DNA of 64,000 bases from NCBI GenBank assembly GCA_946539715.1, contig CAMNHR010000038.1:14873-78872 (forward strand), read 5' to 3'. Source of the stretch: an uncultured Fibrobacter sp. GTDB taxonomy: Bacteria > Fibrobacterota > Fibrobacteria > Fibrobacterales > Fibrobacteraceae. Made by a program: the position numbers and the translations under genes. This document shows, piece by piece, positions 1 to 64,000 of this stretch. Each line of letters opens with the position of its first letter. Positions within the stretch are counted from its first letter, which is position 1. The notes under the pieces were generated by a model that worked only from the letters and a program-made list of their open reading frames with translations, did no database searches and had not been told where the DNA came from.

Positions 1-2
1 TG

Positions 3-653
3 CAGAAACTCCACGTGGTGTTCGTGCTGGACCGCGCGGGCCTTGTGGGCGCCGACGGGCCTACCCATCACGGGACCTTTGACCTGTCGTTCCTCCGCAC
101 GGTGCCGGGCATGACCATTCTTGCGCCCAGCGACGAAAACGAACTTCGGGATATGCTGAAGGCTTCCATCGATATGGAAGGCCCTGTGGCTATCCGTTAC
201 CCCCGCGGGACCGCCCTTGCCGAGAAGCTTTTGGAGCCGCCTGCGACAGTAGATGTGAAGCTCCCGAAGGTCTTGGAACAGGGCAAGGGCATTCTGCTTC
301 TGGGTGCCGGGTTCATGACCAACGAACTGAAGAAGACGGCGAAGATTCTTCGCGAGCATGGGCATAACCCTACTCTCGTGGACGCCCGTCTGGTGAAGCC
401 CCTGGATGCCGAATGTTATCGGGGTCTGTTCGAAAGCCACGACACCATTGTCACTCTCGAGGACAACACCTTAGTAGGCGGCTTTGGCTCTGCCGTAATG
501 GAGCTCGCCGCAGATCTTGGATATTCAGGCAAGAAGTTCTTCCGGTTCGGAATCCCGGATAGTTTTGTGGAGCAAGGTGAAATCAAGAACCTTTACAAAC
601 TCTTGAAAATCGATGGCGAATCTGTCGCCGAACAACTGATGGAAAAACTATGA
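3..653 (+). CDS. dxs: 1-deoxy-D-xylulose-5-phosphate synthase, C-terminal part (5' end upstream of window)
   Basis: Frame open to window edge; LDRAGLVGADGPTHHGTFDLSFLR and PVAIRYPRG motifs of Dxs transketolase-like domains. Confidence 0.9.
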   Translation, partial: QKLHVVFVLDRAGLVGADGPTHHGTFDLSFLRTVPGMTILAPSDENELRDMLKASIDMEGPVAIRYPRGTALAEKLLEPPATVDVKLPKVLEQGKGILLLGAGFMTNELKKTAKILREHGHNPTLVDARLVKPLDAECYRGLFESHDTIVTLEDNTLVGGFGSAVMELAADLGYSGKKFFRFGIPDSFVEQGEIKNLYKLLKIDGESVAEQLMEKL

Positions 654-1909
654 GCGAAGAAAACAAGACCCCGCGTACCATAAGGAAAACTTTGGACCGC
701 AAGTTCGGCGTCAGCGAAAGCCGTGATGAACGCCGCCCCCGCCGCGAAGAAAGAACCGGCGATGATAGGGAATTTGGCCGTGGCCCTCGTGGTGACCGCC
801 CCCGTGGACTTCGCGAAGACGGAAGCCTCCGTGAAGGCCGCACAGGGGAACGCCGTTTCGACCGCGAGCGCAAGCCCTTTGACCGCGAACGCCGTCCCCG
901 CCGTTTTGACGACAGACCCTTCGGCAGGTCCGAACGGTTCGGTCACGACCGCCGCCGCGATGGAGACCGCCCTTTCCGCGGGTTCGACAAGGCCGGCTTT
1001 GAAAAGTCCAGCAGGCCCATTTACCGCCAGCGTCCGGAACAAAAGTCTGACGCCTTCCAGGACGAAAACCTGGACGAGTCCGTATTGGAAGCCCGCGCAG
1101 CCCAGGCGGAAACCGTAGAAGAAACCGCCGGCAATCCGCCCTGGTTCAAGAAGCTCCTGGCCCTCACCACAGAAAAGGGCCGCGAACGCGAAGGCCGTTT
1201 CTTGGGCGAAGGCGTCCATGTGGTGACCGAGCTGGTAAAAAACCATCGCGAACTGGTCATTGCCGTTTACGCCGTCGAAGGTTTCGAGGACCAGACTCTG
1301 CTGGACCTCATCAACGAGGCAGGGATCACCCTCCACGACATGCCTGCCGACCAGATGAAGCAGATTAGCTCTACGGTGACCCCCCAGGGCATTATCGCCC
1401 ACTGCCGTATTGCAAATACCAAGCCCAACTACGAATCCAGCCGCAGCGTGTTGACTCTTGTAGATGCGGTACAGGACCCGGGCAATTTGGGAACGCTGTT
1501 CCGCACGAGCCTCGGCTTCGGTTCTGACGGCATGATTCTTGGCCGTGGCACCGTGAGCCCCTTCAACCCGAAGGTGGTTCGCGGCTCATCGGGAACTTTC
1601 CTCCGTGTTCCTTTCGAATTCGACGTGGACTTGATTGACCAGATTAATTTCTTACGCAGCAAGGGATACACGATTATTGCGACCGACCTGCATGCCAAGC
1701 AGTCCTTGCGCCAGATTCCGGAAAGGAAGCTCCGCAAGATGGCTTTCTTGGTGGGTAACGAAGGTGCGGGCACCAACCCCTACTTTATCGAACTTGCCGA
1801 CGAGACGGTAAAGATTCCCATGAGCAGCGAGCTGGAATCCCTGAACGTGGCGGTAGCCCACGGCATTCTCAGCTACGAGGCCGCCCAGATTCAAGAGGAG
1901 CTGAAGTAA
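650..1909 (+). CDS. SpoU/TrmH-family RNA 2'-O-methyltransferase with ~150-aa Arg/Asp/Glu-rich N-terminal extension
   Basis: C-terminal half has SpoU motifs (QDPGNLGTLFRTS, FLVGNEGAG, SLNVAVAHGILSYE); ATGA overlap with dxs stop. Confidence 0.8.
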   Translation: MSEENKTPRTIRKTLDRKFGVSESRDERRPRREERTGDDREFGRGPRGDRPRGLREDGSLREGRTGERRFDRERKPFDRERRPRRFDDRPFGRSERFGHDRRRDGDRPFRGFDKAGFEKSSRPIYRQRPEQKSDAFQDENLDESVLEARAAQAETVEETAGNPPWFKKLLALTTEKGREREGRFLGEGVHVVTELVKNHRELVIAVYAVEGFEDQTLLDLINEAGITLHDMPADQMKQISSTVTPQGIIAHCRIANTKPNYESSRSVLTLVDAVQDPGNLGTLFRTSLGFGSDGMILGRGTVSPFNPKVVRGSSGTFLRVPFEFDVDLIDQINFLRSKGYTIIATDLHAKQSLRQIPERKLRKMAFLVGNEGAGTNPYFIELADETVKIPMSSELESLNVAVAHGILSYEAAQIQEELK

Positions 1910-2814
1910 TGAACTTTCAGGCTCGTTTAGAAGAACGCATTGCCAAGTGCGGAAACCCGATTTGCCTGGGCATGGATCCTGTGCTCAAGCTGATTGACCC
2001 CTGCTGCCCCGATGGCTCCGCCGAGGACAAGATCAAGCGTTTCTATTCCGAAATTTTGGAATGCGCATTGAAGCGGGGCGTGCAGCCGGCCGTAGTCAAG
2101 CCCAACAGCGCCTACTACGAATGCGTGAGCGTGCAAGCCATGCTGGTGCTGCAACAGCTGATTGCCGATTACCGGAGCGCAGGCATTCCGGTGATTCTCG
2201 ACGCCAAGCGCGGCGACATCGGCAAGTCCAGCGCCGCCTACGCCACCGCCGCCTACGATGTTTACAAGGCGGACGCCGTGACGGTTTCCCCCTGGATGGG
2301 CGCCGATTCCGTAGGGCCGTTTATCCGCAGTTCCGAAACGAACGCCGACGAACACGGCGCCTATGTGCTGCTCCGCACGAGCAACAAGGGCGCCCACGAT
2401 TTTCAGGACCTGCCTGTGGTCCGTAGCGACGACCCTCGGGACAAGGCCGAAGCCTTTTATTCCGTAGCCGACAAGATTATGGAATGGGACGGAAACTTCG
2501 GATACCTGGGCGCTGTCGTCGGAGCCACCCACCCCGAAGAGCTTGAAAAGATAACGGCCTACACCGTAGCCCACAAGCACGAGATTCCCTTCCTGATTCC
2601 GGGCGTGTCCATTCCGGGCGTGCCCGGCGGTCAGGGCGGCGACGCCAAGACGGTACTTACCGCCATTGCCAACGGCGGCGGCAAGCGCAAGTTCCATGTT
2701 CTCAACAGCAGTAGCGGCCTGAATTTTGCCTACCAGCGCACCGGCAACCCGGCGAACTTCGCAAGCGACTGCATCGACGCCCTCGAAAAACTCGCGGAGG
2801 CCTGCGATATTTAA
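1909..2814 (+). CDS. pyrF: orotidine 5'-phosphate decarboxylase (type 2)
   Basis: LGMDPV, VKPNSAYYE, ILDAKRGDIGKSS motifs; start overlaps upstream stop. Confidence 0.85.
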   Translation: MNFQARLEERIAKCGNPICLGMDPVLKLIDPCCPDGSAEDKIKRFYSEILECALKRGVQPAVVKPNSAYYECVSVQAMLVLQQLIADYRSAGIPVILDAKRGDIGKSSAAYATAAYDVYKADAVTVSPWMGADSVGPFIRSSETNADEHGAYVLLRTSNKGAHDFQDLPVVRSDDPRDKAEAFYSVADKIMEWDGNFGYLGAVVGATHPEELEKITAYTVAHKHEIPFLIPGVSIPGVPGGQGGDAKTVLTAIANGGGKRKFHVLNSSSGLNFAYQRTGNPANFASDCIDALEKLAEACDI

Positions 2815-2825
2815 TTCAGATTTAT

Positions 2826-2885
2826 GAATTCGGAATTAGGAATTGTTTTTTCTAATTCCGAACTCCGAATCCCGAACTCCGAACT
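2826..2885. repeat. heptamer-array inverted repeat (GAATTCG GAATTAG GAATT / TAATTCC GAACTCC GAATCCC GAACTCC GAACT)
   Basis: Exact 7-nt periodicity; the two arms are approximate reverse complements around a T-rich centre. Confidence 0.85.
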
Positions 2886-2889
2886 AACT

Positions 2890-3771
2890 ATGCGTTTCCT
2901 TGCCATCATCATATTAGCCATAGCGGTCATTGCGGCGGCCTTCCATTATGCGAAACCGCTCCCTGGCATTAATTTCGACGAGTCCTTCTTGCCGAAGGCT
3001 AACTACGTGAGGTACATCGCCGCAGGGAACGACGCTTCGGTGGCAGGACTTTTCTGGATCAAGGGCCTTACGGAACTTGGCGACAGTTTCTTGAGTGGCA
3101 AGGAGTATGCTTACCTGAGCCACGTGGCGAACCTCTGCACGGAACTGGATAGCTTGTTTTACACTCCCTACTACTTTGTGAGTGCCATGACTCAGATGGA
3201 TTCCAAGGACACCACCGATTATATTGTGATGGACAGGGCACTGAGAACTTATCCTCAATACTGGCGGTTGGCCGTGGCTCACGCCTTGCGGCTTTCCAAG
3301 GGGCCTTACCCCAACAAGACCAAGGCGGCAAATATCATGCGGCCTTATTTCGACAGTCCCGACACCACTATCCCGCCCCATATCCGCACCATTTACCGGA
3401 CTTTTGAACTGGATACCATGCAGACGGAAACGGCTGTCGAAATGATACTGAACGACGTGATGCAGCCCCGTTTCAAGAAATTCCGGAGCAGTTTTTACAA
3501 CAAAACTTTCCGAGTTCTCGGGTACCGTGGTTTAAGGCAGGGAGCGGATTCTACGGTGTACAACGATGTCCAAAACACTATTGACCTGTTTGCCGATGGC
3601 AAGATTTCTCCTGTCCAGGCTTACAATCATTTGCTGCAGCTGAAAAAGCCCGAAGAGGTAAAGCCCGCCGATTCAACGGCGGTGGATTCAACGAAAGCTG
3701 ATTCTACGGTAATCAATGCTGTCGCAGCGGATACTGTCGCTGCCGCCGCAACCGATACGACCAGCAACTAG
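2890..3771 (+). CDS. hypothetical membrane-anchored protein
   Basis: ORF with N-terminal hydrophobic helix MRFLAIIILAIAVIAAAF. ATG at 2890 preferred because the 2824 extension only translates the heptamer repeat. Confidence 0.6.
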   Translation: MRFLAIIILAIAVIAAAFHYAKPLPGINFDESFLPKANYVRYIAAGNDASVAGLFWIKGLTELGDSFLSGKEYAYLSHVANLCTELDSLFYTPYYFVSAMTQMDSKDTTDYIVMDRALRTYPQYWRLAVAHALRLSKGPYPNKTKAANIMRPYFDSPDTTIPPHIRTIYRTFELDTMQTETAVEMILNDVMQPRFKKFRSSFYNKTFRVLGYRGLRQGADSTVYNDVQNTIDLFADGKISPVQAYNHLLQLKKPEEVKPADSTAVDSTKADSTVINAVAADTVAAAATDTTSN

Positions 3772-3792
3772 CGGCATCTTGAAACCATCGGC

Positions 3793-3819
3793 CCTAACCA
3801 CTAACCACTAATCACTAAC
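3793..3819. repeat. heptamer array (CCTAACC ACTAACC ACTAATC ACTAAC)
   Basis: Four tandem 7-nt units. Complementary in type to the array at 5653-5687, on the far side of the two minus-strand genes. Confidence 0.8.
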
Positions 3820-3845
3820 GGCTTACGGCCTGACTTTCCTAACGC

Positions 3846-4616
3846 CTATTTCCCGCAGCGCTTGGCGTTGTTGGGCAGCCCCATCAGTTCAAAGGCGTTC
3901 TTGCAGCGGAGCCGCAGGTCGTCTTTTTCTTTCTGCGGAACTCCCTTGATCAAGGAACGCTCCCAGAGGATTGTGGCGGTCATGTAGGTGTAGTTGCTCT
4001 TGATGGATTTTTCTTCGGCGGACTTGTATAGGTTTTCCGCTTCGGAGTTACCCAGGAGTCTCTTGACCTTTGCCGCGGTGTAGGCGTAAAAGCCTCCGTC
4101 CGTATCGCTGTTCTTGCCCGTCATCTTGAGGGCGGCGTTGGCCTCGTCTTCGTGGCCCGCTCCAGCGTAGGCGGTAGCGCATTCCGAATAGTAGGCGGCT
4201 TTCAGGGCTTCGTCTCGTTTCTTGATGCTGCCGTCGTCAATGGAGCGACAAATCTTTTCGGCGTCGCCGTATTTTTCCCGGGCGTTGGCCAGTGCCACCT
4301 TCGACTGGTTGAGCATCAATGCGGAATTTTCGTCCAGGGCTTCGGGACGCACCACCTTCAACAGCGAGTCCGCAAAGTTCAGGTCCAGACTCATGATGCG
4401 GACCCTCGCCATAGACAACAAGACCCGTCCTTCAGAGGCCAAATCGGCTTCCTTGCGGCTTGCAAGCAGAGCTCGTTCTAGTTGGCCGTAACCCTTGGCG
4501 AACTTTCCGTTGGCAATGGACTTCTGGGCGCGAAAGGCCAGCGTCGAAGACTCGGAAGCGAAGCACATTCCCGAAAAAACAAGGACCAGGGCCAGGGCGA
4601 AGATTCTATTTACCAT
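3846..4616 (-). CDS. hypothetical secreted protein (helical-repeat/TPR-like?)
   Basis: Signal-peptide-like N-terminus MVNRIFALALVLVFSGMCFA; Ala/Leu-rich helical composition; 7-nt overlap with upstream MlaD gene. Confidence 0.6.
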   Translation of the reverse strand: MVNRIFALALVLVFSGMCFASESSTLAFRAQKSIANGKFAKGYGQLERALLASRKEADLASEGRVLLSMARVRIMSLDLNFADSLLKVVRPEALDENSALMLNQSKVALANAREKYGDAEKICRSIDDGSIKKRDEALKAAYYSECATAYAGAGHEDEANAALKMTGKNSDTDGGFYAYTAAKVKRLLGNSEAENLYKSAEEKSIKSNYTYMTATILWERSLIKGVPQKEKDDLRLRCKNAFELMGLPNNAKRCGK

Positions 4617-5617
4617 AGGGTCTCCACCATGTAGGGAATGCTGTCGCGGTTAGGCATGTTCCGGTTGATAATCCACATGTTGGAAATGCCCTCCATTAGC
4701 TCGTCCGCGTTTTCCAGGGTCTGTTCCGTAGATTCCATGAAGTCCGAAAGACCGATGGTAATTTTCCCGAGTTCGGTAATCATGTTGTCGGCGCGTTCCA
4801 CCGTTCCTTCAAGCTTGCCCATGAGCCCGTCCACCTTTCCGGGCAGGGGTTTCAGTTCCGTCATCATGCCCGAAACATCGTCCATCATGCCGGAGACGTT
4901 GTTCATCACGTTGTCCATCCGGCTCACGAGGGGCGGAACGGTCAACTGCAAGGTGTCCATCAGGTCCGAAACCTTGTGAATGGCCCTTGTTCCGCTGAGG
5001 GTAATGTCGTCCAGGCGCACAAGCTGTCGGTTCAGGTTGTCGTAGAGGGCACGGGAACCGAACAGGGCGCCGATGGTGGTTCCCGTATCCATGGCCATGG
5101 CCACTAGGGTGTCTGCGGCATCGATAAGCTGGTTCACGCGGCCCAGCAGTTCGTTGGCCGTCTCCAGCACGGTCTCGATGTCCTGGGCCTTGCCTGGCGG
5201 CAAGAAATCCCCGTTTTCTAGCACACGGCCTTTCCCGCGCTTGACATCTATGTTGACCACACGGGCCGAAATCACATTCTGGTCGCGAATGGCGTACACT
5301 TGGGCGCTGTCGGTAATCCAGTTCTGGAATTGCTTGCGGAGGGTGAATTCCATATAGACGCCGTCGCCCTCGATCTTCATGTCCGAAATCTGACCCACAT
5401 CTACACCGCTAATCTGCACGCGGGTGCCGGGCCTAAGTCCCAGGGCCTTGTCGAAGGTACTGTGGAGCTTGTATTCCTCCACGCCGATCATTCCGCTGGT
5501 AAAAAGCTTCGTATAGAGCACAAGTCCGAACACCATCACGGCAACCGTAAAGAAGATACCGACCAAAAGGCCGGACATCTCCATCCAGTTTATTTGCTTG
5601 ATAGGCTTGAACTTCAT
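4610..5617 (-). CDS. MlaD/MCE-domain protein
   Basis: N-terminal TM helix followed by an MCE-like core (GLRPGTRVQISGVDVGQISDM); C-terminal coiled repeats. Confidence 0.75.
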   Translation of the reverse strand: MKFKPIKQINWMEMSGLLVGIFFTVAVMVFGLVLYTKLFTSGMIGVEEYKLHSTFDKALGLRPGTRVQISGVDVGQISDMKIEGDGVYMEFTLRKQFQNWITDSAQVYAIRDQNVISARVVNIDVKRGKGRVLENGDFLPPGKAQDIETVLETANELLGRVNQLIDAADTLVAMAMDTGTTIGALFGSRALYDNLNRQLVRLDDITLSGTRAIHKVSDLMDTLQLTVPPLVSRMDNVMNNVSGMMDDVSGMMTELKPLPGKVDGLMGKLEGTVERADNMITELGKITIGLSDFMESTEQTLENADELMEGISNMWIINRNMPNRDSIPYMVETLW

Positions 5618-5652
5618 GAAAAAAAATATAGAAACAGGTTTGGCCAGTGTTT

Positions 5653-5772
5653 GGTGATTAATGACTGGTGATTAGGGGTTAGGGGGAGGCTTCCCCCTGG
5701 TTTCAGCCCGCCCTGCGGTCTTCCACCACCCCTACTCCTAGGGGCTTCGCCCCTAAAACCCCTAATCTCTAG
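5653..5772. repeat. heptamer-array inverted repeat (GGTGATT AATGACT GGTGATT AGGGGTT AGGGGGA ... CCCCTAC TCCTAGG .. CCCCTAA AACCCCT AATCTCT)
   Basis: G-rich arm at 5653-5687 and C-rich arm at about 5727-5772 flank a unique centre containing GGGGGAGGCTTCCCCC; lies in a divergent promoter region. Confidence 0.8.
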
Positions 5773-5832
5773 CGTCGGGGGTCTGAGGTCGATGCGCTTT
5801 GAACCGGACTTTTCATTACCTATCTTTAAACC

Positions 5833-7023
5833 ATGAATTTCCTTGATTTTTTGAATAATTCAGTAACGCCCTACCATACGGTAGAGAACCTGAAGGCTTT
5901 TTTGGGTGCTGGAACAGAAAAAAAGGTCCAATTGTTCGAACGAGGCGGGGCGCTGATTGCGGTCCGTTTACCTCGGGCGGCAAGTGCAGAATCCAAGTTC
6001 AAAATAGCTCTGGCCCATACGGACTACCCGACATTGAAAATCACCCCCAATCCGGACTGTTCGGCTGCGGGCGTACGGACGCTCCACCCCGAAGTTTACG
6101 GCAGTCCCATTTTCGCCAGCTGGCTGGACCGAGATTTAGGATACGCCGGACTTTTGGCCTACGAACTGCAAGGCAAGGTACAGACAAAGTTGTTCCGTGG
6201 AGAAAAGCTGTTCCGCATTCCGCAGCTTGCAGTCCACCTGAACCGAAATGTCAATCAGGACGGCCTGAAGGTGAACCCCCAGACGGACTTGAACGCCCTG
6301 TGGACGGCCATTGACGGCAAGGAACGTTTTGCGGAGGCCTTGTCGGCTGAGCTTCCTCTGGGGGCGCGCCTTCTGGATTTCGACGTGCAGCTGTTCGACG
6401 CTCAAGCCGCACAGCTAGGCGGCTTTGAAGACGAATGGATTTATTCCGGCAGGCTCGATAACCTTTCTAGCTGCCACGCCATCGCAGAAGCCTTTGCCAA
6501 GGCGGAACCTTCGGAGAAGGATTTTCAGGTGGCCGCCTTCTTCAACAACGAAGAGGTGGGCTCCAACACTCGCGAAGGAGCCGCCGGCAATTTCTTGAAG
6601 AGTGTTTTAGATTCTTTAACTCCGAATTCCGAATTCCGAACTCCGAATTCACTCGCCCTTTCCATCGACATGGCTCATGCCTGCCACCCGAACTTTGTAG
6701 CCAAGCACGAGCCGAACCACGCCCCAGTTCTGGGCGGTGGAATTGTCCTCAAGGTCAATGCACAAAAGCGCTATGCCAGCGATGTGTTCTCTAACGCCCA
6801 GTTCAAGCTGATTTGTGAACAAAATAACATTCCGTATCAGACATTTATCATGCGCAACGACATGCCCTGCGGTTCAACGGTAGGCCCTGCCGTTTCGGCA
6901 AGCCTCGGAATCCCGACAGTGGATATCGGCGAGCCTATGCTCAGCATGCACAGCATCCGCGAGATGACTGCAAAAAAAGACCACCAAGGCATGATTGCCC
7001 TGGTGTCTGCATTTTATTTGTAG
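5833..7023 (+). CDS. M18-family (aspartyl) aminopeptidase
   Basis: SGRLDNLSSCHA, FFNNEEVGS, DMAHACHPNF, GSTVGP and DIGEPMLSMHSIRE motifs. Confidence 0.85.
   Translation: MNFLDFLNNSVTPYHTVENLKAFLGAGTEKKVQLFERGGALIAVRLPRAASAESKFKIALAHTDYPTLKITPNPDCSAAGVRTLHPEVYGSPIFASWLDRDLGYAGLLAYELQGKVQTKLFRGEKLFRIPQLAVHLNRNVNQDGLKVNPQTDLNALWTAIDGKERFAEALSAELPLGARLLDFDVQLFDAQAAQLGGFEDEWIYSGRLDNLSSCHAIAEAFAKAEPSEKDFQVAAFFNNEEVGSNTREGAAGNFLKSVLDSLTPNSEFRTPNSLALSIDMAHACHPNFVAKHEPNHAPVLGGGIVLKVNAQKRYASDVFSNAQFKLICEQNNIPYQTFIMRNDMPCGSTVGPAVSASLGIPTVDIGEPMLSMHSIREMTAKKDHQGMIALVSAFYL
6618..6650 (+). repeat. heptamer array inside the aminopeptidase CDS (AACTCCG AATTCCG AATTCCG AACTCCG AATTC)
   Basis: 33 nt, so frame-preserving; translated as LTPNSEFRTPNS; same unit family as the intergenic arrays at 2826-2885 and 12804-12835. 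Confidence 0.85.
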
Positions 7024-7030
7024 GACTTAT

Positions 7031-8068
7031 TTACGAAAGCCATTTCAGCAGCCGGATGACGCCCATCTTGGCGCACTCGTTGTGGGCCGAGACGTTGGTG
7101 CGGTGTTCGATGGCCTTGCGGTTCTGGTGGTAGAATTCATAGGCGCGGAGCAGCATCTCTTCGTTGGTCTTTGTGGGCTGGAAGCCCAGTTCTTTCTTGA
7201 TTTTTGACGTGTCGAAAACGAAGGTGCTGGCAATCATCTTGTACTGGTAGGGGCCGAGGGGCGAAATGCCGAGCTTGCTGGCGAGCTTCATGCAAGGGAT
7301 AATAAACCATTTGGGGAAATGGGCCAGCCTGGATTTTGACTTGCCATGCTCGATGACGTAGCTGTACACCTCGTTGAAGGTCTTCACGTTGTCCGAGCCG
7401 ATGTTGAATACGGTGGTCCCTTGGTAATTCAAGGCGAGTTCACAGGCGTTGGCCAAGTCCTTCGCGTAGATAAACTGGTAACGGTTGTTTCCGTCGCCTA
7501 CCATCCAGAGTTTTCGGTTTTCGTCAATAAATTCAAAGAGGATGGAAAGCAGTCCGAGTCGGCCTTCGTCCATGATGGTAGGACAGCGGAAGATGACAGA
7601 GTTCAGCTTGTCCTTGCGGGCGAAGAGAATCTTTTCCCCTTCCAGCTTGGACTTGCCGTAAATCTCGATGGGGTTGGGTTCTTCTGCTTCGGTGACGGGG
7701 TCGTCGAAATTCTTAGCCCAAAGGCAGTTCGAGGATGTGAACACGAGCTTGTTCACATTGTGGCGGATACAGGCGTCGGCAATAATTTCTGTGCCATCTA
7801 CGTTGGATGTCCAGAGGTTGTTGATGCGCTTGCGGTCGTGGGCCAGCATGGCGGCCAGGTGGAATACGGCTTCGAACTGGTTTTCGCTGAATATCTTTTC
7901 AACCTGTTCCTTGTCACGGATATCGCCCAAAATGCTGGTGAGGTTTTCGTGCTTGTCTGGGTCAGGGCATAGGTCGATACTTACGCATTTATGGCCCTTT
8001 GCAAGGAGCTCCTTTTTGAGAATGGAGCCAAAGAATCCGGCGCCGCCGGTAATCAGGAAACAGGACAT
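7031..8068 (-). CDS. NAD-dependent epimerase/dehydratase (extended SDR)
   Basis: N-terminal Rossmann motif ITGGAGFFGS; SDR-like length and layout. Confidence 0.8.
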   Translation of the reverse strand: MSCFLITGGAGFFGSILKKELLAKGHKCVSIDLCPDPDKHENLTSILGDIRDKEQVEKIFSENQFEAVFHLAAMLAHDRKRINNLWTSNVDGTEIIADACIRHNVNKLVFTSSNCLWAKNFDDPVTEAEEPNPIEIYGKSKLEGEKILFARKDKLNSVIFRCPTIMDEGRLGLLSILFEFIDENRKLWMVGDGNNRYQFIYAKDLANACELALNYQGTTVFNIGSDNVKTFNEVYSYVIEHGKSKSRLAHFPKWFIIPCMKLASKLGISPLGPYQYKMIASTFVFDTSKIKKELGFQPTKTNEEMLLRAYEFYHQNRKAIEHRTNVSAHNECAKMGVIRLLKWLS

Positions 8069-8124
8069 GGCTAATACCCTATGTGTAGAATTACTTTGGG
8101 GGTAAAATTACTAACTTTTTTGCT

Positions 8125-8592
8125 ATGGATTTCGAAAGTTCCGTGCTCGGAAAGATAAAATCGAAGATTCCCAGCCGAAGGGGAGTTGTGGGCCAGTTCT
8201 TACGGTATTTCGTGACTGGCGGTCTCGCCTTTATTGTGGATTTTGGGGCTTTTGCACTTGCCCTCTACTATTTTGACATCCATTACCTGATTTCGAACTT
8301 GATTGGCCTTGCGGCAGGAAACGTGGTCAACTACCTCTTGACCGTGAGGTGGGTGTTCAGCACGGAAAAGCGTAAAATGGAAAAGTACGTTTTTCTGGAA
8401 GTGGTTGTTTTTGTGTTGATAAGCCTTTTCGGGATGGGATTGAACGAATTGCTGATGTATGTGTTTGTCGGCGTGCTTGGTATTCAGGAAATGATATCCA
8501 AGGTGGTTGCCGCGATAATCGTACTTCTGTACAATTTTCTTGCGAGAAAATTTATTCTGTTCAAATCGGGAAACAAAAAACCGAATTCCTAA
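8125..8592 (+). CDS. GtrA-family membrane protein
   Basis: About 150 aa with four predicted TM helices; [17 protein letters not shown] and ARKFILFK ends typical of GtrA-like proteins. Confidence 0.75.
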
Positions 8593-8600
8593 GGTACTTT

Positions 8601-10229
8601 ATGAGCGAAGAGAAAAAGATTGCCGTAATCGCCGGTGCAGGCCCTGCGGGTCTGACCGCCGCATTGGAACTTTTGCGCACCACAGGTGTGAAGCCTGTGA
8701 TTTTTGAAGCCGAAGACGTTATCGGGGGAATTTCCCGCACGGCCCGCTACAACGGCAACCGTATGGACATAGGCGGCCACCGTTTCTTTAGCAAGAGCGA
8801 TACGGTGATGGACTGGTGGCAGGGGATTTTGCCGTTGCAAGGCGCTGCCAGTAAAGACGACATCGCCATCGGACGCAGCGTACCGCTGGTGCAGGGCGGC
8901 CCCGATCCCGAAAAGACGGACTACGTGATGCTCTGTCGTAGCCGCCTCAGCCGTATTTTGTTCCTCCGCAAGCTTTTCGATTATCCGGTGAGCCTGAACG
9001 GCGACACCATCCGGAACCTCGGGCTCTGGCGTATGTTCAAGATAGGCATGAGTTATCTCAAGGTGCAGCTTTTGCCCGCCCGCAAGGAGAACAGCCTCGA
9101 AGATTTCATGATTAACCGCTTTGGAGTGGAACTTTACCGCACCTTCTTTAGGGACTATACCGAAAAGGTGTGGGGTGTTCCCTGCAATAAGATCAGCCCC
9201 GACTGGGGTGGCCAGCGCATCAAGGGGCTTTCCATCACCAAGACCGTGGTGCATGCGCTCAAGCAGATTTTTGCAGGCAAGAAAAAGGCTGAAGCGGGAG
9301 CTGCCAATGGAGCGGACATCCGCCAAAAGGATACGGAAACCAGCCTGATAGGTCAGTTCCTCTACCCGAAATTCGGACCTGGCCAGCTTTGGGAAACGGT
9401 GGCCGAGAAGGTGCTGGAGAAAGGTGGCGAAATCCACATGAACTCGAAGGTGGTGGGCGTGAACCGCTCTACCGACGGCAAGCGTGTGGAAAGCGTAATC
9501 GTGGACCGCGGAAATTCCACGGAAACGGTTTCCTGCGACTATTTCCTCAGCACCATGCCGGTAAAAGAACTTGTGGCCGCCATGGACAACGGAAAAACGC
9601 TCGTGCCGGCAGAAGTCAAGCGCGTGGCTGAAGGCCTCGTGTACCGAGACTTCATCACTGTGGGCCTGCTCCTGGATAAGCTGCTTATCAAGAACCCTGC
9701 AAAACCAGGCACGCCCGAAAGCAAGCTCAAGTTCGTGGCGGACAACTGGATCTATGTGCAGGAATCCGACGTGAAACTCGGCCGCATCCAGATTTTCAAC
9801 AACTGGAGCCCTTACCTGGTGGCCGATCCCGAGAAGGTGTGGATCGGCCTCGAATACTTCGCCACCGAAGGCGACGAGATGTGGCGCATGCCCGACAAGG
9901 ACTTCATCAAGTTTGCCATTGCGGAACTGGACAAGATAGACGTGGCGAGGCCTGCCGACGTGCGGGATTCCGTGGTGTTCCACATCAAGAAGGCTTATCC
10001 CGCCTACTTCGGCACCTACGGCGAGTTTGACAAGATTCGTGAATATGTAGATCCGATAGAAAACCTGTTCCTCATGGGCCGAAACGGCATGCACAAGTAC
10101 AACAATATGGACCATAGTATGCTTGCTGCCATGGAAGTCGTAAAATGCATCCGTGAAAATTCCACCGACAAGACCGCCCTCTGGAACGTGAATAGCGAAG
10201 AAGAATATCACGAAGGAAAGAAGGCCTAG
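8601..10229 (+). CDS. NAD(P)/FAD-dependent oxidoreductase (amine-oxidase / UDP-galactopyranose-mutase-like fold)
   Basis: Dinucleotide-binding motif [18 protein letters not shown] at N-terminus; about 540 aa. Confidence 0.7.
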
Positions 10230-10242
10230 ACCGGTAATTTTA

Positions 10243-12000
10243 ATGAAAAAAATCTTGAAAATTTTTAGGCTGCCGGAACTTTATATAGCACTGCTACTTG
10301 TTTTGGTACTAGTAGTGCTGAAGGTTTCTGCTCCTGTTATCAAGAATGTTACTCTAGAAAGACAGAATGAAACAAAAGAAGTCGTGCTCCCGATTCTTAA
10401 GCGGATGGGTCAGGGCGAAGTTTTTTCTGTCAAGTTCGGTTTGAATACGGGATGGTCTCATGGATTGTCCCTAAAATTGGTTCCCGATGATTGCCTTTTG
10501 GAGATGTCCATAAATGGTAAGTCTGTGGACCCGAAGCAGTTTCCGGGTTATTGCGATTGGGCTTCTGGATTCACGTTGACAAAACAAGATTTTGAAAAAT
10601 ACGCGGGATTGCAGGATGAATATAATTTTGACTTGAAAATTCGAAACAATGGTGGTACTGCAGGATTGTCCGCCTTGATGAAAGCGGACTCTTTTGGATC
10701 TCGTGCGCTTACTGTTGTGGTCTTTGTCCTTTTTGGATTGCTGGTTTTCTTGATAGGTTCACGATACAAATTGCATAAGGGAATCCTGTTGATTTTCCTG
10801 CTGGGACTAGCTTTGCGCGGAGCTTATTTTCAGGATACCAGCTACAGCCAGCGGGCATACGATGTAGATGGTCACATTGAGTATGTAGGAATTGTGGCAG
10901 ACGAGCACCGCATTCCAGACAATAAGGAATGTTGGACTTGCTACCACCCACCCCTTTATTACCTTTCGGCAATACCCTTCTGGGAAGCCTCCTTCCTGTT
11001 CGATTATTCCAAGCCCAGGGCGCTACAATGGTACAGTTTTATCATGTCGGCATTGGCCCTGATCTTTGGGCTATATTGCTTGCGCATGCTTTTGAAAGGT
11101 AGAGGCTTCTGGCTTGCCGCCTTGCTTTGGACGTTCTGGCCGTCCCTTGTCATGATGTCTCCGAGGATTACCAACGAAGCCATGTTTTGCATGGCGCATG
11201 TGATTTGTTTCTGGGCCATTCTGCGGTATATGGCTACAAAGAATGGCGCGTATGTGATTTTATCAGTGGCTCTTGCGGCAATGGCCTATTGGGCGAAATC
11301 TACGGGAATCATCACCATCGCTACACTCGGATTGATGTTCCTTGTTTATTTTGTTCCTGGCAGATTGCTGTCTTTTGAACGTAAGAAAAAAACGGAGTAT
11401 ATTGGTCTTGTGCTGTTTTTGGCCCTTTGCGGCACTGTAGGCGGCCTTGTGTTGTTCAATCCCGATATTGTGGGGAACTCCAAGAATTTGAACAGCGCCT
11501 TGATTGTCGGTGCACAGCCGGGAAATATGCTTTATTTTGATTTGGAAAACTTCTTGACCCATCCCTACACTAGCGCCTGGGATGACAACATGGGTCGGCA
11601 GTATTTCTTGAATTATCTCGCAAAGACATCCCTTTTCGGGGAATTCCAGTTGCTGAAAACGACGGCTGGGAACTGGCTGGCGTCCATTATCAGTATTTCG
11701 CTGTTGGGCCTTGTGGGATTTGCCCTAGTGGGGCTTTGGCGAATAAAGTGGAATGCCAAGACAATTCTTTCCCTTGCTCAGATAGTGATGTTTGTTGTGG
11801 CAGTGGCGGCATTAAGGCTGAAATACCCTTATTCGTGCAGTAATGATTTCCGCTTTATACTTCCAGTATTGATTCCCTGTATTTGTTTGTCGGTTGAAGG
11901 AATTTTTGCCGAGAATGGCTCTGTACGTCGCCGAGTGGCGGGCGTGTTCCTTGTGCTGATTTTTAGTGGTTGCTCGACAGCTCTAATGCTTTTGCTATAG
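10243..12000 (+). CDS. polytopic membrane protein, GT-C-like glycosyltransferase (ArnT/PMT-like) with N-terminal periplasmic domain
   Basis: At least 10 hydrophobic segments; acidic loop YDVDGHIEY after the first TM bundle, as in GT-C enzymes; sits in a glycan gene neighbourhood. Confidence 0.5.
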   Translation: MKKILKIFRLPELYIALLLVLVLVVLKVSAPVIKNVTLERQNETKEVVLPILKRMGQGEVFSVKFGLNTGWSHGLSLKLVPDDCLLEMSINGKSVDPKQFPGYCDWASGFTLTKQDFEKYAGLQDEYNFDLKIRNNGGTAGLSALMKADSFGSRALTVVVFVLFGLLVFLIGSRYKLHKGILLIFLLGLALRGAYFQDTSYSQRAYDVDGHIEYVGIVADEHRIPDNKECWTCYHPPLYYLSAIPFWEASFLFDYSKPRALQWYSFIMSALALIFGLYCLRMLLKGRGFWLAALLWTFWPSLVMMSPRITNEAMFCMAHVICFWAILRYMATKNGAYVILSVALAAMAYWAKSTGIITIATLGLMFLVYFVPGRLLSFERKKKTEYIGLVLFLALCGTVGGLVLFNPDIVGNSKNLNSALIVGAQPGNMLYFDLENFLTHPYTSAWDDNMGRQYFLNYLAKTSLFGEFQLLKTTAGNWLASIISISLLGLVGFALVGLWRIKWNAKTILSLAQIVMFVVAVAALRLKYPYSCSNDFRFILPVLIPCICLSVEGIFAENGSVRRRVAGVFLVLIFSGCSTALMLLL

Positions 12001-12058
12001 ATTGGTCGTATAATTCTCATTTTTGTATATTACCATTGCAAAGATGAAGGCTTGAAAA

Positions 12059-12796
12059 ATGCGATTGTTTTTGGTCATGTTGTGTGTGCTGTCGGTGTCG
12101 CTTTTTGCGCGACCTATAAACGACGGCAATAAACTTTTTAAGAATGGCGACTATGCCGGTGCTTTGGAAAAGTATATGAAGGCCCGGGAAGCGGAGCCTG
12201 CAAACCCGTTGTTGTTTTACAATATCGGCACTTGCCAGTACAAGTTGGGCAATTACGACGAGGCCAAGAAGGAATTGGAAAGCGCCGTACGCATGCCCGA
12301 CAAGAAAATGGCGGCCAAGGCGGCCTACAACCTGGCCAATACACATTTTCGCATAGGTGAAAAGGCGGCCGAAGGTAGCGAACGCATTGCCGCCTGGCGG
12401 GAGTCCGTTGCCTACTTGAAAAAGGCTATCGACCTGGACAATGGTTTTGAAAACGCCAAGAAAAACGTGGAAATCGTGCAGCGTAAGCTGAAAGAAGAAC
12501 TGGACAAGCAAAAGCAGAACCAGGAACAGAATCAGGACCAAAACAACGACCAGAAACAGCCGCCCCTGAGCGAAAAGGCGAAGGAAGTTCTGGCCCGTGC
12601 ATTGCAGCTTTGCAAGGACGGCAAGTATGCCGAAGGCAAGGAAATGCTGGAAAACCTGATTGCCGAAGACGAAACGGCTGGTCAGCTCAGCGGGCATGTG
12701 CAGCGCATTGACGACATTATCGAAATCAAGGCTGGCCGAAAGCCCAAGGCAAAGATTGACGCCAGCAACACCGACAACGACCTGGAGGTAATCTGA
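12059..12796 (+). CDS. TPR-repeat protein with QNQ/D low-complexity linker
   Basis: Signal-like N-terminus; TPR-type repeats (GDYAGALEKYMKA, GNYDEAKKELESA); KQKQNQEQNQDQNNDQKQ linker. Confidence 0.7.
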   Translation: MRLFLVMLCVLSVSLFARPINDGNKLFKNGDYAGALEKYMKAREAEPANPLLFYNIGTCQYKLGNYDEAKKELESAVRMPDKKMAAKAAYNLANTHFRIGEKAAEGSERIAAWRESVAYLKKAIDLDNGFENAKKNVEIVQRKLKEELDKQKQNQEQNQDQNNDQKQPPLSEKAKEVLARALQLCKDGKYAEGKEMLENLIAEDETAGQLSGHVQRIDDIIEIKAGRKPKAKIDASNTDNDLEVI

Positions 12797-12803
12797 TGAT
12801 TAT

Positions 12804-12835
12804 AATTCGGGGTTCGGAGTTCGGAGTTCGGAATT
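12804..12835. repeat. heptamer array (AATTCGG GGTTCGG AGTTCGG AGTTCGG AATT)
   Basis: Complement orientation of the AAYTCCG unit family. Confidence 0.85.
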
Positions 12836-12882
12836 GTCATTGCGAAACGCATCATCCTGAGCGGCGAAACCGCGAAGGATCC
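12836..12882 (+). repeat. GTC-hairpin (REP-like) element, composite
   Basis: GTCATTGCGaaaCGCATCATCCTgagcggcgaaaccgcgaAGGATCC; related to the element at 48478-48515. Confidence 0.7.
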
Positions 12883-12924
12883 AGTCATTCGTCACCCTGG
12901 AGCGTAGCAATAGGGTCCATTGTT

Positions 12925-13557
12925 ATGGTTTTGCTTTTGTCCGCAGCTGCCTTTGCCGCCCCCAAGTCGGCATCGGCCTACTACAGCGATGCGGCATTCC
13001 AGTATATTGAGAACCGCTTGCCCTCTGCAGAAATTACCTGTAACGAAGGCCTGCAATACTACCCCAACGATCAAAAGTTGCAGATGCTCCTGGACCGTAT
13101 TCACGAGGCCAAGGACGAGCAGAAGAACGAAAACAAGAAGAACGACAAGAACCAGGATAACAACCAAGACCAGAATCAAGACCAAAACCAGCAGGACCAG
13201 CAAAACCAGGACCAAAACGGCGAAGGCAATTCCAGCGGTTCAGAAAGTTCCTCAAGCGCTTCCGATGAGCAGGACCAGAACGGCGGCGGCCAGTCCAGCA
13301 GCTCGGATGCGGGAAGCTCCGGCGGCGAAGGCGGTGCCGGCGAACAGCCCGAACCTGAGCAGTCCGAAGAAGGCTCCAGCGACAGCCAGGGCGATTCCTC
13401 TAACGATGGCGCAGAACCGGAAGAACAGCCCGTGCAGATGGGCGAGATGAGCCCCGAAGAAGCGGCACAGCTCCTGAAGGATTTTGACGAACAGAACGGC
13501 GAACGTAAGCCCTGGAAGCCTATCCGCGGCCAGGCTCGGCCAGCTAAGGACTGGTAA
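12925..13557 (+). CDS. hypothetical secreted low-complexity (Q/N/D, S/G/E-rich) protein; start uncertain
   Basis: The ORF track starts at 12796, but the first 43 codons translate repeat elements. The ATG at 12925 precedes a hydrophobic segment. Confidence 0.5.
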   Translation: MVLLLSAAAFAAPKSASAYYSDAAFQYIENRLPSAEITCNEGLQYYPNDQKLQMLLDRIHEAKDEQKNENKKNDKNQDNNQDQNQDQNQQDQQNQDQNGEGNSSGSESSSSASDEQDQNGGGQSSSSDAGSSGGEGGAGEQPEPEQSEEGSSDSQGDSSNDGAEPEEQPVQMGEMSPEEAAQLLKDFDEQNGERKPWKPIRGQARPAKDW

Positions 13558-13567
13558 GGAGGTTAAT

Positions 13568-15007
13568 ATGAAAACAATGCAATTCCTTCTCGTCGGTGCG
13601 CTGGCGTGCTCTGCATTGTTGTTGTCTGCGTGTACGCACAAGTCTCCTTCCGGTACGGGGACAGAGGAGGAAGCCCCGGAAAGGCTAGTCCCTTCGAAAG
13701 AATTGTCCGCCAATTACACCCTGCTGGACCTTTTTTATATCTATGGACACGCCCGTAACGAGATAGAGGGCAGTGTCGACGCCTACGTTGGTAAGGGTTC
13801 CGCTTTGGATAGCAAAAATGCTTTCGGAGAAAAGAGCTGCACCAAGGGATATTATGATGTGTGCTATATGTACAACCAGATGACTGACCCCTACACGCGT
13901 TACTATGACCCGACAATGGCCGCAACGATGCTAGCATCCCTTGTCGAATCTGAAAAAGGCTTAAGGATTGTGGGGATTGAATCTGCCCCCTATGACGAAT
14001 TTGACGTGGAACTGTTTGTTGTGACATCGGCGGATGAGGGGGCCAGGAACCTCGGAATCCAAGAAGGCGACCTCTATTCCATGGACGACTTAATGATGGC
14101 CTATGAGGAATATTCCGGTCAAGATACAATCATGCTGGACATTGCACGTCCGCTTCAGAATCAGTTATATCCTGTAAAGGTTAAAGTTGCCGTCGAGGAA
14201 ATAGGCCGGCTACCTACGGTGTACCTTCATTACGAGCAAGATGGTATGGGCGATTCCATACCGGTTATCAGGATAACGGAATTTGACAGTAAGACCTTGG
14301 ACGACTCGGGTACTTATGGGGAATTTGCCGAAGCCCTGAAAAAGACTGCTGGTTCAAAAGCCACCATTATAGATTTGCGCAATAATGGTGGCGGGGATAC
14401 CGATCATTGTATTGCCGCCGCGGAGCAATTTCTTTCTAAAGGGGATACCATTGTTATAGATATCATTGCCGATGCGGATTCTGTTTTGGCCGATGGCAGG
14501 CAGAAGTACATCCAGAAATTGGATACTGTGATTGTTGTCGCGGGCCAGGATGGAAGCGCAAGGGACCGCTATGTTGTTATGCTTGCGAATGAGATGTCGG
14601 CCAGTTGTGCAGAATTGATGCTTTCGGCTATTGCCTCCAACAAGAAATCCCCTGTGGTTGGTACCTTGACTTACGGAAAGCAGATTGCGCAGTTAGGGAT
14701 AGCGAAGGGGGAGGAAAACGAGGATATCCCCATTGCCTTGCCTGACGGATTGGCAATCATTACGGCAATGTATTCCTACGACAAAGACTGGAAACTATAC
14801 CATGACTTAGGAATAGTTCCTGATTTTGAAATAAAAACCAGAAAGGCACAAATGGAAAAGGCTGTTGAACTGGCCAGTTCGGCGACCTATAGGCGCACTG
14901 CCGGATATGGTACCGAAAGGCTCGGTCACTTTGCAAAGCCTGCCGTCCAGACAAGGGGAAGGTCCCCGCTGAAGGCCATGAAGATGCGCTATAAGATTAT
15001 CCGCTGA
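13568..15007 (+). CDS. S41-family peptidase lipoprotein
   Basis: AAGGAGG 7 nt upstream of ATG; lipobox LLLSAC; IIDLRNNGGGD and MSASCAELM motifs. Confidence 0.8.
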   Translation: MKTMQFLLVGALACSALLLSACTHKSPSGTGTEEEAPERLVPSKELSANYTLLDLFYIYGHARNEIEGSVDAYVGKGSALDSKNAFGEKSCTKGYYDVCYMYNQMTDPYTRYYDPTMAATMLASLVESEKGLRIVGIESAPYDEFDVELFVVTSADEGARNLGIQEGDLYSMDDLMMAYEEYSGQDTIMLDIARPLQNQLYPVKVKVAVEEIGRLPTVYLHYEQDGMGDSIPVIRITEFDSKTLDDSGTYGEFAEALKKTAGSKATIIDLRNNGGGDTDHCIAAAEQFLSKGDTIVIDIIADADSVLADGRQKYIQKLDTVIVVAGQDGSARDRYVVMLANEMSASCAELMLSAIASNKKSPVVGTLTYGKQIAQLGIAKGEENEDIPIALPDGLAIITAMYSYDKDWKLYHDLGIVPDFEIKTRKAQMEKAVELASSATYRRTAGYGTERLGHFAKPAVQTRGRSPLKAMKMRYKIIR

Positions 15008-15011
15008 TTCC

Positions 15012-16400
15012 ATGCCCTCCCGTACCTACGCCGCCATAGATTTAAAGTCGTTCTTTGCTTCGGTGGAATGTATCCTCCGGGGCCTTGACCCCTTAAAGGC
15101 AAAGCTGGTGGTGGCCGACGAGAGCCGTACCGAAAAGACCATCTGCCTTGCGGTGACGCCTGCGCTGAAGGCCTACGGGATTCCTGGACGGGCCCGGCTT
15201 TTCGAAGTGAACCAGAAGGTCCGGGAGGTGGAACGACGCACAGGCGAGAAGGTGGAGTTCTTGATTGCAAAACCCCAGATGGCAAGGTACGTGGAGTATT
15301 CCACGAAGGTGTACAACGTTTACCTCAAGTACGTAAGTGCCGAAGATATTCACGCCTATTCCATCGACGAATGTTTTCTGGACTTGACGAAGTATCTGAA
15401 GCTGTACAAGAAAACCGCGCGGGAACTGGTAAAGACCATCATTCAAGATGTATTCACCACCACGGGAATCACTGCAACAGGAGGCATCGGCACAAATCTG
15501 TACCTGTGCAAGATTGCTATGGACGTGATGGCAAAGCATGTCGAGGCGGACAGCGACGGCGTGCGCATTGCGGAACTGGACGAGATGAGTTACCGCAGGC
15601 AACTGTGGGCCCACAAGCCCATTACCAACTTTTGGCAGGTGGGCCGTGGCATCGCAGCCAGGCTGGAAAAGTGCCACCTGAACCATGGGCGGGGAATCCA
15701 TACCATGGGAGACATTGCCCGTGTAAGCGTCAAGGAACCTGACGCCCTGTACAAGATGTTCGGCGTGAATGCGGAAATCCTGATAGACCACGCCTGGGGA
15801 TACGAACCCTGTACCATCGCAGACATCAAGAGGGCGAAGCCCCAGTCCCAGAGCATGGGAGAAGGCCAGGTGTTGCAGGACCCCTACCCCTTCGACAAGG
15901 CCCGCCTGGTGGTGCGGGAAATGGTGGATACGGTATCCATGCGCCTGGTAGAAAACGACCTGGTGGCCAAGGGCATGGTGCTTACGGTAGGTTACGACAG
16001 GGAGAATGTGGACAAGGGAATTTACCACGGCGAAACGGTGCAGGATTTTTACGGACGCACAATCCCGAAACCCGCTCACGGCACGGCTTCTATCGGGCAT
16101 TACACCAGTTCACAGTCCGCCTTTGCCGAGGCGGTCATGCGGCTTTTCGACCGGATTGTGGACCCGCAACTGACGGTGCGCCGCTTGAACCTGGTGGCCA
16201 TCGACGTGGTAGATGAAAGCAACCAGGGCTACGACCTGTTTACCGATGCCCAGAAGCAGGAACGTGAAAAGAAACGCCTCAAGGCGGAACTGCTCATCAA
16301 GAAGCGCTTCGGCAAGAACGCCATCGTCAAGGGCATGGACCTGCAGGAGGGCGCCACCACCGTAGAGCGGAACGGACAAATCGGAGGACACCGTGCATAG
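15012..16400 (+). CDS. Y-family DNA polymerase (ImpB/UvrX/YqjW-like)
   Basis: YAAIDLKSFFASVEC start, SIDECFLD catalytic motif, little-finger-length C-terminus. Confidence 0.85.
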   Translation: MPSRTYAAIDLKSFFASVECILRGLDPLKAKLVVADESRTEKTICLAVTPALKAYGIPGRARLFEVNQKVREVERRTGEKVEFLIAKPQMARYVEYSTKVYNVYLKYVSAEDIHAYSIDECFLDLTKYLKLYKKTARELVKTIIQDVFTTTGITATGGIGTNLYLCKIAMDVMAKHVEADSDGVRIAELDEMSYRRQLWAHKPITNFWQVGRGIAARLEKCHLNHGRGIHTMGDIARVSVKEPDALYKMFGVNAEILIDHAWGYEPCTIADIKRAKPQSQSMGEGQVLQDPYPFDKARLVVREMVDTVSMRLVENDLVAKGMVLTVGYDRENVDKGIYHGETVQDFYGRTIPKPAHGTASIGHYTSSQSAFAEAVMRLFDRIVDPQLTVRRLNLVAIDVVDESNQGYDLFTDAQKQEREKKRLKAELLIKKRFGKNAIVKGMDLQEGATTVERNGQIGGHRA

Positions 16401-16505
16401 TCATGAGTTGCAAGTTGCGAGTTATGAGTTTTAATTATGGACTAAAATATTTTTGTACTTTTCTCAGAGGCGCATAGCGCCGACTTATGACTCATGACTC
16501 AGGAC
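16401..16505. repeat. heptamer-array inverted repeat (TCATGAG TTGCAAG TTGCGAG TTATGAG ... CTTATGA CTCATGA CTCAGGA)
   Basis: Arms at 16401-16430 and 16484-16505 are complementary in unit type; the centre holds the GGCGCataGCGCC hairpin; the right arm overlaps the next start codon. Confidence 0.85.
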
Positions 16506-16715
16506 TACACAGACATAATAGATCTGCCCTACCCGAGGGACGACTGGAACTTTCTCATGAAACACCCCCGCATGAGCATGGAATCCCGTGCGAAGATTTT
16601 CGCCCCCTTTGCGGCCCTAAGGGGCCACAGCACCGCCCTTGCCAAGACCGCCGAGCAGAAAATGGACGACGTGGCCCACGAATTGACCCTGGACGACCAG
16701 GAATTCGGTGCATAA
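16494..16715 (+). CDS. YolD-like small protein (partner of Y-family polymerases)
   Basis: MSMESRAKIFAPFAALRGH matches the YolD-like core; lies directly downstream of the polymerase, as in Bacillus yqjW-yqjX and uvrX-yolD. Confidence 0.6.
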   Translation: MTQDYTDIIDLPYPRDDWNFLMKHPRMSMESRAKIFAPFAALRGHSTALAKTAEQKMDDVAHELTLDDQEFGA

Positions 16716-16813
16716 ATTGGCTTTTTTTTGCATAAAATTACATTCTTTGCCAAAAGCATTTTTTTAACAATTCTTTTCTAGGAAAAATCGAGTTTCGTAT
16801 ATATATTTAAGTT

Positions 16814-19042
16814 ATGCGCAAACTTTATTTTCCTCTTTTTCTAGGCGTGGCATCCATGGCAGGTGCTGCTGTCACGTTCCATTATAATGTGGCCGGTTAC
16901 GATTCTAACCTTCCCAAGGCACTGGTGGTGGAATCCAGCGACAATTTGAACGGAGCGAGCTATTCCATCAAGAAGGACGGAGCGACGGTCGCTTCGGGAA
17001 CTTTCGGTGTGGGGTCGATTCCCACGGGGTGGACCAATGGCTTTACCGTCTATTACAACCTTGATTTTTCCCAAGTCAAGACACCGGGGTCCTATACCGT
17101 TGAATTCGAGTCCGGCGGCAACACAGTGACATCGAAGGCAATTACCGTTGCAGACAAAAACCTGGCGAGTACGACCCTAGGGCTTGTGCTCAATTATTTC
17201 CGACTGGATCGTAATACTATGACGGGGCATAAAAGTGCGACGATTTACGGAAGCAGCCAGAAAAAGGATGTTCACGGCGGTTGGAGTGATGCCTCCGGTG
17301 ACTATGGCACCTACCTTTCCCATTTGTCTTACGCCAACTACATGAATCCTCAGCAAATTCCTTTGACGGTTTGGGTTCTTGCGCACGCCAACGAGCATAT
17401 CCCTACGGCCGTAACCACGGCCACAAGTGGAGGCTTTGCCCTTGACGAGGCCCTCTGGGGTGCAGACTTTTTGGTACGCATGCTGAGTGATGACGGGTAT
17501 TTCTACACCACTGTCTTTAATGGGTGGAATGCATCCGATGGCGGCTGGAACCTGTGCGCCTTTTCGGGTAGTGCAGGAACGATGTCTTCCAATTACCAGG
17601 CTGCCTACCGCGAAGGTGGCGGTATGGCCATTGCGGCTTTGGCCAGAGCCTCTACGTTAGGGAAGGGTGGCGACTACACCTCGGACGAGTATTTGGCTGC
17701 CGCCAAGACCGGCTTCGATCATCTAGAAAGTAAGCAGACCTTGGGTGGGGATTGTGCTTATTGCGATGATAAAAAGGAAAATATCATTGACGATTATACG
17801 GCTCTTATGGCGGCAACGGAACTTTCCATTGCCACAGGCCTGTCCAAATACATGACTGCTGCTCGCAAGAGGGCGGAACACCTGATCGACCGCCTTAGTG
17901 ACGATGGCTATTTCTGGAGCGATAACGACAAGACCCGTCCGTTCTTCCATGCTAGCGACGCCGGGCTTCCTGTGGTGGCTTTGCTTCGCTACATAGAAAT
18001 GGAGAACAATATCGCGTATGAACCCTGCCCGCCAGAGGCAAACTGTGACAATCCCGGCGAGGTCTTGATGAAAAAAGCCGCCGAAGCTGTCAAGAAACAT
18101 CTGGATTGGATGATCAGCGTGACAGACCGCCAAAACAATCATTTCGGCTATGCCAAGCAAGTTGTCAAAACCGGCGGCAAAATCCAAACGAATTTCTTTA
18201 TCCCTCATGACAATGAGACCAATTACTGGTGGCAGGGAGAAAGTGCAAGACTTGGTTCTTTGGCCTCGGCTGCAGTGTATGCCTCAAGGATGCTTAGCTA
18301 CACTGATTCCGTGAAGGCGTTCCGGTATGCGGCAGACCAGTTGGACTGGCTCTTGGGCAAGAACCCCTTCGATTTGAACGTCATGAAGGGCGTCGGCACT
18401 AAGAATCCGCCGGTTTATCAGAGCTATTCAAGTACAACGTTTACAGGTGGCATTGCCAACGGTATTACCGGGAAAAATACGGATGGTTCCGGCATCGTGT
18501 GGGACGATTATTATGCGGCGGGCTTTTCTGAATCCTGGCAGACCTGGCGTTGGGAAGAACAGTGGTTGCCCCATGCCACCTGGTACCTGATGGCCCTTGC
18601 GACCTGCTACGACGAGCATCCGGTGAAGGTTGTTTTCCCGTCTTCGAGTTCCTCGGGTCAAGGCAGTTCCAGTAGTTCGGGCAGCAATGGTGATATTACC
18701 AGCTCCAATTCCGGCAGTAACGGAGACTCCGGTTCTGGCGGCGGCTCCAATCCGACCGGAAATTCCTCTGGTTCCAATGACAAGGGCGGCAAGGATACGG
18801 ACGGTTTACTCCAGGTTGCGACCGCTGTGGGATTCTCGGTTTTGCAGTCCGGAAATACCCTGCAGGTAACCTTCGCAAATCCTGACCAGCGTAAGTTCTG
18901 CCTGATAGATGTGCATGGCCGTGTGGTGATGAGCACTATCTTATTGAACGCAAGCAATACGGTTCAGCTGTCCACGCTACCTAAGGGAATCTACCTGGTG
19001 CATGTCCAGGGATTCGCCCCGAAGAAGATTGTAGTGCGGTAA
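16814..19042 (+). CDS. glycoside hydrolase family 9 endoglucanase with N-terminal Ig-like domain, Ser/Gly linker and C-terminal sorting-type domain
   Basis: DVHGGWSDASGDYGTY and NYWWQGESARLGS GH9-type motifs; SSSSSGQGSSSSSGSNG linker; last ~75 aa resemble a T9SS-type CTD. Confidence 0.8.
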   Translation: MRKLYFPLFLGVASMAGAAVTFHYNVAGYDSNLPKALVVESSDNLNGASYSIKKDGATVASGTFGVGSIPTGWTNGFTVYYNLDFSQVKTPGSYTVEFESGGNTVTSKAITVADKNLASTTLGLVLNYFRLDRNTMTGHKSATIYGSSQKKDVHGGWSDASGDYGTYLSHLSYANYMNPQQIPLTVWVLAHANEHIPTAVTTATSGGFALDEALWGADFLVRMLSDDGYFYTTVFNGWNASDGGWNLCAFSGSAGTMSSNYQAAYREGGGMAIAALARASTLGKGGDYTSDEYLAAAKTGFDHLESKQTLGGDCAYCDDKKENIIDDYTALMAATELSIATGLSKYMTAARKRAEHLIDRLSDDGYFWSDNDKTRPFFHASDAGLPVVALLRYIEMENNIAYEPCPPEANCDNPGEVLMKKAAEAVKKHLDWMISVTDRQNNHFGYAKQVVKTGGKIQTNFFIPHDNETNYWWQGESARLGSLASAAVYASRMLSYTDSVKAFRYAADQLDWLLGKNPFDLNVMKGVGTKNPPVYQSYSSTTFTGGIANGITGKNTDGSGIVWDDYYAAGFSESWQTWRWEEQWLPHATWYLMALATCYDEHPVKVVFPSSSSSGQGSSSSSGSNGDITSSNSGSNGDSGSGGGSNPTGNSSGSNDKGGKDTDGLLQVATAVGFSVLQSGNTLQVTFANPDQRKFCLIDVHGRVVMSTILLNASNTVQLSTLPKGIYLVHVQGFAPKKIVVR

Positions 19043-19074
19043 AGCCCTTTACCATCCGTCGGTTTATACACCTC

Positions 19075-19100
19075 GTCATGCTCGACCAGGTCGAGCATCC
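19075..19100 (+). repeat. GTC-hairpin (REP-like) element
   Basis: GTCATGCTCGACCaGGTCGAGCATCC. Confidence 0.75.
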
Positions 19101-19163
19101 GTGAGCAACAAAGCCCCAGTTATTAAACTGGGGCGGTTGCCGTCTTCCGTGAGCTATCAAAAA

Positions 19164-19186
19164 AGTCCCCGACACTGTCGGGGACT
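19164..19186. terminator. bidirectional intrinsic terminator between convergent GH9 and GH5 genes
   Basis: AGTCCCCGAcacTGTCGGGGACT hairpin flanked by an A-run and a T-run. Confidence 0.7.
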
Positions 19187-19229
19187 TTCTATATCCTGAA
19201 AGCTGCGGCGATCCCGCTGCAAGCCTAAT

Positions 19230-21389
19230 TTACTTCAGCCGAACTGTCTTGACCATCTTCTGGCTGCCCTGACGGATGACCAGGAAGGCGGTACCCTGAT
19301 AGCTTGTTTCCAAGGAAACGCTGTTGGTGCCACGGGTGGCGTTCACATTCTTGCTTGCAATTACCTGGCCCAGGCTGTTCGTGAGCGAGACAGTCGTGCG
19401 GCCTGCGATAAGGGCGTTGAACGTGGCCGTAATGGCCCCGCGATCAACGGTGAAGTGGACACTTTGGGCGATGGCGGGTGCTGCAATGGCGTCGCTGTTG
19501 TTGGAACCGTTGCTATTCGGCTTGCTACTGTTGTTGCTTGCCGGAGCAGCGGAATTACTGTTGCTGCTTGCGGGCGTTATGGATTCGCTGTAGGTGTAGT
19601 TGTCGGTGTAGTTATTGGCTTTGAACACGTAGTTCACCGTTTTGCCACCTGTGGCGCCGATTGAAGTTGCTGCTGCCACTTTATCGGTCTCGATATTTCC
19701 GAGTTCATCGGGAACCACAACGCCGTCATCCGGGCCGCATTCAAAAACAGTGGTCTTGAATGATTCCAGGGTATCGGCGCCGCCGCCCTTCTTGTTGAGG
19801 AGAATATAGTCGACGGCAAGCTTTCCGGTCATGCCCTTAGCGTTGATGAAAATGACTACGGCGTTTACTTCGGAAATTGTCGTAATGCTGGAAAGAGGAA
19901 CATTTACAGAAGACCAAGCACCATTGGAGACCGTCATGGGTTCTTCAACCCAGTCCCATTTGCTACCGCTCATGGTGACAAAAGACGCTTTTGCCCAGCC
20001 ATCAGCCGCGCTCATGTCGGAATAAATGCGAACGGTTGCGGTTTCGTATTGGCTCCAATCCTTGATATTTGTATTGATGCGGAGAGGTGTATTTGCCGAA
20101 GCGGAACTTGGGCTCTTGAAAATGGCGATGCTGGACTTGTTAACTGTAGAGGAACTTGCCTCAACCAATGCGCTGATGGAGTTTCCGTTCAGGGCACTCA
20201 TGCCGTATTCCTGACGCATGGCGTTCAGAACTTCGTAATCGAGAATGGTGTAGTCCACATTCTTTTGGCGACGAATGACCGTCATGTTCAGGTTGTCTTC
20301 GGCACCGGTATCCCAGATGATGGGCACGATTCCGTCGGCCTTGGCAATCTTGGCGACATAGCCGTACCAGGCGGCACGGGCAAGAAGGTGCTTTTCAAGG
20401 TCCTGGCCTTCGAGGGTCAGGCGTTTCTGGGCTCCCATTTCACCGATGATTACCGGAATGCCTTTGTTCACGAAGGCCGTTTTCAACTTTCCGAACTGGG
20501 TCTCAATAGACTGCTTGGAACCGAGAGCCCCATTGGCACAGGTACGGCTCGCATCTCCCGTGGTGACATCTTCCCAGAAATAGAACATCTTTCCCCAATC
20601 TTCATCGGCCTTCATCAGCGAGAATTGGTAGGGGTAAAAATGTGCTTCGGCCATGGTGTAGCCATCCCCTGCAGGATCTTTTGGGTAATACTGGCTCAAA
20701 AGTTCGTACTTGTCAATCTCGGTGCGAGGCATCTGGAAAACGACGGTACGGGTAGCGTTGTTTCCACCGGATTTGCGGACCTCGTCGATCATGACCTGGT
20801 GGTAACGCTGCAAAATCTGCATACGTTTGGCATCAAATGCTTGCTGCACACCGCCGTTCCACGGGTCGTTCACGCCGGGTTCGTTGGCACTTGCAAAAAT
20901 CAGGTGCTCGTCATAGTCCTTGAAACGGCTTGCCAAGTGACCCCAGATGGCTTTCTGGTTCTTAATGACGGTAGCGGAATCTGCCGGGAAGACCTTGTCT
21001 TCGAGCCAGCCGGTATCCCAGTGGCTGTTGAGCACTACGTAAAGGCCGTCCTTGATACACATGTCCACCACGGTCTGTACCGTATCGATCCAGCCCTTGC
21101 TGACTTTTCCGTCGCTGACGTGGGAATACCAGGCAGTCGGAAGTCGGACGGTGCTAAAACCCGCTGCCTTGATGGAGTCAACATAGGCTTGGCTCGGCAA
21201 GGGGTTTCCCCAGCCGGTGGGGCCACCCTGGTTTGCAGGAACTTCTAACGTGTTTCCGATGTTGAAACCGAAACCCATCTTGCTTACCAATGCGGATGCC
21301 TTGGGCAAATCGGCGGCAAGGGCCATGGAGCCGCTGGCCACAATGGCCAACCCAAACGCGGTAGTCATTTTCAAGATATTCATACTCAA
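19230..21389 (-). CDS. glycoside hydrolase family 5 endoglucanase with accessory beta-sandwich domain(s) and C-terminal sorting-type domain
   Basis: GFNIGNTLE, VVLNSHWD, FASANEPG (acid/base Glu) and IIGEMGA (nucleophile Glu) motifs; signal peptide; CTD-like end. Confidence 0.8.
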   Translation of the reverse strand: MSMNILKMTTAFGLAIVASGSMALAADLPKASALVSKMGFGFNIGNTLEVPANQGGPTGWGNPLPSQAYVDSIKAAGFSTVRLPTAWYSHVSDGKVSKGWIDTVQTVVDMCIKDGLYVVLNSHWDTGWLEDKVFPADSATVIKNQKAIWGHLASRFKDYDEHLIFASANEPGVNDPWNGGVQQAFDAKRMQILQRYHQVMIDEVRKSGGNNATRTVVFQMPRTEIDKYELLSQYYPKDPAGDGYTMAEAHFYPYQFSLMKADEDWGKMFYFWEDVTTGDASRTCANGALGSKQSIETQFGKLKTAFVNKGIPVIIGEMGAQKRLTLEGQDLEKHLLARAAWYGYVAKIAKADGIVPIIWDTGAEDNLNMTVIRRQKNVDYTILDYEVLNAMRQEYGMSALNGNSISALVEASSSTVNKSSIAIFKSPSSASANTPLRINTNIKDWSQYETATVRIYSDMSAADGWAKASFVTMSGSKWDWVEEPMTVSNGAWSSVNVPLSSITTISEVNAVVIFINAKGMTGKLAVDYILLNKKGGGADTLESFKTTVFECGPDDGVVVPDELGNIETDKVAAATSIGATGGKTVNYVFKANNYTDNYTYSESITPASSNSNSAAPASNNSSKPNSNGSNNSDAIAAPAIAQSVHFTVDRGAITATFNALIAGRTTVSLTNSLGQVIASKNVNATRGTNSVSLETSYQGTAFLVIRQGSQKMVKTVRLK

Positions 21390-21509
21390 TCCTTTTTTGT
21401 TAATATCCCGTCGTAAATATAACTTGAACCGGCGAAAATCCGTAGGCCGGTTTTGTTTACAATGTGGACATATTGTCCAAAATAAGCAGGTTCGTAAGAA
21501 TTGGGTAAG

Positions 21510-22403
21510 TTATCGCCGGCCCTTGTATTCCGCGATGGCCATACCCAGGACGATGGTGGCGGCTCCTGCCCAAGCCACAGGAGAGATGCGTTCCCCGATT
21601 GCAATCATGGCGGTGACGATGGTCACCAGGGGCAGGGCGTAGACATAGTTGCTGGCCAGGACCGTACCCAGTTTTTCGAGGACGGTATTCCACGCCACAT
21701 AGCCCAGTAGCGAAGAGAATATGGCGAGGCACAAAAAGTTAAACGCCACCACGGGTTCGGCGAAGTTTTCCCAGGGAATGGAACGCCCTTGCAGGTGTTC
21801 TGCAGCCATGAGGGGGATGGAACTGACAATGCTGTAGAAAAAAATTTTCCGGGTGATGAACAGGGTGCTGTACCGTGCCTTGAAGGGCTTGAGGCTCAGG
21901 GAGTAGATGGTCCAGAGAATGGCCGCCACAAAGGCGAGAAAATCCCCCAGGGGTGAAAGTTTCAATATGAACTTGCCGTTGAGGACCACCAGCACCATCC
22001 CTACGAAGGTCAGCAGGGAACCCAGTATTTGTCTGGACTTGAGCCGCTCGCTTTTGAACAGTAGCCCGCCAAAAATCATGATGAGCAGCGGGTTGGTACA
22101 GACGATGAGGGACACGTTAGAAGACGGCGACAGGGTGAGGGCCGTGTTTTCCGCCCAAAAGTACAGCGTACCGCCGGTGATGCCGCTGATGAACAGCAAA
22201 AACTCGTCCTTGAAGTTTTGTGCCAGGATTTTCTTGTGGTTTATGGCCAGCAACAGCAGGTAGGTGAACACGAACCGGATAAAGAACACCTGTACCGCCG
22301 AAAAACCGTGGGTCAGCAGGACCTTGGTACTCACGAAGCTCGTGCCCCAGAAGATTACGGTGGCAACGGCCAATATGTGCCAGATGGCGGTGCTGTTTTT
22401 CAT
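21510..22403 (-). CDS. DMT-superfamily (EamA) transporter
   Basis: About 10 TM helices forming two EamA-like halves. Confidence 0.75.
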   Translation of the reverse strand: MKNSTAIWHILAVATVIFWGTSFVSTKVLLTHGFSAVQVFFIRFVFTYLLLLAINHKKILAQNFKDEFLLFISGITGGTLYFWAENTALTLSPSSNVSLIVCTNPLLIMIFGGLLFKSERLKSRQILGSLLTFVGMVLVVLNGKFILKLSPLGDFLAFVAAILWTIYSLSLKPFKARYSTLFITRKIFFYSIVSSIPLMAAEHLQGRSIPWENFAEPVVAFNFLCLAIFSSLLGYVAWNTVLEKLGTVLASNYVYALPLVTIVTAMIAIGERISPVAWAGAATIVLGMAIAEYKGRR

Positions 22404-22420
22404 CGCGAGAAATGTAGAAA

Positions 22421-22564
22421 TAAGGGATTAGGGGCTAGAGACTAGAGATTAGGATTTAGTGAACAAGAAACACGCACTTCGTGCGTTTGGAACGAATGGC
22501 GAAACCATGGTATTTTTCTCTAACCCCTAAATCCTAGATCCTAACCCCTAGATCCTAATCTCTG
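22421..22564. repeat. heptamer-array inverted repeat (TAAGGGA TTAGGGG CTAGAGA CTAGAGA TTAGGAT ... CTCTAAC CCCTAAA TCCTAGA TCCTAAC CCCTAGA TCCTAAT)
   Basis: Arms at 22421-22461 and 22518-22564 flank the hairpin AAACGCACttcGTGCGTTT; lies in the divergent promoter region between the DMT gene and glk. Confidence 0.85.
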
Positions 22565-22603
22565 AATTACTATATTCCAAGTGTATAACCTGGAGTTTTT
22601 TTT

Positions 22604-23671
22604 ATGGAAATCAAATGGCTTAATCCCGACGCAAAGTTTGACCGCCTGGTTTTGGCAGGCGATATTGGTGGCACCAACACGAACCTTGGTCTTGTGGGCT
22701 ACAAGGACGGCAAGTTCACGCTGATTCTTGAAACGGTGTGCCCCTCCAAGGACATCGACGGTCTCGACGCTCCCATCCGCGAGACCCTCAAGCTTGCCGC
22801 GGAAAGCCGTGCCGACCTCAAACCGAGCCACGTGTGCATCAGTGCCGCGGGTCCGGTGGCTGCCAACAAGTGCGTCATGACGAATCTCCCGTGGAGCGTG
22901 GATGGCGACGCCCTTACCGCGGCGACCGGCATCCCGACCCTTGTGATTAACGACTTTATGGCCATCAGCTACGGCATCCCGACACTGGACGTGGATGACC
23001 CGAAGCAGATTTTCAAGCTTACCCATACCGACGGCAGCCAGCCCGCTCCGCAGAAGGCGACCAAGGCCGTGATTGGTCCGGGTACCGGCATGGGCGTTGG
23101 TTTCCTTGCCTTCGACGGCGAGAAGTACATCCCGGCAAGTTCCGAAGGCGGGCATTCCACCTTCGCTCCCTTCGACAAGGATTCCCAGGAATTCCACGAC
23201 TACATGGAAAAGAAGATTGGTACCGTGCCCGGTGTAGAGCCTCTCGTGTCTGGCATGGGGCTTCGCAACATGTACGAATGGTGGAAGGAGACCCGCGGCG
23301 TTCCTGATAACGAGGCCTTCAAGAAGATTGAAGAAACTGAACCCAACGATCGCCCGAAGTACATCAGCCGCGCAAGCGATACCGACCCGGTGGCCGCCGA
23401 GATGATGCGCCTGTTCGTGAAGATGCTGGCTCGCTTTGCAAGCGATGCCTCTACGCTGTTCTTGCCCCTGGGTGGCCTCTATCTGGCTGGCGGCACGGTG
23501 CAGAAGGACCTGCGCTGGCTCGAGCGCGACAACCTGTTCATGAAGTACTTCGAAAAGAACTACAACCCGAACATCCGTCCGCTTTTGAACAAGATTCCGG
23601 TGTACATCATCAAGGATTACAGCATCAGCCTGTACGGTGCTGCCAACGCCAGCCTGAACTTGCAGAAGTAG
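22604..23671 (+). CDS. glk: glucokinase
   Basis: LAGDIGGTNTNLGL ATP-binding motif; Glk-family length and layout. Confidence 0.85.
   Translation: MEIKWLNPDAKFDRLVLAGDIGGTNTNLGLVGYKDGKFTLILETVCPSKDIDGLDAPIRETLKLAAESRADLKPSHVCISAAGPVAANKCVMTNLPWSVDGDALTAATGIPTLVINDFMAISYGIPTLDVDDPKQIFKLTHTDGSQPAPQKATKAVIGPGTGMGVGFLAFDGEKYIPASSEGGHSTFAPFDKDSQEFHDYMEKKIGTVPGVEPLVSGMGLRNMYEWWKETRGVPDNEAFKKIEETEPNDRPKYISRASDTDPVAAEMMRLFVKMLARFASDASTLFLPLGGLYLAGGTVQKDLRWLERDNLFMKYFEKNYNPNIRPLLNKIPVYIIKDYSISLYGAANASLNLQK
23631..23671 (+). repeat. direct repeat copy 1 (last 41 nt of glk)
   Basis: TGTACGGTGCTGCCAACGCCAGCCTGAACTTGCAGAAGTAG; 38/41 identical to 24512-24552. Confidence 0.9.
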
Positions 23672-23735
23672 TCTCGCGTTGTCACGCTAGCTTTAGACTG
23701 GTAAGTGTGAGTGTGATTGCTAATAGGAGGAGAAT

Positions 23736-24503
23736 ATGTTTTTTCTATTAGTCGTCCTCATAATTCCAACGTTTTTATTTGCGCAGGATTGCGAAGTTAA
23801 AAGCTATCGCTTATTGGATATGATGTATCCGTCAACAGAGATAAATCTTCTAGATGATTATAGTCTAGATTTGTCAAAGATGCCGGACGTAAGTAATGAA
23901 ATGAAAAATTACAGTACAAGTGAGGCTGACTATTGGGCGTATTTGTCGCCGTCTGACTCATCGATTATGGTTTTTGTTCTAGAAGACGGTATGAAATTTT
24001 TTGGAATTTGTTCCTCGAAAGAAGATTGTGACAATAAGTCAAAAGATTTCTTTATTAGGGATGTCATTATTGATGAATTTAATCGGCTTCAATCGGTAGG
24101 CGTATTTGCCGGAACTGCGCGGGAGGCGGATTCATTAATACATCATATTGTGGATAAAATAGAAAACACCCCTTATGCACCGACTGCCTATGATGCAAAA
24201 TCATATAATTTGCGACGTCAAAATGAAGATGTGGCGGAAATGATTGTTCCTAAGTCTAGTTTTTGTAGCAATTTGGGTGGAAAATATGATGGCCAATTGT
24301 GTGGCTTGATTGATACGGTGCGTCAATGTATTTTGGTGTCTGACAAAGTCCAACCTCAACAGATATTGACCCCTAGAAAAATAAAGATGGGAAAACAATA
24401 TCGTATTTTTGACTTGAATGGAAATTTTATCGGAACTGAAACTTGGCAAGGAGCTTTTCCAAAGTATAGTTTCCCCGTTGTAATCCGATTTATTGATCGG
24501 TAA
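23736..24503 (+). CDS. hypothetical secreted protein, visibly AT-rich gene
   Basis: Signal peptide MFFLLVVLIIPTFLFA; AGGAGGAG RBS; C-terminus (YRIFDLNGNFIG..VVIRFIDR) resembles a short CTD; bracketed by the glk 3'-end repeat. Confidence 0.65.
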   Translation: MFFLLVVLIIPTFLFAQDCEVKSYRLLDMMYPSTEINLLDDYSLDLSKMPDVSNEMKNYSTSEADYWAYLSPSDSSIMVFVLEDGMKFFGICSSKEDCDNKSKDFFIRDVIIDEFNRLQSVGVFAGTAREADSLIHHIVDKIENTPYAPTAYDAKSYNLRRQNEDVAEMIVPKSSFCSNLGGKYDGQLCGLIDTVRQCILVSDKVQPQQILTPRKIKMGKQYRIFDLNGNFIGTETWQGAFPKYSFPVVIRFIDR

Positions 24504-24511
24504 AACTTGTT

Positions 24512-24552
24512 TGTACGGTGCCGCAAACGCCAGCCTGAACTTGCAGAAGTAA
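24512..24552 (+). repeat. direct repeat copy 2 (non-coding duplicate of the glk 3' end)
   Basis: TGTACGGTGCCGCAAACGCCAGCCTGAACTTGCAGAAGTAA. Confidence 0.9.
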
Positions 24553-24568
24553 AGATATTTACCGGGTC

Positions 24569-25507
24569 TCAAGTTCTGCCAAATATTTTAATGGACGCTT
24601 CCTGGTCCACGTCCATGGTTTCGCCCCAGTAATTTTCGGGACGGGAAATCTTGTGTTGCCTGACGTAATTCAAGGCAATGTTGATGTTGGCGTGCATGTT
24701 GTCGGTAATGTCATAGGAAGGAGCGAATACGAAGGGAACGGACACCAATGACTTGCCGCCACATTCTTCACCATCGCTGTTTATGTACCAGTAGACGATT
24801 TCATAACAGTCGGAGTAGGCATTGGGAGTGAAGAAGGTTTTTTGTCTTTTTCGCTCTGCATCCAGATTTTTTGAGAAAAAGGGCATTTTCGTGACGATAG
24901 CGACACCGATACCGGTTTTCCCTGGAAGCAGGAATTCCACCATTTCACCCGGGCAGAATGAAATCTCTGTTGGATTTCGTCCGAAGGACCTTCCCTTGAA
25001 GCCTGGATATCGGGATATGTCGGGAATGTTGGATTTTTGCCAGAGTTTGCCGTTGGGAAGGTACCACCGCTCCGATACGGTCTTGCCGACATAATAGGAA
25101 TAGTTGAAAGGAATTTCGCAGACATAGAAACCGCTTATATCCAGATCGGGGTAGCTTTCAGCGATAGTCGTGATTTCGTTTTCTACTTCAATAAGAGAGA
25201 ATGACGAAAAATTTGCGAAGGGTAAAATTTCAAAACCATACAGACGCCTTGACCCTAGACGGGCGCCGCCATGTCTGCTAGGCAACTTTTTGTAGGCGGT
25301 TAACATAAAAATGGTTTGAACACCGTTGCCTTCGGGTTGATAGGTCTCGTCGCAGTATTTCCATGAGGTTACCTTGTCCGCGTCAAAACGGATGTCGAAT
25401 TGGCTATAGAAACGAAAACCGTCGAATACGCCGATTTCTTCGCTATCGCTAAGACTATGGTGGAATGCGATGCGCTTGCCAATTTCGGGAAGGTCTTGGT
25501 TTGTCAT
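24569..25507 (-). CDS. hypothetical cytoplasmic protein (no recognisable domain); start uncertain (25507 or 25552)
   Basis: Long ORF with no signal peptide and no motif I can assign. Confidence 0.6.
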   Translation of the reverse strand: MTNQDLPEIGKRIAFHHSLSDSEEIGVFDGFRFYSQFDIRFDADKVTSWKYCDETYQPEGNGVQTIFMLTAYKKLPSRHGGARLGSRRLYGFEILPFANFSSFSLIEVENEITTIAESYPDLDISGFYVCEIPFNYSYYVGKTVSERWYLPNGKLWQKSNIPDISRYPGFKGRSFGRNPTEISFCPGEMVEFLLPGKTGIGVAIVTKMPFFSKNLDAERKRQKTFFTPNAYSDCYEIVYWYINSDGEECGGKSLVSVPFVFAPSYDITDNMHANINIALNYVRQHKISRPENYWGETMDVDQEASIKIFGRT

Positions 25508-25611
25508 GTTGGTTCCGCCTTTTGGGAATGATTTTTGACGATTTGACACCATATCTATCGCTATTAGAAACTAAAAAGTCAAATGGGAGTGTTTTTTCTA
25601 AATTTGGCCCC

Positions 25612-27048
25612 ATGCTTTTTTCTGAACTCCCTCTGGCAAACCCCTTGCAACGTGCCATCCGTGCCGTAGGCTACGAAACGCCCACCCCCATCCAGGAACA
25701 GTCTATCCCGAGCCTTCTCGAAGGTAAGGACCTGCTGGGAATCGCCCAGACGGGCACCGGCAAGACGGCGGCATTCGCCCTGCCGATTTTGCAGTTGCTT
25801 CTGGATTCTGGAAAGCTCCGTGCGCCCAAGACCTGCCGGGCCTTGATCCTGCTTCCTACTCGGGAACTTGCCATCCAGGTGGAGGAATGCTTCAAGCAGT
25901 ACGCCCAGTTTACGGCTATTTCCAGTACCTGCATCTTTGGCGGCGTCGGAGACGCCTCCCAGAAAAACTGCCTGGTCCGGGGCGTAGACGTGCTGGTGGC
26001 CACTCCCGGCCGTCTGCTGGATCTTATCGGCCAGAAGGCGGTTTCCCTGAAGGCACTGGAATTCTTTGTGCTGGACGAGGCCGACCGCATGCTGGACATG
26101 GGGTTCATCCACGATATCCGCAAGGTGGTGGCGCTCCTGCCGCAAAAGCGCCAGAACCTGTTCTTCAGCGCCACCATGCCCGACGACATCACCAAGTTGG
26201 CATCGACCATCCTCCGGCCGAATCCGGTCCGTGTGGAGGTGGCACCCCAGAGCACGCCCATCGAACGCATCCGTCAGGAACTGTACCGTATTGACAAGCG
26301 CCGCAAGGGAGCGCTCCTGAAGGAACTGTTGCTGGAACATCCCGAAATGAAGAAGGTGCTGGTCTTTAGCCGCACCAAGCACGGCGCCGACAAGATTGTC
26401 CGGGTGCTGGAAAAGGCGGGAGTCAAGTGCGCCGCCATCCACGGCAACAAGAGCCAGAATCGTCGCCAGGAAGCCCTGAAGAACTTCAAGGACGAAAAAA
26501 TCCGGGTGCTGGTGGCTACCGACATCGCCGCCCGCGGTATTGACGTGGACGACGTCTCCCACGTGTTCAACTACGATTTGCCCGACGTTCCCGAGACCTT
26601 CGTGCACCGCATAGGCCGCACCGCCCGCGCGGGCAAGGACGGCATCGCCATCTCGTTCTGCGCTCCCGACGAGGAGCAGGACCTGCGCGCCATCGAGAAG
26701 CTCACCAAGATAAAGATTCCCGAAGGCGACAAGGCCATATTCGAGAAACTCCCGCCTCCGCAGAAAGAAACTCCCGAAAGCGAGATGCGGAACGCCCGAG
26801 GTCGTGGGTTCCCGCGCCGCGAAAAACAGGCACAGAATTCTAAACCTGTGCAGTCCCCAGAACCGTCACAGGCTTCTCCCAAACCCCCAAGGCAACTGTC
26901 TCTCAAAACGACGCAGCCTGTGCAACAGCCCAAACCCGAGCATAATTCCCAGCGGCCTCAAAATTCCGGTCATCACAAGCGCCGTCGCAATCGCCCTGGC
27001 TCAAAGGCCCGCCGCCGTATGCGGGAATCGGGCAATATTCCAAATTAG
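25612..27048 (+). CDS. DEAD-box ATP-dependent RNA helicase (RhlE-like) with basic C-terminal tail
   Basis: F..L Q-motif region, AQTGTGKT, LDEADRM, SAT, HRIGRTARAG; Lys/Arg/Pro/Gln-rich tail. ATG at 25612 is preferred over the 25465 extension. Confidence 0.9.
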   Translation: MLFSELPLANPLQRAIRAVGYETPTPIQEQSIPSLLEGKDLLGIAQTGTGKTAAFALPILQLLLDSGKLRAPKTCRALILLPTRELAIQVEECFKQYAQFTAISSTCIFGGVGDASQKNCLVRGVDVLVATPGRLLDLIGQKAVSLKALEFFVLDEADRMLDMGFIHDIRKVVALLPQKRQNLFFSATMPDDITKLASTILRPNPVRVEVAPQSTPIERIRQELYRIDKRRKGALLKELLLEHPEMKKVLVFSRTKHGADKIVRVLEKAGVKCAAIHGNKSQNRRQEALKNFKDEKIRVLVATDIAARGIDVDDVSHVFNYDLPDVPETFVHRIGRTARAGKDGIAISFCAPDEEQDLRAIEKLTKIKIPEGDKAIFEKLPPPQKETPESEMRNARGRGFPRREKQAQNSKPVQSPEPSQASPKPPRQLSLKTTQPVQQPKPEHNSQRPQNSGHHKRRRNRPGSKARRRMRESGNIPN

Positions 27049-27209
27049 AATAGCACTACACATCCCTTGATATAGTGATAAATGGCGTATTTTTATGCCT
27101 TTTATCTTTTTTTGTGGATATTTGGCATTTTTTTGATTATTTTCATTCCGTTAGGTATTGCAGCATCGCGTGTTGCAGTGTATGCTGGTACAAAAAAAAG
27201 GAGAGGTGT

Positions 27210-29696
27210 ATGAAAAGATCCTTTTGGTCGGTAATGGCGACTTTCGCCTTGTTTTTTCTCGTATTCGGAACAAGTTCCTCCCTTGCCGCCTGGGATGGCA
27301 AGACATCTAAAAAACCGGAAACGGAAAAGATAGGCGGCAAGGAATATTTCCTCATCAAGAACGAGGCGAACCTGGCCTGGTTCAGGGATTCCGTGAACCA
27401 GGTGAAGGGGAATTCTACAATAAATGCCAAGTTGATGGCTTCGCTGGACATGGGTGGCAAGCTGTTTATGCCCATTGCAGCCGGTTCCGGAGACATAACT
27501 TTTGGTGGAGTTTTCGACGGTAACGGGTTTACCATTTCCAACTTGTACATTAACTCTGAAGAACTGGGAAAAATTCCAAGCGAATTTTGTCCCCAGAACA
27601 AGCCGCAATGCAATGCGCAGAATGTAGGGCTTGTAGGTGTCCTTTCTGGGAACGGTGTTGTCAAGAATCTGAATCTTGAGAATGTGAATATCATGGCCTC
27701 GACCAACAGGGGTGAATCTGGTGGAGAAGAAAACCCGGTTTCGGTCGGTCCTTTTGTGGGCTTTCAAAGAGGAGGCACTGTTGAAAGTTGCTTTGCGTCT
27801 GGAAGTATCCTTACCAGCGGCAAGGGAAACAGCATTGGTGGACTTGTAGGCAATACTTGGTCCGGAAAAATTGAGAATGGCCTGAGTACAGTTGATATTC
27901 GAGTTAGCGGCGATGAATCCTATGTAGGCGGGTTGACTGGCCTTGTGCGCAAATCGGGAACTGTCACCTTTGAATCCTGCGCATACGACGGAAGTATCAT
28001 CATCAATAGTGGAAACGGGATTGCTGGCGGTATTGTTGGCTTTTACGAAGAGGGAAACCTGACGGTTTCTAGAGTTTATTATGATACAGATGTCATTGAA
28101 AAAGGACTAGGGAAAATAAATGACACCTTGACAGTAGATGGCAAGATTAACGGCGTAAAGAATATCAATACCGCCAAGGTTTCTTGTGACCTGAATAAGG
28201 GGCAATGGACAGACGCCTGCTCTGGGACAGGGGTTTGGAGTGTTGGCCAGGCTCACATTTCCCTCAATGGGGTGACTTTGGATGACAACGGGAATATCGT
28301 CTACGAGGTGGTCTTTGATGCCAATGGAGGCGAATATGCAAAAGATGCCAAGTCTGCCAAGTTCCTTAAGGCTGGAGAACTTATTACTGCCGACGAAATT
28401 TCAACACCGACCCGTGGAGACACGGTCTTTGGTGGCTGGGCTTTGACACCTGATGCCAAGAAACCGGATGCGGATTTGGGTAGTGTGGTGTCTGCCACAA
28501 AGGTTTACGCCTACTGGAAAACCATGTTCACGATAATATTCAATGCCAATGGCGGAACATTCCCTGGAGAGGGAGCCCCGACTACCGTAACCAAGACGGT
28601 AGCCGAAGGTGAAGCTATCGATGTTGCGGGGCTGGAGTTGCCGACTACATACGGTTCTGGTGACGAGACCTTCTACTTTGCCGGCTGGGCCAAAACCGCC
28701 GATGCTACCGAGCAAGAAGACTTGGGTAAAGCAACGGCGACAACGACTTTCTATGCTGTCTGGACTAAGCAGGTCACATTCACCGTGGTATTCAACACGC
28801 AGAAGAGTTCCGGAACCACGGTCGCCTATGTGCGGGAAGGTGGCAAGGTTAGCAAACCGGCAAATCCGGAGGTCGAAGGTTACATATTCGGCGACTGGTA
28901 CGGGGATAAGGACTGCTCCGAATCCAAGAAATTCAATTTTGACGCAGAGATATCAGAAAGCGTTACTCTTTATGCCAAGTGGACTCCCGAAACCTACAAG
29001 ATTACTTATGACCTGGGTGATGGTGCCAAGAACAATAAGGATAATCCGGAATCTTACACCATAGAGTCGGCGACTATCGTGCTGAAGAAACCCACCCGTA
29101 CGGGCTATACTTTTGAGGGGTGGTACTACGACAAAAAGTTCACCAAGCCTGCAGCCCAGATTACCAACGGGACTACGGGTGACAAGTCACTGTTTGCCAA
29201 ATGGTCCGTGAAGACTTTTGCCATTGTCTATATGGCCGGTTCTTACGGGGCGGAGGTGGTGCCCTCGGATGTGAAACAGTACGATGTTCCTGTAAATTTG
29301 CGAGGCGCTTCTTACACTAGAGACGGATACCTTCAGGATGGTTGGTCTGATAAAAACGGAGGTCCCAAGATTTATGAATTGGACGCCATCTACAAGGAAA
29401 ATCGTGCCCTGACTCTTTACCCCTACTGGATCGAAGATCCGACCAATAAAAAAGATCCTTCTTCTGTAAAGGAAATTGCGTCTGTAGAGGGCTTCGGCTT
29501 TGGTGTTGTGGTCCAAAACCATGGACTGGAAATTACCAATGTGAAATCTGGCGCCATCGTGTCCGTGATGGATATGCAGGGACGCTTGGTTCAGAAAGGT
29601 GTCGCCGGTTCTACCGGGTTTAGGGTGACCGGTCTTGTTCCTGGGAATTACGTGGTGCGGGTAAACGGAGTGGTCCGCCAGGCCCGCATCCGTTAA
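27210..29696 (+). CDS. large secreted surface protein: GLUG-motif region, Listeria-Bacteroides (Flg_new) repeats and C-terminal sorting-type domain
   Basis: AAGGAGAG RBS; signal peptide; repeated GLVG/GGLVG segments; five repeats of type F.GW...(D/P), e.g. FGGWALTPD, FAGWAKTAD, FGDWYGDKD, FEGWYYDKK, LQDGWSDKN; CTD-like end. Confidence 0.75.
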   Translation: MKRSFWSVMATFALFFLVFGTSSSLAAWDGKTSKKPETEKIGGKEYFLIKNEANLAWFRDSVNQVKGNSTINAKLMASLDMGGKLFMPIAAGSGDITFGGVFDGNGFTISNLYINSEELGKIPSEFCPQNKPQCNAQNVGLVGVLSGNGVVKNLNLENVNIMASTNRGESGGEENPVSVGPFVGFQRGGTVESCFASGSILTSGKGNSIGGLVGNTWSGKIENGLSTVDIRVSGDESYVGGLTGLVRKSGTVTFESCAYDGSIIINSGNGIAGGIVGFYEEGNLTVSRVYYDTDVIEKGLGKINDTLTVDGKINGVKNINTAKVSCDLNKGQWTDACSGTGVWSVGQAHISLNGVTLDDNGNIVYEVVFDANGGEYAKDAKSAKFLKAGELITADEISTPTRGDTVFGGWALTPDAKKPDADLGSVVSATKVYAYWKTMFTIIFNANGGTFPGEGAPTTVTKTVAEGEAIDVAGLELPTTYGSGDETFYFAGWAKTADATEQEDLGKATATTTFYAVWTKQVTFTVVFNTQKSSGTTVAYVREGGKVSKPANPEVEGYIFGDWYGDKDCSESKKFNFDAEISESVTLYAKWTPETYKITYDLGDGAKNNKDNPESYTIESATIVLKKPTRTGYTFEGWYYDKKFTKPAAQITNGTTGDKSLFAKWSVKTFAIVYMAGSYGAEVVPSDVKQYDVPVNLRGASYTRDGYLQDGWSDKNGGPKIYELDAIYKENRALTLYPYWIEDPTNKKDPSSVKEIASVEGFGFGVVVQNHGLEITNVKSGAIVSVMDMQGRLVQKGVAGSTGFRVTGLVPGNYVVRVNGVVRQARIR

Positions 29697-30583
29697 AGCT
29701 TCTTGCGGCTCATCCAGCTGAGCACCAGGTTTTGCCAGATCACGTAGCAGGTGGGGGCGAGAGCTACCACCGGGCCGGCGTACAGCGTAGATATCCAGAT
29801 GACCAGGGTGGTGTTCTTTTGACCCATGCTCTGGGAACCTTCGATGGGCCTACGATTCCTTTCGCAGAACCAGCCAAGCCAGAACAGTAAAATGCAAAGC
29901 ACCAGCGAAATTCCCGCCATCCATGGGAGTTTTCCGCTGTTCCACAGATCCATAAATCCCATTTCGCGAATGTCGAAGCTCGCCTTGGCCAATATGACGA
30001 ACACGGAGAAGGTCCACACGAACATGGTGTACTTCTGGAACTTGGCCGCCCTGTCGGCAAGCTCCGGATAAAAGGCCCGAAGCCCAAGCGCAAAAGCTAG
30101 CGGAATACTGATGATGGGCTGTATGGTATTGAAGATTTTCCAGGCGATTTCAGAAAGGCTTGCGTCTGCTCCGGTCAGGTAGCCAAAAATTAGCGGGATG
30201 GAGAAGCAGGCGATCAGGTTGCCGCTCAGGAATATTTTCAGGGCCAGCGATGCCGAACCGCCCAGCATTTTCGCCATGGCGGGAGCTGCATTTGCGGGCG
30301 GGCACAGGGCGATGATGGCCCCTCCCAAGAGAACTTCCCGCGGGAGGTTGAACGCTGTAACGATGGTCCATAAGATTCCGATGAGAATCAAGCTTGCCAC
30401 GAAGGCGCGAATCTCAATCTTGAAGGTGTATCCGTGGGTCTGGGGCGGAATCTTGGTCACGAAGGTGAGGAACATCATGGTGCCGATCAAAAACGGCATC
30501 AGGGGGGATAGTATGTGGGCTTGCGGGAAAAGAATTCCGAGCAAAATAGCCACAGGCATCAAGATAGCGCGTAAATTTTTCAT
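29693..30583 (-). CDS. polytopic membrane transporter, bile-acid:Na+ symporter (BASS)-like
   Basis: About 9-10 TM helices; ALCPPANAAPAMAKMLGGSASLA resembles the BASS signature region; 4-nt overlap with the upstream GT2 gene. Confidence 0.5.
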   Translation of the reverse strand: MKNLRAILMPVAILLGILFPQAHILSPLMPFLIGTMMFLTFVTKIPPQTHGYTFKIEIRAFVASLILIGILWTIVTAFNLPREVLLGGAIIALCPPANAAPAMAKMLGGSASLALKIFLSGNLIACFSIPLIFGYLTGADASLSEIAWKIFNTIQPIISIPLAFALGLRAFYPELADRAAKFQKYTMFVWTFSVFVILAKASFDIREMGFMDLWNSGKLPWMAGISLVLCILLFWLGWFCERNRRPIEGSQSMGQKNTTLVIWISTLYAGPVVALAPTCYVIWQNLVLSWMSRKKL

Positions 30584-31734
30584 TCTTCGTCACTACGGGC
30601 TTCGCGGGCCCAACCACCGGATTTTTCCTTGCCGAACGAAAGGAAGAATCCCTTGAGCATAGCCATGTTCATAGACAAGAAGTAGTAAGCTCCAGGGATA
30701 ATCTTGAATAGGCCTGCCAGCAAGAACGCAATCAGGATTCCAAGAGAAATCCGGTAAGGAGTGTAATACCATGCCAGGGGAATGTTCACAAGGAGCAGCA
30801 AAATCATGATATGGGGAGAAAACCAGCGAAGGACCTTGTGGGACAAGAACAGGTAGCAGCGCAGAGGCCTTAATGGATTAAGCAGCGGAAGGTAAGAAAG
30901 CATGTAGTTGAAGTTGGCGCGGCCGATGCGGACTTTGCGCCGGAATTCGCCGGAGGTTTCTTTGGAGGTTTGCTCTGCACCGATGGCGCTGGCGATGAAT
31001 GTGCAGTAATAGCCCTTTTGCAATATTTTCGTTGTGACGAAAAAGTCGTCCATTATGCTCTTCTTGGTAGGCAGGTCCGTATACAGTTCCTTGCGGATGG
31101 CGTAAAGAGCTCCATTTCCACCGATGAGCAAGTCCATCATGCCCTCGAATTTCTTGATTTCGGATTCCAGATCCCAGTAGGCACTTTCGCCACGACCCAG
31201 TTCAGAGCCGCTCTTGTCGGTGAGAATCAGGTGCCCGCAGGCGCATCCAATTTTCTTGTCCTTGAAGGGGTCTGTAAGCTTGCGCACCACGTTTGGGAAC
31301 AGCATGGTGTTGGCATCGCAGAAAAGAAGGATTTCGCCAGAGGCTTCTTTTTGTAGCCTGTTCAGCATGGCAGCCTTGCCTGCGTTTTGGGGAGCCTTGA
31401 CGAGGGTGATGCCCTGGTCTTTGTATCGCTCTACGATTTCTGCTGTCTTGTCGGCGGAACCGTCGTCACCAATAAGGATTTGCAGTTTTTCTTTGGGGTA
31501 GTCCAGTTCCAGCAGGTTTTGGATTTTACGCTCAATAACGGCTTCTTCGTTGTAGGCGGAAATCAAGATGGAAACGGTGGGTAAACTCTCGCTATGGTCT
31601 TCGCCTCGTCCCTTCCTCTTAAAAATTTCACTGATGAATGGCAATGTGATGGGAAATAGTACGTAGCAGTGGATAAAAAGGAGCAGTAGAACCCAAAAAG
31701 CTATCTGCAAGTAGAAAAGAATCTGCTCGTTCAT
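30580..31734 (-). CDS. family-2 glycosyltransferase, membrane-integrated (processive synthase-like)
   Basis: VSILISAYNEE, DDGSADKT and CDANT motifs; N-terminal and C-terminal TM helices. Confidence 0.8.
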   Translation of the reverse strand: MNEQILFYLQIAFWVLLLLFIHCYVLFPITLPFISEIFKRKGRGEDHSESLPTVSILISAYNEEAVIERKIQNLLELDYPKEKLQILIGDDGSADKTAEIVERYKDQGITLVKAPQNAGKAAMLNRLQKEASGEILLFCDANTMLFPNVVRKLTDPFKDKKIGCACGHLILTDKSGSELGRGESAYWDLESEIKKFEGMMDLLIGGNGALYAIRKELYTDLPTKKSIMDDFFVTTKILQKGYYCTFIASAIGAEQTSKETSGEFRRKVRIGRANFNYMLSYLPLLNPLRPLRCYLFLSHKVLRWFSPHIMILLLLVNIPLAWYYTPYRISLGILIAFLLAGLFKIIPGAYYFLSMNMAMLKGFFLSFGKEKSGGWAREARSDEE

Positions 31735-32228
31735 CGTTCAATCCACTCTTTTTCTTTTTCCAGGAACTTGTCCAGCAACATCTGCATTTCTTGGGGCGAC
31801 ATGGAGTCTGCCACAGTCAATATAGAAAGTCCCTTGGGGGCAATCAGAACAAAAGAGGGGAGAACGTTCAGTTCCCACACTTCGGAGAAGCATTTTTTTG
31901 CGGTGGCCTTTTTCCCGTCGCAGACAATGGGCGATTCGGAATCCACGTCCAGCTTGACGGGATAGAATTTCTTGTTCAGAATGGAGGCTACCGTGGGGTT
32001 CATATAGACATTTTTGTCCATCACCCGGCAGGGAATGCACCAGTCGGCGTACATGTCCACGAAAATAAGCTTGGGTTCGGTCTTTGCCTTTTCAAGAGCG
32101 GTACTGTAATCCATCCACTGGACTAGGGATTGGGGGATAACCGGAGCCTTTCCGGAGTTTGGCGCTGCAAAAACGACGCCCGAAAAAAAGACGACATAAA
32201 AAATGATACCGGCAAGGTGGCGAAACAT
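31731..32228 (-). CDS. secreted thioredoxin-fold protein
   Basis: Signal peptide; WCIPC redox motif. Confidence 0.75.
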   Translation of the reverse strand: MFRHLAGIIFYVVFFSGVVFAAPNSGKAPVIPQSLVQWMDYSTALEKAKTEPKLIFVDMYADWCIPCRVMDKNVYMNPTVASILNKKFYPVKLDVDSESPIVCDGKKATAKKCFSEVWELNVLPSFVLIAPKGLSILTVADSMSPQEMQMLLDKFLEKEKEWIER

Positions 32229-32231
32229 GGG

Positions 32232-32618
32232 CTAGTCCTCCCCCCGCTTGCGCGCCGGTACTGTCTTGTTCTGCTCGATTAGCGTGTCCAGTCGGTCAAT
32301 GACCGCCTTTTGGAACGGTACCCACATGTCCCTGTCGTCGAGGATGGCATTCGCCTTCGTGAGGAATAGATCCCTGCTGTAGCCTGCCGAATCCAGGATT
32401 ACCTTGCGCTTGATTCGGGCTGTGGGGGAATCCTTGCCGTACATCTGTTCGACAATCAGCAGTTCGGTGTAGGTGTTCACGAATTTCTGGTCAACCGAAG
32501 GGGCTTTCTTGTCACAGCCCATCTGCAGGCACAACAAGACCGTAAGTCCAAGAATCATCAAGAAGCGCCCGGCGACGTTTTTTAAACTCTTGATAATTCG
32601 TGGTTGAATGTCGGTCAT
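32232..32618 (-). CDS. hypothetical lipoprotein
   Basis: ATG at 32618 gives MTDIQ...LLCLQMGC lipobox. The upstream part of the track ORF (to 33032) overlaps ftsY out of frame. Confidence 0.6.
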   Translation of the reverse strand: MTDIQPRIIKSLKNVAGRFLMILGLTVLLCLQMGCDKKAPSVDQKFVNTYTELLIVEQMYGKDSPTARIKRKVILDSAGYSRDLFLTKANAILDDRDMWVPFQKAVIDRLDTLIEQNKTVPARKRGED

Positions 32619-32626
32619 GACGGTTT

Positions 32627-33547
32627 TCAGGTTTCGCTTTCCAGGGCGTTTTCGAAAAGGCCTTCTACATATTCGGCCTTGCTGAAAGGCACCAGCTGGT
32701 CGATGCGTTCGCCCATGCCAATCCAGCGGATGGGAATCTGCAGGGAACTTGCGATGGAAAGCACCGCTCCACCGCGGGCCGTGCCATCCAGCTTGGTGAC
32801 CACCAGGCCCGTAAGGGGGAAACTCTGGTTGAAAATCTTGGTCTGGTTGATGGTGTTCTGACCGGTGTTGCCGTCGATGACCAGCCACATGTCGTGAGGC
32901 ATGTCGGGGTTCACCTTCTTGATGACGCGGACTATCTTCTTGAGTTCTTCCATCAGGTAGTCCTTGTTGTGCAGACGGCCTGCGGTATCGATGAGCACCA
33001 CGTCGCAGCCGCGGGCCACAGCCGCATTGCAAGCATCAAACGCCACTGCTGCAGGGTCGGATCCTTCTTGATGTTTTACGAATTCGGCTCCGGAGCGTTC
33101 GGCCCAGGTTTCCAGCTGGTCGATGGCCGCCGCACGGAAGGTGTCGCAGGCGGCAATCATCACCTTCTTGCCTTCGTCCTTGAGGCGGGCGGCCAGTTTC
33201 CCGATGGTGGTGGTCTTGCCGGCACCGTTTACACCGATGACCAGCACCACATGGGGCTTGCCCTTGAGTTCAAACGGGGGAGGGTCTTTCAAGAGGCGCT
33301 CCGCCTCGCTCCGCATAATGTCAAGAACTTGCTCTGTGGTCAGTGACTTGCCGAGAGCCTGCTCGCGCAAGGCGTCAGTCAACAGGAATGCGGCTTCGAC
33401 GCCCACGTCGGCCTTGATGAGGTGTTCCTCCAGCTCTTCCAGGGTTTCGTCGGTAATTTTGCCGGCGCCTACAATGCCCTTGAGCTCGCCCATGAGGGCG
33501 TCACGGGTCTTGGCAAGGCCGCTCTTGATGGCAGAAAAAAGTCCCAT
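32627..33547 (-). CDS. ftsY: signal recognition particle receptor (NG domain only)
   Basis: GVNGAGKTTTIGKLA, DTAGR and TKLDGTARGG motifs. Confidence 0.9.
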   Translation of the reverse strand: MGLFSAIKSGLAKTRDALMGELKGIVGAGKITDETLEELEEHLIKADVGVEAAFLLTDALREQALGKSLTTEQVLDIMRSEAERLLKDPPPFELKGKPHVVLVIGVNGAGKTTTIGKLAARLKDEGKKVMIAACDTFRAAAIDQLETWAERSGAEFVKHQEGSDPAAVAFDACNAAVARGCDVVLIDTAGRLHNKDYLMEELKKIVRVIKKVNPDMPHDMWLVIDGNTGQNTINQTKIFNQSFPLTGLVVTKLDGTARGGAVLSIASSLQIPIRWIGMGERIDQLVPFSKAEYVEGLFENALESET

Positions 33548-34128
33548 TATACCAGGCTCTCGACCTTATCGACCAGACCGTAGGCCTTGGCCTCTTCGGC
33601 GCTCATGAAGTTGTCGCGTTCGGTGTCCTTGTCGATTTCTTCGATGCTATGGCCCGAAGTTTCGGCAAGAATCTTGCCCGTGATGTTACGGATGCGGAGC
33701 ATTTCTTCGGCCTGGATCTGGATATCGCTGGCGGGCGCCACGATTTCGCCGTGAATCAGGGGCTGGTGGATCATGATACGGGCGTTGGGCCAGGCGTAGC
33801 GCTTGCCTTTGGCACCGGAGGTGAGGAGGACAGCCCCCATGGAGGCTGCCTGCCCGCAACAGACGGTGACCACGTCGCTCTTGATGGCGTTCATGCAGTC
33901 GTAAATGGCAAGACCGCTAGAGATCACTCCGCCCGGGCTGTTGATAAAGAACACGATGTCTTCGTGGTTCAGGGAATCCAGGTACAGGAGCTGCTTGACA
34001 ATGCGTTCGGCGCTTTCGTCATCCACTCCGCCCCACAAAAAAATCCTGCGCTTGGAGGCGAGGAACTCCTCGGCCTTTTTCATCATTTCGGGTGTCTGGT
34101 TTTCTTTCTTTTCGCTACAATCGGCCAT
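33547..34128 (-). CDS. clpP: ATP-dependent Clp protease proteolytic subunit
   Basis: INSPGGVISSGLAIYD, GQAASMGAVLL (Ser) and IMIHQP (His) motifs. Confidence 0.9.
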   Translation of the reverse strand: MADCSEKKENQTPEMMKKAEEFLASKRRIFLWGGVDDESAERIVKQLLYLDSLNHEDIVFFINSPGGVISSGLAIYDCMNAIKSDVVTVCCGQAASMGAVLLTSGAKGKRYAWPNARIMIHQPLIHGEIVAPASDIQIQAEEMLRIRNITGKILAETSGHSIEEIDKDTERDNFMSAEEAKAYGLVDKVESLV

Positions 34129-34223
34129 AATGAATCCTTTTTGTTCAAGTATAATTTAGAAATTATTCAACACTGAATTATCGACATTTCCTTGCAAAAT
34201 GTAAAGATTCCTATATTTGGCCC

Positions 34224-34988
34224 ATGCCCGCGTGCAACGATAAAATTTTGGTAGGCCTTGTCAGTCCCGAAGTCCTCTCCGCCATAGAGTCGGACTCCAT
34301 GCACCCCGTGTTTCTGGACCTACAGGCCTGTTCGGCGCTAGAAATCCGGTATGACTTTTTCGAAGAGTCCCTCTGGCCCTCCCTTTCGGCGCGGGTCCGG
34401 AAGGTAGCGCCCCACGCCATGCAGATAGGCACCATACGCCTTAAGCGGGATGGCGGGGTCTTTCAGGATTCCCGTGCCGGAGACCGCCTGCCCCTGTGGA
34501 AAAACATTCTGGAAGCGGAGCAGGTGCCGGGCTGGCTGGACCTGGAGCAGGACTGCCTCTACGACTACGAAAAGCTGTCCGCCCTGGCCGACCGTCGGAA
34601 TGTAAAAATCCTTATCTCTCAGCACAATTTTTCCCGCACACCTACGGACATGGAACTGCGGGATTACGCCCGAGACGTTTCCCGCCTAGGGGCCGAAGGT
34701 CTGAAAATTGCCGCCATGTGCAATTCCGAAGAGGACTGTGACCGTCTGTACAGGTTCACGCAGAAATTTTCTGGCGACTTTGAACTTTTTGCCGCCTTCG
34801 GCATGGGGGATCTCGGTCGGGTAAGCCGAATCTGGTCCCTGAAAGAGGGGGCGAACCTGACCTATGGGGCCATAGGCCATGTGGCAGCCCCCGGCCAAAT
34901 TCAGGTGCCGGTGATGGCGGAGGCCCTCGAAAAACTGTCGGATTTCCATTCCAAATTCGAAATTTCCGCGTTTTTGAACGAAAAATGA
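34224..34988 (+). CDS. aroD: type I 3-dehydroquinate dehydratase
   Basis: LEIRYDFF, ILISQHNFSRTP and GLKIAAM (catalytic Lys region) motifs; about 250 aa. Confidence 0.65.
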   Translation: MPACNDKILVGLVSPEVLSAIESDSMHPVFLDLQACSALEIRYDFFEESLWPSLSARVRKVAPHAMQIGTIRLKRDGGVFQDSRAGDRLPLWKNILEAEQVPGWLDLEQDCLYDYEKLSALADRRNVKILISQHNFSRTPTDMELRDYARDVSRLGAEGLKIAAMCNSEEDCDRLYRFTQKFSGDFELFAAFGMGDLGRVSRIWSLKEGANLTYGAIGHVAAPGQIQVPVMAEALEKLSDFHSKFEISAFLNEK

Positions 34989-35072
34989 CGGTTTTCCTTT
35001 TTTTATCCTTATTTTTTGGCAAACGGGCCTTAAATTTTCTAAATATCTATCTTGTATATAGAGGATAACGAT

Positions 35073-35537
35073 ATGCGTCTTTCTGAACGGTTTGTAGATA
35101 ATTGCATTTTGATCAATTCTCCTTGCGAAACCAAGGAGGCCATTCTGAACGAACTGGTGGATACACTTTGCAGCGCCTATAAGCTGGAACATCGCGACGA
35201 AATTTTTGAGGCCGTCTGGAACCGCGAAAAGACCCGTTCCACCGGTATCGGTTGCGGCCTGGCCGTGCCCCACGCCAAGATCGACTACGTGGACCGCATG
35301 TGCATGGTGGCCGCCACAGTCGAAAAGGGGCTGGATTTCGAGTCCTTTGACGGCGAACCCGTTTACCTGCTGATTCTCATCGTAAGCCCCGGAAACACCG
35401 TCGGACCGCACCTGAAGGCCCTGTCTTCGGTGAGCCGCCTCTTGGCCGACGGCAACGTGCGCAAGGAGCTGATTGCCGCCAAGACCCCGGCGGAGTTCCT
35501 GACCATCCTCAAGGGCGCCGAGGATAAGTATTTGTAG
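35073..35537 (+). CDS. ptsN: PTS EIIA(Ntr/Fru)-type protein
   Basis: EKTRSTGIGCGLAVPHAK phosphorylation-site motif; GAGGA RBS before the ATG at 35073. Confidence 0.75.
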   Translation: MRLSERFVDNCILINSPCETKEAILNELVDTLCSAYKLEHRDEIFEAVWNREKTRSTGIGCGLAVPHAKIDYVDRMCMVAATVEKGLDFESFDGEPVYLLILIVSPGNTVGPHLKALSSVSRLLADGNVRKELIAAKTPAEFLTILKGAEDKYL

Positions 35538-35553
35538 GCGGCCCTGAGGGCCG

Positions 35554-35669
35554 GGTATTAGGTGGTAGGTTATAGGTATTAGGGCCGAAGGGGGCAAGGT
35601 GTGTCTTGAAGGGACCAGATATTTTAAGTCCGTCGCACCTAAAACCTAACCCCTACAACCTATTACCTG
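35554..35669. repeat. heptamer-array inverted repeat (GGTATTA GGTGGTA GGTTATA GGTATTA GGG ... CACCTAA AACCTAA CCCCTAC AACCTAT TACCTG)
   Basis: Arms at 35554-35584 and 35636-35669 around a 51-nt centre; between ptsN and tRNA-Val. Confidence 0.85.
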
Positions 35670-35723
35670 TATCATCTTCCCCTTGACAACCTCCTATCCC
35701 TTTTATATATTTGCACCCACCTC

Positions 35724-35798
35724 GGACGGTTAGCTCAGTTGGTTTAGAGCGCTGCTTTCACACGGCAGAGGTCACTGGTTCAAATCCAGTACCGTCCA
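35724..35798 (+). tRNA. tRNA-Val (anticodon CAC)
   Basis: Cloverleaf folded by hand: acceptor GGACGGT/ACCGTCC, D arm GCTC..GAGC, anticodon arm CTGCT-TTCACAC-GGCAG, T arm ACTGG-TTCAAAT-CCAGT, discriminator A. A TATATTTG box lies 12 nt upstream. Confidence 0.9.
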
Positions 35799-35807
35799 CT
35801 CGAAAGG

Positions 35808-35836
35808 TCCTGCTTCGGCGGGGCTTTTTTGTTTTT
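35808..35836 (+). terminator. intrinsic terminator after tRNA-Val
   Basis: CCTGCttcgGCGGG hairpin followed by GCTTTTTTGTTTTT. Confidence 0.7.
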
Positions 35837-35887
35837 GCCCGGGGCGTTTTAGACCACGGGACAACCGTTGGGTGCAAGAGGCGTCGC

Positions 35888-36925
35888 CTAGACCTGCCCG
35901 AAGAACAGGTCCGAAAGGGCTGCGCGGAACTGGTTGATGCGGTCGGCGCTGGGTTCCCGGTGTGGCCAGGTGAAGTTGCTCAGGAGGACTACAGCCGCTC
36001 CCTTTTCGGGGTCGGCCACGATGCTAGCCCCGGTAAAACCGGTTTTTCCGAAAGTGCGGGGGGAGCGGCGGCTTCCCATGAACCGTTCGGCGTTCAACTC
36101 CCAGCCGAGGGCCGTTTCTGCACCCACCTCCGGGGCGAAGGCGTTGTGGCTTACCAGGTCAAGAAGTCCGGCCGGAGCCACGGTCTTGCCTTCGAAGACG
36201 CCGTCGTTCAAGACCATCTGCACAAAGCGGAGCAGGTCGGGAACGGTGCTGAACATACCGGCAGAACCTACGGGGAAAAGTTTCCGGAGCACCCAGGCGC
36301 TTTCGTCGTGAATTTCCCCCTGGATGGTGCGGCCCCGAAATTCGCATTCTTCCGTGGGCATGATCTGCTTCTTGGGGAATCGTTCCAGCGGGTCCCAGCC
36401 GGAACGCTCCATCTGTAGCGGCTCGAAGAAGGTCTCTTGCCCCAGCTGCTGCAGGGACTTTCCGGTGAGGCGGTTCAGCACGATCCCCAGCAGCACGCTG
36501 GGCGGGTTTCCGTAGTTGAAGGCCTTGCCCGGCGGAATCTGGAACTGGTAGGTGAACAAGGCCTCCAGAATCTTTTCGGGCGGAAGCGTCCGGAGAGTCT
36601 TCATGGGCACCCGGTAGTCCAGGCTGTGGGTCAGCAGGTGGAAAATCCGGATGTCGTCCCGATAATTGGTGTGCAGCTCCGGAATGAAATCTATGACCTT
36701 GGCGTCAACGTCCAGTTCGCCCCGCAGAATGCCACACAGAGCGAGAGTCGAGGTAGGGCAAACTTTGGTAAGGGAGGCAATGTCGAAGAGGGTGTCTTCG
36801 GCAGTGTCCAGCGCAACGACGTGCCGCGAACCGTCGGGCAGTACAAAACCTGCCACGGCCTTGCTAAAGATGCCCTGGGCTTTGCCCTGTTGCAAGAGTG
36901 CTTGGATGGAGGTCTGGTCAAACAA
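35888..36925 (-). CDS. serine hydrolase, beta-lactamase/PBP4*-like (class C fold)
   Basis: SxxK motif in DIASLTKV; TTG start with AAGGA RBS. Confidence 0.75.
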   Translation of the reverse strand: MFDQTSIQALLQQGKAQGIFSKAVAGFVLPDGSRHVVALDTAEDTLFDIASLTKVCPTSTLALCGILRGELDVDAKVIDFIPELHTNYRDDIRIFHLLTHSLDYRVPMKTLRTLPPEKILEALFTYQFQIPPGKAFNYGNPPSVLLGIVLNRLTGKSLQQLGQETFFEPLQMERSGWDPLERFPKKQIMPTEECEFRGRTIQGEIHDESAWVLRKLFPVGSAGMFSTVPDLLRFVQMVLNDGVFEGKTVAPAGLLDLVSHNAFAPEVGAETALGWELNAERFMGSRRSPRTFGKTGFTGASIVADPEKGAAVVLLSNFTWPHREPSADRINQFRAALSDLFFGQV

Positions 36926-36961
36926 AATCAGTTCCTTTTAAGGTTATAAACGGATTTCTAA

Positions 36962-36990
36962 TCAACATTTTGTAATATACAAAATGTTAA
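36962..36990. promoter_or_regulatory. 29-bp palindromic element, copy 1 (TCAACATTTTGTAATATACAAAATGTTAA)
   Basis: Identical to 38124-38152; 11-3-11 dyad with TATATT (minus strand) at its centre; overlaps the ATPase stop codon; 37 nt upstream of the serine hydrolase start. Confidence 0.85.
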
Positions 36991-38111
36991 TTAGATTCAA
37001 GCCAACGACTCAAAAATACGTTATACACGCAGTAGCTTCTGCCCTCTAGAGAGAGCGTTTCTAGCAGGAGTTCCTTTTCTATCAACGACGTGACAATCCG
37101 CTTGACGGCTGCTGCGGTTCCCAGCTTATATTTGTTCAAGAAACTTCCCGCCGTAGGTTGGGCAACGGAGCCCTCCTTAGCGACGGCTTTCAAGAACTGC
37201 CACTGTTTATCCGTCAGCAAGTTTCGGCGTTCCAAGAAGCCGTTCATCCCCTCGCGCAAGATTTCGGCACAAGACAGGCGAACATCGGCCAAAGTAATTT
37301 TCCTGCCAGCATCACGGAACAAGCGATGGCAAAGATACTGCACATAGAAGGTATGGCAACGGGTCCACTCTAACACAAACTCAAGAGCATCATCATCGAT
37401 GCGACGACTCCCCATACCAAACAGTTTCTTGATAAAATCGCCATAAACATCCGGCTGGATTTTGTCAAGATAAACAATATGCGTACTTTCGTAGAACGGG
37501 CTTTTTTCGTTCACAAACATATCGGTCATGATATGCTTTTGGCTCCCGCAAAACACGAAGCGCACATTTTTAAGCGGTTGGATATAGGTGCGCAACAGCG
37601 CCTCCATATTCACGCCCTTAAAATTGCGGATAATCTGGAATTCATCAAAAGCAATGACAAATGTCTTCTTTTGGGAACCCAGAAAATCAAAAATACTTTT
37701 GAGCGTAGAAAGTTTTTGCCCATCGTTCTGGTACGTAACGCTCACCTGTGGCGAACCCGAAACAGGGTCATACGACACCATTGGACGAATTCCCGAAAAA
37801 AACGAGAAGAACTTCTTTAACGTAGGTTCGGCCTTCACATTTGCCACAATGGATTCCGAAAGGAGCTTGACAAAGCCCTCCAGATTATCGGCCGAGTAAA
37901 TATCGCAATAGCAAAGCGTCATGGAGGGGCGTTTTTTGGCAAGTTCATCAAAAACGTGGTAGACCAGCCCCGTCTTGCCATAACGACGCGGAGAAATCAG
38001 TGTCACATTGATGCCGTTTTCCAAATCGTCTATAATATCCCGCGTTTCTTTTTCGCGATCGCAAAAAAGATCAGCACTTTCGTAAGGGCGCAAAACAAAG
38101 GGATTTTCCAT
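36987..38111 (-). CDS. AAA-type ATP-binding protein (archaeal-ATPase / DUF234-like)
   Basis: Walker A ISPRRYGKTGL, Walker B VIAFDEFQ; C-terminal region resembles the DUF234 winged-helix part. The ATG at 38111 has a GGAGG RBS (alternative ATG at 38123). Confidence 0.75.
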   Translation of the reverse strand: MENPFVLRPYESADLFCDREKETRDIIDDLENGINVTLISPRRYGKTGLVYHVFDELAKKRPSMTLCYCDIYSADNLEGFVKLLSESIVANVKAEPTLKKFFSFFSGIRPMVSYDPVSGSPQVSVTYQNDGQKLSTLKSIFDFLGSQKKTFVIAFDEFQIIRNFKGVNMEALLRTYIQPLKNVRFVFCGSQKHIMTDMFVNEKSPFYESTHIVYLDKIQPDVYGDFIKKLFGMGSRRIDDDALEFVLEWTRCHTFYVQYLCHRLFRDAGRKITLADVRLSCAEILREGMNGFLERRNLLTDKQWQFLKAVAKEGSVAQPTAGSFLNKYKLGTAAAVKRIVTSLIEKELLLETLSLEGRSYCVYNVFLSRWLESN

Positions 38112-38123
38112 AGGTACCTCCAT

Positions 38124-38152
38124 TCAACATTTTGTAATATACAAAATGTTAA
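38124..38152. promoter_or_regulatory. 29-bp palindromic element, copy 2
   Basis: Identical to copy 1; abuts the first in-frame ATG of the ATPase ORF. Confidence 0.85.
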
Positions 38153-38164
38153 ACGAAAAGTCAA
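38136..38164 (-). promoter_or_regulatory. sigma-70-like promoter of the ATPase gene (TTGACT-17 nt-TATATT)
   Basis: -35 at 38159-38164 and -10 at 38136-38141, which is the centre of the palindrome. Confidence 0.6.
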
Positions 38165-38209
38165 TAGCGATTATCAGCGTTTTGCCACCCCTTCTAGGGT
38201 GACATTTGC

Positions 38210-39472
38210 TTACAGGTCGATGACCCTGTCGTTCTGGAGCAGCTGTTCGAAAGTCTGCCGTTCGCGGATGACCTTGAGTTCGCCGTTCGTGTACATGGTC
38301 TCGGCGGCGTAGCGACGGCTATTGTAGTTGCTGCTCATGGCGGCACCGTAGGCACCAGCATCATGGAGAATCAGCAAGTCGCCGACCTTTGCCTTCGGGA
38401 GCTTGCGGGTCACCACGAAGCCGCCTTCTTCCTGCGTGAACACGTCACCGGATTCGCAGAGCGGGCCTGCCACGACGGCATCGACCATCTCGTTCATCTC
38501 GCGACCGTTGCGGGCGATAATCGATATGGCGTGGTAGCTACCGTAGAAGCTCGGGCGCACCAGGTCGGTAAAGCCGGCGTCGAGCAGGTAGAACAGATTG
38601 TCGCCCTGTTTTTTGACGGCGCGGATTTCAGCCATCAGGTATCCGCTTTCGGCCACCAGGTAGCGACCGGGTTCCACTTCCAGGTGAACCTCGTGGCCGA
38701 TGCTCTGCTGGATGTTCTTGCGGGCCTTGTCCCACAAATTGTAGTAGGCCTGCATGTCGATGCGGTTGCCCTTGTCTTCTTCGTGGTACGGAATCGGGAG
38801 GCCGCCCCCTGCACTGATGGTGCGCAAATGAGAGCCCAGGCGGCGGCTGGCGTCCACCATGGCGTCGCAAACCTGCGAGAGGTGCTCGAAGTCGGAGCCG
38901 GAACCGATGTGCATGTGGAGTCCTGTAATCCACATGCCGTTTGCCTGCGCGAGCTTGATGCAGTCCTTGATCTGCTCGTGCCACACGCCGTGCTTGCTGA
39001 GCGGGCCGCCAGTATTCACCTTGCTCGAATGCCCGTGACCAAAGCCCGGGTTCACTCGCAACGTGAGTTCACTCTTCACGCCGAAATCGGCCAGCTGCTG
39101 GATCATGTCGGGCGAACCCACGTTCACCGCGATGTCGTATTTCTTCACGAGTTCGAGTGCGTCCTTGTCGAAGATGTCTGCGGTGTAGACAATTTCAGGA
39201 GCCTTGCCCTTCTGCTGGCCGCCCTTGAAACCCGCCTTGAGGGCACGCACGATTTCACCGGCAGAAACCGCATCGACCACGCCGCCCAACTTGCGCACCA
39301 GCGCTACGATGGAGAGGTTCGGGCAAGCCTTCTGGGCAAAACGCACGGTGTCGAAAACCTGGACTTCCTTCACGCGCTTCTCGATGGTGGCGCGGTCATA
39401 GAGCCAGAGGGGGGTGCCGTACTGTTCGGCAGCCTTCACGAAAACTTCTTGGGGGATGGAATAATTTGTCAT
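38210..39472 (-). CDS. lysA: diaminopimelate decarboxylase
   Basis: Group IV PLP decarboxylase layout; YGTPLWLYD start, HMHIGSG and CESGD motifs. Confidence 0.9.
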   Translation of the reverse strand: MTNYSIPQEVFVKAAEQYGTPLWLYDRATIEKRVKEVQVFDTVRFAQKACPNLSIVALVRKLGGVVDAVSAGEIVRALKAGFKGGQQKGKAPEIVYTADIFDKDALELVKKYDIAVNVGSPDMIQQLADFGVKSELTLRVNPGFGHGHSSKVNTGGPLSKHGVWHEQIKDCIKLAQANGMWITGLHMHIGSGSDFEHLSQVCDAMVDASRRLGSHLRTISAGGGLPIPYHEEDKGNRIDMQAYYNLWDKARKNIQQSIGHEVHLEVEPGRYLVAESGYLMAEIRAVKKQGDNLFYLLDAGFTDLVRPSFYGSYHAISIIARNGREMNEMVDAVVAGPLCESGDVFTQEEGGFVVTRKLPKAKVGDLLILHDAGAYGAAMSSNYNSRRYAAETMYTNGELKVIRERQTFEQLLQNDRVIDL

Positions 39473-39639
39473 ACGACGAAAATTTAGTTTTTTATTATGC
39501 GGGAGGGGCCCCAGCTCGGAGTTGCGAAGGCCGCACGGGCCCCTCCCTGCACCCTCCCCATCCTTGGCCGACGCTTCTATTCTCTAGCCGCTTTACACTA
39601 TTTGTTAAATTAGACAGTTGTCACGCTACAGACTTTTTT

Positions 39640-39672
39640 ATTTTATAAAAAAGGTTTCGGTGATCCGAAACC
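39640..39672 (-). terminator. intrinsic terminator after the H1-like/CBM48 gene
   Basis: Minus strand GGTTTCGGatcaCCGAAACC followed by TTTTTATAAAAT. Confidence 0.65.
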
Positions 39673-39720
39673 TCTCTCGTCTTTCGTCTATAGCCGCAAA
39701 GCGGCGTTCTCTCGTCTAAA

Positions 39721-40140
39721 TTAGACGTGCTTGATCTTGTTGTCGCCTTCGTCCCAGTACTGACCGTCGCAGACGAACTTGTATTCGTAAACGCCGGAGT
39801 CGAGGGTGACCTTGCCGACCCAGAGACCAGTCTTCTTATCCTTCTTGAGCATATCCTTGTCGACAGCCCAGTTGTTGAAGGAACCGGCAACGGAAACGGT
39901 AGTGGCCAGGGGGCAGTTGGCTTCGAATACCACGGCGACCTTCTTGGAGGCCTTGGGGGCGGCTTTCTTTGCCGGAGCGGCCTTAACGGCAGCCTTTTTC
40001 TCGGCAGCGGGCTTAGCAGCCTTGGGTGCGGTGGCCTTGGGGGCGGCAGCATTAGTGGCGGTCTTCTTGGCCGGGGCGGCCTTTACGGCAGCCTTCTTGG
40101 CAGCGGGGGCCTTCGTTGTCTTAGCAGTAGCTTTGGTCAT
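39721..40140 (-). CDS. small fusion protein: Lys/Ala/Pro-rich histone-H1-like N-terminus plus AMPK-beta-type glycogen-binding module (CBM48)
   Basis: Residues 1-70 are KAAPAKK-type repeats; the C-terminus carries VAGSFNNW ... YEYKFVCDGQYW, matching the GSFNNW / YKF.VDG.W core of AMPK1_CBM. Confidence 0.75.
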   Translation of the reverse strand: MTKATAKTTKAPAAKKAAVKAAPAKKTATNAAAPKATAPKAAKPAAEKKAAVKAAPAKKAAPKASKKVAVVFEANCPLATTVSVAGSFNNWAVDKDMLKKDKKTGLWVGKVTLDSGVYEYKFVCDGQYWDEGDNKIKHV

Positions 40141-40359
40141 AGTTATCTCCTTTACTTAGTCCGCGCCAAAGATAGTAAAAAAAAGTTTAACTGTCTAATA
40201 AAAAATGAAATTATTCCAAAACCGGGGAATTGCAGTCGCGAAATTGTCAAAAATCGGCAAAAAAAGCGAAAATCCCTGAAATTCAAAAAATGATATTGGA
40301 AAAAACCACGCAATATTCTAGTTTTGTGTGCAAATAACCTAAAAAAGGAGAATTTCCAA

Positions 40360-41778
40360 ATGAAAAAGAGTTTAACTCTCTTGTTGACCGTTACATCGGC
40401 GTTTTTCTTCGCCTGTAGCGACGACAGCAGTTCGGACAGCGGTACCAATGGTGGCAGCGTTACTATTGAGGTGTCCGGAACCATCTCCGTTGACCAAGAA
40501 AACAAGGCTGTTGTCGTTGCCATCTCCAACGCCGAAGACGTGTGCGTCAACGAAAACAATACCTATGCCTGGAAGAATGTGGATTTCGGTGTAGATTCTT
40601 CTTTCTCAAAATACTTGTTCTTGGGCGATACCCTGGTAATAATCGATTGTGAAGAATTGGGCAAGGATGGCGAACCAAGGTATTGCGACGACGAGGGTCA
40701 GATGTTTGTTGGCGGCAAGGCCGATGACCTGAACGGCACCTGGAAGTCCGTTTATTGCATGTACGATACGGACGATGAAACGAGCCAATGCTTCAAGGCT
40801 TGTAAGGACGTCGGTGGCAAGCTCACCGAAGAAGAAATGGCGAAGATGTACGAGGATATGTTCAGTTCCATGAGCGAGTTGGATATGGATGCGGAACCTG
40901 AAGTGGACCAGAAAATGATGGACCGCATGACCTGCCTTGACGACAATGATTTGAGAAAGTTCCCGGAATCGATTATGAAGATATCGGGTAACTCCTTGAC
41001 CACCAAGATTACCTATAGCTATGGTGATGATGACAACTTTGACGACTACATGAATTCCAGATTCATGTCCAAGTTCTACAAGAACCTGGGAAGTGGCGAT
41101 CCTTCGATTCCCGACACTTACTACCTGACCGAAGAAGATTCCTCTGGCGTGGAGAAGTACATCAAGTCTGCCAAGATTGAGGTGACGAAGCAGACCAAGA
41201 ACAGCGTTACCTTCAAGTTTGCTGATCAGACCTTCTCGGTGAATATCAAGAAATTCAACAACTCTGTTGACGGACGTGAATTTGCCATGTCTGTTTCCTT
41301 CAACAGCATGAACTGCGACCTGGAAGCCGAAGAAGGGGAAGTGACCAAGAGCACTTGCAAGGCTGAATACGGCGAATTCTTTGACAAGGAAACCGTAAAG
41401 GATGCTGCCGGCAACAAGATTACGGTCGCCTACGAATACGAAAAGTCCAACGAAAAGGATTTTGACCGTTGCACCGACAAGATGGTGGATTCTGTGTATG
41501 CCGCCATCAAGGGTAAGGGTGGTTCGAGCGACGACGAATGTGATCGTATAATTCAAGAGTACTATGCTTGCTCCGCAAGTGGTTCCATTAACAGTAATTG
41601 TGACTTTGTGGCCTACCAGGAATGTGTAGCTGCCGCCACCGATGACGACACCTATGATGTTTCCAGCCCCGATTGGGAACTCTACAAGAAGGCAACTTCT
41701 TCTGCCGAACTTGCCAAGAAGAAGTTCCTCAAGAATGCCCGCAAGATTGCCCGCAAACTGGAAAAGTTTGCCGAATAA
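40360..41778 (+). CDS. acidic Cys-containing lipoprotein, unknown function
   Basis: AAGGAG RBS; lipobox AFFFAC followed by SDDSSSDSG. Confidence 0.65.
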   Translation: MKKSLTLLLTVTSAFFFACSDDSSSDSGTNGGSVTIEVSGTISVDQENKAVVVAISNAEDVCVNENNTYAWKNVDFGVDSSFSKYLFLGDTLVIIDCEELGKDGEPRYCDDEGQMFVGGKADDLNGTWKSVYCMYDTDDETSQCFKACKDVGGKLTEEEMAKMYEDMFSSMSELDMDAEPEVDQKMMDRMTCLDDNDLRKFPESIMKISGNSLTTKITYSYGDDDNFDDYMNSRFMSKFYKNLGSGDPSIPDTYYLTEEDSSGVEKYIKSAKIEVTKQTKNSVTFKFADQTFSVNIKKFNNSVDGREFAMSVSFNSMNCDLEAEEGEVTKSTCKAEYGEFFDKETVKDAAGNKITVAYEYEKSNEKDFDRCTDKMVDSVYAAIKGKGGSSDDECDRIIQEYYACSASGSINSNCDFVAYQECVAAATDDDTYDVSSPDWELYKKATSSAELAKKKFLKNARKIARKLEKFAE

Positions 41779-41802
41779 GAAAAGGCTATTTGCTTGAAAA
41801 TG

Positions 41803-41838
41803 ATCCCGGCCAGCCCTGGTCGGGATTTTTTATTTTTG
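41803..41838 (+). terminator. intrinsic terminator
   Basis: ATCCCGGCCagccctGGTCGGGAT followed by TTTTTATTTTTG. Confidence 0.8.
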
Positions 41839-41871
41839 TAGAAAGCCGAGAAATAGCGGCAAGAGGTTTTT

Positions 41872-43440
41872 ATGAACGTTACGATGCAAGAGGTAATGAA
41901 AGAGTCCGGCGTGGCATTCGGTACCAGCGGTGCCCGCGGACTTGTGACCGCCATGACGGACCGGGTGTGCTATGTGTATGCCCGCTCCTTTATCAAGTAC
42001 TGCGAGACCAGCTACAAGTGCGAACACACCATCGCCATTGCAGGCGACCTGCGGCCCAGTACCGAACGGATTCTGAAAGCCCTGGTGCAAGCGGGAAAGG
42101 ACAGTTCCTGGAAGGTGGTCTATTGCGGTCGTATCCCGAGCCCGGCCATTGCACTGTATGGTATCGACAAGGCGCTCCCCACCATTATGGTGACGGGGAG
42201 CCACATTCCTGCAGACCGAAACGGCATCAAGTTTAACCACCCCCGGGGTGAAATCACCAAGAAAGACGAGCAGGGAATCGTTTCCCAGTCCGTTGATTTT
42301 GACGAATCGATTTTCGATGGGGCGGGCATGCTGAAATCGGCGCCGGAACTGCCGACGGTTGAAGTCGAGGCCGAAGAAAATTACCTGAAACGCTACCCAG
42401 CGTTTTTTGGGAGCAAAGCCCTTTCTGGGCTTACCATCGGGGTCTATCAGCATTCCGCCGTGGGCCGCGACATCGTGGTGAGGGTTTTGGAAAGCTTGGG
42501 CGCTACTGTGAAGCCTTTTGCCAGGAGCGAGACGTTTATTCCGGTAGATACCGAAGCCATCCGTAAAGAAGACGAAGAACTGGCTCGGGATTTTGCCCAC
42601 AAAGATTTTGTGGACGCCATCTTCAGTACCGACGGGGATTCTGACCGGCCGCTTTTGGCGGACGATACCGGCATGTGGCTCAGGGGCGACGTGCTGGGCA
42701 TCCTCGCTGCCCAGGCGCTTGGTATCAAGCGCATTGCAACTCCGGTGAGTTGCAATACGTCGCTTGAAAAGTCGGGCAGCTTCGAAAAGATTTGCCGTAC
42801 CCGCATAGGCAGCCCCTATGTGATTGCCGGCATGGAAAGCCTGGTAGACGCCTCTGACAAGTCCGTGTCCGTGGCTGGCTACGAGGCCAATGGCGGCTTC
42901 TTGTTGCAGACGGACCTGACCCGGGAATTTGCGGAACGCGATAGCAGCGGTAACGAGACGCGGGTGACCCGCACCCTGCCGGCACTTCCTACCCGTGACG
43001 CCCTGCTCCCGATGCTTGCCGTGATGGTGCGTGTCCGGGAAGAGCGGATGTGCGTGGTGGACCTGCTGAAAAAACTCCCCAAGCGCTTTACGCTCAGTGA
43101 CCGTCTCAAGGAATTCCCGACGGAAACCTCTAAGGCAAAGCTAGCCGAAATCCGCGAGCAGAAACTGGGCAAGAAACTCTTCGGCGCCCTTACCGCAAAG
43201 CCGAACCGTTTTGCAAAGCCTGACGCCGCGGGAAACATGCCCGCACCCTTCCACGGCGATATCGTCTCCATCGACGAGACCGACGGCTACCGCATGGAAT
43301 TCGATTCCGGCGATATCGTGCACCTGCGGCCCAGCGGAAACGCTCCGGAGTTCCGTTGCTACGTAGAAACCGGCGATAAGGAGCGCTCCGCGGAACTCCT
43401 CGCCGGTTGCATGAAGATTATGGAAGGCTGGCGGAAATAA
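41872..43440 (+). CDS. alpha-D-phosphohexomutase family (phosphomannomutase/phosphoglucomutase)
   Basis: Active-site loop TGSHIPADRNGIKF, metal loop FSTDGDSDRP, four-domain length. Confidence 0.8.
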   Translation: MNVTMQEVMKESGVAFGTSGARGLVTAMTDRVCYVYARSFIKYCETSYKCEHTIAIAGDLRPSTERILKALVQAGKDSSWKVVYCGRIPSPAIALYGIDKALPTIMVTGSHIPADRNGIKFNHPRGEITKKDEQGIVSQSVDFDESIFDGAGMLKSAPELPTVEVEAEENYLKRYPAFFGSKALSGLTIGVYQHSAVGRDIVVRVLESLGATVKPFARSETFIPVDTEAIRKEDEELARDFAHKDFVDAIFSTDGDSDRPLLADDTGMWLRGDVLGILAAQALGIKRIATPVSCNTSLEKSGSFEKICRTRIGSPYVIAGMESLVDASDKSVSVAGYEANGGFLLQTDLTREFAERDSSGNETRVTRTLPALPTRDALLPMLAVMVRVREERMCVVDLLKKLPKRFTLSDRLKEFPTETSKAKLAEIREQKLGKKLFGALTAKPNRFAKPDAAGNMPAPFHGDIVSIDETDGYRMEFDSGDIVHLRPSGNAPEFRCYVETGDKERSAELLAGCMKIMEGWRK

Positions 43441-43449
43441 TTTGGAAGG

Positions 43450-44238
43450 TTAGTTTCCTGTTGGGACAGGAGGCATGACAACACTATATTTTCCGTTATT
43501 GCATTGATACATGCAGTCGGCAGCACTGCTCCAGACGCTTATGGTAAGTTGTGCGACTTTTCCGTTTTCTTTACTGCAGCTAAACCCGTTGATGGGGTGT
43601 GTTCCGCAGCTATAGTTGGGCCGCTGGCAGCTGCTCCCGGGAGGGCATTTGTCGATGGTACTTTTATATTTCCAATAGCCTTCGTTGCAGATAAGGTTTA
43701 TTTCATTGACGGTCATTTCATCGCCTGATGGAGTGCAGTTGTCTCCGATGATGGCGAGCCTCCACCCATTATTGCGGCATACGGCATAAGCGCCTGTTTC
43801 GCAGTCCTTGACCGTGTCATAGTCTTGGCAGGTGCCTCCGTCTACATCGGAAACATGCTTGCAAGTTTCTTCTGTGCTGGAGCTGCTATTGACGCAATAC
43901 TCCGTCAATCCCTTGTTGCAAAGTTGTGTTGCGGAGTAGCATTCTAGGGTGAGGGCTTGGCAGGTTACGGCCAAAGACGAACTGGAATTGTCGTCAAGGG
44001 ATGCCGATGAACCGCCTTCGGTTGCCGAACTTTCTGCGGTTGCGGAACTGTTGACTGTTGCCGAGCTTTCTGCTGTTGCGGAGCTCTCGATGTTGTCAGA
44101 GCTATCGCCACCGTTGCTTTCAGAGGAAATTTCTTCGGACAAGGGCTCGGTGGCGCTACTGCTGTCGTCGCAGGCCGTAAGCGTAAAGGCCAGTGCTGCT
44201 GCGGCAAACCCGCAAGCGATTTTTGTAAGATGTTTCAT
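43450..44238 (-). CDS. Ser-rich / Cys-rich lipoprotein, paralog of 44253..45119
   Basis: AGGAGA RBS; lipobox FTLTAC plus DDSSS; repeated C-x-N-G-x-W/Y modules (CRNNGW, CNEGYW, CNNGKY). Confidence 0.65.
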   Translation of the reverse strand: MKHLTKIACGFAAAALAFTLTACDDSSSATEPLSEEISSESNGGDSSDNIESSATAESSATVNSSATAESSATEGGSSASLDDNSSSSLAVTCQALTLECYSATQLCNKGLTEYCVNSSSSTEETCKHVSDVDGGTCQDYDTVKDCETGAYAVCRNNGWRLAIIGDNCTPSGDEMTVNEINLICNEGYWKYKSTIDKCPPGSSCQRPNYSCGTHPINGFSCSKENGKVAQLTISVWSSAADCMYQCNNGKYSVVMPPVPTGN

Positions 44239-44252
44239 AGTGATTCTCCTTC

Positions 44253-45119
44253 TTAAAGTCTTGTCCATTTGTAGTTGATGCACTGGAAGGTATATCCTTC
44301 GACGATCATCTTTGCACCATCTTTTTCGCAGGGGGCGTTATCGGGCAATATTCCCGTGTCGTCGGTCTTGTTTTCGCTGCAATCCATTCCCGCGTCGCAG
44401 GCTCCATGGACAAGCTTTTCTTCTGTCCATTTCCCGTTTTCGCAGAAGTACCGGCTTTCGGAAAAGGAGTCGTTCCTAGGGTCTTCGGGGTTGGTGTACT
44501 TGTAGAGAAACCTCGTGTAGCCGTGTACCTCCGGGTCGCAGGGCTCGTCAACCCAGGCGGTATCGAGGCAGAACTGCTTGATGCCGGTCTCAATGCACAT
44601 CTTGTAGTTGTCGAAACCGCACATGGCCTTGTCGGGATTGCAGTCGTTTACTGGGATCCAGCGATTTTCGATGCACATGTAGATAAGTTCCTTTGCGCAG
44701 TCCTGTGCGATGGTGTATTCCGCCTCTTCGCACAGCCATTTTTTTGCAGGGTCCTGCTCGTCGGTGATGTGGCGGCATGTTTCCGCCTGCCCGCCGGAAC
44801 TGGATTCCGCAACAGAAGAGGAACTTTCTTCAACGGATGCGGAACTTTGCGGATCGACGCAATTGGTGACAAGTCCCTGTTCGTTGTCCGTACAGTTGTT
44901 GACGGGACCGCTCCCGCTGTTGGACGAAAGCTCCGTCCCAGACGATAGGGGTTGTGCCGACGATTGCGGGATGCCGGAATCGCTGGACAGTTCTGGATTT
45001 TCCTGAACGGGAAGTTCCTCGTCCGCAGGACCGCTGCTACTGTCGTCACAGGCGGCAAGGGCAAAGGTGAGCGCTGCCACGGCAAGCCCGCAACTAAATT
45101 TCGTAAATTTCTGTTTCAT
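44253..45119 (-). CDS. Ser-rich / Cys-rich lipoprotein
   Basis: Lipobox FALAAC plus DDSSS; CIENRW, CENGKW and CINYKW modules. Confidence 0.65.
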   Translation of the reverse strand: MKQKFTKFSCGLAVAALTFALAACDDSSSGPADEELPVQENPELSSDSGIPQSSAQPLSSGTELSSNSGSGPVNNCTDNEQGLVTNCVDPQSSASVEESSSSVAESSSGGQAETCRHITDEQDPAKKWLCEEAEYTIAQDCAKELIYMCIENRWIPVNDCNPDKAMCGFDNYKMCIETGIKQFCLDTAWVDEPCDPEVHGYTRFLYKYTNPEDPRNDSFSESRYFCENGKWTEEKLVHGACDAGMDCSENKTDDTGILPDNAPCEKDGAKMIVEGYTFQCINYKWTRL

Positions 45120-45135
45120 ATCGTTGCTCCTTTTT

Positions 45136-45993
45136 TTAGTACTGTCTATTCACCCATCCCGTACTAAAGTCCAGGTCGATGCATTTGCCTGACGGTTTTT
45201 CTATTGTCTTCGTTTCCTTGACGATTTCGGCTTCAAGGTTTACATTACTGCAGTAAACAAACAGGAATGCATAGAGTTTTTCTTCTGTCGAATAGCTGCA
45301 GCCTTCCATTTCTACAATGGTGACCGTCATGGAGTTTGCACTGACCGCAGTCAAGACATTTGGCCTTCCGTCGCCTGCGACCACCAGTACATAGGCGCTG
45401 TAATCTTCGGCACCGCTTGCGCTGCAGGTCCCGTCGGCCTTGAGTTCTTCGATTTTGTTCTGGATTGTTTTCATCCCTTCTATTTTCTCGTCGGGAAGCT
45501 TGTAGATTCCGGGCTTATCGAAGTCCAACGAGGAACTGTTGTTGTCGCCTTCGCTGGTTGAAGGGGCTGTATCGGTCTTGTTCCGGACAACCGTTGCCGC
45601 GAGGACAGAATTGTCGTAATGGAGGTCCGGGATTCCGTATTGGGCGATAAAGCTGTTGGGGTCTCTGCCCGAAACGGGAGTGGATGCACTCTGCCCGGGC
45701 TTGGAATCGCTTTCTCCGTAAGAACTGGTGGGTTCCTGGGAACTGCTGGAATACTGCGTACTGGAAGCCTCTGCTACAGAACTGGAGGACTTGCCCGCAT
45801 CGGTGGAAGTTTCAGAACTGGAGGAAATAGAAATGATTTCGGAACTGGACGAGAGCGCATCTTGACCTTCGGCCATTTCATTAGTTTCTTCGGCGGTACC
45901 AGCAAGACCGCTCGTGGAATCGGCGCATCCTGTGCCCAAGAAGGCCACAAGGAAAAATAGCGCGAATAAATACAAGAGGAATGGCTTATTCAT
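45136..45993 (-). CDS. Ser-rich lipoprotein, unknown function
   Basis: Lipobox FLGTGC; long Ser/Thr/Glu linker; 8-nt overlap with the upstream regulator gene. Confidence 0.6.
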   Translation of the reverse strand: MNKPFLLYLFALFFLVAFLGTGCADSTSGLAGTAEETNEMAEGQDALSSSSEIISISSSSETSTDAGKSSSSVAEASSTQYSSSSQEPTSSYGESDSKPGQSASTPVSGRDPNSFIAQYGIPDLHYDNSVLAATVVRNKTDTAPSTSEGDNNSSSLDFDKPGIYKLPDEKIEGMKTIQNKIEELKADGTCSASGAEDYSAYVLVVAGDGRPNVLTAVSANSMTVTIVEMEGCSYSTEEKLYAFLFVYCSNVNLEAEIVKETKTIEKPSGKCIDLDFSTGWVNRQY

Positions 45994-46816
45994 TTTCGCA
46001 CTCCTTCACGTTTTTGGTCAAGGGGAAGAGCTGGAGGTTCAGGCGGTACACCTGGTCGATGTTTTTGTCATCTGCGGCGATGGCGATAATTTGGCGGCGG
46101 CATTCGTCCAGCACCTTCACGATGCGTTCGTAACTTTCGCGGGACACTCCCATGGTCACTCCGCTGAAGTTGCGCTGTTCAACAGGCAAATCCAACGCAG
46201 GGGTGGCAAGCTTGGACATCTGGCGGTGCATTCCCCTGAGTGCAAGCCGCGTGGCGTCCGGCGTTCCTGTGATGGATGTTTCTGCCTGCACGAAAGCGCT
46301 GTCCCCTGCCTTCTTCAGGAGACCCGCCTTCGTGAGGAAGTTCAGGCTCTGCTGGACTTCTGCCGCGGTCATTTCGGGGTAGCATTTCTTGGCGATCTCG
46401 CCCGGAGTGGCGCCCGGCATCAGCGGGGCAAGTTCACGTACAACGGGGTTCTGCCAGGAATCGTAAAACTCGAACAGGTCGCCTTCTAGCACGCGGACCT
46501 TGTGGACCTTGGCGATGGCGAGCATGTTTTCGTAGGCGGCCTTTTTCTTTTCTTCGGTGGCTGCCTGACCGAATTCCACCATAGCGCGGAAATATTCCAT
46601 CTCGAAACCCACGAGACCCATGGCGGCTCCCGTGCGTTCTACGCCGATACGGGAGAGTTTGCTCTTGCCGTCGCAGACTACCTTCATGTAAGAAGAGGAG
46701 GTGAATCCCGCTATCTTGGAGAACTCGCGCCACGAAAAAACGGAACGGCGCTTGCGCTCCTCGTAGTAATCCAGCATGTACTGGCGGAAATCGGAATATT
46801 CGACTATCGGTTTCAT
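45986..46816 (-). CDS. TIGR02147-family protein (putative HTH regulator, DUF4423-type)
   Basis: N-terminus YSDFRQYMLDYYEERKRRSVFSWREFSKIAGFTSSSYMKVVCDGKSKLS matches my recollection of the TIGR02147 signature. Confidence 0.7.
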   Translation of the reverse strand: MKPIVEYSDFRQYMLDYYEERKRRSVFSWREFSKIAGFTSSSYMKVVCDGKSKLSRIGVERTGAAMGLVGFEMEYFRAMVEFGQAATEEKKKAAYENMLAIAKVHKVRVLEGDLFEFYDSWQNPVVRELAPLMPGATPGEIAKKCYPEMTAAEVQQSLNFLTKAGLLKKAGDSAFVQAETSITGTPDATRLALRGMHRQMSKLATPALDLPVEQRNFSGVTMGVSRESYERIVKVLDECRRQIIAIAADDKNIDQVYRLNLQLFPLTKNVKECENE

Positions 46817-46824
46817 CGTAAATA

Positions 46825-46853
46825 AATATACGACTATTTTCCCCAAAAGTCAA
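46825..46853 (-). promoter_or_regulatory. sigma-70-like promoter TTGACT-17 nt-TATATT, 8 nt before the TIGR02147 start codon
   Basis: -35 at 46848-46853 and -10 at 46825-46830; ATG at 46816; no room for an SD sequence. Confidence 0.6.
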
Positions 46854-47004
46854 TAGCCTATGCAACAAAAATGCTTATTTTGAATAAAAATACTAAAAAT
46901 TTACATAATTTTCTAAAATATTTTCGTATATAGAACGCTTTGTTTCATATACTGTTGCATAAAGAAGGAGCGATGAAGTATTTGCTAAGTACGGAGATGA
47001 TAGG

Positions 47005-47053
47005 GGATCCCCGCCTTAGTTCGACGCAGCTCACCACAGGTCGCGGGGATGAC
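47005..47053 (-). repeat. GTC-hairpin (REP-like) element
   Basis: Minus strand GTCATCCCCGCgacctgtggtgagctgcgtcgaactaagGCGGGGATCC. Confidence 0.7.
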
Positions 47054-47174
47054 GAAAAGGAATATAGAAGGGGGTTTTAGGGGGCGCGCCCCCTAGGGGA
47101 CCTTTGGACACTTGGCCTTTAGGCCTTAGTGTACATGGCCACCTTTAGGTGGTGGGGTGATGGAAGACGCGGCG

Positions 47175-47201
47175 AGATGGCGGCTCGTGGGCCGCCATGA
47201 C
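47175..47201 (-). repeat. GTC-hairpin (REP-like) element
   Basis: Minus strand GTCATGGCGGCccacgaGCCGCCATCTC. Confidence 0.75.
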
Positions 47202-47241
47202 GAAGCAAGGCTGCAATCAGGGGGAGGCTTCCCCCGCACAA

Positions 47242-47274
47242 TAAAAAAGAACTGCAGCGTTTGCCGCGGTTCTT
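47242..47274 (-). terminator. intrinsic terminator after the Fe-ADH gene
   Basis: Minus strand AAGAACCGCGGCAAACGCTGCAGTTCTT followed by TTTTAT. Confidence 0.7.
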
Positions 47275-47294
47275 TGAGGTTTCATTGGAGACTC

Positions 47295-48455
47295 TTATAG
47301 CGCAATTTTCAAGATGTCTTTGATGGCGGCAGCGTCTAGCGGCACGTAGTGACCGACCTTGCCGTTGCGTGTGGCGCGGGCGGACATGGCGTCAAAATCC
47401 CTGTCGTCGATTTTCAGTTCTGCAAGGGTTGTGGCCAGGTGCAGTTTCTTGAAGAACGCCGCCAGTTTTTCGGACAGGATGTAGGCCCGTTCTGTTTCGC
47501 TGTAGTTGAAGGTATCCACACCGAACACCCGGCTTGCGAGGAGCGCGAGCCTCCAGGGCTTTTTCTCGGCCATGTACTTGGTCCAAGCGACGGTCACCAC
47601 CGCCATGCCTTCGCCGTGGGTGATGTTGTACTGGGCCGAAAGTTCGTGCTCGATCCGGTGCGAGCCCCAGTCGGCGCGTCGCCCGGCATCCAGGAAGCCT
47701 CCGTGGGCCACACTGGCGAGCCACTGGATTTCTCCGCGGGCGTTGACGTCTTGCTGGTTGGCGATGAGCTTGTCCGCGTTCACGAGCAGGGCACGGATGG
47801 CACCTTCAATCAGGTAGTCCGTGGTGTCGGAAAATTTCTCGTCGGAGAAATAGCGCTCCAACAGGTGCGAAAGCACGTCCGCGATGCCCACGAAGGTCTG
47901 GTACGCCGGCAGGCCCACCGTGTATTTCGGATTCATGATGGCGAACTTCGGGATGATGCGGTCGTCTTCGAAGCCAAGCTTCCACTGCCCGCTAGAAAGG
48001 ATGGCCGCGTTGGATGTTTCGGAACCGCTGGATGCCGTAGTGGCGATGACGCCTATTGGTAATACCTTTTCGGGTGAAATTCCCTTCTCGAAGAAATCCC
48101 ACACGTCCCCTTCGTAAGGTATTCCGAGCGCCACCGCCTTTGCGGTATCTATGGAACTTCCTCCTCCGACAGCAAGCACAAAGTCCACCTGGTTTTGTTT
48201 GCCCTGCTTCACCAGCTCGCGAACAAGGTCGATGGACGGGTTCGGCACCACGTTCCCGTTTTCCGAAAAACGGATTCCCAGTTCCGCAACGGCGTCCTTG
48301 ATGACATCGTAAATGCCGAGGGTCTTGATAAAGTCGCCGCTGTAAACGAGCTGGAGCGACTTTACGCCGTGTGCGGCCAAAAGCGATTTCAGTTTCTGTT
48401 CGCTGTGTTCGCCGAAAATGATTTTTGCAGGGTTGTAGTATTCAAAATCAATCAT
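47295..48455 (-). CDS. iron-containing alcohol dehydrogenase (YqhD/butanol-DH-like)
   Basis: AVGGGSSIDTAK NAD(P) motif and H..EH..S metal-ligand region (HRIEHELS); ATG at 48455 preceded by TTGTACGGAGA. Confidence 0.85.
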   Translation of the reverse strand: MIDFEYYNPAKIIFGEHSEQKLKSLLAAHGVKSLQLVYSGDFIKTLGIYDVIKDAVAELGIRFSENGNVVPNPSIDLVRELVKQGKQNQVDFVLAVGGGSSIDTAKAVALGIPYEGDVWDFFEKGISPEKVLPIGVIATTASSGSETSNAAILSSGQWKLGFEDDRIIPKFAIMNPKYTVGLPAYQTFVGIADVLSHLLERYFSDEKFSDTTDYLIEGAIRALLVNADKLIANQQDVNARGEIQWLASVAHGGFLDAGRRADWGSHRIEHELSAQYNITHGEGMAVVTVAWTKYMAEKKPWRLALLASRVFGVDTFNYSETERAYILSEKLAAFFKKLHLATTLAELKIDDRDFDAMSARATRNGKVGHYVPLDAAAIKDILKIAL

Positions 48456-48477
48456 TGTATTCTCCGTACAAAAAAGT

Positions 48478-48515
48478 GTCATCCTGAGCGGAGCGTAAGC
48501 GAAGTCGAAGGATCC
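48478..48515 (+). repeat. GTC-hairpin (REP-like) element
   Basis: GTCATCCTgagcggagcgtaagcgaagtcgaAGGATCC. Confidence 0.7.
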
Positions 48516-48557
48516 AAATCAGCGGGTTTTTCCTAATGGTGGAAATACCGCTGGACT

Positions 48558-48590
48558 GGATGCTTTCTGGCCTACGCCCGTCAGCATGAC
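48558..48590 (-). repeat. GTC-hairpin (REP-like) element
   Basis: Minus strand GTCATGCTgacgggcgtaggccagaaAGCATCC. Confidence 0.6.
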
Positions 48591-48627
48591 GTTACTTAAA
48601 ACTGACCTCTCATAACTCACGACTCGT

Positions 48628-49911
48628 TTAGATTGCCGCGAAGCCGTTTTCCAGGTCGGCGATGATGTCTTCGTAGTGTTCCGTACCGATAGACACGCGG
48701 ATGGTTGCCGGAGTGATTTCGGCTGCGGCAAGTTCTTCCGGAGTGAGTTCCGAGTGCGTGGTGGTGTAGGGGTGAATCACGAGGCTCTTCACGTCGGCAA
48801 CGTTTGCAAGCAGGCTGAAGATCTTCAGGCTGTCGATGAACTTGAAGGCTTCGGCCTGGCCGCCCTTGATGTCGAATGTGAAAATGGACCCGCCTCCGTT
48901 GGGGAAATACTTCTGGTAAAGTTCGTGGTCCGGATGGTTCGGCAGGCTCGGGTGGCTCACGCGGGTAACCTTCGGGTGCTTCACCAGGTACTCGATGACC
49001 TTCTTGGTGTTTTCTACATGGCGGTCCAGGCGGAGCGAAAGGGTTTCTACACCCTGCAGCAGCAGGAACGCGTTGAACGGAGAAATGGCAGCGCCTTCGT
49101 CGCGCAAGAGAATCGTGCGGATGTAGATGGCGTATGCCGCAGCGCCGGTGGCAACGAAAGGAATGCCGTAGCTCGGGTTCTTTTCGGTAAACTGCGGGAA
49201 TTTGCCACTGGCCGCCCAGTCGAACTTGCCACTATCTACGATGATGCCGCCGAGGGTCGTTCCATGGCCGCCGATAAACTTGGTGGCAGAATGCACCACC
49301 ACGTCGGCACCGTGTTCGATGGGGCGAATCAGGTAGGGGGTTCCGAAGGTGTTGTCGATGACCAGCGGAATCTTGTTCTTGTGGGCAATCTGGGCGATTG
49401 CATCGATATCTGGAATGTCGGAATGAGGGTTACCGAGAGTTTCGATAAAGATGAGCTTTGTGTTACTCTTGACAGCGGCTTCCACGCTCTTGAGGTCATG
49501 AGTGTCAACGAAGGTCGATTCGATACCAAAATCGCGGAGCGTGTGCTGCAGCAGGTTGAAAGTTCCGCCGTAAACCGTGCGCTGGGCCACCACATGGTCT
49601 CCCTTGCGGGCAAGAGCCGTGATGGCGTAAGTGATGGCTGCAGCACCAGAAGCTACAGCCAGAGCGGCAACGCCACCTTCGAGCGCGGCAACACGTTCTT
49701 CGAGTACGCCCTGGGTGCTGTTGGTGATGCGTCCATAGACGTTACCTGCATCCTTCAGGGCAAAACGGTCAGCGGCATGCTGTGCGTTATGGAACACGTA
49801 AGAAGTGGTCTGGTAAATAGGCACCGCGCGGGAATCGGTTGTGGGGTCTGCGTGTTCCTGGCCAACGTGGAGCTGAAGAGTTTCAAAATGGAGCTTGTTC
49901 TGTGTTGTCAT
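48628..49911 (-). CDS. metY: O-acetylhomoserine sulfhydrylase (aminocarboxypropyltransferase)
   Basis: [28 protein letters not shown] start; PLP-lysine region [11 protein letters not shown]. Confidence 0.9.
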
Positions 49912-50157
49912 GGTAAAAATTCCTTTTAGGTTGCAGCGGGCAACCGGGTCCCATGAGGACCCTTCGCTCGCTAAATTTTTGTTTTTGAAATATCCTTGGG
50001 CTTGATTTTTCTAACCTGCAAAGCCTCAAGGACAAAAGGCTTCCGGCTAGTTCGTTTTCAGAATGCCTCTCGGCATTCGACATTCAGTACTCATAGGCGC
50101 TCCTTCGAATGCTTTGGGAATCACAAACCATTTTGTTATCCCTATCAATCTTGTAGG
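49912..50157 (-). promoter_or_regulatory. 246-nt structured 5' leader of metY (class not identified)
   Basis: Begins with the dyad CCTACAAGATTGATAGG; contains hairpins GAATGCCgagaGGCATTC, GGGTCCtcatGGGACC and GGTTGCccgctGCAACC; ends in an AAGGAA RBS. Confidence 0.5.
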
Positions 50158-50161
50158 AAAT

Positions 50162-50190
50162 AAAATAGAATAAGAATTTCCCTTCGTCAA
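50162..50190 (-). promoter_or_regulatory. sigma-70-like promoter of metY (TTGACG-17 nt-TATTTT)
   Basis: -35 at 50185-50190 and -10 at 50162-50167. Confidence 0.55.
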
Positions 50191-50305
50191 GGCATAAATG
50201 CATACTATTTAATTATGGTTGGCGATAGTTTTTAATTATGGCTAATGCGTACAAAGGGAGATAAATATTTCTTCCATTGGATCTTCTTTTGCTACATTTC
50301 TTTGC

Positions 50306-50692
50306 ATGAAATCTATTGAAGTCGTAGCCGGCATCATCATGGACGGCGAAAAAGTTTTCGCCACGCAGCGGGGCTATGGCGACTATAAGGACTTCTGGGA
50401 ATTCCCGGGCGGTAAAATGGAGCCTGGAGAAACCCCGCAGCAGGCCCTTGCCCGGGAGCTGAAAGAAGAACTCGCCATCGATGTAAACGTGGGCGAATTC
50501 CTGTGCACGGTGGAGCACGACTACCCGACCTTTCACCTGACCATGCACTGCTTTTACTGCACTATCGCGGGCGGAAAGGCTCCAAAGCTTTTGGAACACG
50601 AGGCGGCCAGGTGGCTTGCTCCCGCGGAATTGCGCGTTGTGAACTGGCTCCCCGCCGACGTGAAGGTGGTTGAGGCGCTGGAAAAGGCGTAA
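50306..50692 (+). CDS. mutT: Nudix hydrolase, MutT-like (8-oxo-dGTP / (d)CTP pyrophosphatase)
   Basis: Nudix box GGKMEPGETPQQALARELKEEL. Confidence 0.8.
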   Translation: MKSIEVVAGIIMDGEKVFATQRGYGDYKDFWEFPGGKMEPGETPQQALARELKEELAIDVNVGEFLCTVEHDYPTFHLTMHCFYCTIAGGKAPKLLEHEAARWLAPAELRVVNWLPADVKVVEALEKA

Positions 50693-50758
50693 ATTTGAAA
50701 ATTACGGCCCTGCCATTGACAAAACGTCCATAGAAAATATCCCGAAACTATGGAAAAT

Positions 50759-50783
50759 CCCCCTAAAAGGGGGTATTTTTTTT
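50759..50783 (+). terminator. intrinsic terminator
   Basis: CCCCCtaaaaGGGGG followed by TATTTTTTTT. Confidence 0.75.
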
Positions 50784-50806
50784 GCCGGTGATTAAGGATT
50801 GTGGGT

Positions 50807-52852
50807 ATGAAACATAAGCTTCTTACTGCTGTTTTGGTATTGGCCGCCATTTCTGAAGCGGCTGTAAACTTAAACGTCAGCTTGGGTGATAGCATCAAGC
50901 CGGTGACCCATGTGGCCACGGGTTCGCTCTACGGCCTGACTGAAGATCTTCCGAGCAACATTGAAAGGGACGTGGCTCCCCTCAAGCCTAACGTGTTCCT
51001 CGCTCCAGCCCGTAGCGGAAACGGGCGCCAGCAGCGTATCGGTGGCGCGTTCCTGGTGGCCCCCCGTGTTGAGAGCATCGGCGCGAAAATCCAGATTCGC
51101 TTGGCCGACGTATTGCCGGGCTGGCCTTATGGCTTCAAGAGTATGGACCACTGGAAACAGGAAGTGACGTCTGTAATCAACGACAAGCTCGCCTCGAACA
51201 ACAAGAATTTTGACGGTTACGAAATATGGAACGAACCGGACGGTACCTGGAATAACGAAAACGGAGACTTCAATTCGGTGCTCTGGAAGCAGACCTACCA
51301 GCTAATCCGTGAAAAGGACCCGACGGCAAAGATTATCGGACCCTCGTACTCGTACTACAACTCCTCGCGCATGGAGGCGTTCGTGAAGTACTGCTCCCAG
51401 AACAACTGCATGCCCGACGTAATCAGCTGGCACCAGTGGGGGAGCGGCAGCTTTGTGGAAGTCGTGGAAAACTACCGCTATCTTGAAAAGAAATACGGTG
51501 TTTCTCCGCGCCCCCTCAGCATCAACGAGTATTCCTCTACGGAACACACCGAAGAGGGCTGCCCTGGCCTTTCGATTCCCTTTATTGCCAAATTCGAGCG
51601 CCATGGTGTTGAAAGTGCCATGATTTCGTGGTGGTTCGTGCCGCTTCCGGGCCGCCTCGGGAGCTTGCTCACCGAGAATAACGAACGTGGCGGTGGATGG
51701 TGGCTGTACAAGTGGTACGGTGACATGAGCGGCTACATGGCAAAGGTTACACCCCCCAACGATAGGAGCGACGGCGTGGACGGCTTTGCAGCCCTTGACA
51801 AGAAGAAGGGCTTTGCAAGCATCGTGCTGGGCGGCAACACCCTGGGCGATATCAATGTGAACATTTCGGGCATCCCCGCTGCTTTTGGAAACAAGGTGAA
51901 TGTGGCGGTGGAATACGTGGTGTGGGAAAACAAGGACAAGGCGGTTCCTTCGACCACGCCGGTATCCAGCAAGGAATACGATGTGAGCGAAGGCAAGATT
52001 ACGGTACCGGTGAATATTGCCAACACCAAGTACGGTTATCGCGTGTACGTGACAGCCATTGTCCCCCAGGGCCCATACAACGGAGTGGCTACGGCAATTC
52101 CGGGAAGGCTTGAGACGGAGAACTACGATGTGGGCGGCCCTGACAAGGCTTATATGGACAAGGACGACGAGAACAAGGGAAAGACCTACCGCGAAGATGC
52201 CGTTGATGTGGTGAAGGGTGGTACAGGCTACGCTATCGGCTACACCCAAGAAGGCGAATGGCTGGAATACACAGTGAAGGTGGACGAATCCGGCGAGTAC
52301 AGCGTGTTTGCCAGCTATGCGACCTCTTCTGAAAATGCTGGGTTCAACTTGTACGTGGATGACGAAATGGTGCTAGAAAATATTGTATTCCCGCAGGGTA
52401 GCGACTGGGAAACCTACGCCACGTTTGATGCGGGAAAGGTGAAACTGCTTGCAGGGGAACATGTGCTCAAGTTGGAAATTGTAGGCAACTACGTGAACAT
52501 TGACTGGCTTGATTTCAGTGCAGTCAATTCAGCGAAGGGTGATTTGACAACGGTAAAAGACTCTACAGCGGTGAAAGATTCAACGGTGACGAAGGCTCCC
52601 GATACGAAGGATCGTACGCCTGACAAGGAACCGGCTTCTTTAGGCAAGATCCGCTATAATGTGGATTTCTCAATGCCGCAGACCTACATGATATATGGAA
52701 TTGACGGACGCTTTGTGGCAAAGTTTGCGTCTGTGGGCGTAGAAGAACTGCAGGCAAAAACTGCAGCGGCGGTCAAGCGCTCCGGCATGTATCTGGTGAA
52801 ATCCAGAACAGGCGGAAAGGTTTACCGCATTAAGGTTTCGCAACCGGACTAA
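50807..52852 (+). CDS. secreted clan GH-A glycoside hydrolase (family not assigned) with CBM6 and C-terminal sorting-type domain
   Basis: YEIWNEPDG (acid/base) and SINEYSS (nucleophile candidate); CBM6-like segment GRLETENYD...GEWLEYTV...NIDWLDF; CTD-like end. Confidence 0.65.
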   Translation: MKHKLLTAVLVLAAISEAAVNLNVSLGDSIKPVTHVATGSLYGLTEDLPSNIERDVAPLKPNVFLAPARSGNGRQQRIGGAFLVAPRVESIGAKIQIRLADVLPGWPYGFKSMDHWKQEVTSVINDKLASNNKNFDGYEIWNEPDGTWNNENGDFNSVLWKQTYQLIREKDPTAKIIGPSYSYYNSSRMEAFVKYCSQNNCMPDVISWHQWGSGSFVEVVENYRYLEKKYGVSPRPLSINEYSSTEHTEEGCPGLSIPFIAKFERHGVESAMISWWFVPLPGRLGSLLTENNERGGGWWLYKWYGDMSGYMAKVTPPNDRSDGVDGFAALDKKKGFASIVLGGNTLGDINVNISGIPAAFGNKVNVAVEYVVWENKDKAVPSTTPVSSKEYDVSEGKITVPVNIANTKYGYRVYVTAIVPQGPYNGVATAIPGRLETENYDVGGPDKAYMDKDDENKGKTYREDAVDVVKGGTGYAIGYTQEGEWLEYTVKVDESGEYSVFASYATSSENAGFNLYVDDEMVLENIVFPQGSDWETYATFDAGKVKLLAGEHVLKLEIVGNYVNIDWLDFSAVNSAKGDLTTVKDSTAVKDSTVTKAPDTKDRTPDKEPASLGKIRYNVDFSMPQTYMIYGIDGRFVAKFASVGVEELQAKTAAAVKRSGMYLVKSRTGGKVYRIKVSQPD

Positions 52853-52880
52853 TCAAAAAAAATTATTCGTCCTCTCCCAG

Positions 52881-52914
52881 AAAAAAACCGCCGGCGTCCT
52901 GCTGGCGGTTTTCT
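52881..52914. terminator. bidirectional terminator between convergent genes
   Basis: AACCGCCggcgtcctgctGGCGGTT flanked by an A-run and a T-run. Confidence 0.7.
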
Positions 52915-52938
52915 AGTTCTAGAAATTGTTGACGAAAT

Positions 52939-53856
52939 TTATGGGGTTTCGTACAATCCCTTGCTAAAGTAACGGTCGCCGCGGTCGGGGGCTACGAACA
53001 CGATGTTTCCGCGGGCACCCGAGGCGATGAGTTTCTTGGCTGCGGTGAACGCTGCACCCGAAGAGGAGCCTGCGAAGATTCCTTCTTTCTTGGCGAGTTC
53101 GCGAGCGCCGCCAAAGGCGTCGTCATCGTTGATTTTGATGACTTGATCCACCAGCGACATGTCCATGGTATCGGCGATAAAGTCGTTGCCGATTCCTTCG
53201 ATGTTGTAGTCGCCATGAACGCCCCCGCCCATGGTAGAGCCGATGGGGTCTGCGAGCACTCCCTTGATGTTGGGGTTCTTTTCCTTGAGCGCCTTGAGGA
53301 TTCCGCTAAAGGTGCCGCCACTGCCTGCGCCTGCCACCACGTAGTCGATTTGTCCGTCCAAATCTTCGTAGATTTCGGGGCCGGTGGTTTCGTAATGGGC
53401 CAGCGGGTTTGCCATGTTGCGGAACTGCCTGAGCGAAACAGAGCCCGGAATTTGCGTCAGGAGTTCTTCGGCCTTCTTTTCGGCACCGAGCATGCCCTCT
53501 TCGCGGGGGGTGTTGATGAGTTCTGCACCGAGGGCGCGCATAAGCGTCTGCTTTTCTTGGGAGAACTTGGTGGGCACCACGAATATCACGCGGATGCCGC
53601 GGTTGAGTGCCGCGAAGGCGATGCCGAGGCCGGTGTTGCCTGCGGTGGCTTCCACAATGGTTCCACCCGGTTTCAGGAGCCCCTTTTCAATCGCGTCGTT
53701 CACCATATAAAGGCCGGTGCGGTCCTTCACGCTGCCCGAGGGGTTCCAAAGTTCCAGTTTCGCAAACAGGTTTACGCCTTCGGGGAGTCCGACATGGTTA
53801 AGCTTTACAAGCGGAGTCTTCCCGATTAAAGATTGCATTGATTCGTAGTAATGCAT
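52939..53856 (-). CDS. cysteine synthase / cystathionine beta-synthase-like PLP enzyme (CysK/MccA-type)
   Basis: LELWNPSGSVKDR PLP-lysine motif and GSGGT loop. Confidence 0.85.
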   Translation of the reverse strand: MHYYESMQSLIGKTPLVKLNHVGLPEGVNLFAKLELWNPSGSVKDRTGLYMVNDAIEKGLLKPGGTIVEATAGNTGLGIAFAALNRGIRVIFVVPTKFSQEKQTLMRALGAELINTPREEGMLGAEKKAEELLTQIPGSVSLRQFRNMANPLAHYETTGPEIYEDLDGQIDYVVAGAGSGGTFSGILKALKEKNPNIKGVLADPIGSTMGGGVHGDYNIEGIGNDFIADTMDMSLVDQVIKINDDDAFGGARELAKKEGIFAGSSSGAAFTAAKKLIASGARGNIVFVAPDRGDRYFSKGLYETP

Positions 53857-53858
53857 GG

Positions 53859-55040
53859 TTACACTCCTTTCGCCGAATCGGACGGTGCGGCCGCCGCATT
53901 GATTGCCGCGACCAGGTCCACAATGATGTCATCCACTTTTTCGATACCTACAGACAAACGAATGAGTCCGTCGGTAATGCCCACCTTTTCGCGAATTTCC
54001 TTCGGAATAGAGGCGTGGGTCATCGTAGCCGGATGGCATACGAGGCTTTCGACGCCGCCCAGACTTTCAGCGAGAGAAATTAGCTGCAGGGCCTTGAAGA
54101 ATTTCTTGATGTCGTAGTTTTCGTAAAGTTCGAACGAAATCATGGCGCCGCCGTTCTTGGCCTGCTTCTTGTTGATTTCGTAGCCCTGAGCGTTCGGGAG
54201 CCCCGGATAGTACACGTGCTTTACGGCTTCATGCTGTTCCAAATAGCGGGCGATGCGTTCCGCGTTTTCGGTATGGCGATCCAGACGCACGCCAAGGGTC
54301 TTGATGCCGCGAATCAAGAGGAAGGAATCGAAGGGGCCGAGCACGGCGCCCACGGCATTCTGATTGAACGCAAGCTTTTCTGCAATCTCTTTGTTGTTCG
54401 TTACGGCGAGGCCTGCCACCACGTCGCTATGGCCGCCCAGGTACTTGGTCGCGGAATGCACCACGATGTCGGCGCCAAGTTCCAGCGGGCGCTGTAAATA
54501 AGGTGTCATGAAGGTGTTGTCGACAATGGTCAGAATTCCATGCTTCTTCGCAATCGCGGCTACCCCTGCCAAGTCCGTCACGGTCAGGAGCGGATTCGCC
54601 GGGCTTTCGATAAAGAAGGCCTTCACGTCGGGCGTCACCCTGGTATCGAGCGCCGCCAAGTCGGTAGTATCTTCGATAGAATAGGTAATGCCGAGGTTCT
54701 TGAAAACTTTGTCTAAAACGCGAAAGGTTCCGCCATATACATTGCTCGAAATAATGATGCGGTCGCCCTGCCTGAAAAGTGAAAGCACCGTAGAAGTTGC
54801 AGCCATGCCGCTACCAAAAGCAAAGCCTGCGACACCGCCTTCGAGGTCGGCAATCAATGCTTCGAGTGCTGCGCGCGTGGGGTTACCCGTGCGGGAGTAT
54901 TCCCAGCCGGTATTTTCGCCGAGACCCGCCTGCTTGTAGGTGGAAGTCTGGTAGATGGGCACGTTGACAGCACCTGTTACGCTATCGCCATCGATGCCGC
55001 CGTGAATGAGTTTCGTTTCGATATACTTGGAAGTTGACAT
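53859..55040 (-). CDS. trans-sulfuration PLP enzyme (cystathionine gamma-lyase/synthase, MccB/MetB-type)
   Basis: AVNVPIYQTSTY start and HSATKYLGGHSD PLP-lysine motif. Confidence 0.85.
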   Translation of the reverse strand: MSTSKYIETKLIHGGIDGDSVTGAVNVPIYQTSTYKQAGLGENTGWEYSRTGNPTRAALEALIADLEGGVAGFAFGSGMAATSTVLSLFRQGDRIIISSNVYGGTFRVLDKVFKNLGITYSIEDTTDLAALDTRVTPDVKAFFIESPANPLLTVTDLAGVAAIAKKHGILTIVDNTFMTPYLQRPLELGADIVVHSATKYLGGHSDVVAGLAVTNNKEIAEKLAFNQNAVGAVLGPFDSFLLIRGIKTLGVRLDRHTENAERIARYLEQHEAVKHVYYPGLPNAQGYEINKKQAKNGGAMISFELYENYDIKKFFKALQLISLAESLGGVESLVCHPATMTHASIPKEIREKVGITDGLIRLSVGIEKVDDIIVDLVAAINAAAAPSDSAKGV

Positions 55041-55271
55041 TTTGAAATTCCTTTAGCGCTTGTGTTGCCGCGCCGCGCATTGATGAAAGTTTGAATAAAA
55101 AAATCCCGCTCAGGAATTGTATCTGAGCGGGATCGTGTTTAGAGTCTTGTTAAACCAATAGCCTAAAAACTAGTCGCCCGCTCAACATCGACACACGCAA
55201 CACACGTTGCAGAATTTCTTTGAAAAGGCAGGTGAATTCATCGTGATTTTATTTCCTATAATCTTTGTAGG
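55041..55271 (-). promoter_or_regulatory. 231-nt 5' leader with terminator/antiterminator (attenuator or riboswitch; class not identified)
   Basis: Begins with the dyad CCTACAAAGATTATAGG. GAGCGGG occurs twice on the transcript (55183-55177 and in the terminator 3' arm), competing for CCCGCTC. Confidence 0.6.
55096..55133 (-). terminator. leader-internal intrinsic terminator
   Basis: Minus strand ATCCCGCTCAGatacaattcCTGAGCGGGAT followed by TTTTTTTAT, about 55 nt before the start codon. Confidence 0.8.
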
Positions 55272-55274
55272 GAT

Positions 55275-55303
55275 AATATAGGCAAAAAGTTTCTTGCTGT
55301 CAA
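55275..55303 (-). promoter_or_regulatory. sigma-70-like promoter (TTGACA-17 nt-TATATT)
   Basis: -35 at 55298-55303 and -10 at 55275-55280. Confidence 0.6.
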
Positions 55304-55506
55304 CCAAATTCGGGCTATTCGGTTATACTATTTTTCTTTGGCTAGTAATAGTTTTTTGCTATAACGCGACTAAATGACTAAATGATATTGCACTGTTTCC
55401 AAAAAAATTTCTAAGTGTAGCCGAGATGTAAATTTTCACTTTTTCCTCCGTACAAAAAAAAAGTGGAACTTTGTACAAAATAACCACTGAGGCTATTTCT
55501 GCTGCG

Positions 55507-55575
55507 AAATATAGAACTGGGTTTTATTGCTGTCCAATACTTAATTCTTATGCTAGATTGTTGATTTTTTCTATA
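55507..55575 (-). promoter_or_regulatory. 69-bp sulfur-operon promoter module, copy A (orphan)
   Basis: 55 of 69 positions identical to copy C when aligned without gaps; contains TTGGAC (-35) and TATATT (-10) on the minus strand. Confidence 0.7.
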
Positions 55576-55750
55576 TCATCGGGGGGGGGCTGGGCTTTAT
55601 GACTCCGCGGGTTTCTAGAACCTCAATTTCGCCTTTTCCGCTATTTTTGACGGTTTTTCCGAGCAAAATACCGCAACATTCACCTGGATAGGCAGCTTTT
55701 GCGGCCTCCTCCATTTGACAAGACGAGATTTTGTTCAGATTGATTTCCAT
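55571..55750 (-). pseudogene. truncated JAB/MPN-domain gene fragment (59 codons)
   Basis: MEINLNKISSCQMEEAAKAYPGECCGILLGK... keeps the E-containing N-terminal MPN segment but lacks the HxH..S..D part; ends in a C9 run; no RBS. Confidence 0.55.
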
Positions 55751-55806
55751 AAAAAAACGAAAAGAAGTGCCCCCGGGGCAGGATTTCGGTAAAACCCCAG
55801 GGGCAC
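55751..55806 (-). terminator. intrinsic terminator of the sulfur-carrier operon
   Basis: Minus strand GTGCCCCTGGGGttttaccgaaatcctgCCCCGGGGGCAC followed by TTCTTTTCGTTTTTTT. Confidence 0.75.
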
Positions 55807-55822
55807 CATTGTACGGAGCTCT

Positions 55823-56233
55823 TTAGCCGATTACGAGACCTTCGTTCGTGGCAATATCACCTTCAATGTGGAAAGAGTTCAGCACCGGATGTTCACGGTC
55901 CATGAGCGAAAGAATCAAGTAGCTCGCCCTGGAATCGTAGGCAAGACGCTTATCTTCTTCTGACGGGCGCGAAGGGGATTCCGGATGAGAATGCCAGTTA
56001 CCCAGCGGCGAAAGGCCGTTTGCACGCATGTCCTTGATGGCGGCAAGCTGTTCCTTGGGGTCCAGCGAAAAATGCTCGTTGGAATGGTCGATATTCGTGA
56101 GCAGGTAGACTTTCTCGATATGCTTGTCGCTACCTTCGATGCGCCCCGCAATCAGCCCGCAGGCCTCTTCGGGGAGGTTCTTTTCCGCATGCGCAAGGAT
56201 TTTTTCGTAGTTATCTTTTGAAATTGTAATCAT
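55823..56233 (-). CDS. JAB/MPN+ (JAMM) metalloprotease, HcyD/Mec-like
   Basis: EEACGLIAG (Glu) and GNWHSHPESPSRPSEED (HxH..S..D) motifs; GGAGAAAAA RBS before the ATG at 56233. Confidence 0.85.
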   Translation of the reverse strand: MITISKDNYEKILAHAEKNLPEEACGLIAGRIEGSDKHIEKVYLLTNIDHSNEHFSLDPKEQLAAIKDMRANGLSPLGNWHSHPESPSRPSEEDKRLAYDSRASYLILSLMDREHPVLNSFHIEGDIATNEGLVIG

Positions 56234-56245
56234 TTTTTCTCCAAT

Positions 56246-56270
56246 GTCATCCCCGACTTGACCGGGAATC
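56246..56270 (+). repeat. GTC-hairpin (REP-like) element, intercistronic
   Basis: GTCATCCCCGacttgacCGGGAATC. Confidence 0.65.
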
Positions 56271-56280
56271 TTTTTTAGGG

Positions 56281-56306
56281 GAGATGCCCGCCTACGCGGG
56301 CATGAC
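56281..56306 (-). repeat. GTC-hairpin (REP-like) element, intercistronic
   Basis: Minus strand GTCATGCCCGCgtagGCGGGCATCTC. Confidence 0.75.
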
Positions 56307-56315
56307 AACAAAGGT

Positions 56316-57125
56316 TTAGTGTTTCAAATCGCAGACTGCCTGCTCGTAGTCGATGAGCTGGGTGATGGTCGGGTGCGTGCCGCAAACAGCGCAGTCTTCG
56401 GTATGCGTCGGGAGTTTCACCTTGCGGAATTCCATGGTGAGCGCATTGTAGGTGAGCAGGTAGCCCGTAAGCAGGTTGCCCACGCCGAGAATGTACTTGA
56501 CCGCTTCCATCGCTTGCAGGCTACCGATAACGCCGCCCATGGCGCCAATCACGCCCGCCTGCTTGCAAGTAGGCACGGCATCTTTCGGAGGGGGTTCCTT
56601 GAATACGCAGCGGTAGCAGGGACCCTGGCCCGGAACATATGTCATGAGCTGTCCCTGGAAGCGGATGATTCCCGCATGGGAGAAAGGTTTCTTCGCCATC
56701 ACGCAAGCATCGTTGATGAGGAACTTTGCCGGGAAATTGTCCGTGCCGTCGATGATAAAATCGTAATCCTTGATGAGGTCGAGGATGTTGTCGCTGGTGA
56801 CGAAGGTGTGGTAGGTAATGACCTTCACATCGGGGTTCATTGCTTCCATCGTCTCTTTCGCGGACTGCACCTTGGGCTTGCCTACATCCTGCGTCGCATG
56901 GATAATCTGGCGCTGCAGATTGGAAAGGTCCACTACGTCGGCATCGGCAATACCGATGGTGCCCACGCCTGCTGCGGCAAGGTACATCGCCACGGGAGCA
57001 CCGAGGCCGCCTGCGCCAATCACAAGAACCTTTGCATTCAAAAGCTTCTTCTGGCCCTTCGCACCCACCTCTTTCAAGATGATGTGGCGGGAATAGCGCT
57101 CCAGCTGTTCGTTAGTAAATGCCAT
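56316..57125 (-). CDS. ThiF/MoeB/HesA-family E1-like adenylyltransferase
   Basis: GAGGLGAPVAMYLAAAGVG nucleotide loop; CYRC and CAVC zinc-site cysteines; 1-nt overlap (TAATG) with the carrier gene. Confidence 0.85.
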   Translation of the reverse strand: MAFTNEQLERYSRHIILKEVGAKGQKKLLNAKVLVIGAGGLGAPVAMYLAAAGVGTIGIADADVVDLSNLQRQIIHATQDVGKPKVQSAKETMEAMNPDVKVITYHTFVTSDNILDLIKDYDFIIDGTDNFPAKFLINDACVMAKKPFSHAGIIRFQGQLMTYVPGQGPCYRCVFKEPPPKDAVPTCKQAGVIGAMGGVIGSLQAMEAVKYILGVGNLLTGYLLTYNALTMEFRKVKLPTHTEDCAVCGTHPTITQLIDYEQAVCDLKH

Positions 57126-57331
57126 TAGCAGCCGCCTCCCATGAAGTAGAGGAACTCAACGCTGTCGCCGTCCTTGAGCACGGCCTTGTCAAACGTTCCG
57201 CCTTCCACAAATTCTTCGTTCACCGAAACCGTCACGTAAAGCGGGTTGTCAATCTTCTCGGCTTCAATCAGTTCTGCGACGGTGAGGCCGTCCTTGTATT
57301 CTTTCTTGTTTCCTGCAACAGTAATAAACAT
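57125..57331 (-). CDS. ThiS/MoaD-type sulfur-carrier protein with C-terminus ...FMGGGC
   Basis: 68 aa with a beta-grasp-like pattern; I re-translated the end as GAG TTC CTC TAC TTC ATG GGA GGC GGC TGC TAA. Confidence 0.8.
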   Translation of the reverse strand: MFITVAGNKKEYKDGLTVAELIEAEKIDNPLYVTVSVNEEFVEGGTFDKAVLKDGDSVEFLYFMGGGC

Positions 57332-57345
57332 TTTATACTCCTTGG

Positions 57346-57594
57346 TTAGTCTCCGACCTTCTTCACGATGAGCGTGAAGGTGCCGTCCTGGTTGTCGTCG
57401 AGTTTCAAGATTTCGTGTCCCTCTTCCTTGATGCTGCGCGGCACGTTCTGCACCGGTTCGCCGTCGTTCAGGCGGATAGAAAGGATTTGACCTTCTTCCA
57501 GCTCTTCAAGGGCAACCTTCGCTTTCACGAAAGTAGTCGGGCACACGACATCGGTAATGTCGATGGTATCGTCAATTTTGAATTCCTCAGCCAT
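57346..57594 (-). CDS. TusA/SirA-family sulfurtransferase-like protein
   Basis: DITDVVCPTTFVKAKVALEEL (active-site Cys context); GGAGG RBS; 8-nt overlap with the upstream gene. Confidence 0.7.
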   Translation of the reverse strand: MAEEFKIDDTIDITDVVCPTTFVKAKVALEELEEGQILSIRLNDGEPVQNVPRSIKEEGHEILKLDDNQDGTFTLIVKKVGD

Positions 57595-58447
57595 TGTAAA
57601 CCTCCGTAATTTTCTTCGCAAAGACGTCGCGGCCTATGCGATCAATGGTGTACTTGAAACGTTCACCGGGTTTCGCGTTCTCGGCAAAGAACGTGATGGC
57701 CGCATCGCAGATGTCCAGCAGCTTTTGCTTGTCTTCGATGAAGGGGATAATCGTTTCGCCCTTGTTGATGTTGTTGCCGAAAAGCCCGCCAAAGGAGACG
57801 ATATAGCCGTGGGTATCTTCCCAGGCGTCCGTGGGGCAAGACTTGTAGCAGCGACCGCAGAAGTTGCACTGCGATTCGTCGAAGATAACCTTCTTGTTTT
57901 CAACCTTGATGGCTCCCTTGCGGCAAGTCTTTGCGCAAAGCCCGCAGCCGATGCACTTGTCTTCGAGCCATTTGACCTTGATGGCACCCTTGATGCCCAC
58001 GTCGTTTTCTTCGGCCTTGAGGCAGTTGTTCTGGCAACCGGTCACGCCGAACTTGAACTTGTGCGGGAGCTCGCGTGCAAAATAACGGTCATCGAGTTCC
58101 TTTGCGAGCGCGTAGGTGTCAATGCATCCACTAGGGCAAACCGCTTCGCCCTGGCACGCCGTAATGGTACGCACGCGCGGTCCGCAAACGCCCGGTTCCA
58201 CGCCGCCTTCGGCCAAGGCCGCCTTCACATCTTCTACGTTTTCCAGCTTGATGAACGGAATTTCGACGCTCTGCCTGGAGGTCAAATGAGCGTAACCTTC
58301 GCCGTATTTTTCGGCGACTTCTGCGATTTTAGCGAGCTGTGTTGCAGTCAAATTGCCGCCCACCACGCGCACGCGCAGCGAGAAGTTGTTCTTCTGCTTC
58401 TGGCGCATCCAACCGCCCTTTTTAAGAGTTGCATAATCCGTTGCCAT
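57587..58447 (-). CDS. small sulfite/nitrite-reductase-like protein with inserted 2x[4Fe-4S] ferredoxin domain
   Basis: NIR_SIR ferredoxin-like half-domain (LRVRVVGGNLTATQL..TSRQSVEI); siroheme/FeS cysteines CQGEAVCPSGC...GCQNNC; CIGCGLCAKTC and CNFCGRCYKSCP. Confidence 0.7.
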   Translation of the reverse strand: MATDYATLKKGGWMRQKQKNNFSLRVRVVGGNLTATQLAKIAEVAEKYGEGYAHLTSRQSVEIPFIKLENVEDVKAALAEGGVEPGVCGPRVRTITACQGEAVCPSGCIDTYALAKELDDRYFARELPHKFKFGVTGCQNNCLKAEENDVGIKGAIKVKWLEDKCIGCGLCAKTCRKGAIKVENKKVIFDESQCNFCGRCYKSCPTDAWEDTHGYIVSFGGLFGNNINKGETIIPFIEDKQKLLDICDAAITFFAENAKPGERFKYTIDRIGRDVFAKKITEVYNG

Positions 58448-58467
58448 TTTTCTGTGTCTCCGTTATT

Positions 58468-58494
58468 GTCATGCCCGCGAAGGCGGGCATCTCC
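58468..58494 (+). repeat. GTC-hairpin (REP-like) element, intercistronic
   Basis: GTCATGCCCGCgaagGCGGGCATCTCC between the MetY-like stop and the Sir-like start. Confidence 0.8.
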
Positions 58495-58496
58495 GT

Positions 58497-59723
58497 TTAA
58501 ATCTTCTTTATTGCCTGTTCGAAATCTTCTTTCAAATCCTCGATGTCCTCAATCCCGATGCTCACGCGGATAGTCCCTTCGAAAACTCCCGCATGTTCCT
58601 TCTGTTCCTTGGAACTGTGCGTAAAGATGGTGCTTTCCGGGTGTATCACCAGCGTGCGGATATCGCCGATATTGGTGGCGATGGTGGCATACTTGAGCCC
58701 GTTAATCAGCTTGAACGCTCGTTCCTTCGTGCCCGCATCAATCGTGAGGATTGCGCCTCCCCTGCCACCAAGTTGCTTCTGCACCAGGTTGTAATAGGGG
58801 CTGCTTTTCAGGGCCGGATAGTTGACAGAAATGTCATCAAAACCCTGCAAAAAATCCGAGAGTTGCAGTGCATTGCTGCAAAGGCGATCCATGCGGAGTC
58901 CGAGTGTTTCAAGCCCGAGCGAATTGAGGAAAGATGTCTGGGGAGCAACGCAGCAGCCCACGTTACGCCAGATTCCGTTGCGCAGTTTCGCGATGTAGGC
59001 GAACTTGCCAAAACGCCTGTATTCTTCGAGGCCCTTGTAGCGGGTGTAATCCCAAGGGAAGTTCCCACTATCGACAATGAGGCCGCTAATCGCAGAACCG
59101 CTCCCGTTAATGTACTTCGAAGACGAATGCACCACGATATCCGCGCCGAAATCGAAGGGATGCACAAGATACGGAGTCGCCGTCGTGCTATCGACAATGA
59201 ACGGGACGCCGCCCTCGTGGGCAGCATCCGCGACGGCCTTCAGGTCAACGACATTCAGTTTCGGGTTCCCGATAAGTTCGGTAAATACCGCCTTTGTCTT
59301 TTCGTTCAGCTGTTCGCGGACACTTTCGGCGGTCACTTCGGTAACAAAGCGAGTCGTAATTCCGAACGCCTCCAGGTCGTGGAACAGGTCGATAGTGCCG
59401 CCAAAGAGCCCGGCACTCGCAATCACTTCGTCGCCCGCGTGCAAAATGTTCAAAAGCGAGATAGTCACCGCCGCCATGCCCGAAGAGCAGGCCACCGCGC
59501 CGATACCCTTCTCGAGTGATGCAATTCGGCGTTCAAAGGAATCGTTCGTGGGGTTCGCGATGCGCGTATATGCAAATCCCGGAGCCTTGTTGTTGAATAC
59601 GGCTTCGAGTTTTTCGGCGGAATCCTGCGAAAAGGCGCTCACCTGGTAAATGGGCGCAAGCGTAGAACCGCTACATCGGTCGCTACCGAAATTCTGGTGC
59701 AATAAAGTAGTATTGAAATCCAT
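58497..59723 (-). CDS. O-acetylhomoserine sulfhydrylase-like PLP enzyme (second, divergent MetY paralog)
   Basis: STLAPIYQVSAF start; PLP-lysine region HSSSKYINGSGS; first gene of the carrier operon. Confidence 0.8.
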   Translation of the reverse strand: MDFNTTLLHQNFGSDRCSGSTLAPIYQVSAFSQDSAEKLEAVFNNKAPGFAYTRIANPTNDSFERRIASLEKGIGAVACSSGMAAVTISLLNILHAGDEVIASAGLFGGTIDLFHDLEAFGITTRFVTEVTAESVREQLNEKTKAVFTELIGNPKLNVVDLKAVADAAHEGGVPFIVDSTTATPYLVHPFDFGADIVVHSSSKYINGSGSAISGLIVDSGNFPWDYTRYKGLEEYRRFGKFAYIAKLRNGIWRNVGCCVAPQTSFLNSLGLETLGLRMDRLCSNALQLSDFLQGFDDISVNYPALKSSPYYNLVQKQLGGRGGAILTIDAGTKERAFKLINGLKYATIATNIGDIRTLVIHPESTIFTHSSKEQKEHAGVFEGTIRVSIGIEDIEDLKEDFEQAIKKI

Positions 59724-59757
59724 TCAGAATGTCTCCGTACAATTTCCGTCCGCAGCC

Positions 59758-59826
59758 AAATATAGAACGGGATTTCACCCCCGTCCAATACTTATTTTTT
59801 ATGCGGAATTATCAGTTTTTTTTATA
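59758..59826 (-). promoter_or_regulatory. 69-bp sulfur-operon promoter module, copy B
   Basis: 60 of 69 positions identical to copy C; -10 at 59759-59764 and -35 at 59783-59788; followed by TTGTACGGAGA and the ATG. Confidence 0.7.
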
Positions 59827-59845
59827 GCGAAACCGCATCCGTTCG

Positions 59846-60904
59846 TTAAATCACCACCACAGGATCGCGTAGGGACTTGTTTTCGAGCAGGGTCGCGGTG
59901 TCGCCCTGGGTCACGAACATGCGGTAGATAAACACGTCCACGGCTTCGCCTACATCGATTCTCGGCTGGTCGAAAGACCGGCGGGCCGTAAGCAAGACCC
60001 CGTTCACGCGGACGCGCAGTTCGATACCGTAGCCGCGGAAATCCACTTCTTCCACAACGCCTTCTTCAGCGGAACTCTTGTATTTCTGCACTTCGTTTTT
60101 CTTGGTGACCTTCACGAATTCTGGGCGCACAATCGCATTCTCCGCATTTTCAAGGATGTCAAAACGACGGAAATTACTATAGTCCTTGAAAATGCTGGGC
60201 TGCCCGAAGAACGATGCCGTAAAGGCGGTTTTCGGGTTGCTGTAAACCTCGTACGGCGTGCCCACCTGCTCGATGCGGCCCCTGTTCGTGATGATGATTT
60301 CGTCGGCCACTTCGATGGCTTCGTCCTGGTCGTGGGTCACAAAGATGCTGGTGACGCCGAGTTTCTGGATCATGCCCTTAAGCCAGCTGCGCAGTTCCTG
60401 GCGCACCTTCGCGTCAATTGCGGCAAAGGGTTCGTCAAGCAAGAGCAATTGCGGGTTGGGTGCAAGCGCACGGGCAAAGGCTACACGCTGGCGCTGCCCG
60501 CCCGAAAGCTCACTGGGGTAACGTTTTTCAAGGCCCGAAAGTCCCACCAGTTCCAAGAGTTCGTGGACGCGTTCCTTGATTTCATTCGCGGGCTTCTTCG
60601 CAATCTTGAGACCAAAAGCGATATTGTCGAAGACAGTCATGTAGCGGAACAGGGCGTAACTCTGGAATACGAAACCGATACCGCGCTTGCTTGCGGGCAC
60701 ATTGTTGATGACCTTCCCGTTGATAATGATTTCGCCGCTGTCCGGGTTCTCGAGCCCCGCAATCATGCGGAGAATCGTCGTCTTGCCCGAACCGCTCGGG
60801 CCCAGAAGGCCAATCAGCTTGCCTTTCTCGATGCCGACAGTTACATCGTCCGAGGCCTTGAAATTTCCGAAATGCTTGTTGATATGTTTGAGTTCGACGT
60901 ACAT
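59846..60904 (-). CDS. cysA: sulfate/thiosulfate ABC transporter ATP-binding protein
   Basis: GPSGSGKTT, LSGGQRQR and LLLDEPF motifs; C-terminal TOBE-like domain; GGAGAT RBS before the ATG at 60904. Confidence 0.85.
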   Translation of the reverse strand: MYVELKHINKHFGNFKASDDVTVGIEKGKLIGLLGPSGSGKTTILRMIAGLENPDSGEIIINGKVINNVPASKRGIGFVFQSYALFRYMTVFDNIAFGLKIAKKPANEIKERVHELLELVGLSGLEKRYPSELSGGQRQRVAFARALAPNPQLLLLDEPFAAIDAKVRQELRSWLKGMIQKLGVTSIFVTHDQDEAIEVADEIIITNRGRIEQVGTPYEVYSNPKTAFTASFFGQPSIFKDYSNFRRFDILENAENAIVRPEFVKVTKKNEVQKYKSSAEEGVVEEVDFRGYGIELRVRVNGVLLTARRSFDQPRIDVGEAVDVFIYRMFVTQGDTATLLENKSLRDPVVVI

Positions 60905-60921
60905 AAAATCTCCTTCCAAGG

Positions 60922-61764
60922 CTATTTCTTTCTTCCCTTATGTTCAATGACGCTTCGAGCAACCAGAATGAGAATGGCTAGCATCACCAGTATCGACGCC
61001 ACCGCAAACGCAGGCACGTACTGGAACTCGTTAAAAAGGATTTCCACATGGAGCGGGAGCGTGTTGGTCTTTCCGCGCAAGTGGCCCGAAATCACCGACA
61101 CCGCTCCGAATTCGCCCATGGCGCGCGCTGCGCAGAGCACCACGCCGTAAAGGAACGCCCACTTGATATGCGGGAAGGTGATGCGCCTAAAAATCGTGAA
61201 GCCCTTCGCACCCATCAACGCCGCGGCCTCTTCCTCGTCGGTTCCCTGGGATTCCAGTACCGGAATCAGTTCGCGGGAAATGAACGGGAACGTCACGAAA
61301 ATCGTCGCAAGCACAATTCCCGGCACCGCAAAGACAATCTTGATGTCCCAATCCTGCAACAGCGGGAAAATCGGGCTCTGGCGGCCAAACGTGAGCAAGA
61401 AAATGAGACCCGCGATAATCGGCGAAACCGTCACCGGCAAGTCAATGAGCGTCGCGAGAATCTTTTTCCCCTTGAACTTGAACTTCGTGAGGCTCCAGGC
61501 GGCACACAGCCCGAATACCGTATTGATGGCGACAGCAAAAAACGAGGCTTCCAGTGTCAAAAGAATCGCCTTGATAGTGTAATCGTCGGTAACCGCCTTG
61601 CTGTACACCGCAAAACCCTGTTTGAACGCTTCGGTAATCACCGTAATCAGCGGGAGGATAAGCATCAAGAAGACGAAAAGCAGGCTAATGCCGATCAGCG
61701 AATACCTGACAAGTTTCGAGCCTTTCGTATCGCGATGTAGCCCGCTCTGCGTAACTGCACTCAT
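60922..61764 (-). CDS. cysW: sulfate ABC transporter permease
   Basis: CysT/CysW-type permease with EAA loop (EEAAALMGAKGFTIFRRITFP). Confidence 0.8.
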   Translation of the reverse strand: MSAVTQSGLHRDTKGSKLVRYSLIGISLLFVFLMLILPLITVITEAFKQGFAVYSKAVTDDYTIKAILLTLEASFFAVAINTVFGLCAAWSLTKFKFKGKKILATLIDLPVTVSPIIAGLIFLLTFGRQSPIFPLLQDWDIKIVFAVPGIVLATIFVTFPFISRELIPVLESQGTDEEEAAALMGAKGFTIFRRITFPHIKWAFLYGVVLCAARAMGEFGAVSVISGHLRGKTNTLPLHVEILFNEFQYVPAFAVASILVMLAILILVARSVIEHKGRKK

Positions 61765-62594
61765 TAGCTACCTCCCTTGAGAATCTTGGCGTTTCTGTTC
61801 TGCACCACGTTCACCAGGAACAAAGTAACGAACGATGCCACCAGCATCACAAGGGCAATCGTCGTCGCGCTGGAATAGTCGTATTCCTGAAGTTCCGACA
61901 TGATGATGAGCGGTGCGATTTCGGTTTCGAAGGGCATGTTGCCAGCGATAAACACGACGCTACCATATTCGCCGAGGCAGCGCCCGAAAGCGAGCCCGAA
62001 ACCCGTAAAGATGGCGGGAATCAGTTCCGGCAATATTACCTTCCAGAAAATCCGCGTGCGACTTGCGCCCAGCACCCCTGCAGCCTCTTCGTAGGCGGGG
62101 TCCAACTTTTCCAACACCGGCTGCACCGCGCGCACCACGAACGGAATGCCGATAAACACGAGTGCCACCGTAATGCCGATGCGCGTGAACGCAATCTTGA
62201 TGCCGAAATTCGCGAAAAAGCCGCCTATAAGGCCCGTATCCGCAGTGAGCGCCGTAAGCGCGATGCCCGCCACCGCCGTAGGGAGCGCAAACGGGAGCTC
62301 AATCGTTCCGTCCACGATGCGCTTGAGCGGGAACGTGTAACGCACCAGCACCCAGGCGAGAATCACGCCCATCACCGCATTGATAAGCGAGGCGACAAAA
62401 GCCGTCAAGAAACTCACCTTGAAACTCGAAAGCACGCGCGGACGCGTGATGACGTCGATAATCTCGCTCGCACTCATCTGGGCCGAAAACACGACTAGCG
62501 AGGCAAGGGGAATCAACACCACTACGCTCAAAATCGCCAGGGTCACCCCTGTTGTAAGGCCGAAGCCCGGTATGACAACACTCTTTCTTTTCAT
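61764..62594 (-). CDS. cysT: sulfate ABC transporter permease
   Basis: EAA loop (YEEAAGVLGASRTRIFWKVILP). The ATG at 62594 is preferred over the TTG at 62606. Confidence 0.8.
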   Translation of the reverse strand: MKRKSVVIPGFGLTTGVTLAILSVVVLIPLASLVVFSAQMSASEIIDVITRPRVLSSFKVSFLTAFVASLINAVMGVILAWVLVRYTFPLKRIVDGTIELPFALPTAVAGIALTALTADTGLIGGFFANFGIKIAFTRIGITVALVFIGIPFVVRAVQPVLEKLDPAYEEAAGVLGASRTRIFWKVILPELIPAIFTGFGLAFGRCLGEYGSVVFIAGNMPFETEIAPLIIMSELQEYDYSSATTIALVMLVASFVTLFLVNVVQNRNAKILKGGS

Positions 62595-62604
62595 AAGCGT
62601 CGCC

Positions 62605-62673
62605 AAATATAGAACGGGATTTCACGCGTGTCCAATACTTAATAATTATGCTGAATTATCAATTTTTTCTATA
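62605..62673 (-). promoter_or_regulatory. 69-bp sulfur-operon promoter module, copy C
   Basis: -10 TATATT at 62606-62611 and -35 TTGGAC at 62630-62635; only 11 nt between the -10 box and the cysT ATG. Confidence 0.7.
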
Positions 62674-62736
62674 ACAAACGGGGTGCAATAGGCGCCCCAA
62701 ATTATTTATATTACCGACAAAAATCGGAGAATTCAA

Positions 62737-63309
62737 ATGAGCCTGACCGTCGAACGCGCAAAAGAAATCAGCAAGGGCCACGTGACCGAAGAATCGCTGG
62801 TCATCCATTCCCTCAACGTATGCTATGCCATGGGCGCGATGGCCAAGCACTTCGGCGAAGATGTGGAACATTGGCAGGCAGTGGGCTACCTGCACGATTA
62901 CGACTACCAGGAATTCCCCGAAGAACACCTGCAGCACACCGAAAAGGAACTGCTCGCACAAGGCGTTTCCGAAGAAGACGTGCGCGCCATTTTAGCGCAC
63001 GGTTTTGAAATCGTGAACCAGGTGGAACCCAAGACCAACATGGAAAAGAGCCTGTTCACCGTGGACGAACTCACCGGAATCATCCAAGCCTGCGCGAGAA
63101 TGCGCCCCAACGGCATCCTGGACCTGGAAGTGAAAAGTTTCGTGAAGAAGTTCAAGGACAAGAAATTCGCCGCCAAATGCAACCGTGACTACATTCTGAA
63201 AGGCTGCACCCTGCTCGGCATGGACGTGAAAGACGTCGCCGCCATCTGCATCGAGGGCATGCGCGAACACGCCGCAGAAATTGGCCTGGCAGGGAACGCC
63301 GGGGCATAG
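62737..63309 (+). CDS. HD-domain metal-dependent phosphohydrolase
   Basis: HSLNV...GYLHDYDY (H..HD) motif. Confidence 0.7.
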   Translation: MSLTVERAKEISKGHVTEESLVIHSLNVCYAMGAMAKHFGEDVEHWQAVGYLHDYDYQEFPEEHLQHTEKELLAQGVSEEDVRAILAHGFEIVNQVEPKTNMEKSLFTVDELTGIIQACARMRPNGILDLEVKSFVKKFKDKKFAAKCNRDYILKGCTLLGMDVKDVAAICIEGMREHAAEIGLAGNAGA

Positions 63310-63341
63310 AAAAAACGTTTTTTCCTCAAAAACGGCATTAC

Positions 63342-63370
63342 TTGACAATTTTTCCTGCTTAATATATATT
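63342..63370 (+). promoter_or_regulatory. sigma-70-like promoter TTGACA-17 nt-TATATT, 4 nt before the first ATGTCGG unit
   Basis: -35 at 63342-63347 and -10 at 63365-63370. Confidence 0.6.
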
Positions 63371-63374
63371 TAGA

Positions 63375-63434
63375 ATGTCGGAAAAGATGTCGGATTAAAT
63401 GTCGGAATGAATGTCGGTAAAAATGTCGGATAAA
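63375..63434 (+). repeat. five tandem 12-bp units ATGTCGGNNNNN spanning the Fic start
   Basis: ATGTCGGAAAAG ATGTCGGATTAA ATGTCGGAATGA ATGTCGGTAAAA ATGTCGGATAAA. Units 2 and 3 end in in-frame stops; units 4 and 5 open the Fic ORF. Confidence 0.95.
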
Positions 63435-64000
63435 TACGCGCCTCCATTTAAGATTAATACGGCGATAGTTAACCTTGCGGCAGAGATTTCGGCCCTGGTT
63501 GAACGAGTCGCAATCCGGTTGGAACAATCGGATAGTTTACGCCTGCGTCGAATAAACCAAATTCAGAGTATCCATAGTTCCTTGGCGATAGAAGGCAATT
63601 CGCTTTCAGAAGGCCAGGTGTCCGACATTATTGACGGCAAGCGCATTATCGCTCCCGAACGAGAAATCCTCGAAGTGAAGAACGCCTTACGGACTTATGA
63701 ACTCTATCCTTCATTAAAGGCGTTTTCGGAAAAGGATTTGCTCAAGGCTCATGCCGTAATGATGCAAGGTATAATTCCCGATGCCGGGAGATACCGAAAT
63801 TGCAACGAAGGTGTATTCAAGGGGCGCAAATGCGTCCATTTTGCGCCGCCACCCAACATGGTCCCGATCTTGATGAAAAATCTTTTTTCGTGGTTAAAAA
63901 ACAGCAAAGACCATTGGCTGGTTCGGTCGTGCGTTTTCCATTATGAATTTGAATTTATTCATCCCTTCCGAGACGGGAATGGCAGAATAGGCCGTTTGTG
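63423..64000 (+). CDS. Fic-family protein (AMPylase-type), 3' end beyond the window; start at 63411 or 63423
   Basis: My own translation: MSDKYAPPFKINT...SIHSSLAIEGNSL (inhibitory-helix-type S...EGN) ... FEFIHPFRDGNGRIGRL (Fic motif HPFxxGNGR). Not in the ORF track because the frame runs off the window. Confidence 0.85.
   Translation, partial: MSDKYAPPFKINTAIVNLAAEISALVERVAIRLEQSDSLRLRRINQIQSIHSSLAIEGNSLSEGQVSDIIDGKRIIAPEREILEVKNALRTYELYPSLKAFSEKDLLKAHAVMMQGIIPDAGRYRNCNEGVFKGRKCVHFAPPPNMVPILMKNLFSWLKNSKDHWLVRSCVFHYEFEFIHPFRDGNGRIGRL

Follow-up and report, generated by a model that had tools for sequence, protein, structure and literature searches.

Heptamer arrays with facing arms at gene boundaries in an uncultured Fibrobacter

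The stretch of Fibrobacter DNA analysed here (64,000 nt, hereafter the window) carries arrays of 7-nt units with facing arms, and these arrays are confirmed as real. The explanation to which we give somewhat better than an even chance is that they are slippage-driven, dispersed heptamer-repeat elements, tolerated by selection in one polarity only. Their building block would be a degenerate heptanucleotide, YCCTAAC/GTTAGGR, in small intergenic elements that occupy gene-boundary gaps originally very short, with a unit type dependent on lineage. Such elements would be dispersed repeats, for the most part non-adaptive, much like REP or MITE elements; purifying selection would set their placement and polarity, and they are presumably transcribed as inter-cistron stem-loops.

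With the real gene map, the 4326 nt of intergenic DNA in the window contain eight period-7 arrays, against a mean of 0.25 and a maximum of two in 300 dinucleotide-preserving shuffles, which bears out the excess over shuffled sequence that a first-pass annotation of this DNA had supposed. Other periods yield zero or one array each in the same intergenic DNA, and the 50.7 kb of coding DNA hold two period-7 arrays, so that intergenic DNA is about 47-fold richer in them per nucleotide. A self-match scan of the window (at least 17 matches per 21 nt) found matches at 28 positions for period 7 and at 12 for period 12, a coding period, but at none for periods 3–6 and 8–11; Tandem Repeats Finder returned period-7 rows at 2822, 2857, 3794, 6621, 12806, 16482, 22526, 35554 and 35637. 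The coordinates and unit strings of the first-pass annotation all match the sequence. Its description of the arrays as intergenic holds for most of them but fails for that at 6616–6651, which lies in frame inside an M18 aminopeptidase gene. Its list lacked one similar array that lies outside the range it covered (39671–39717, see below), and the weak arm it placed at 48609 (CTCATAA CTCACGA CTCG on the plus strand; minus-strand feature 48590–48612), about 15 nt past the stop codon of the minus-strand gene 48628–49911, scores below the threshold of the scan. The same excess is found in the roughly 1.3 Mb of related loci, a comparison with other Fibrobacter genomes that the annotation had proposed, and is absent from non-Fibrobacter loci: 496 kb of Fibrobacter-like metagenome loci hold 38 period-7 arrays versus 0–2 at periods 4, 5, 8, 10 and 11, 449 kb from distant taxa hold three period-7 arrays, and the outgroup loci L036–L042 hold none. 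The period-7 excess is specific to intergenic DNA and, among the taxa compared, to Fibrobacter.

About a third of the arrays consist of a facing G-rich, C-poor array and its complement, forming an imperfect hairpin of 75–165 nt whose short centre usually holds a GC-rich mini-hairpin. At site A (pyrF/hypA), the G-rich, C-poor 5' arm (2822–2846, TTATGAA TTCGGAA TTAGGAA TTG) starts 8 nt past the pyrF stop codon and forms a stem with 2849–2871, and the C-rich, G-poor 3' arm (2849–2886, TAATTCC GAACTCC GAATCCC GAACTCC GAACTA), about two units longer, ends 3 nt upstream of the hypA start codon (2890). Site C lies where mlaD and the M18 gene diverge; its 5' arm (5653–5697, GGTGATT AATGACT GGTGATT AGGGGTT AGGGGG) runs into the mini-hairpin GGGGGAGGCTTCCCCC (5682–5697) and faces, at 5740–5772, the mini-hairpin AGGGGCTTCGCCCCT and the 3' arm CCCCTAA AACCCCT AATCTCTAG. 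The 5' arm of site F (16401–16430, TCATGAG TTGCAAG TTGCGAG TTATGAG TT) abuts the dinB stop codon and is followed by the GC-rich mini-hairpin GGCGCATAGCGCC (16469–16481) and the 3' arm (16480–16508, CTTATGA CTCATGA CTCAGGA CTAC), from which the called start codon (16494) of a 73-residue gene comes. Site G, in the divergent region between the EamA and glucokinase genes, has a 5' arm at 22421–22455 (TAAGGGA TTAGGGG CTAGAGA CTAGAGA TTAGGAT), a central mini-hairpin, ACGCACTTCGTGCGT (22472–22486), that is kept in copies of the element at other loci, and a 3' arm at 22518–22560 (CTCTAAC CCCTAAA TCCTAGA TCCTAAC CCCTAGA TCCTAAT). Finally, site H lies downstream of the PTS EIIA stop codon and of a GC mini-hairpin (35539–35553); its 5' arm (35554–35583, GGTATTA GGTGGTA GGTTATA GGTATTA) faces a 3' arm (35636–35663, CACCTAA AACCTAA CCCCTAC AACCTAT) that ends 20 nt upstream of the −35 box of the tRNA-Val promoter (35683).

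RNA folding upholds the earlier claim that these five loci are long imperfect hairpins, with z-scores from −2.0 to −4.8: site A (2815–2890) folds at −21.4 kcal/mol (z −4.2), site G (22415–22564) at −45.8 kcal/mol (z −4.8) and site H (35538–35670) at −57.8 kcal/mol (z −3.9), while sites F (16401–16510) and C (5640–5780) reach z −2.7 and −2.0. Folds of the single arms at 3772–3845, 6600–6670 and 12797–12925 are not significant. The first of these, site B (3790–3820, four copies of CTAACCA), is flanked by convergent genes and is of the G-rich type in the sense of the minus-strand hypB, whose stop codon is about 25 nt away. The second is the in-frame M18 array (6616–6651, plus strand, four copies of TCCGAAY), which translates to TPNSEFRTPNS in a hypervariable linker. 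The third (12804–12837, plus strand, four copies of GGAGTTC, G-rich) lies directly 3' of the stop codon of a TPR gene and of the hypC start that formerly overlapped with it, and is followed by a nest of 'GTCA' hairpin repeats (12836–12918). The array at 39671–39717 (minus strand) is a GACGAAAG module, composed of AGACGAGAGAACG, the stem-loop CCGCTTTGCGG and CTATAGACGAAAGACGAGAGAGG, located after the stop codon of a CBM48 gene and upstream of a canonical terminator. The heptamer hairpins themselves are not canonical terminators, as had been claimed: none of the long ones is picked up by a scan for the terminator consensus, a GC-rich stem with a T run behind it.

Paired loci share a polarity in which the G-rich arm is 5' and the C-rich arm 3'. 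It is obeyed by all partnered arrays of a first set and by 16 of 16 arrays of an independent set (eight G-rich arrays partnered rightward and eight C-rich ones leftward, with no exceptions); an exception is site A in L010 and L020, where a G-rich GACGAAA unit occurs on both sides. Relative to the genes, the G-rich strand comes after stop codons, and the G-poor strand is placed ahead of start codons or promoters. Ribosome-binding sites in Fibrobacter are of the GGAG type, and genes downstream of a C-rich arm lack one. We infer two reasons for this polarity: a G-poor arm beside a start codon would add no Shine-Dalgarno-like GGAG and no ATG, GTG or TTG, and a C-rich arm that comes second would pair once transcribed and so not be exposed as free C-rich RNA. 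The proposal made for Xanthomonas and Nostoc heptamers, that they form G-quadruplexes or i-motifs, is disfavoured here and close to negligible. G runs do occur in a few arms (5670–5689, GATTAGGGGTTAGGGGGAGG; 22421–22440; and site H of L064, with four GGG runs), but most units, such as GAATTCG, GAGTTGC, AGTGAGT, AGTTACT, GACGAAA and TAGGTNN, have no GGG and nevertheless show the same architecture and polarity.

Comparison of orthologous junctions points to fast turnover in gaps that were ancestrally short: 5 nt at site A, 4 nt at site F (dinB/s73) and, at the third junction, about 10 nt in front of a promoter. At pyrF/hypA, dinB/s73 and EIIA/tRNA-Val, different Fibrobacter lineages carry hairpins built of different heptamers whose two arms always match each other, in line with the earlier suggestion that period 7 and dyad symmetry persist while sequence does not. 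Units at one gap differ even between strains with an identical flanking protein, and many relatives have only the 4–5 nt gap and no element. Differences in unit number, which the first-pass annotation had proposed to compare between strains, come in steps of 7 nt. Site A measures 130, 137, 144 and 165 nt in L001, L003, L025 and L005, respectively; site B, among strains with identical PyrF, has four or two units or a different unit, CCTAACA; site H, among strains with identical EIIA, is 150 or 151, 157 or 164 nt long; and in the site G-type element the 3' arm comprises 18 units in L098, 12 in L063 and 4 in L064. The arrays grow and shrink by complete 7-nt units, as replication slippage predicts. 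Slippage is not uniformly fast, since two point differences are the only variation in the site A hairpin among 10 strains that share an identical PyrF. The inner ~100 nt of site C is missing in L003, L006 and L034. The M18-linker array is kept in L001–L005, L007, L008 and L034, and the same linker holds other repeat elements in other species.

Across the clade, a hairpin is kept at site A despite full turnover of its unit, which might indicate that the structure is positively selected and so has a function. The preferred explanation does not need function to account for this retention. A functional reading, in which the elements are inter-cistron RNA stem-loops (terminators or attenuators lacking a U-tract, barriers to 3' exonucleases, or stop-start proximity devices that preserve translational coupling after an insertion), would also fit their significant stability, their location exactly between the stop and start codons of genes that once overlapped or lay close together, and the finding that Xanthomonas repeats are mostly transcribed (PMC4692102). 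We regard it as quite unlikely, however: no T run follows the 3' arm, while canonical terminators are present elsewhere in Fibrobacter; about two thirds of the arrays have no partner; sense RNA has no consistent folding advantage over antisense and shows no enrichment in G-U pairs; the two divergent promoter regions that contain an element are a poor place for a terminator; and many relatives do with the short gap.

The claims that each locus has a different unit and that the elements are unlike a transposed repeat family are not supported. TCCGAAY (reverse complement GAGTTCG) is common to the loci at 2853, 6618 and 12804, and all units resemble a degenerate YCCTAAC/GTTAGGR, with variants including TCCGAAY, AACTCAY, CCCTAAN and CTTTCGT; across 34 distinct consensus units, YCCTAAC carries 4.42 bits versus 3.40 ± 0.17 for shuffled units. 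Moreover, whole elements, centres included, recur at non-orthologous loci: copies of the site G element are found at a differently flanked locus in L098, L064 and L063, of which L064 and L098 carry it at site H as well, and the GACGAAAG module occurs in at least six contexts. This dispersal could alternatively reflect ectopic gene conversion or convergence. Evidence of another kind favours, for some arrays, an origin on the spot over import from another site: at site E in L028–L030, the array begins from a native ATGAGGTTAC that is present without an array in L032, and site F units include the native ATGA stop/start overlap. A purely local origin, in which slippage in place makes one arm, template switching across a central palindrome makes the second, nothing moves and selection acts only against harm, would account for this merging with native sequence, for the steps of 7, for the GC mini-hairpins in the centres and for folding without a sense-strand advantage. 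The units GAATTCN, TCATGAN and ACTAGTN, furthermore, contain a 6-nt palindrome, so that one direct array is already nearly self-complementary. We nonetheless consider it unlikely: unrelated loci share whole elements whose centres are non-repetitive, the one M18 linker hosts three different repeat families, all in frame, unrelated elements occupy one site in strains with identical flanking proteins, and strict polarity is not predicted by a neutral process. At the other extreme, classical non-autonomous transposons (MITE- or REPIN-like), with subterminal heptamers as binding sites for a transposase encoded elsewhere, would explain families at several loci, repeated hits at the same permissive sites and the ~146-nt element at site H of L084 with its inverted ends AGACGAAAGA and TCTTTCGTCT. 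This is very improbable, as no transposase gene was seen beside any copy, no compared filled/empty site shows a target-site duplication, the ends of the elements are not sharp but grade into the arrays, and most window elements have a centre that occurs just once in 1.3 Mb.

Heptamer repeats of this kind have precedents, contrary to the earlier statement that no described element has such properties. An Rfam search brings up no family for the elements, even with hits accepted at E ≤ 1. Similar repeats are in the literature: heptameric repeats are over-represented in bacteria, Xanthomonas has convergent inverted pairs of heptamer arrays, and the intergenic heptamers of Xanthomonas and Nostoc have the same placement and polarity relative to genes (PMC4692102; PMC4679880). 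Both papers cite, second-hand, the idea that period 7 reflects a polymerase footprint. The period could instead be the footprint of a putative single-strand binder, with one heptamer per domain of a cold-shock or S1-type OB-fold; Bacillus CspB, as summarised in PMC4679880, binds heptamer direct repeats with one protein per heptamer. An exact period held while sequence drifts around a common consensus would suit cooperative sites of this sort, as would C-rich arms just 5' of start codons without a ribosome-binding site, a position like that of TAACTGA repeats (PMC4679880). We rate it distinctly improbable nevertheless, given that the candidate protein is hypothetical only, that the units are too variable for one specific reader, that half of each hairpin would be double-stranded and unavailable, and that a period-7 excess spans many unrelated phyla (PMC4679880). 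No description of heptamer repeats in Fibrobacter was found in the literature searched. The Fibrobacter elements correspond to the heptamer repeats (STRR) of cyanobacteria and to the convergent GGGAATC pairs of Xanthomonas. The kind of element is therefore one already known from cyanobacteria and Xanthomonas, to which Fibrobacter is an added case.

The coordinates and unit strings named in the first-pass annotation all agree with the sequence, and Tandem Repeats Finder returned nine period-7 rows at the same places. In a self-match scan (21-nt window, at least 17 matches), period 7 scored at 28 positions and periods 3-6 and 8-11 at none; among periods not divisible by three, strong arrays occur at 7 nt alone. 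The intergenic DNA (4326 nt according to the gene calls of contig DFTB01000007.1, GCA_002382975.1) holds eight period-7 arrays against a mean of 0.25 and a maximum of 2 in 300 dinucleotide shuffles, with 0-1 for other periods, so the excess over chance stands; two lie within the 50.7 kb of coding sequence. When folded, the five paired loci that had been described as long imperfect hairpins do behave as such (z -2.0 to -4.8), while the single arms do not. Scanning with the M18 aminopeptidase yielded 35 Fibrobacter loci syntenic with 1-17 kb of the window, together with a single locus of Fibrobacteraceae and outgroups belonging to other phyla. Scanning with the glycosyltransferase (30580-31731) yielded 47 metagenome loci that are Fibrobacter-like, along with 33 loci of distant taxa. 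Since the Fibrobacter-like loci are rich in such arrays (38 strong ones at period 7 in 496 kb versus 0-2 at periods 4, 5, 8, 10 and 11), whereas the distant-taxon loci hold three in 449 kb, on a par with other periods, and the outgroup loci of the M18 scan none, the period-7 excess characterizes Fibrobacter as a lineage.

The arrays vary by whole units, as a comparison of unit number between strains revealed at four places. Between pyrF and hypA (site A, 2815-2889), the gap is 5 nt in many species (TAATT or TAAGT), and in an F. succinogenes-like group it is occupied by hairpins of 74-165 nt, among which lengths of 130, 137, 144 and 165 nt differ by whole units. Their arms are of several types (GAATTCG//TCCGAAC in the window, AGTGAGT//AACTCAC, ATGTGNN//CACACTN and AGTTACT//AGTAACT), which vary even between genomes with 98% identical flanking proteins. 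The array of site B (3790-3820) has four or two units among strains with identical PyrF, site H between the PTS EIIA gene and tRNA-Val (35554-35663) measures 150, 157 or 164 nt, and the 3' arm of the element type found at site G, between the EamA and glucokinase genes (22421-22560), has 18, 12 or 4 units. In its empty state, site H has ~10 nt between the EIIA stop codon and the -35 box, and this gap has been filled by at least six different heptamer elements across lineages; ten contigs with an EIIA identical to that of the window bear two further alleles, and the window's allele is absent from them. Likewise, the ancestral state of site F, between dinB and a gene for 73 residues (16401-16508), is an overlapping stop/start, GTGCATAG or GCATGACC, which is replaced by a 96-nt hairpin in the window's group and by different arrays in other lineages. 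At site E, between a TPR gene and hypC (12804), arrays of several units adjoin a second repeat type, the 'GTCA' hairpins. A hypermutable switch of the phase-variation kind is nevertheless not a general property of these loci, the site A hairpin being constant in ten strains except for two point differences, of which the first affects the loop and the second lies beside the start codon.

The 18-, 12- and 4-unit C-rich arms lie on contigs L098 (15588-15762), L063 (7038-7190) and L064 (15588-15678), which share 98-99% identity in the left flank and 84-86% in the right one. Immediately downstream of the arm is the start codon for a small hydrophobic protein (MSYGILFLGIFWGFFFFVL...). This variation in length could be an expression dial. 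Empty alleles of the L098 locus, sought to fix the ends of the element, were not found. In the divergent mlaD/M18 region (site C), the inner ~100 nt of the hairpin (GTTAGGGGGAGG to CCCCTAAAACCCC, 5670-5772) are missing in the close relatives L003, L006 and L034, which have just GATTAGGGTAATTTC, in itself a little palindrome. It seems that an older, short inverted repeat received an insertion at its centre and so became the present hairpin. At site B, one strain (L053, 4360-4441) has ~20 nt extra, GGACCTTCGGTCCTAATCAC, inside a CTAACCA array, which may be either a duplication of the preceding ACCATCGGTCCTAACCAC or an inserted UUCG mini-hairpin. The tRNA-Val gene has a sigma-70-type promoter close to consensus (TTGACA, 17 nt, TATATT; 35683-35711) and ends in a canonical terminator (35802-35829), and Fibrobacter therefore uses standard signals. 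The hairpin of site H occupies precisely the interval from the stop codon upstream to the -35 box of this promoter. Downstream of this site, one strain has a phage-type integrase gene beside tRNA-Val (L144, 2525-3465) in place of a beta-lactamase-family gene, probably as part of an element integrated at the tRNA.

A fixed polarity runs through these elements. In all pairs the 5' arm is G-rich and C-poor and the 3' arm C-rich and G-poor, with zero exceptions among the pairs of the first set, and in an independent set the partner lies on the right for eight G-rich arrays and on the left for eight C-rich arrays (16/16). Because the structure is a dyad, this polarity reads alike on both strands. 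With respect to genes, the G-rich strand comes after stop codons and the G-poor strand before start codons or promoters, which is obeyed by the single arms at 12804, 3790 and 39671; the one exception to the polarity is site A in contigs L010 and L020. Reading the contexts by eye, all of ~24 arrays near a stop codon have at least as much G as C in the sense of that gene, and the arrays near a start codon comprise 14 that are C-rich, three neutral and one exception. The C-rich arm abuts the start codon at sites A and F and at the EamA gene, and GGAG is absent there. This polarity is not explained by Fibrobacter leaders being G-poor in general, array-free leaders having 20% G and GGAG motifs. Nor would the post-stop arm serve as an array of stop codons in three frames, ~40% of the G-rich units being free of them (GAGTTCG, TTCAGAA, GACGAAA and GAGGTTC) and many C-rich units containing TAA. 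The centres of the pairs contain GC-rich mini-hairpins with UUCG- or GNRA-like loops.

The units themselves are less disparate than first thought, as the notion of a different unit at each locus gives way to a shared consensus, YCCTAAC / GTTAGGR. When aligned by rotation, 34 distinct consensus units carry 4.42 bits versus 3.40 +/- 0.17 for letter-shuffled units, a kinship that is indicative only because the units are not fully independent of each other. Integron attC sites start with RYYYAAC and end with GTTRRRY. Although the consensus resembles these core heptamers, in Fibrobacter the GTTAGG-type arm comes first, which is the reverse polarity, and the units are tandem, and an attC origin was rejected.

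The view that the elements do not look like a transposed repeat family also finds no support. The site G element, including its centre ACGCACTTCGTGCGT, recurs between other genes in L098, L064 and L063, and a more diverged version is also found at site H of L064 and L098; a GACGAAAG module has at least six contexts, including window 39680-39717. Within 1.3 Mb that include no complete genome, three element families occur in 2 to 7 contexts each and most centres of the window are unique. Sites A, F and H, each compared in its filled and its empty state, showed no target-site duplication. The layout of the module, TTT-AGACGARAGAACG followed by a stem-loop and CTAYAGACGARAGACGAGAG, is conserved in the window (39680-39717, minus strand) and in L010 (7185-7223), L084 (6041-6182 and 11158-11197), L100 (11154-11189) and L038 (9232-9269). 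Its small stem has six sequences, each of them paired (CCGC/GCGG, CTCGC/GCGAG, GACC/GGTC, CCAG/CTGG, GCTC/GAGC and CCC/GGG), and its start is usually directly after a stop codon. The window copy is followed by a canonical terminator (39652-39671 and a T run), and the module, for which Rfam gave no match, could be a structured 3'-UTR motif. The GTCA hairpins (GTCATTGCGA..., ATCATCCTGAGCGGCGAAACCGCGAAGGATCC, GTCACCCTGGAGCGTAGCAATAGGGTCC) form a second dispersed repeat, present in the window (12836-12918 and 48478-48514) and in L012 and L017 (10809-10841). At site E they are nested within each other and adjoin heptamer arrays in 13 of the 13 array-bearing versions of the site.

Repeats of three families are also translated. 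The variable linker of the M18 aminopeptidase (6616-6651) is encoded by a TCCGAAY array in the window's group and by the GACGAAAG module in seven other species, with a GTCA hairpin in addition in two of them, and every version preserves the reading frame and lacks stop codons; compared with the solved Pseudomonas enzyme, the segment takes the place of a similarly long linker. The linker lies at ~+790 of the gene in L010, L012, L013, L016, L017, L020 and L033; the stem is degenerate in coding copies (GCTCGCAAGCTCGC), and the GTCA copy in the M18 gene of L012 and L017 is read as SSTSLRSAQNDKS. For annotation, it matters both that repeats are translated in frame within a conserved enzyme and that gene callers place starts inside arrays, as they do for the ORFs 2824-3771, 12796-13557 and 16494-16715. 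The first two likely have their true starts at 2890, with the signal peptide MRFLAIIILAIAV, and at 12926, with the signal peptide MVLLLSAAAFAA. The gene for 73 residues has its ATG supplied by the C-rich arm; in relatives without the hairpin, its start is a GTG or ATG overlapping the stop codon of dinB.

The earlier interpretation that architecture rather than sequence is kept holds, although the belief that no such element had been described does not, the kind being already published as the heptamer repeats of Xanthomonas and Nostoc (PMC4692102) and as the TAACTGA repeats (PMC4679880). The former, GGGAATC in Xanthomonas and GGGGA(C/T)T in Nostoc PCC 7120, are tandem heptamers with some positions fixed and some free, ~90% of them intergenic and typically with ~4 units per array, which vary widely in length and sequence among close relatives and for which no function was found (Rehm et al. 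2015, PMC4692102). Xanthomonas has ~185 GGGAATC arrays, 70-75 sites being convergent pairs able to form stem-loops (PMC4692102). Architecture, polarity and variability are common to the Fibrobacter elements, in which every partnered array belongs to such a convergent pair, a G-rich plus-strand array followed by a minus-strand array. They differ by their many unit variants, the GC mini-hairpins in their centres and the phylum, and a triple tandem of GGGAATC or GGGGA(C/T)T with up to two mismatches is absent from 1.29 Mb of Fibrobacter loci. The trait of at least four G tracts, which gives G-quadruplex potential, does not extend to the Fibrobacter elements, most of whose units are without GGG, and this weighs against G-quadruplexes as the common factor.

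In marine Beggiatoaceae, some cyanobacteria and Bacteroidetes, TAACTGA arrays mostly precede start codons by a few nt, in one orientation, apparently in place of ribosome-binding sites, and with strain indels in 7-nt steps; they are nearly always direct and of a single unit, with one inverted case in 170 sets (MacGregor 2015, PMC4679880). They occur in the superphylum containing Fibrobacter, whose C-rich arms include the close variants TAACTAG, TAACTCA and CAACTCA, oriented as TAACTGA is before start codons. At sites A and F and at the EamA gene these arms lie, in forward orientation, a few nt upstream of a start devoid of a ribosome-binding site. A triple tandem of TAACTGA itself, with up to two mismatches, was not found in the 1.29 Mb. 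Heterocystous cyanobacteria have short tandemly repeated repetitive (STRR) heptamers, which are tandem heptanucleotides of several unit types, intergenic and dispersed (Mazel et al. 1990, cited in PMC4692102). The Fibrobacter arrays are alike in being of several unit types and dispersed between genes; the STRR units CCCCAGT and CAACAGT are absent from the Fibrobacter loci, and TTGGTCA has near matches in L024, L070 and L071 only. STRR heptamers are reportedly located in strain-variable intergenic regions that retain stem-loop potential. The Fibrobacter elements are a published kind of repeat with none of the published units.

According to PMC4679880 and PMC4692102, Mrazek et al. 2007 found that heptanucleotides are the commonest class of long repeats in many prokaryotes, that repeats with a period not a multiple of 3 are kept out of genes, and suggested as the cause polymerase slippage favoured at 7 nt. 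The excess, the non-coding bias and the whole-unit length differences of that class are all found in Fibrobacter; as summarized in those papers the class is statistical, and hairpin pairs, polarity and turnover at orthologous sites are not part of its description. REP/REPIN and MITE sequences are comparable as hairpin elements at gene-end gaps (75-165 nt in Fibrobacter) that form multi-locus families with nested insertions, but the Fibrobacter arms are tandem heptamers lacking a conserved palindromic unit, turnover is far faster than in REP families, and no transposase was seen associated with the elements in the compared loci. The loci match no Rfam family, tRNA-Val being the sole hit in the window (gathering thresholds and E<=1), and no description of Fibrobacter heptamers or repeats was found in the searchable literature.

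How such elements arise can be outlined. Arrays would lengthen through replication slippage. A unit with a 6-nt palindrome (GAATTCN, TCATGAN or ACTAGTN) would make a single direct array already almost self-complementary, which is one easy way of obtaining a hairpin; the remaining pairs may have formed by a template switch across the central mini-hairpin or have arrived as complete elements. Because some arrays begin in native sequence, the elements are probably both born in place and spread. As for the polarity, we read it as a possible filter by purifying selection. Ribosome-binding sites of Fibrobacter are of the GGAG type, and a G-rich arm beside a start codon would bring in GGAG-like motifs together with ATG, GTG or TTG, whereas a G-poor arm would bring none; the C-rich arm, being transcribed second, would pair immediately. 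Sense and antisense folds did not differ consistently, and selection acting through G-U pairs in the sense RNA was rejected. The long hairpins are not canonical intrinsic terminators either, since no T run follows them and they are absent from terminator scans, which list the centre mini-hairpin 22472-22486 alone, on the minus strand. These two results, the missing sense-RNA-specific folding signal and the non-canonical hairpins, are why tolerated dispersed repeats are favoured over a dedicated function, although a structural role for the hairpin is possible because site A keeps one through complete unit turnover. The elements change in 7-nt steps, sit at gene boundaries, keep their polarity, replace alleles fast and recur as families. 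A far more ambitious proposal, to which we give little credence, is that the heptamer-armed hairpin would be a selected inter-cistron module in which one OB-fold domain would read each 7-nt unit on a single-stranded arm and polarity would determine whether it is ribosomes or Rho that act on the following gene, a principle that would also apply to the heptamer repeats of cyanobacteria, Xanthomonas, Beggiatoaceae and Bacteroidetes. Instead, tolerated dispersed repeats remain our preferred reading.

Bacteria have been known since 1990 to carry heptamer repeats, and to our knowledge there is no account of why 7 nt is preferred or of what the repeats do. That the polarity rule of Xanthomonas and Nostoc holds in Fibrobacter without G runs argues against G-quadruplexes as a general explanation. 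Fibrobacter adds a phylum with hundreds of closely related MAGs, in which the process can be traced site by site, since at one and the same junction strains whose flanking proteins are identical may have nothing inserted or may carry unrelated units. For a phenomenon that is still unexplained, it thus provides dense comparative material in which heptamer repeats can be put to the test.

Follow-up and report, generated by a model that had tools for sequence, protein, structure and literature searches.

A tandem array of ATGTCGG units between the promoter and the start codon of a Fibrobacter Fic gene is a candidate autoregulatory operator

The window (the whole 64,000-nt stretch of DNA analyzed) ends in an HD-domain gene, a promoter-like site, an array of short direct repeats and the beginning of a Fic gene, all on the + strand. 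The HD-domain gene (62737-63309; a 190-aa ORF with a Pfam HD match) is the conserved left neighbor of the locus, and a variable region of defence genes opens directly after its stop codon. An AT-only palindrome read from the sequence, AAAAAACGTTTTTT (63310-63323), could serve the HD gene as a weak terminator; a terminator scan made no call at this palindrome, which belongs to a 65-nt segment unique to one of the two haplotypes described below (haplotype A). Among the assembled RNA contigs, one spans the HD gene, the array and Fic, and others break at the shared repeat units. The sigma-70-type promoter-like site, TTGACA-17 nt-TATATT (63342-63370), agrees with the consensus at 11 of 12 positions. 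Its -10 box (63365-63370) ends 4 nt before the first unit, and the array occupies the entire interval between this box and the Fic start codon.

Sequence reading placed five head-to-tail 12-bp units at 63375-63434, each consisting of ATGTCGG plus five variable bases: unit 1 (ATGTCGGAAAAG, 63375-63386, spacer AAAAG), unit 2 (ATGTCGGATTAA, 63387-63398, spacer ATTAA), unit 3 (ATGTCGGAATGA, 63399-63410, spacer AATGA), unit 4 (ATGTCGGTAAAA, 63411-63422, spacer TAAAA) and unit 5 (ATGTCGGATAAA, 63423-63434, spacer ATAAA), all on the + strand. The whole array (63374-63434, + strand) has the consensus R-ATGTCGG-N4 and is the proposed operator for the wHTH of the Fic protein. The TGTCGG cores start at 63376, 63388, 63400, 63412 and 63424. 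TRF returned a period of 12, 5.1 copies and a score of 73. ATGTCGG was found 20 times in the window, compared with 7.6 ± 2.9 times in shuffles, and five of these copies were in exact 12-nt register at the array. Core positions were intact in 35 of 35 cases, whereas the 5-nt spacers had diverged, and neighboring units shared only 7-9 identical nucleotides in a row. The units are direct repeats in a single orientation and do not form an inverted-repeat (palindromic) site. Rfam gave no match on 63200-63600.

The array can be read in two frames. Its ATG frame gives MSEKMSD*, MSE* and then MSVKMSDKYAPPF..., continuing into the Fic ORF. The second frame, one base upstream, reads AAT GTC GGN NNN (NVGK DVGL NVGM NVGK NVG) and is open over 63374-63430 (19 codons), between TAG (63371-63373) and TAA (63431-63433). 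The original prediction had missed this NVG frame. It had described five tandem 12-bp ATG TCG G units at the start of the Fic ORF, which sequence reading, TRF and the motif count all recovered, and a TTGACA-17-TATATT promoter ending 4 nt before unit 1, which stands with the consensus match given above. Translation also bore out that the first ATG yields MSEKMSD and a stop, with only units 4 and 5 running into the Fic ORF. The absence of a Shine-Dalgarno sequence held for units 4 and 5, neither of which is preceded by a GGAGG-like sequence.

ORF translation showed the 5′ part of a SoFic-like class II Fic gene (63423-64000, + strand), which runs off the window. Since homologues begin M(x)Y(x)PPF, its start codon is probably the unit 5 ATG (MSDKYAPPF...); the alternative is the unit 4 ATG at 63411. 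Residues 53-58, SLAIEG (63579-63596, + strand), have the form (S/T)xxxE(G/N) of the inhibitory-helix motif as quoted in PMC10628234. Lying N-terminal to the Fic domain on the same chain, this motif marks a class II, self-inhibited Fic. The catalytic motif, HPFRDGNGRIGR (63960-63995, + strand), fits HxFx(D/E)GNGRxxR. We took the full-length protein from contig L001, which equals the window sequence through at least 63509. It is 327-331 aa long and ends in a wHTH, with Pfam matches to Fic (5e-22) and to HTH_DeoR/HTH_11 at residues 274-320. The PADLOC SoFic model matched it over its full length (8e-46), and the NCBIfam SoFic equivalog NF046030 scored 53 bits against a cut-off of 550. We class it from these profiles as a relative of SoFic, not as its equivalog or orthologue.

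The AF2 model of the Fic protein (pLDDT 87.5) predicted a wHTH with helices H273-284, H290-297 and H301-313 and a beta hairpin at 317-330. In this model, T301-R302-T-I-E305-R306 starts helix 3 of a canonical wHTH, and linker residues 260-267 are predicted to be disordered at the place where other family members carry the array. The structural neighbors were the Fic-wHTH proteins 4rgl, 7cb8, 8cil (CbFic2), 3eqx (SoFic) and 7xux, the last of which we take to be CccR. The window Fic has the family wHTH (...VTTRTIERDLAKLQDNGILERAGSKRDGYWIVK) and a linker without an array. The neighborhood of the Fic gene, which lies within or next to type I RM operons accompanied by Abi genes, is what bears on its putative anti-phage or AMPylation activity.

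An exact-sequence lookup of the HD protein (62737-63309) led to 11 rumen-metagenome contigs that encode the identical protein, with two downstream haplotypes. Haplotype A (L001 and L006-L009) was the same as the window over the compared stretch, L008 differing at a few bases, and showed the gene order Fic (331 aa, Fic plus HTH_DeoR/HTH_11), hsdR, a 188-aa gene, AbiEii, hsdS and hsdM. Haplotype B (L002-L005) was without Fic, yet an ATGTCGG array began with the final base of the HD stop codon; this homologous array had three units in the same order as haplotype A (AAAAG, ATTA(A), AATGA) and was followed by a different type I RM/Abi set (type I RM, ATPase and AbiJ). Both haplotypes were present in run X2. 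F. succinogenes RUG10152 (L050) also had a haplotype-B-like array, located after a RelA/SpoT-like gene and before Wadjet-like genes, and no Fic. Since haplotype B and L050 have the array but no Fic, the array either is older than the Fic junction of the window or does not depend on it. The stretch that follows the HD gene is a hot spot of defence genes. No second array (att-like flank) was found past the defence island in L001-L004, with 10 kb downstream covered. An operator reading of the haplotype B and L050 arrays, which have no adjacent Fic-wHTH gene, would need a trans-acting paralogue or relic status.

Rumen metagenomes covered units 1-3 at a depth 30-70 times that of the flanks, and these units are therefore common to many rumen Fibrobacter arrays. 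The unit number was 5 in six contigs from different samples (the window, L001 and L006-L009), and one contig of run X5, approximately 2% diverged, had 4 units, with exactly unit 2 missing. These counts were taken from assembled contigs, in which minor variants are invisible, and the contigs at hand showed no within-sample length heterogeneity of the array. Change in unit number appears to be slow evolutionary variation rather than a contingency switch.

The best 120 of 7,997 scored homologues were compared. Those of the Fibrobacter clade (62-98% identity) had no internal arrays, and many of their N-termini were called as MSVKMSDKY..., MSDKMSMKMSDKY... or MKMSEKY.... In every Fibrobacter-clade homologue, 5-7 units separated a conserved TTGAC-17-TATATT promoter from the start codon. 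The conserved cassette consists of CTACTTGACN, 17 nt, TATATT, TAGRA, 5-7 units at 11-12 nt and the start codon, and was seen in the DNA of nine out of nine distinct homologous proteins (thirteen contigs; L368-L383). It occurred in three upstream contexts. In one of them, the 3′ end of hsdR, the -35 box lies inside the coding sequence, and the stop codon TAA is in the spacer, directly before the -10 box; the second is the HD terminator region, to which the window belongs, and the third is other sequence. Where single units had decayed, unit phase was kept (spacings of 12, 24 or 36). Homologous units may begin with TTGTC, GTGTC or CTGTC; the conserved part is TGTC(GG), not ATG. External units were predicted for Bacteroidales homologues without internal arrays (P0095 and P0078; 57% identity) and were found in both: the arrangement is TGTCGG-N9-TATATTTG-TGTCGGAATAA-TGTCGG...ATG (also rendered TGTCGG-N9-TATATTTG-TGTCGGAATAATGTCGG...ATG), with the units flanking a Bacteroidetes-type -7 box and one unit upstream of the box.

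A genome scan (one genome per species, three ATGTCGG at 12-nt spacing) yielded at least 120 loci in many phyla, with approximately 0.3 expected by chance, as estimated from collection size. Among the matches listed, 56 loci had the array inside a gene, approximately 70-80 codons before the stop codon and directly before a C-terminal wHTH. The N-terminal parts of these internal-array proteins were either Fic or SLFN_AlbA_2 plus HATPase_c_4. Another 32 high-GC hits among the matches listed (Streptomyces and others) were unrelated simple repeats and were set aside. R-ATGTCGG-N4 was present in 3-8 copies in Bacteroidota, Firmicutes, Spirochaetes, Verrucomicrobia, Proteobacteria, Patescibacteria and Fibrobacter. 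The scan also returned arrays outside genes: three units 57 nt before a Fic-wHTH gene (L077), TATAAT followed by four units, AGGAGG and the start of an AlbA_2 gene (L087), units 5′ of a gene (L083), and units 1-14 nt after a stop codon (L044 and L113). At L104, AATGTCGGTTTGAATGTCGGTATATAA-TTGACA-TTTGTCGGTATACTGTG-TATGAT, two units abut the -35 box and one is in the spacer. Two or more exact TGTCGG within -200 to +30 of the start were found in 10 of 85 internal-array genes, of which L104 is an example, with an estimated 0.13 genes or so expected by chance. These 10 genes contradict the idea that a gene has its units either inside or outside and never in both places. Placement in the family is thus mostly inside the gene, as pre-wHTH linker code, and in a minority at the promoter or just past the stop codon. 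The window is, on these comparisons, one arrangement of a putative family-wide cis element of SoFic-like and AlbA_2/HATPase_c_4-wHTH genes.

For a metagenome scan, we used the pattern ATGTNGG-N4-RAYGTNGG-N4-RAYGTNGG-N{82,112}-MGNACNNTNGARMG, which leaves the Val codon free and takes the R-T-x-E-R of the wHTH as its anchor. In 121 arrays, on contigs with a GC content of 0.24-0.64, all 444 units used GTC for Val. The Gly codon of the same 444 units was GGT in 291, GGA in 81, GGG in 67 and GGC in 5, and many different residues occupied the fourth codon. A control with the unanchored pattern in viral contigs gave all four Val codons, in unrelated repeats, and the three arrays with wHTH context found there all used GTC. 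Search bias was rejected as the source of the codon conservation, given that the third Val base was free and that the unanchored control returned all four codons. The preference for AAT over AAC is partly biased, AT being fixed in the first unit of the pattern, and no weight is placed on it.

The frame of the array relative to the wHTH was (N/D)VGx in 105 of 121 arrays and M-S-x-K/E in 15. The matches listed from the genome set were split 50 to 6 between the (N/D)VGx and MSxK frames. Examples of the MSxK frame, which is also that of the window Fic, are L305 (MSEKMSEKMSEK-ILWLIK...RTIER) and L341 (a Fic with ...ASK-MSEE-MSEE-MSEE-KVLK). Because one DNA core is maintained with two translations and at any GC content, selection acts on R-ATGTCGG and not on the peptide. 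Internal translation starts at the array ATGs were rejected as an explanation, since 105 of the 121 arrays have these ATGs in a different frame from the wHTH. TGTCGG was on the sense strand in every array seen, whether internal, 5′ or 3′.

The core sequence covaried with the predicted recognition helix. Loci with RTIER (the window, L368, L370, L371 and L382) had 18 TGTCGG and no TGTCAT cores, whereas loci with RTIAR (L372, L375, L377 and L379) had no TGTCGG and 11 TGTCAT cores. The RTIDR locus, L380, had a mixture of both. The split between RTIER and RTIAR was significant (Fisher, P = 3e-8), although the loci are related and independent events are thus few; the covariation may represent one evolutionary event maintained across the clade. 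In the RTIAR clade of the Fibrobacter homologues, GG gave way to AT in every unit. Other pairings were RTIIR with ATGTCAC (L333) and KTIER with ATGAGGG (L262). Among the best 120 of 7,997 homologues, each helix type had its own tetrapeptide and hence its own 12-nt repeat: R(T/Q)xER was paired with the linker repeat (N/D)VGx, R(G/A)xEK with KFG(I/V), LGGIKK with (D/N)KVA, DRM(V/I)R with NK(V/I)P, RKTIQR with (D/N)VAD, and PSAIQK with GQKS.

Nucleotide-level constraint, frame independence, promoter placement and helix covariation support the array as a candidate operator. We propose, with a probability of roughly 0.65, that the five units are a tandem operator bound by the wHTH of the Fic protein itself, resulting in autorepression. 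Each 12-bp unit, with its 7-bp core (A)TGTCGG, would be the docking site for one Fic molecule; the molecules would bind head to tail through their wHTH domains and cover +1 to about +60. Because the array fills the interval from the -10 box to the start codon, bound Fic would block initiation or promoter escape and keep the expression of a potentially toxic AMPylase low (negative autoregulation). The ATGs, stops and short frames of the array (MSEKMSD* and MSE*) would then be by-products of the core and not the selected feature. Physical binding by the wHTH, repression as its outcome and the position of the transcription start are all predictions from sequence. What had looked like a row of start codons is recast here as an ordinary regulatory device, in which a self-inhibited Fic toxin appears to throttle its own promoter through five sites whose motif is conserved irrespective of genome GC content and reading frame.

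The same repeats might instead act in the mRNA, with AUGUCGG units binding the wHTH or another factor, or with upstream ORFs controlling Fic translation. This reading draws on the invariable sense-strand position of TGTCGG and on the expectation that the window array would make up the entire 5′ UTR, with upstream ATGs that open MSEKMSD* and MSE*; arrays that share one orientation and, when external, are mostly transcribed leave room for such a role and count against an operator. However, the Bacteroidales unit upstream of the -7 box is not transcribed from that promoter, nor are the Firmicutes units (two upstream of the -35 box, one in the spacer) from theirs. The upstream ATGs are not conserved, many units having TTGTC or GTGTC, and no Rfam match was found. 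DeoR-type wHTH domains bind DNA, and promoter DNA is the target of both CccR and SoFic. We consider an RNA-level element unlikely. It is less likely still that the array is a functionless relic, the leftover linker code of a destroyed X-(NVGx)n-wHTH gene that the Fic ORF merely abuts. The 19-codon open NVG frame with stops on either side, the identity of the DNA to that of coding arrays and the Fic-less arrays of haplotype B and L050 would be expected of such a remnant. A remnant would not be expected to keep its core intact at 35 of 35 positions while the spacers diverged, to stay within a promoter-array-Fic cassette that is retained in homologues with as little as 62% protein identity, across three upstream contexts and with an 11-12-nt phase, or to undergo the concerted GG-to-AT change of all units in the RTIAR clade.

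The array could also be a recombination junction, i.e., a hot spot or landing pad for the exchange of defence cassettes beside the HD gene. The divergence among haplotypes A and B and L050 sets in at or inside the array, and the defence sets behind it differ (Fic, type I RM and AbiE; type I RM, ATPase and AbiJ; RelA/SpoT-like and Wadjet-like genes, respectively), and the 30-70-fold depth of units 1-3 agrees with such exchange. We nevertheless give this function a slim chance, as the arrays have no linked recombinase, the 10 kb downstream in L001 contain no second array, and most arrays elsewhere are inside intact genes. Recombination at the array and an operator are compatible, because shared repeats would favor homologous exchange. 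The original prediction had regarded the units as duplications of the Fic start-codon region, a view contradicted by the arrays without Fic and by the conservation of TGTC(GG) rather than ATG. It had further proposed that slipped-strand gain or loss of 12-bp units alters the 5′-terminal ATG of a leaderless transcript and thereby switches Fic on and off. The promoter ending 4 nt before unit 1, the lack of a Shine-Dalgarno sequence and the one diverged strain with 4 units instead of 5 would suit this switch. However, units with unlike spacers and only 7-9 identical bases in a row are a poor substrate for slippage, and 12 nt cannot shift the frame. The 4-unit form occurs in an approximately 2% diverged strain and not within a population, the six other contigs having 5 units each; the ATG is not conserved in homologous units, and the model is inapplicable to the intragenic arrays and Bacteroidetes-type promoters that bear the same element. 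Such switching is highly improbable. The alternative that the same prediction had offered, iterated binding sites for a regulator, gained support from the comparative evidence.

Intragenic arrays could serve as a second operator, a roadblock or a platform gating the enzyme. A broader reading, which we put forward tentatively and hold to be rather doubtful, is that the array is a self-encoded, dual-use operator general to SoFic-like Fic-wHTH and Schlafen/AlbA_2-HATPase_c_4-wHTH proteins, with its occupancy possibly part of a defence switch. The linker-coding DNA would double as an array of wHTH sites, so that each protein would sit on its own gene. DNA binding would gate the enzymatic domain, and the toxin would be released or activated if this DNA were lost or competed for during phage attack; CbFic2 is stimulated by DNA binding (PMC10628234). 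If the motif is the cognate wHTH site, it would define, for the first time, a candidate site for the wHTH of SoFic-like and AlbA_2-type defence proteins. It would also imply a base-to-residue specificity rule (the Glu of RTIER versus GG) and a clear case of overlapping protein and DNA-binding codes. For annotation, it would mean that tetrapeptide-repeat linkers are cis elements and that gene callers misplace starts in 5′ arrays. The literature searched for the repeat peptides, the DNA motif and AlbA_2/HATPase_c_4 repeats held no relevant description, and intragenic dual-coding ATGTCGG/NVGx arrays appear to be undescribed.

Autoregulation by Fic-wHTH proteins is already known; a tandem direct-repeat operator spanning the -10 box to the ATG, as predicted here, would be new. 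CccR, a Fic-HTH toxin of Yersinia pseudotuberculosis, represses its own promoter, binding as a dimer to two 10-bp inverted repeats that are 26 bp apart at the -35 and -10 boxes (PMC9755527). It resembles the window Fic in being a class II Fic with a C-terminal HTH of the same fold family and with sites in its own promoter region. The window differs in having five tandem direct repeats of another motif, with a 12-bp period, downstream of the -10 box; that the studied precedent binds inverted repeats as a dimer counts against an operator of direct repeats. Negative autoregulation was shown for CccR and is only predicted for the window Fic. SoFic, an anti-phage protein of Shewanella oneidensis, shows specific binding to the 100 bp that precede its own start codon (bioRxiv 10.64898/2026.07.09.737422). 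Its architecture (N-terminal helix, Fic domain and wHTH) is common to the window Fic, but no site motif has been defined and no tandem array reported for SoFic.

The layout of the array also has parallels outside the Fic proteins. The pho box of the PhoB/OmpR type consists of tandem direct repeats with a 7-bp core, a 4-bp spacer and an 11-bp period. The array likewise combines seven conserved bases with a short variable spacer, and its units follow one another head to tail with a period close to one helical turn (11-12 bp for external arrays). However, the window wHTH is DeoR/HTH_11-like and without a receiver domain, there are 5-8 units versus 2-4, and the sites can fall inside the coding sequence of the regulator itself. 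Simple-sequence contingency loci, which phase-vary by slipped-strand mispairing, resemble the array in placing short tandem repeats where a gene begins, and one strain differed by exactly one unit; the array differs from them in its non-identical units, a period that is a multiple of three, a position downstream of the -10 box and a core conserved across phyla. Intragenic auxiliary operators are represented by lac O2 within lacZ and gal OI within galE. As in these systems, a putative repressor site lies in a coding region downstream of a promoter, although the arrays are in the regulator's own gene, are tandem and are translated in two frames as a linker. Looping is only a conjecture, and the 10 of 85 family genes that have promoter units together with an internal array are those with sites at both positions.

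In most homologues on the contigs that carry Fibrobacter-clade Fic genes (L368-L381), the Fic gene was part of a type I restriction-modification (RM) operon, where it lay between hsdR and hsdM and shared their orientation. In these operons the final hsdR codons (…QLYLTDDVA*) contained the -35 box from which Fic would be transcribed, and the hsdR stop codon was located inside the promoter spacer, immediately 5′ of the -10 box. Automatic gene callers chose differing ATGs of the array of 12-bp units as the start of Fic, with called lengths of 327, 329, 331, 335, and 339 aa (homologues P0001-P0039 and P0074). The gene call of P0074 ran through the upstream array, resulting in the N-terminus NNVGIIDGLNVGTN-MYRPPF. 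Thus, the database N-termini of the SoFic-like Fic family are unreliable.

Among the best 120 of 7,997 scored homologues, the other Fic subfamilies with a C-terminal winged helix (P0047 and P0071-P0120) carried different tetrapeptide repeats at the same linker position: KFGI/KFGV, DKVA/NKVA, NKVP/NKIP, DVAD/NVAD, and GQKS. Each repeat type was paired with its own recognition-helix sequence, which suggests that several helix/site pairs may exist in parallel. Composite arrays were found at two metagenome loci from the array scan (L298 and L325), each with three AAGTTCGGGGAA units followed directly by four AATGTCGGGGAA units. The TGTCGG array of F. succinogenes RUG10152 (L050, positions 5330-5365) was interrupted by three (A/T)TGTCAT units (two ATGTCAT and one TTGTCAT). 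Composite arrays may serve two specificities.

The site directly 3′ of the HD gene (window 63310 onward) is a hot spot for defense islands. At least three alternative gene contents were observed behind this gene when the window, the haplotype A contig (L001), the haplotype B contigs (L002-L005), and L050 were considered: Fic with a type I RM system and AbiEii; a type I RM system with ATPase_2 and AbiJ; and a RelA/SpoT-like gene with an array and Wadjet-like genes. The latter, tentatively named from their sequences, resemble JetA and JetB.

Short tandem repeats with a 7-bp period and approximately four copies per site were numerous in the window (2813-2885, 3794-3819, 6621-6650, 12806-12832, 16482-16506, 22526-22558, and 35554-35583/35637-35662), most of them at gene boundaries; the only 8-bp-period site among these repeats (55368-55385) had two copies. 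The repeated sequence differed between sites (TCCGAAT/TTCGGAG, CTAACCA, GACTCAT, CCTAAAT, and GGTATTA/ACCTAAA), and two of the short tandem repeats occurred as inverted pairs. Repeats of this kind may be spread between genes throughout the genome of this Fibrobacter-like organism; no connection with the array of 12-bp units emerged. The top TRF score in the window (101) was that of a tandem repeat with an 18/36-bp period at 44021-44103.
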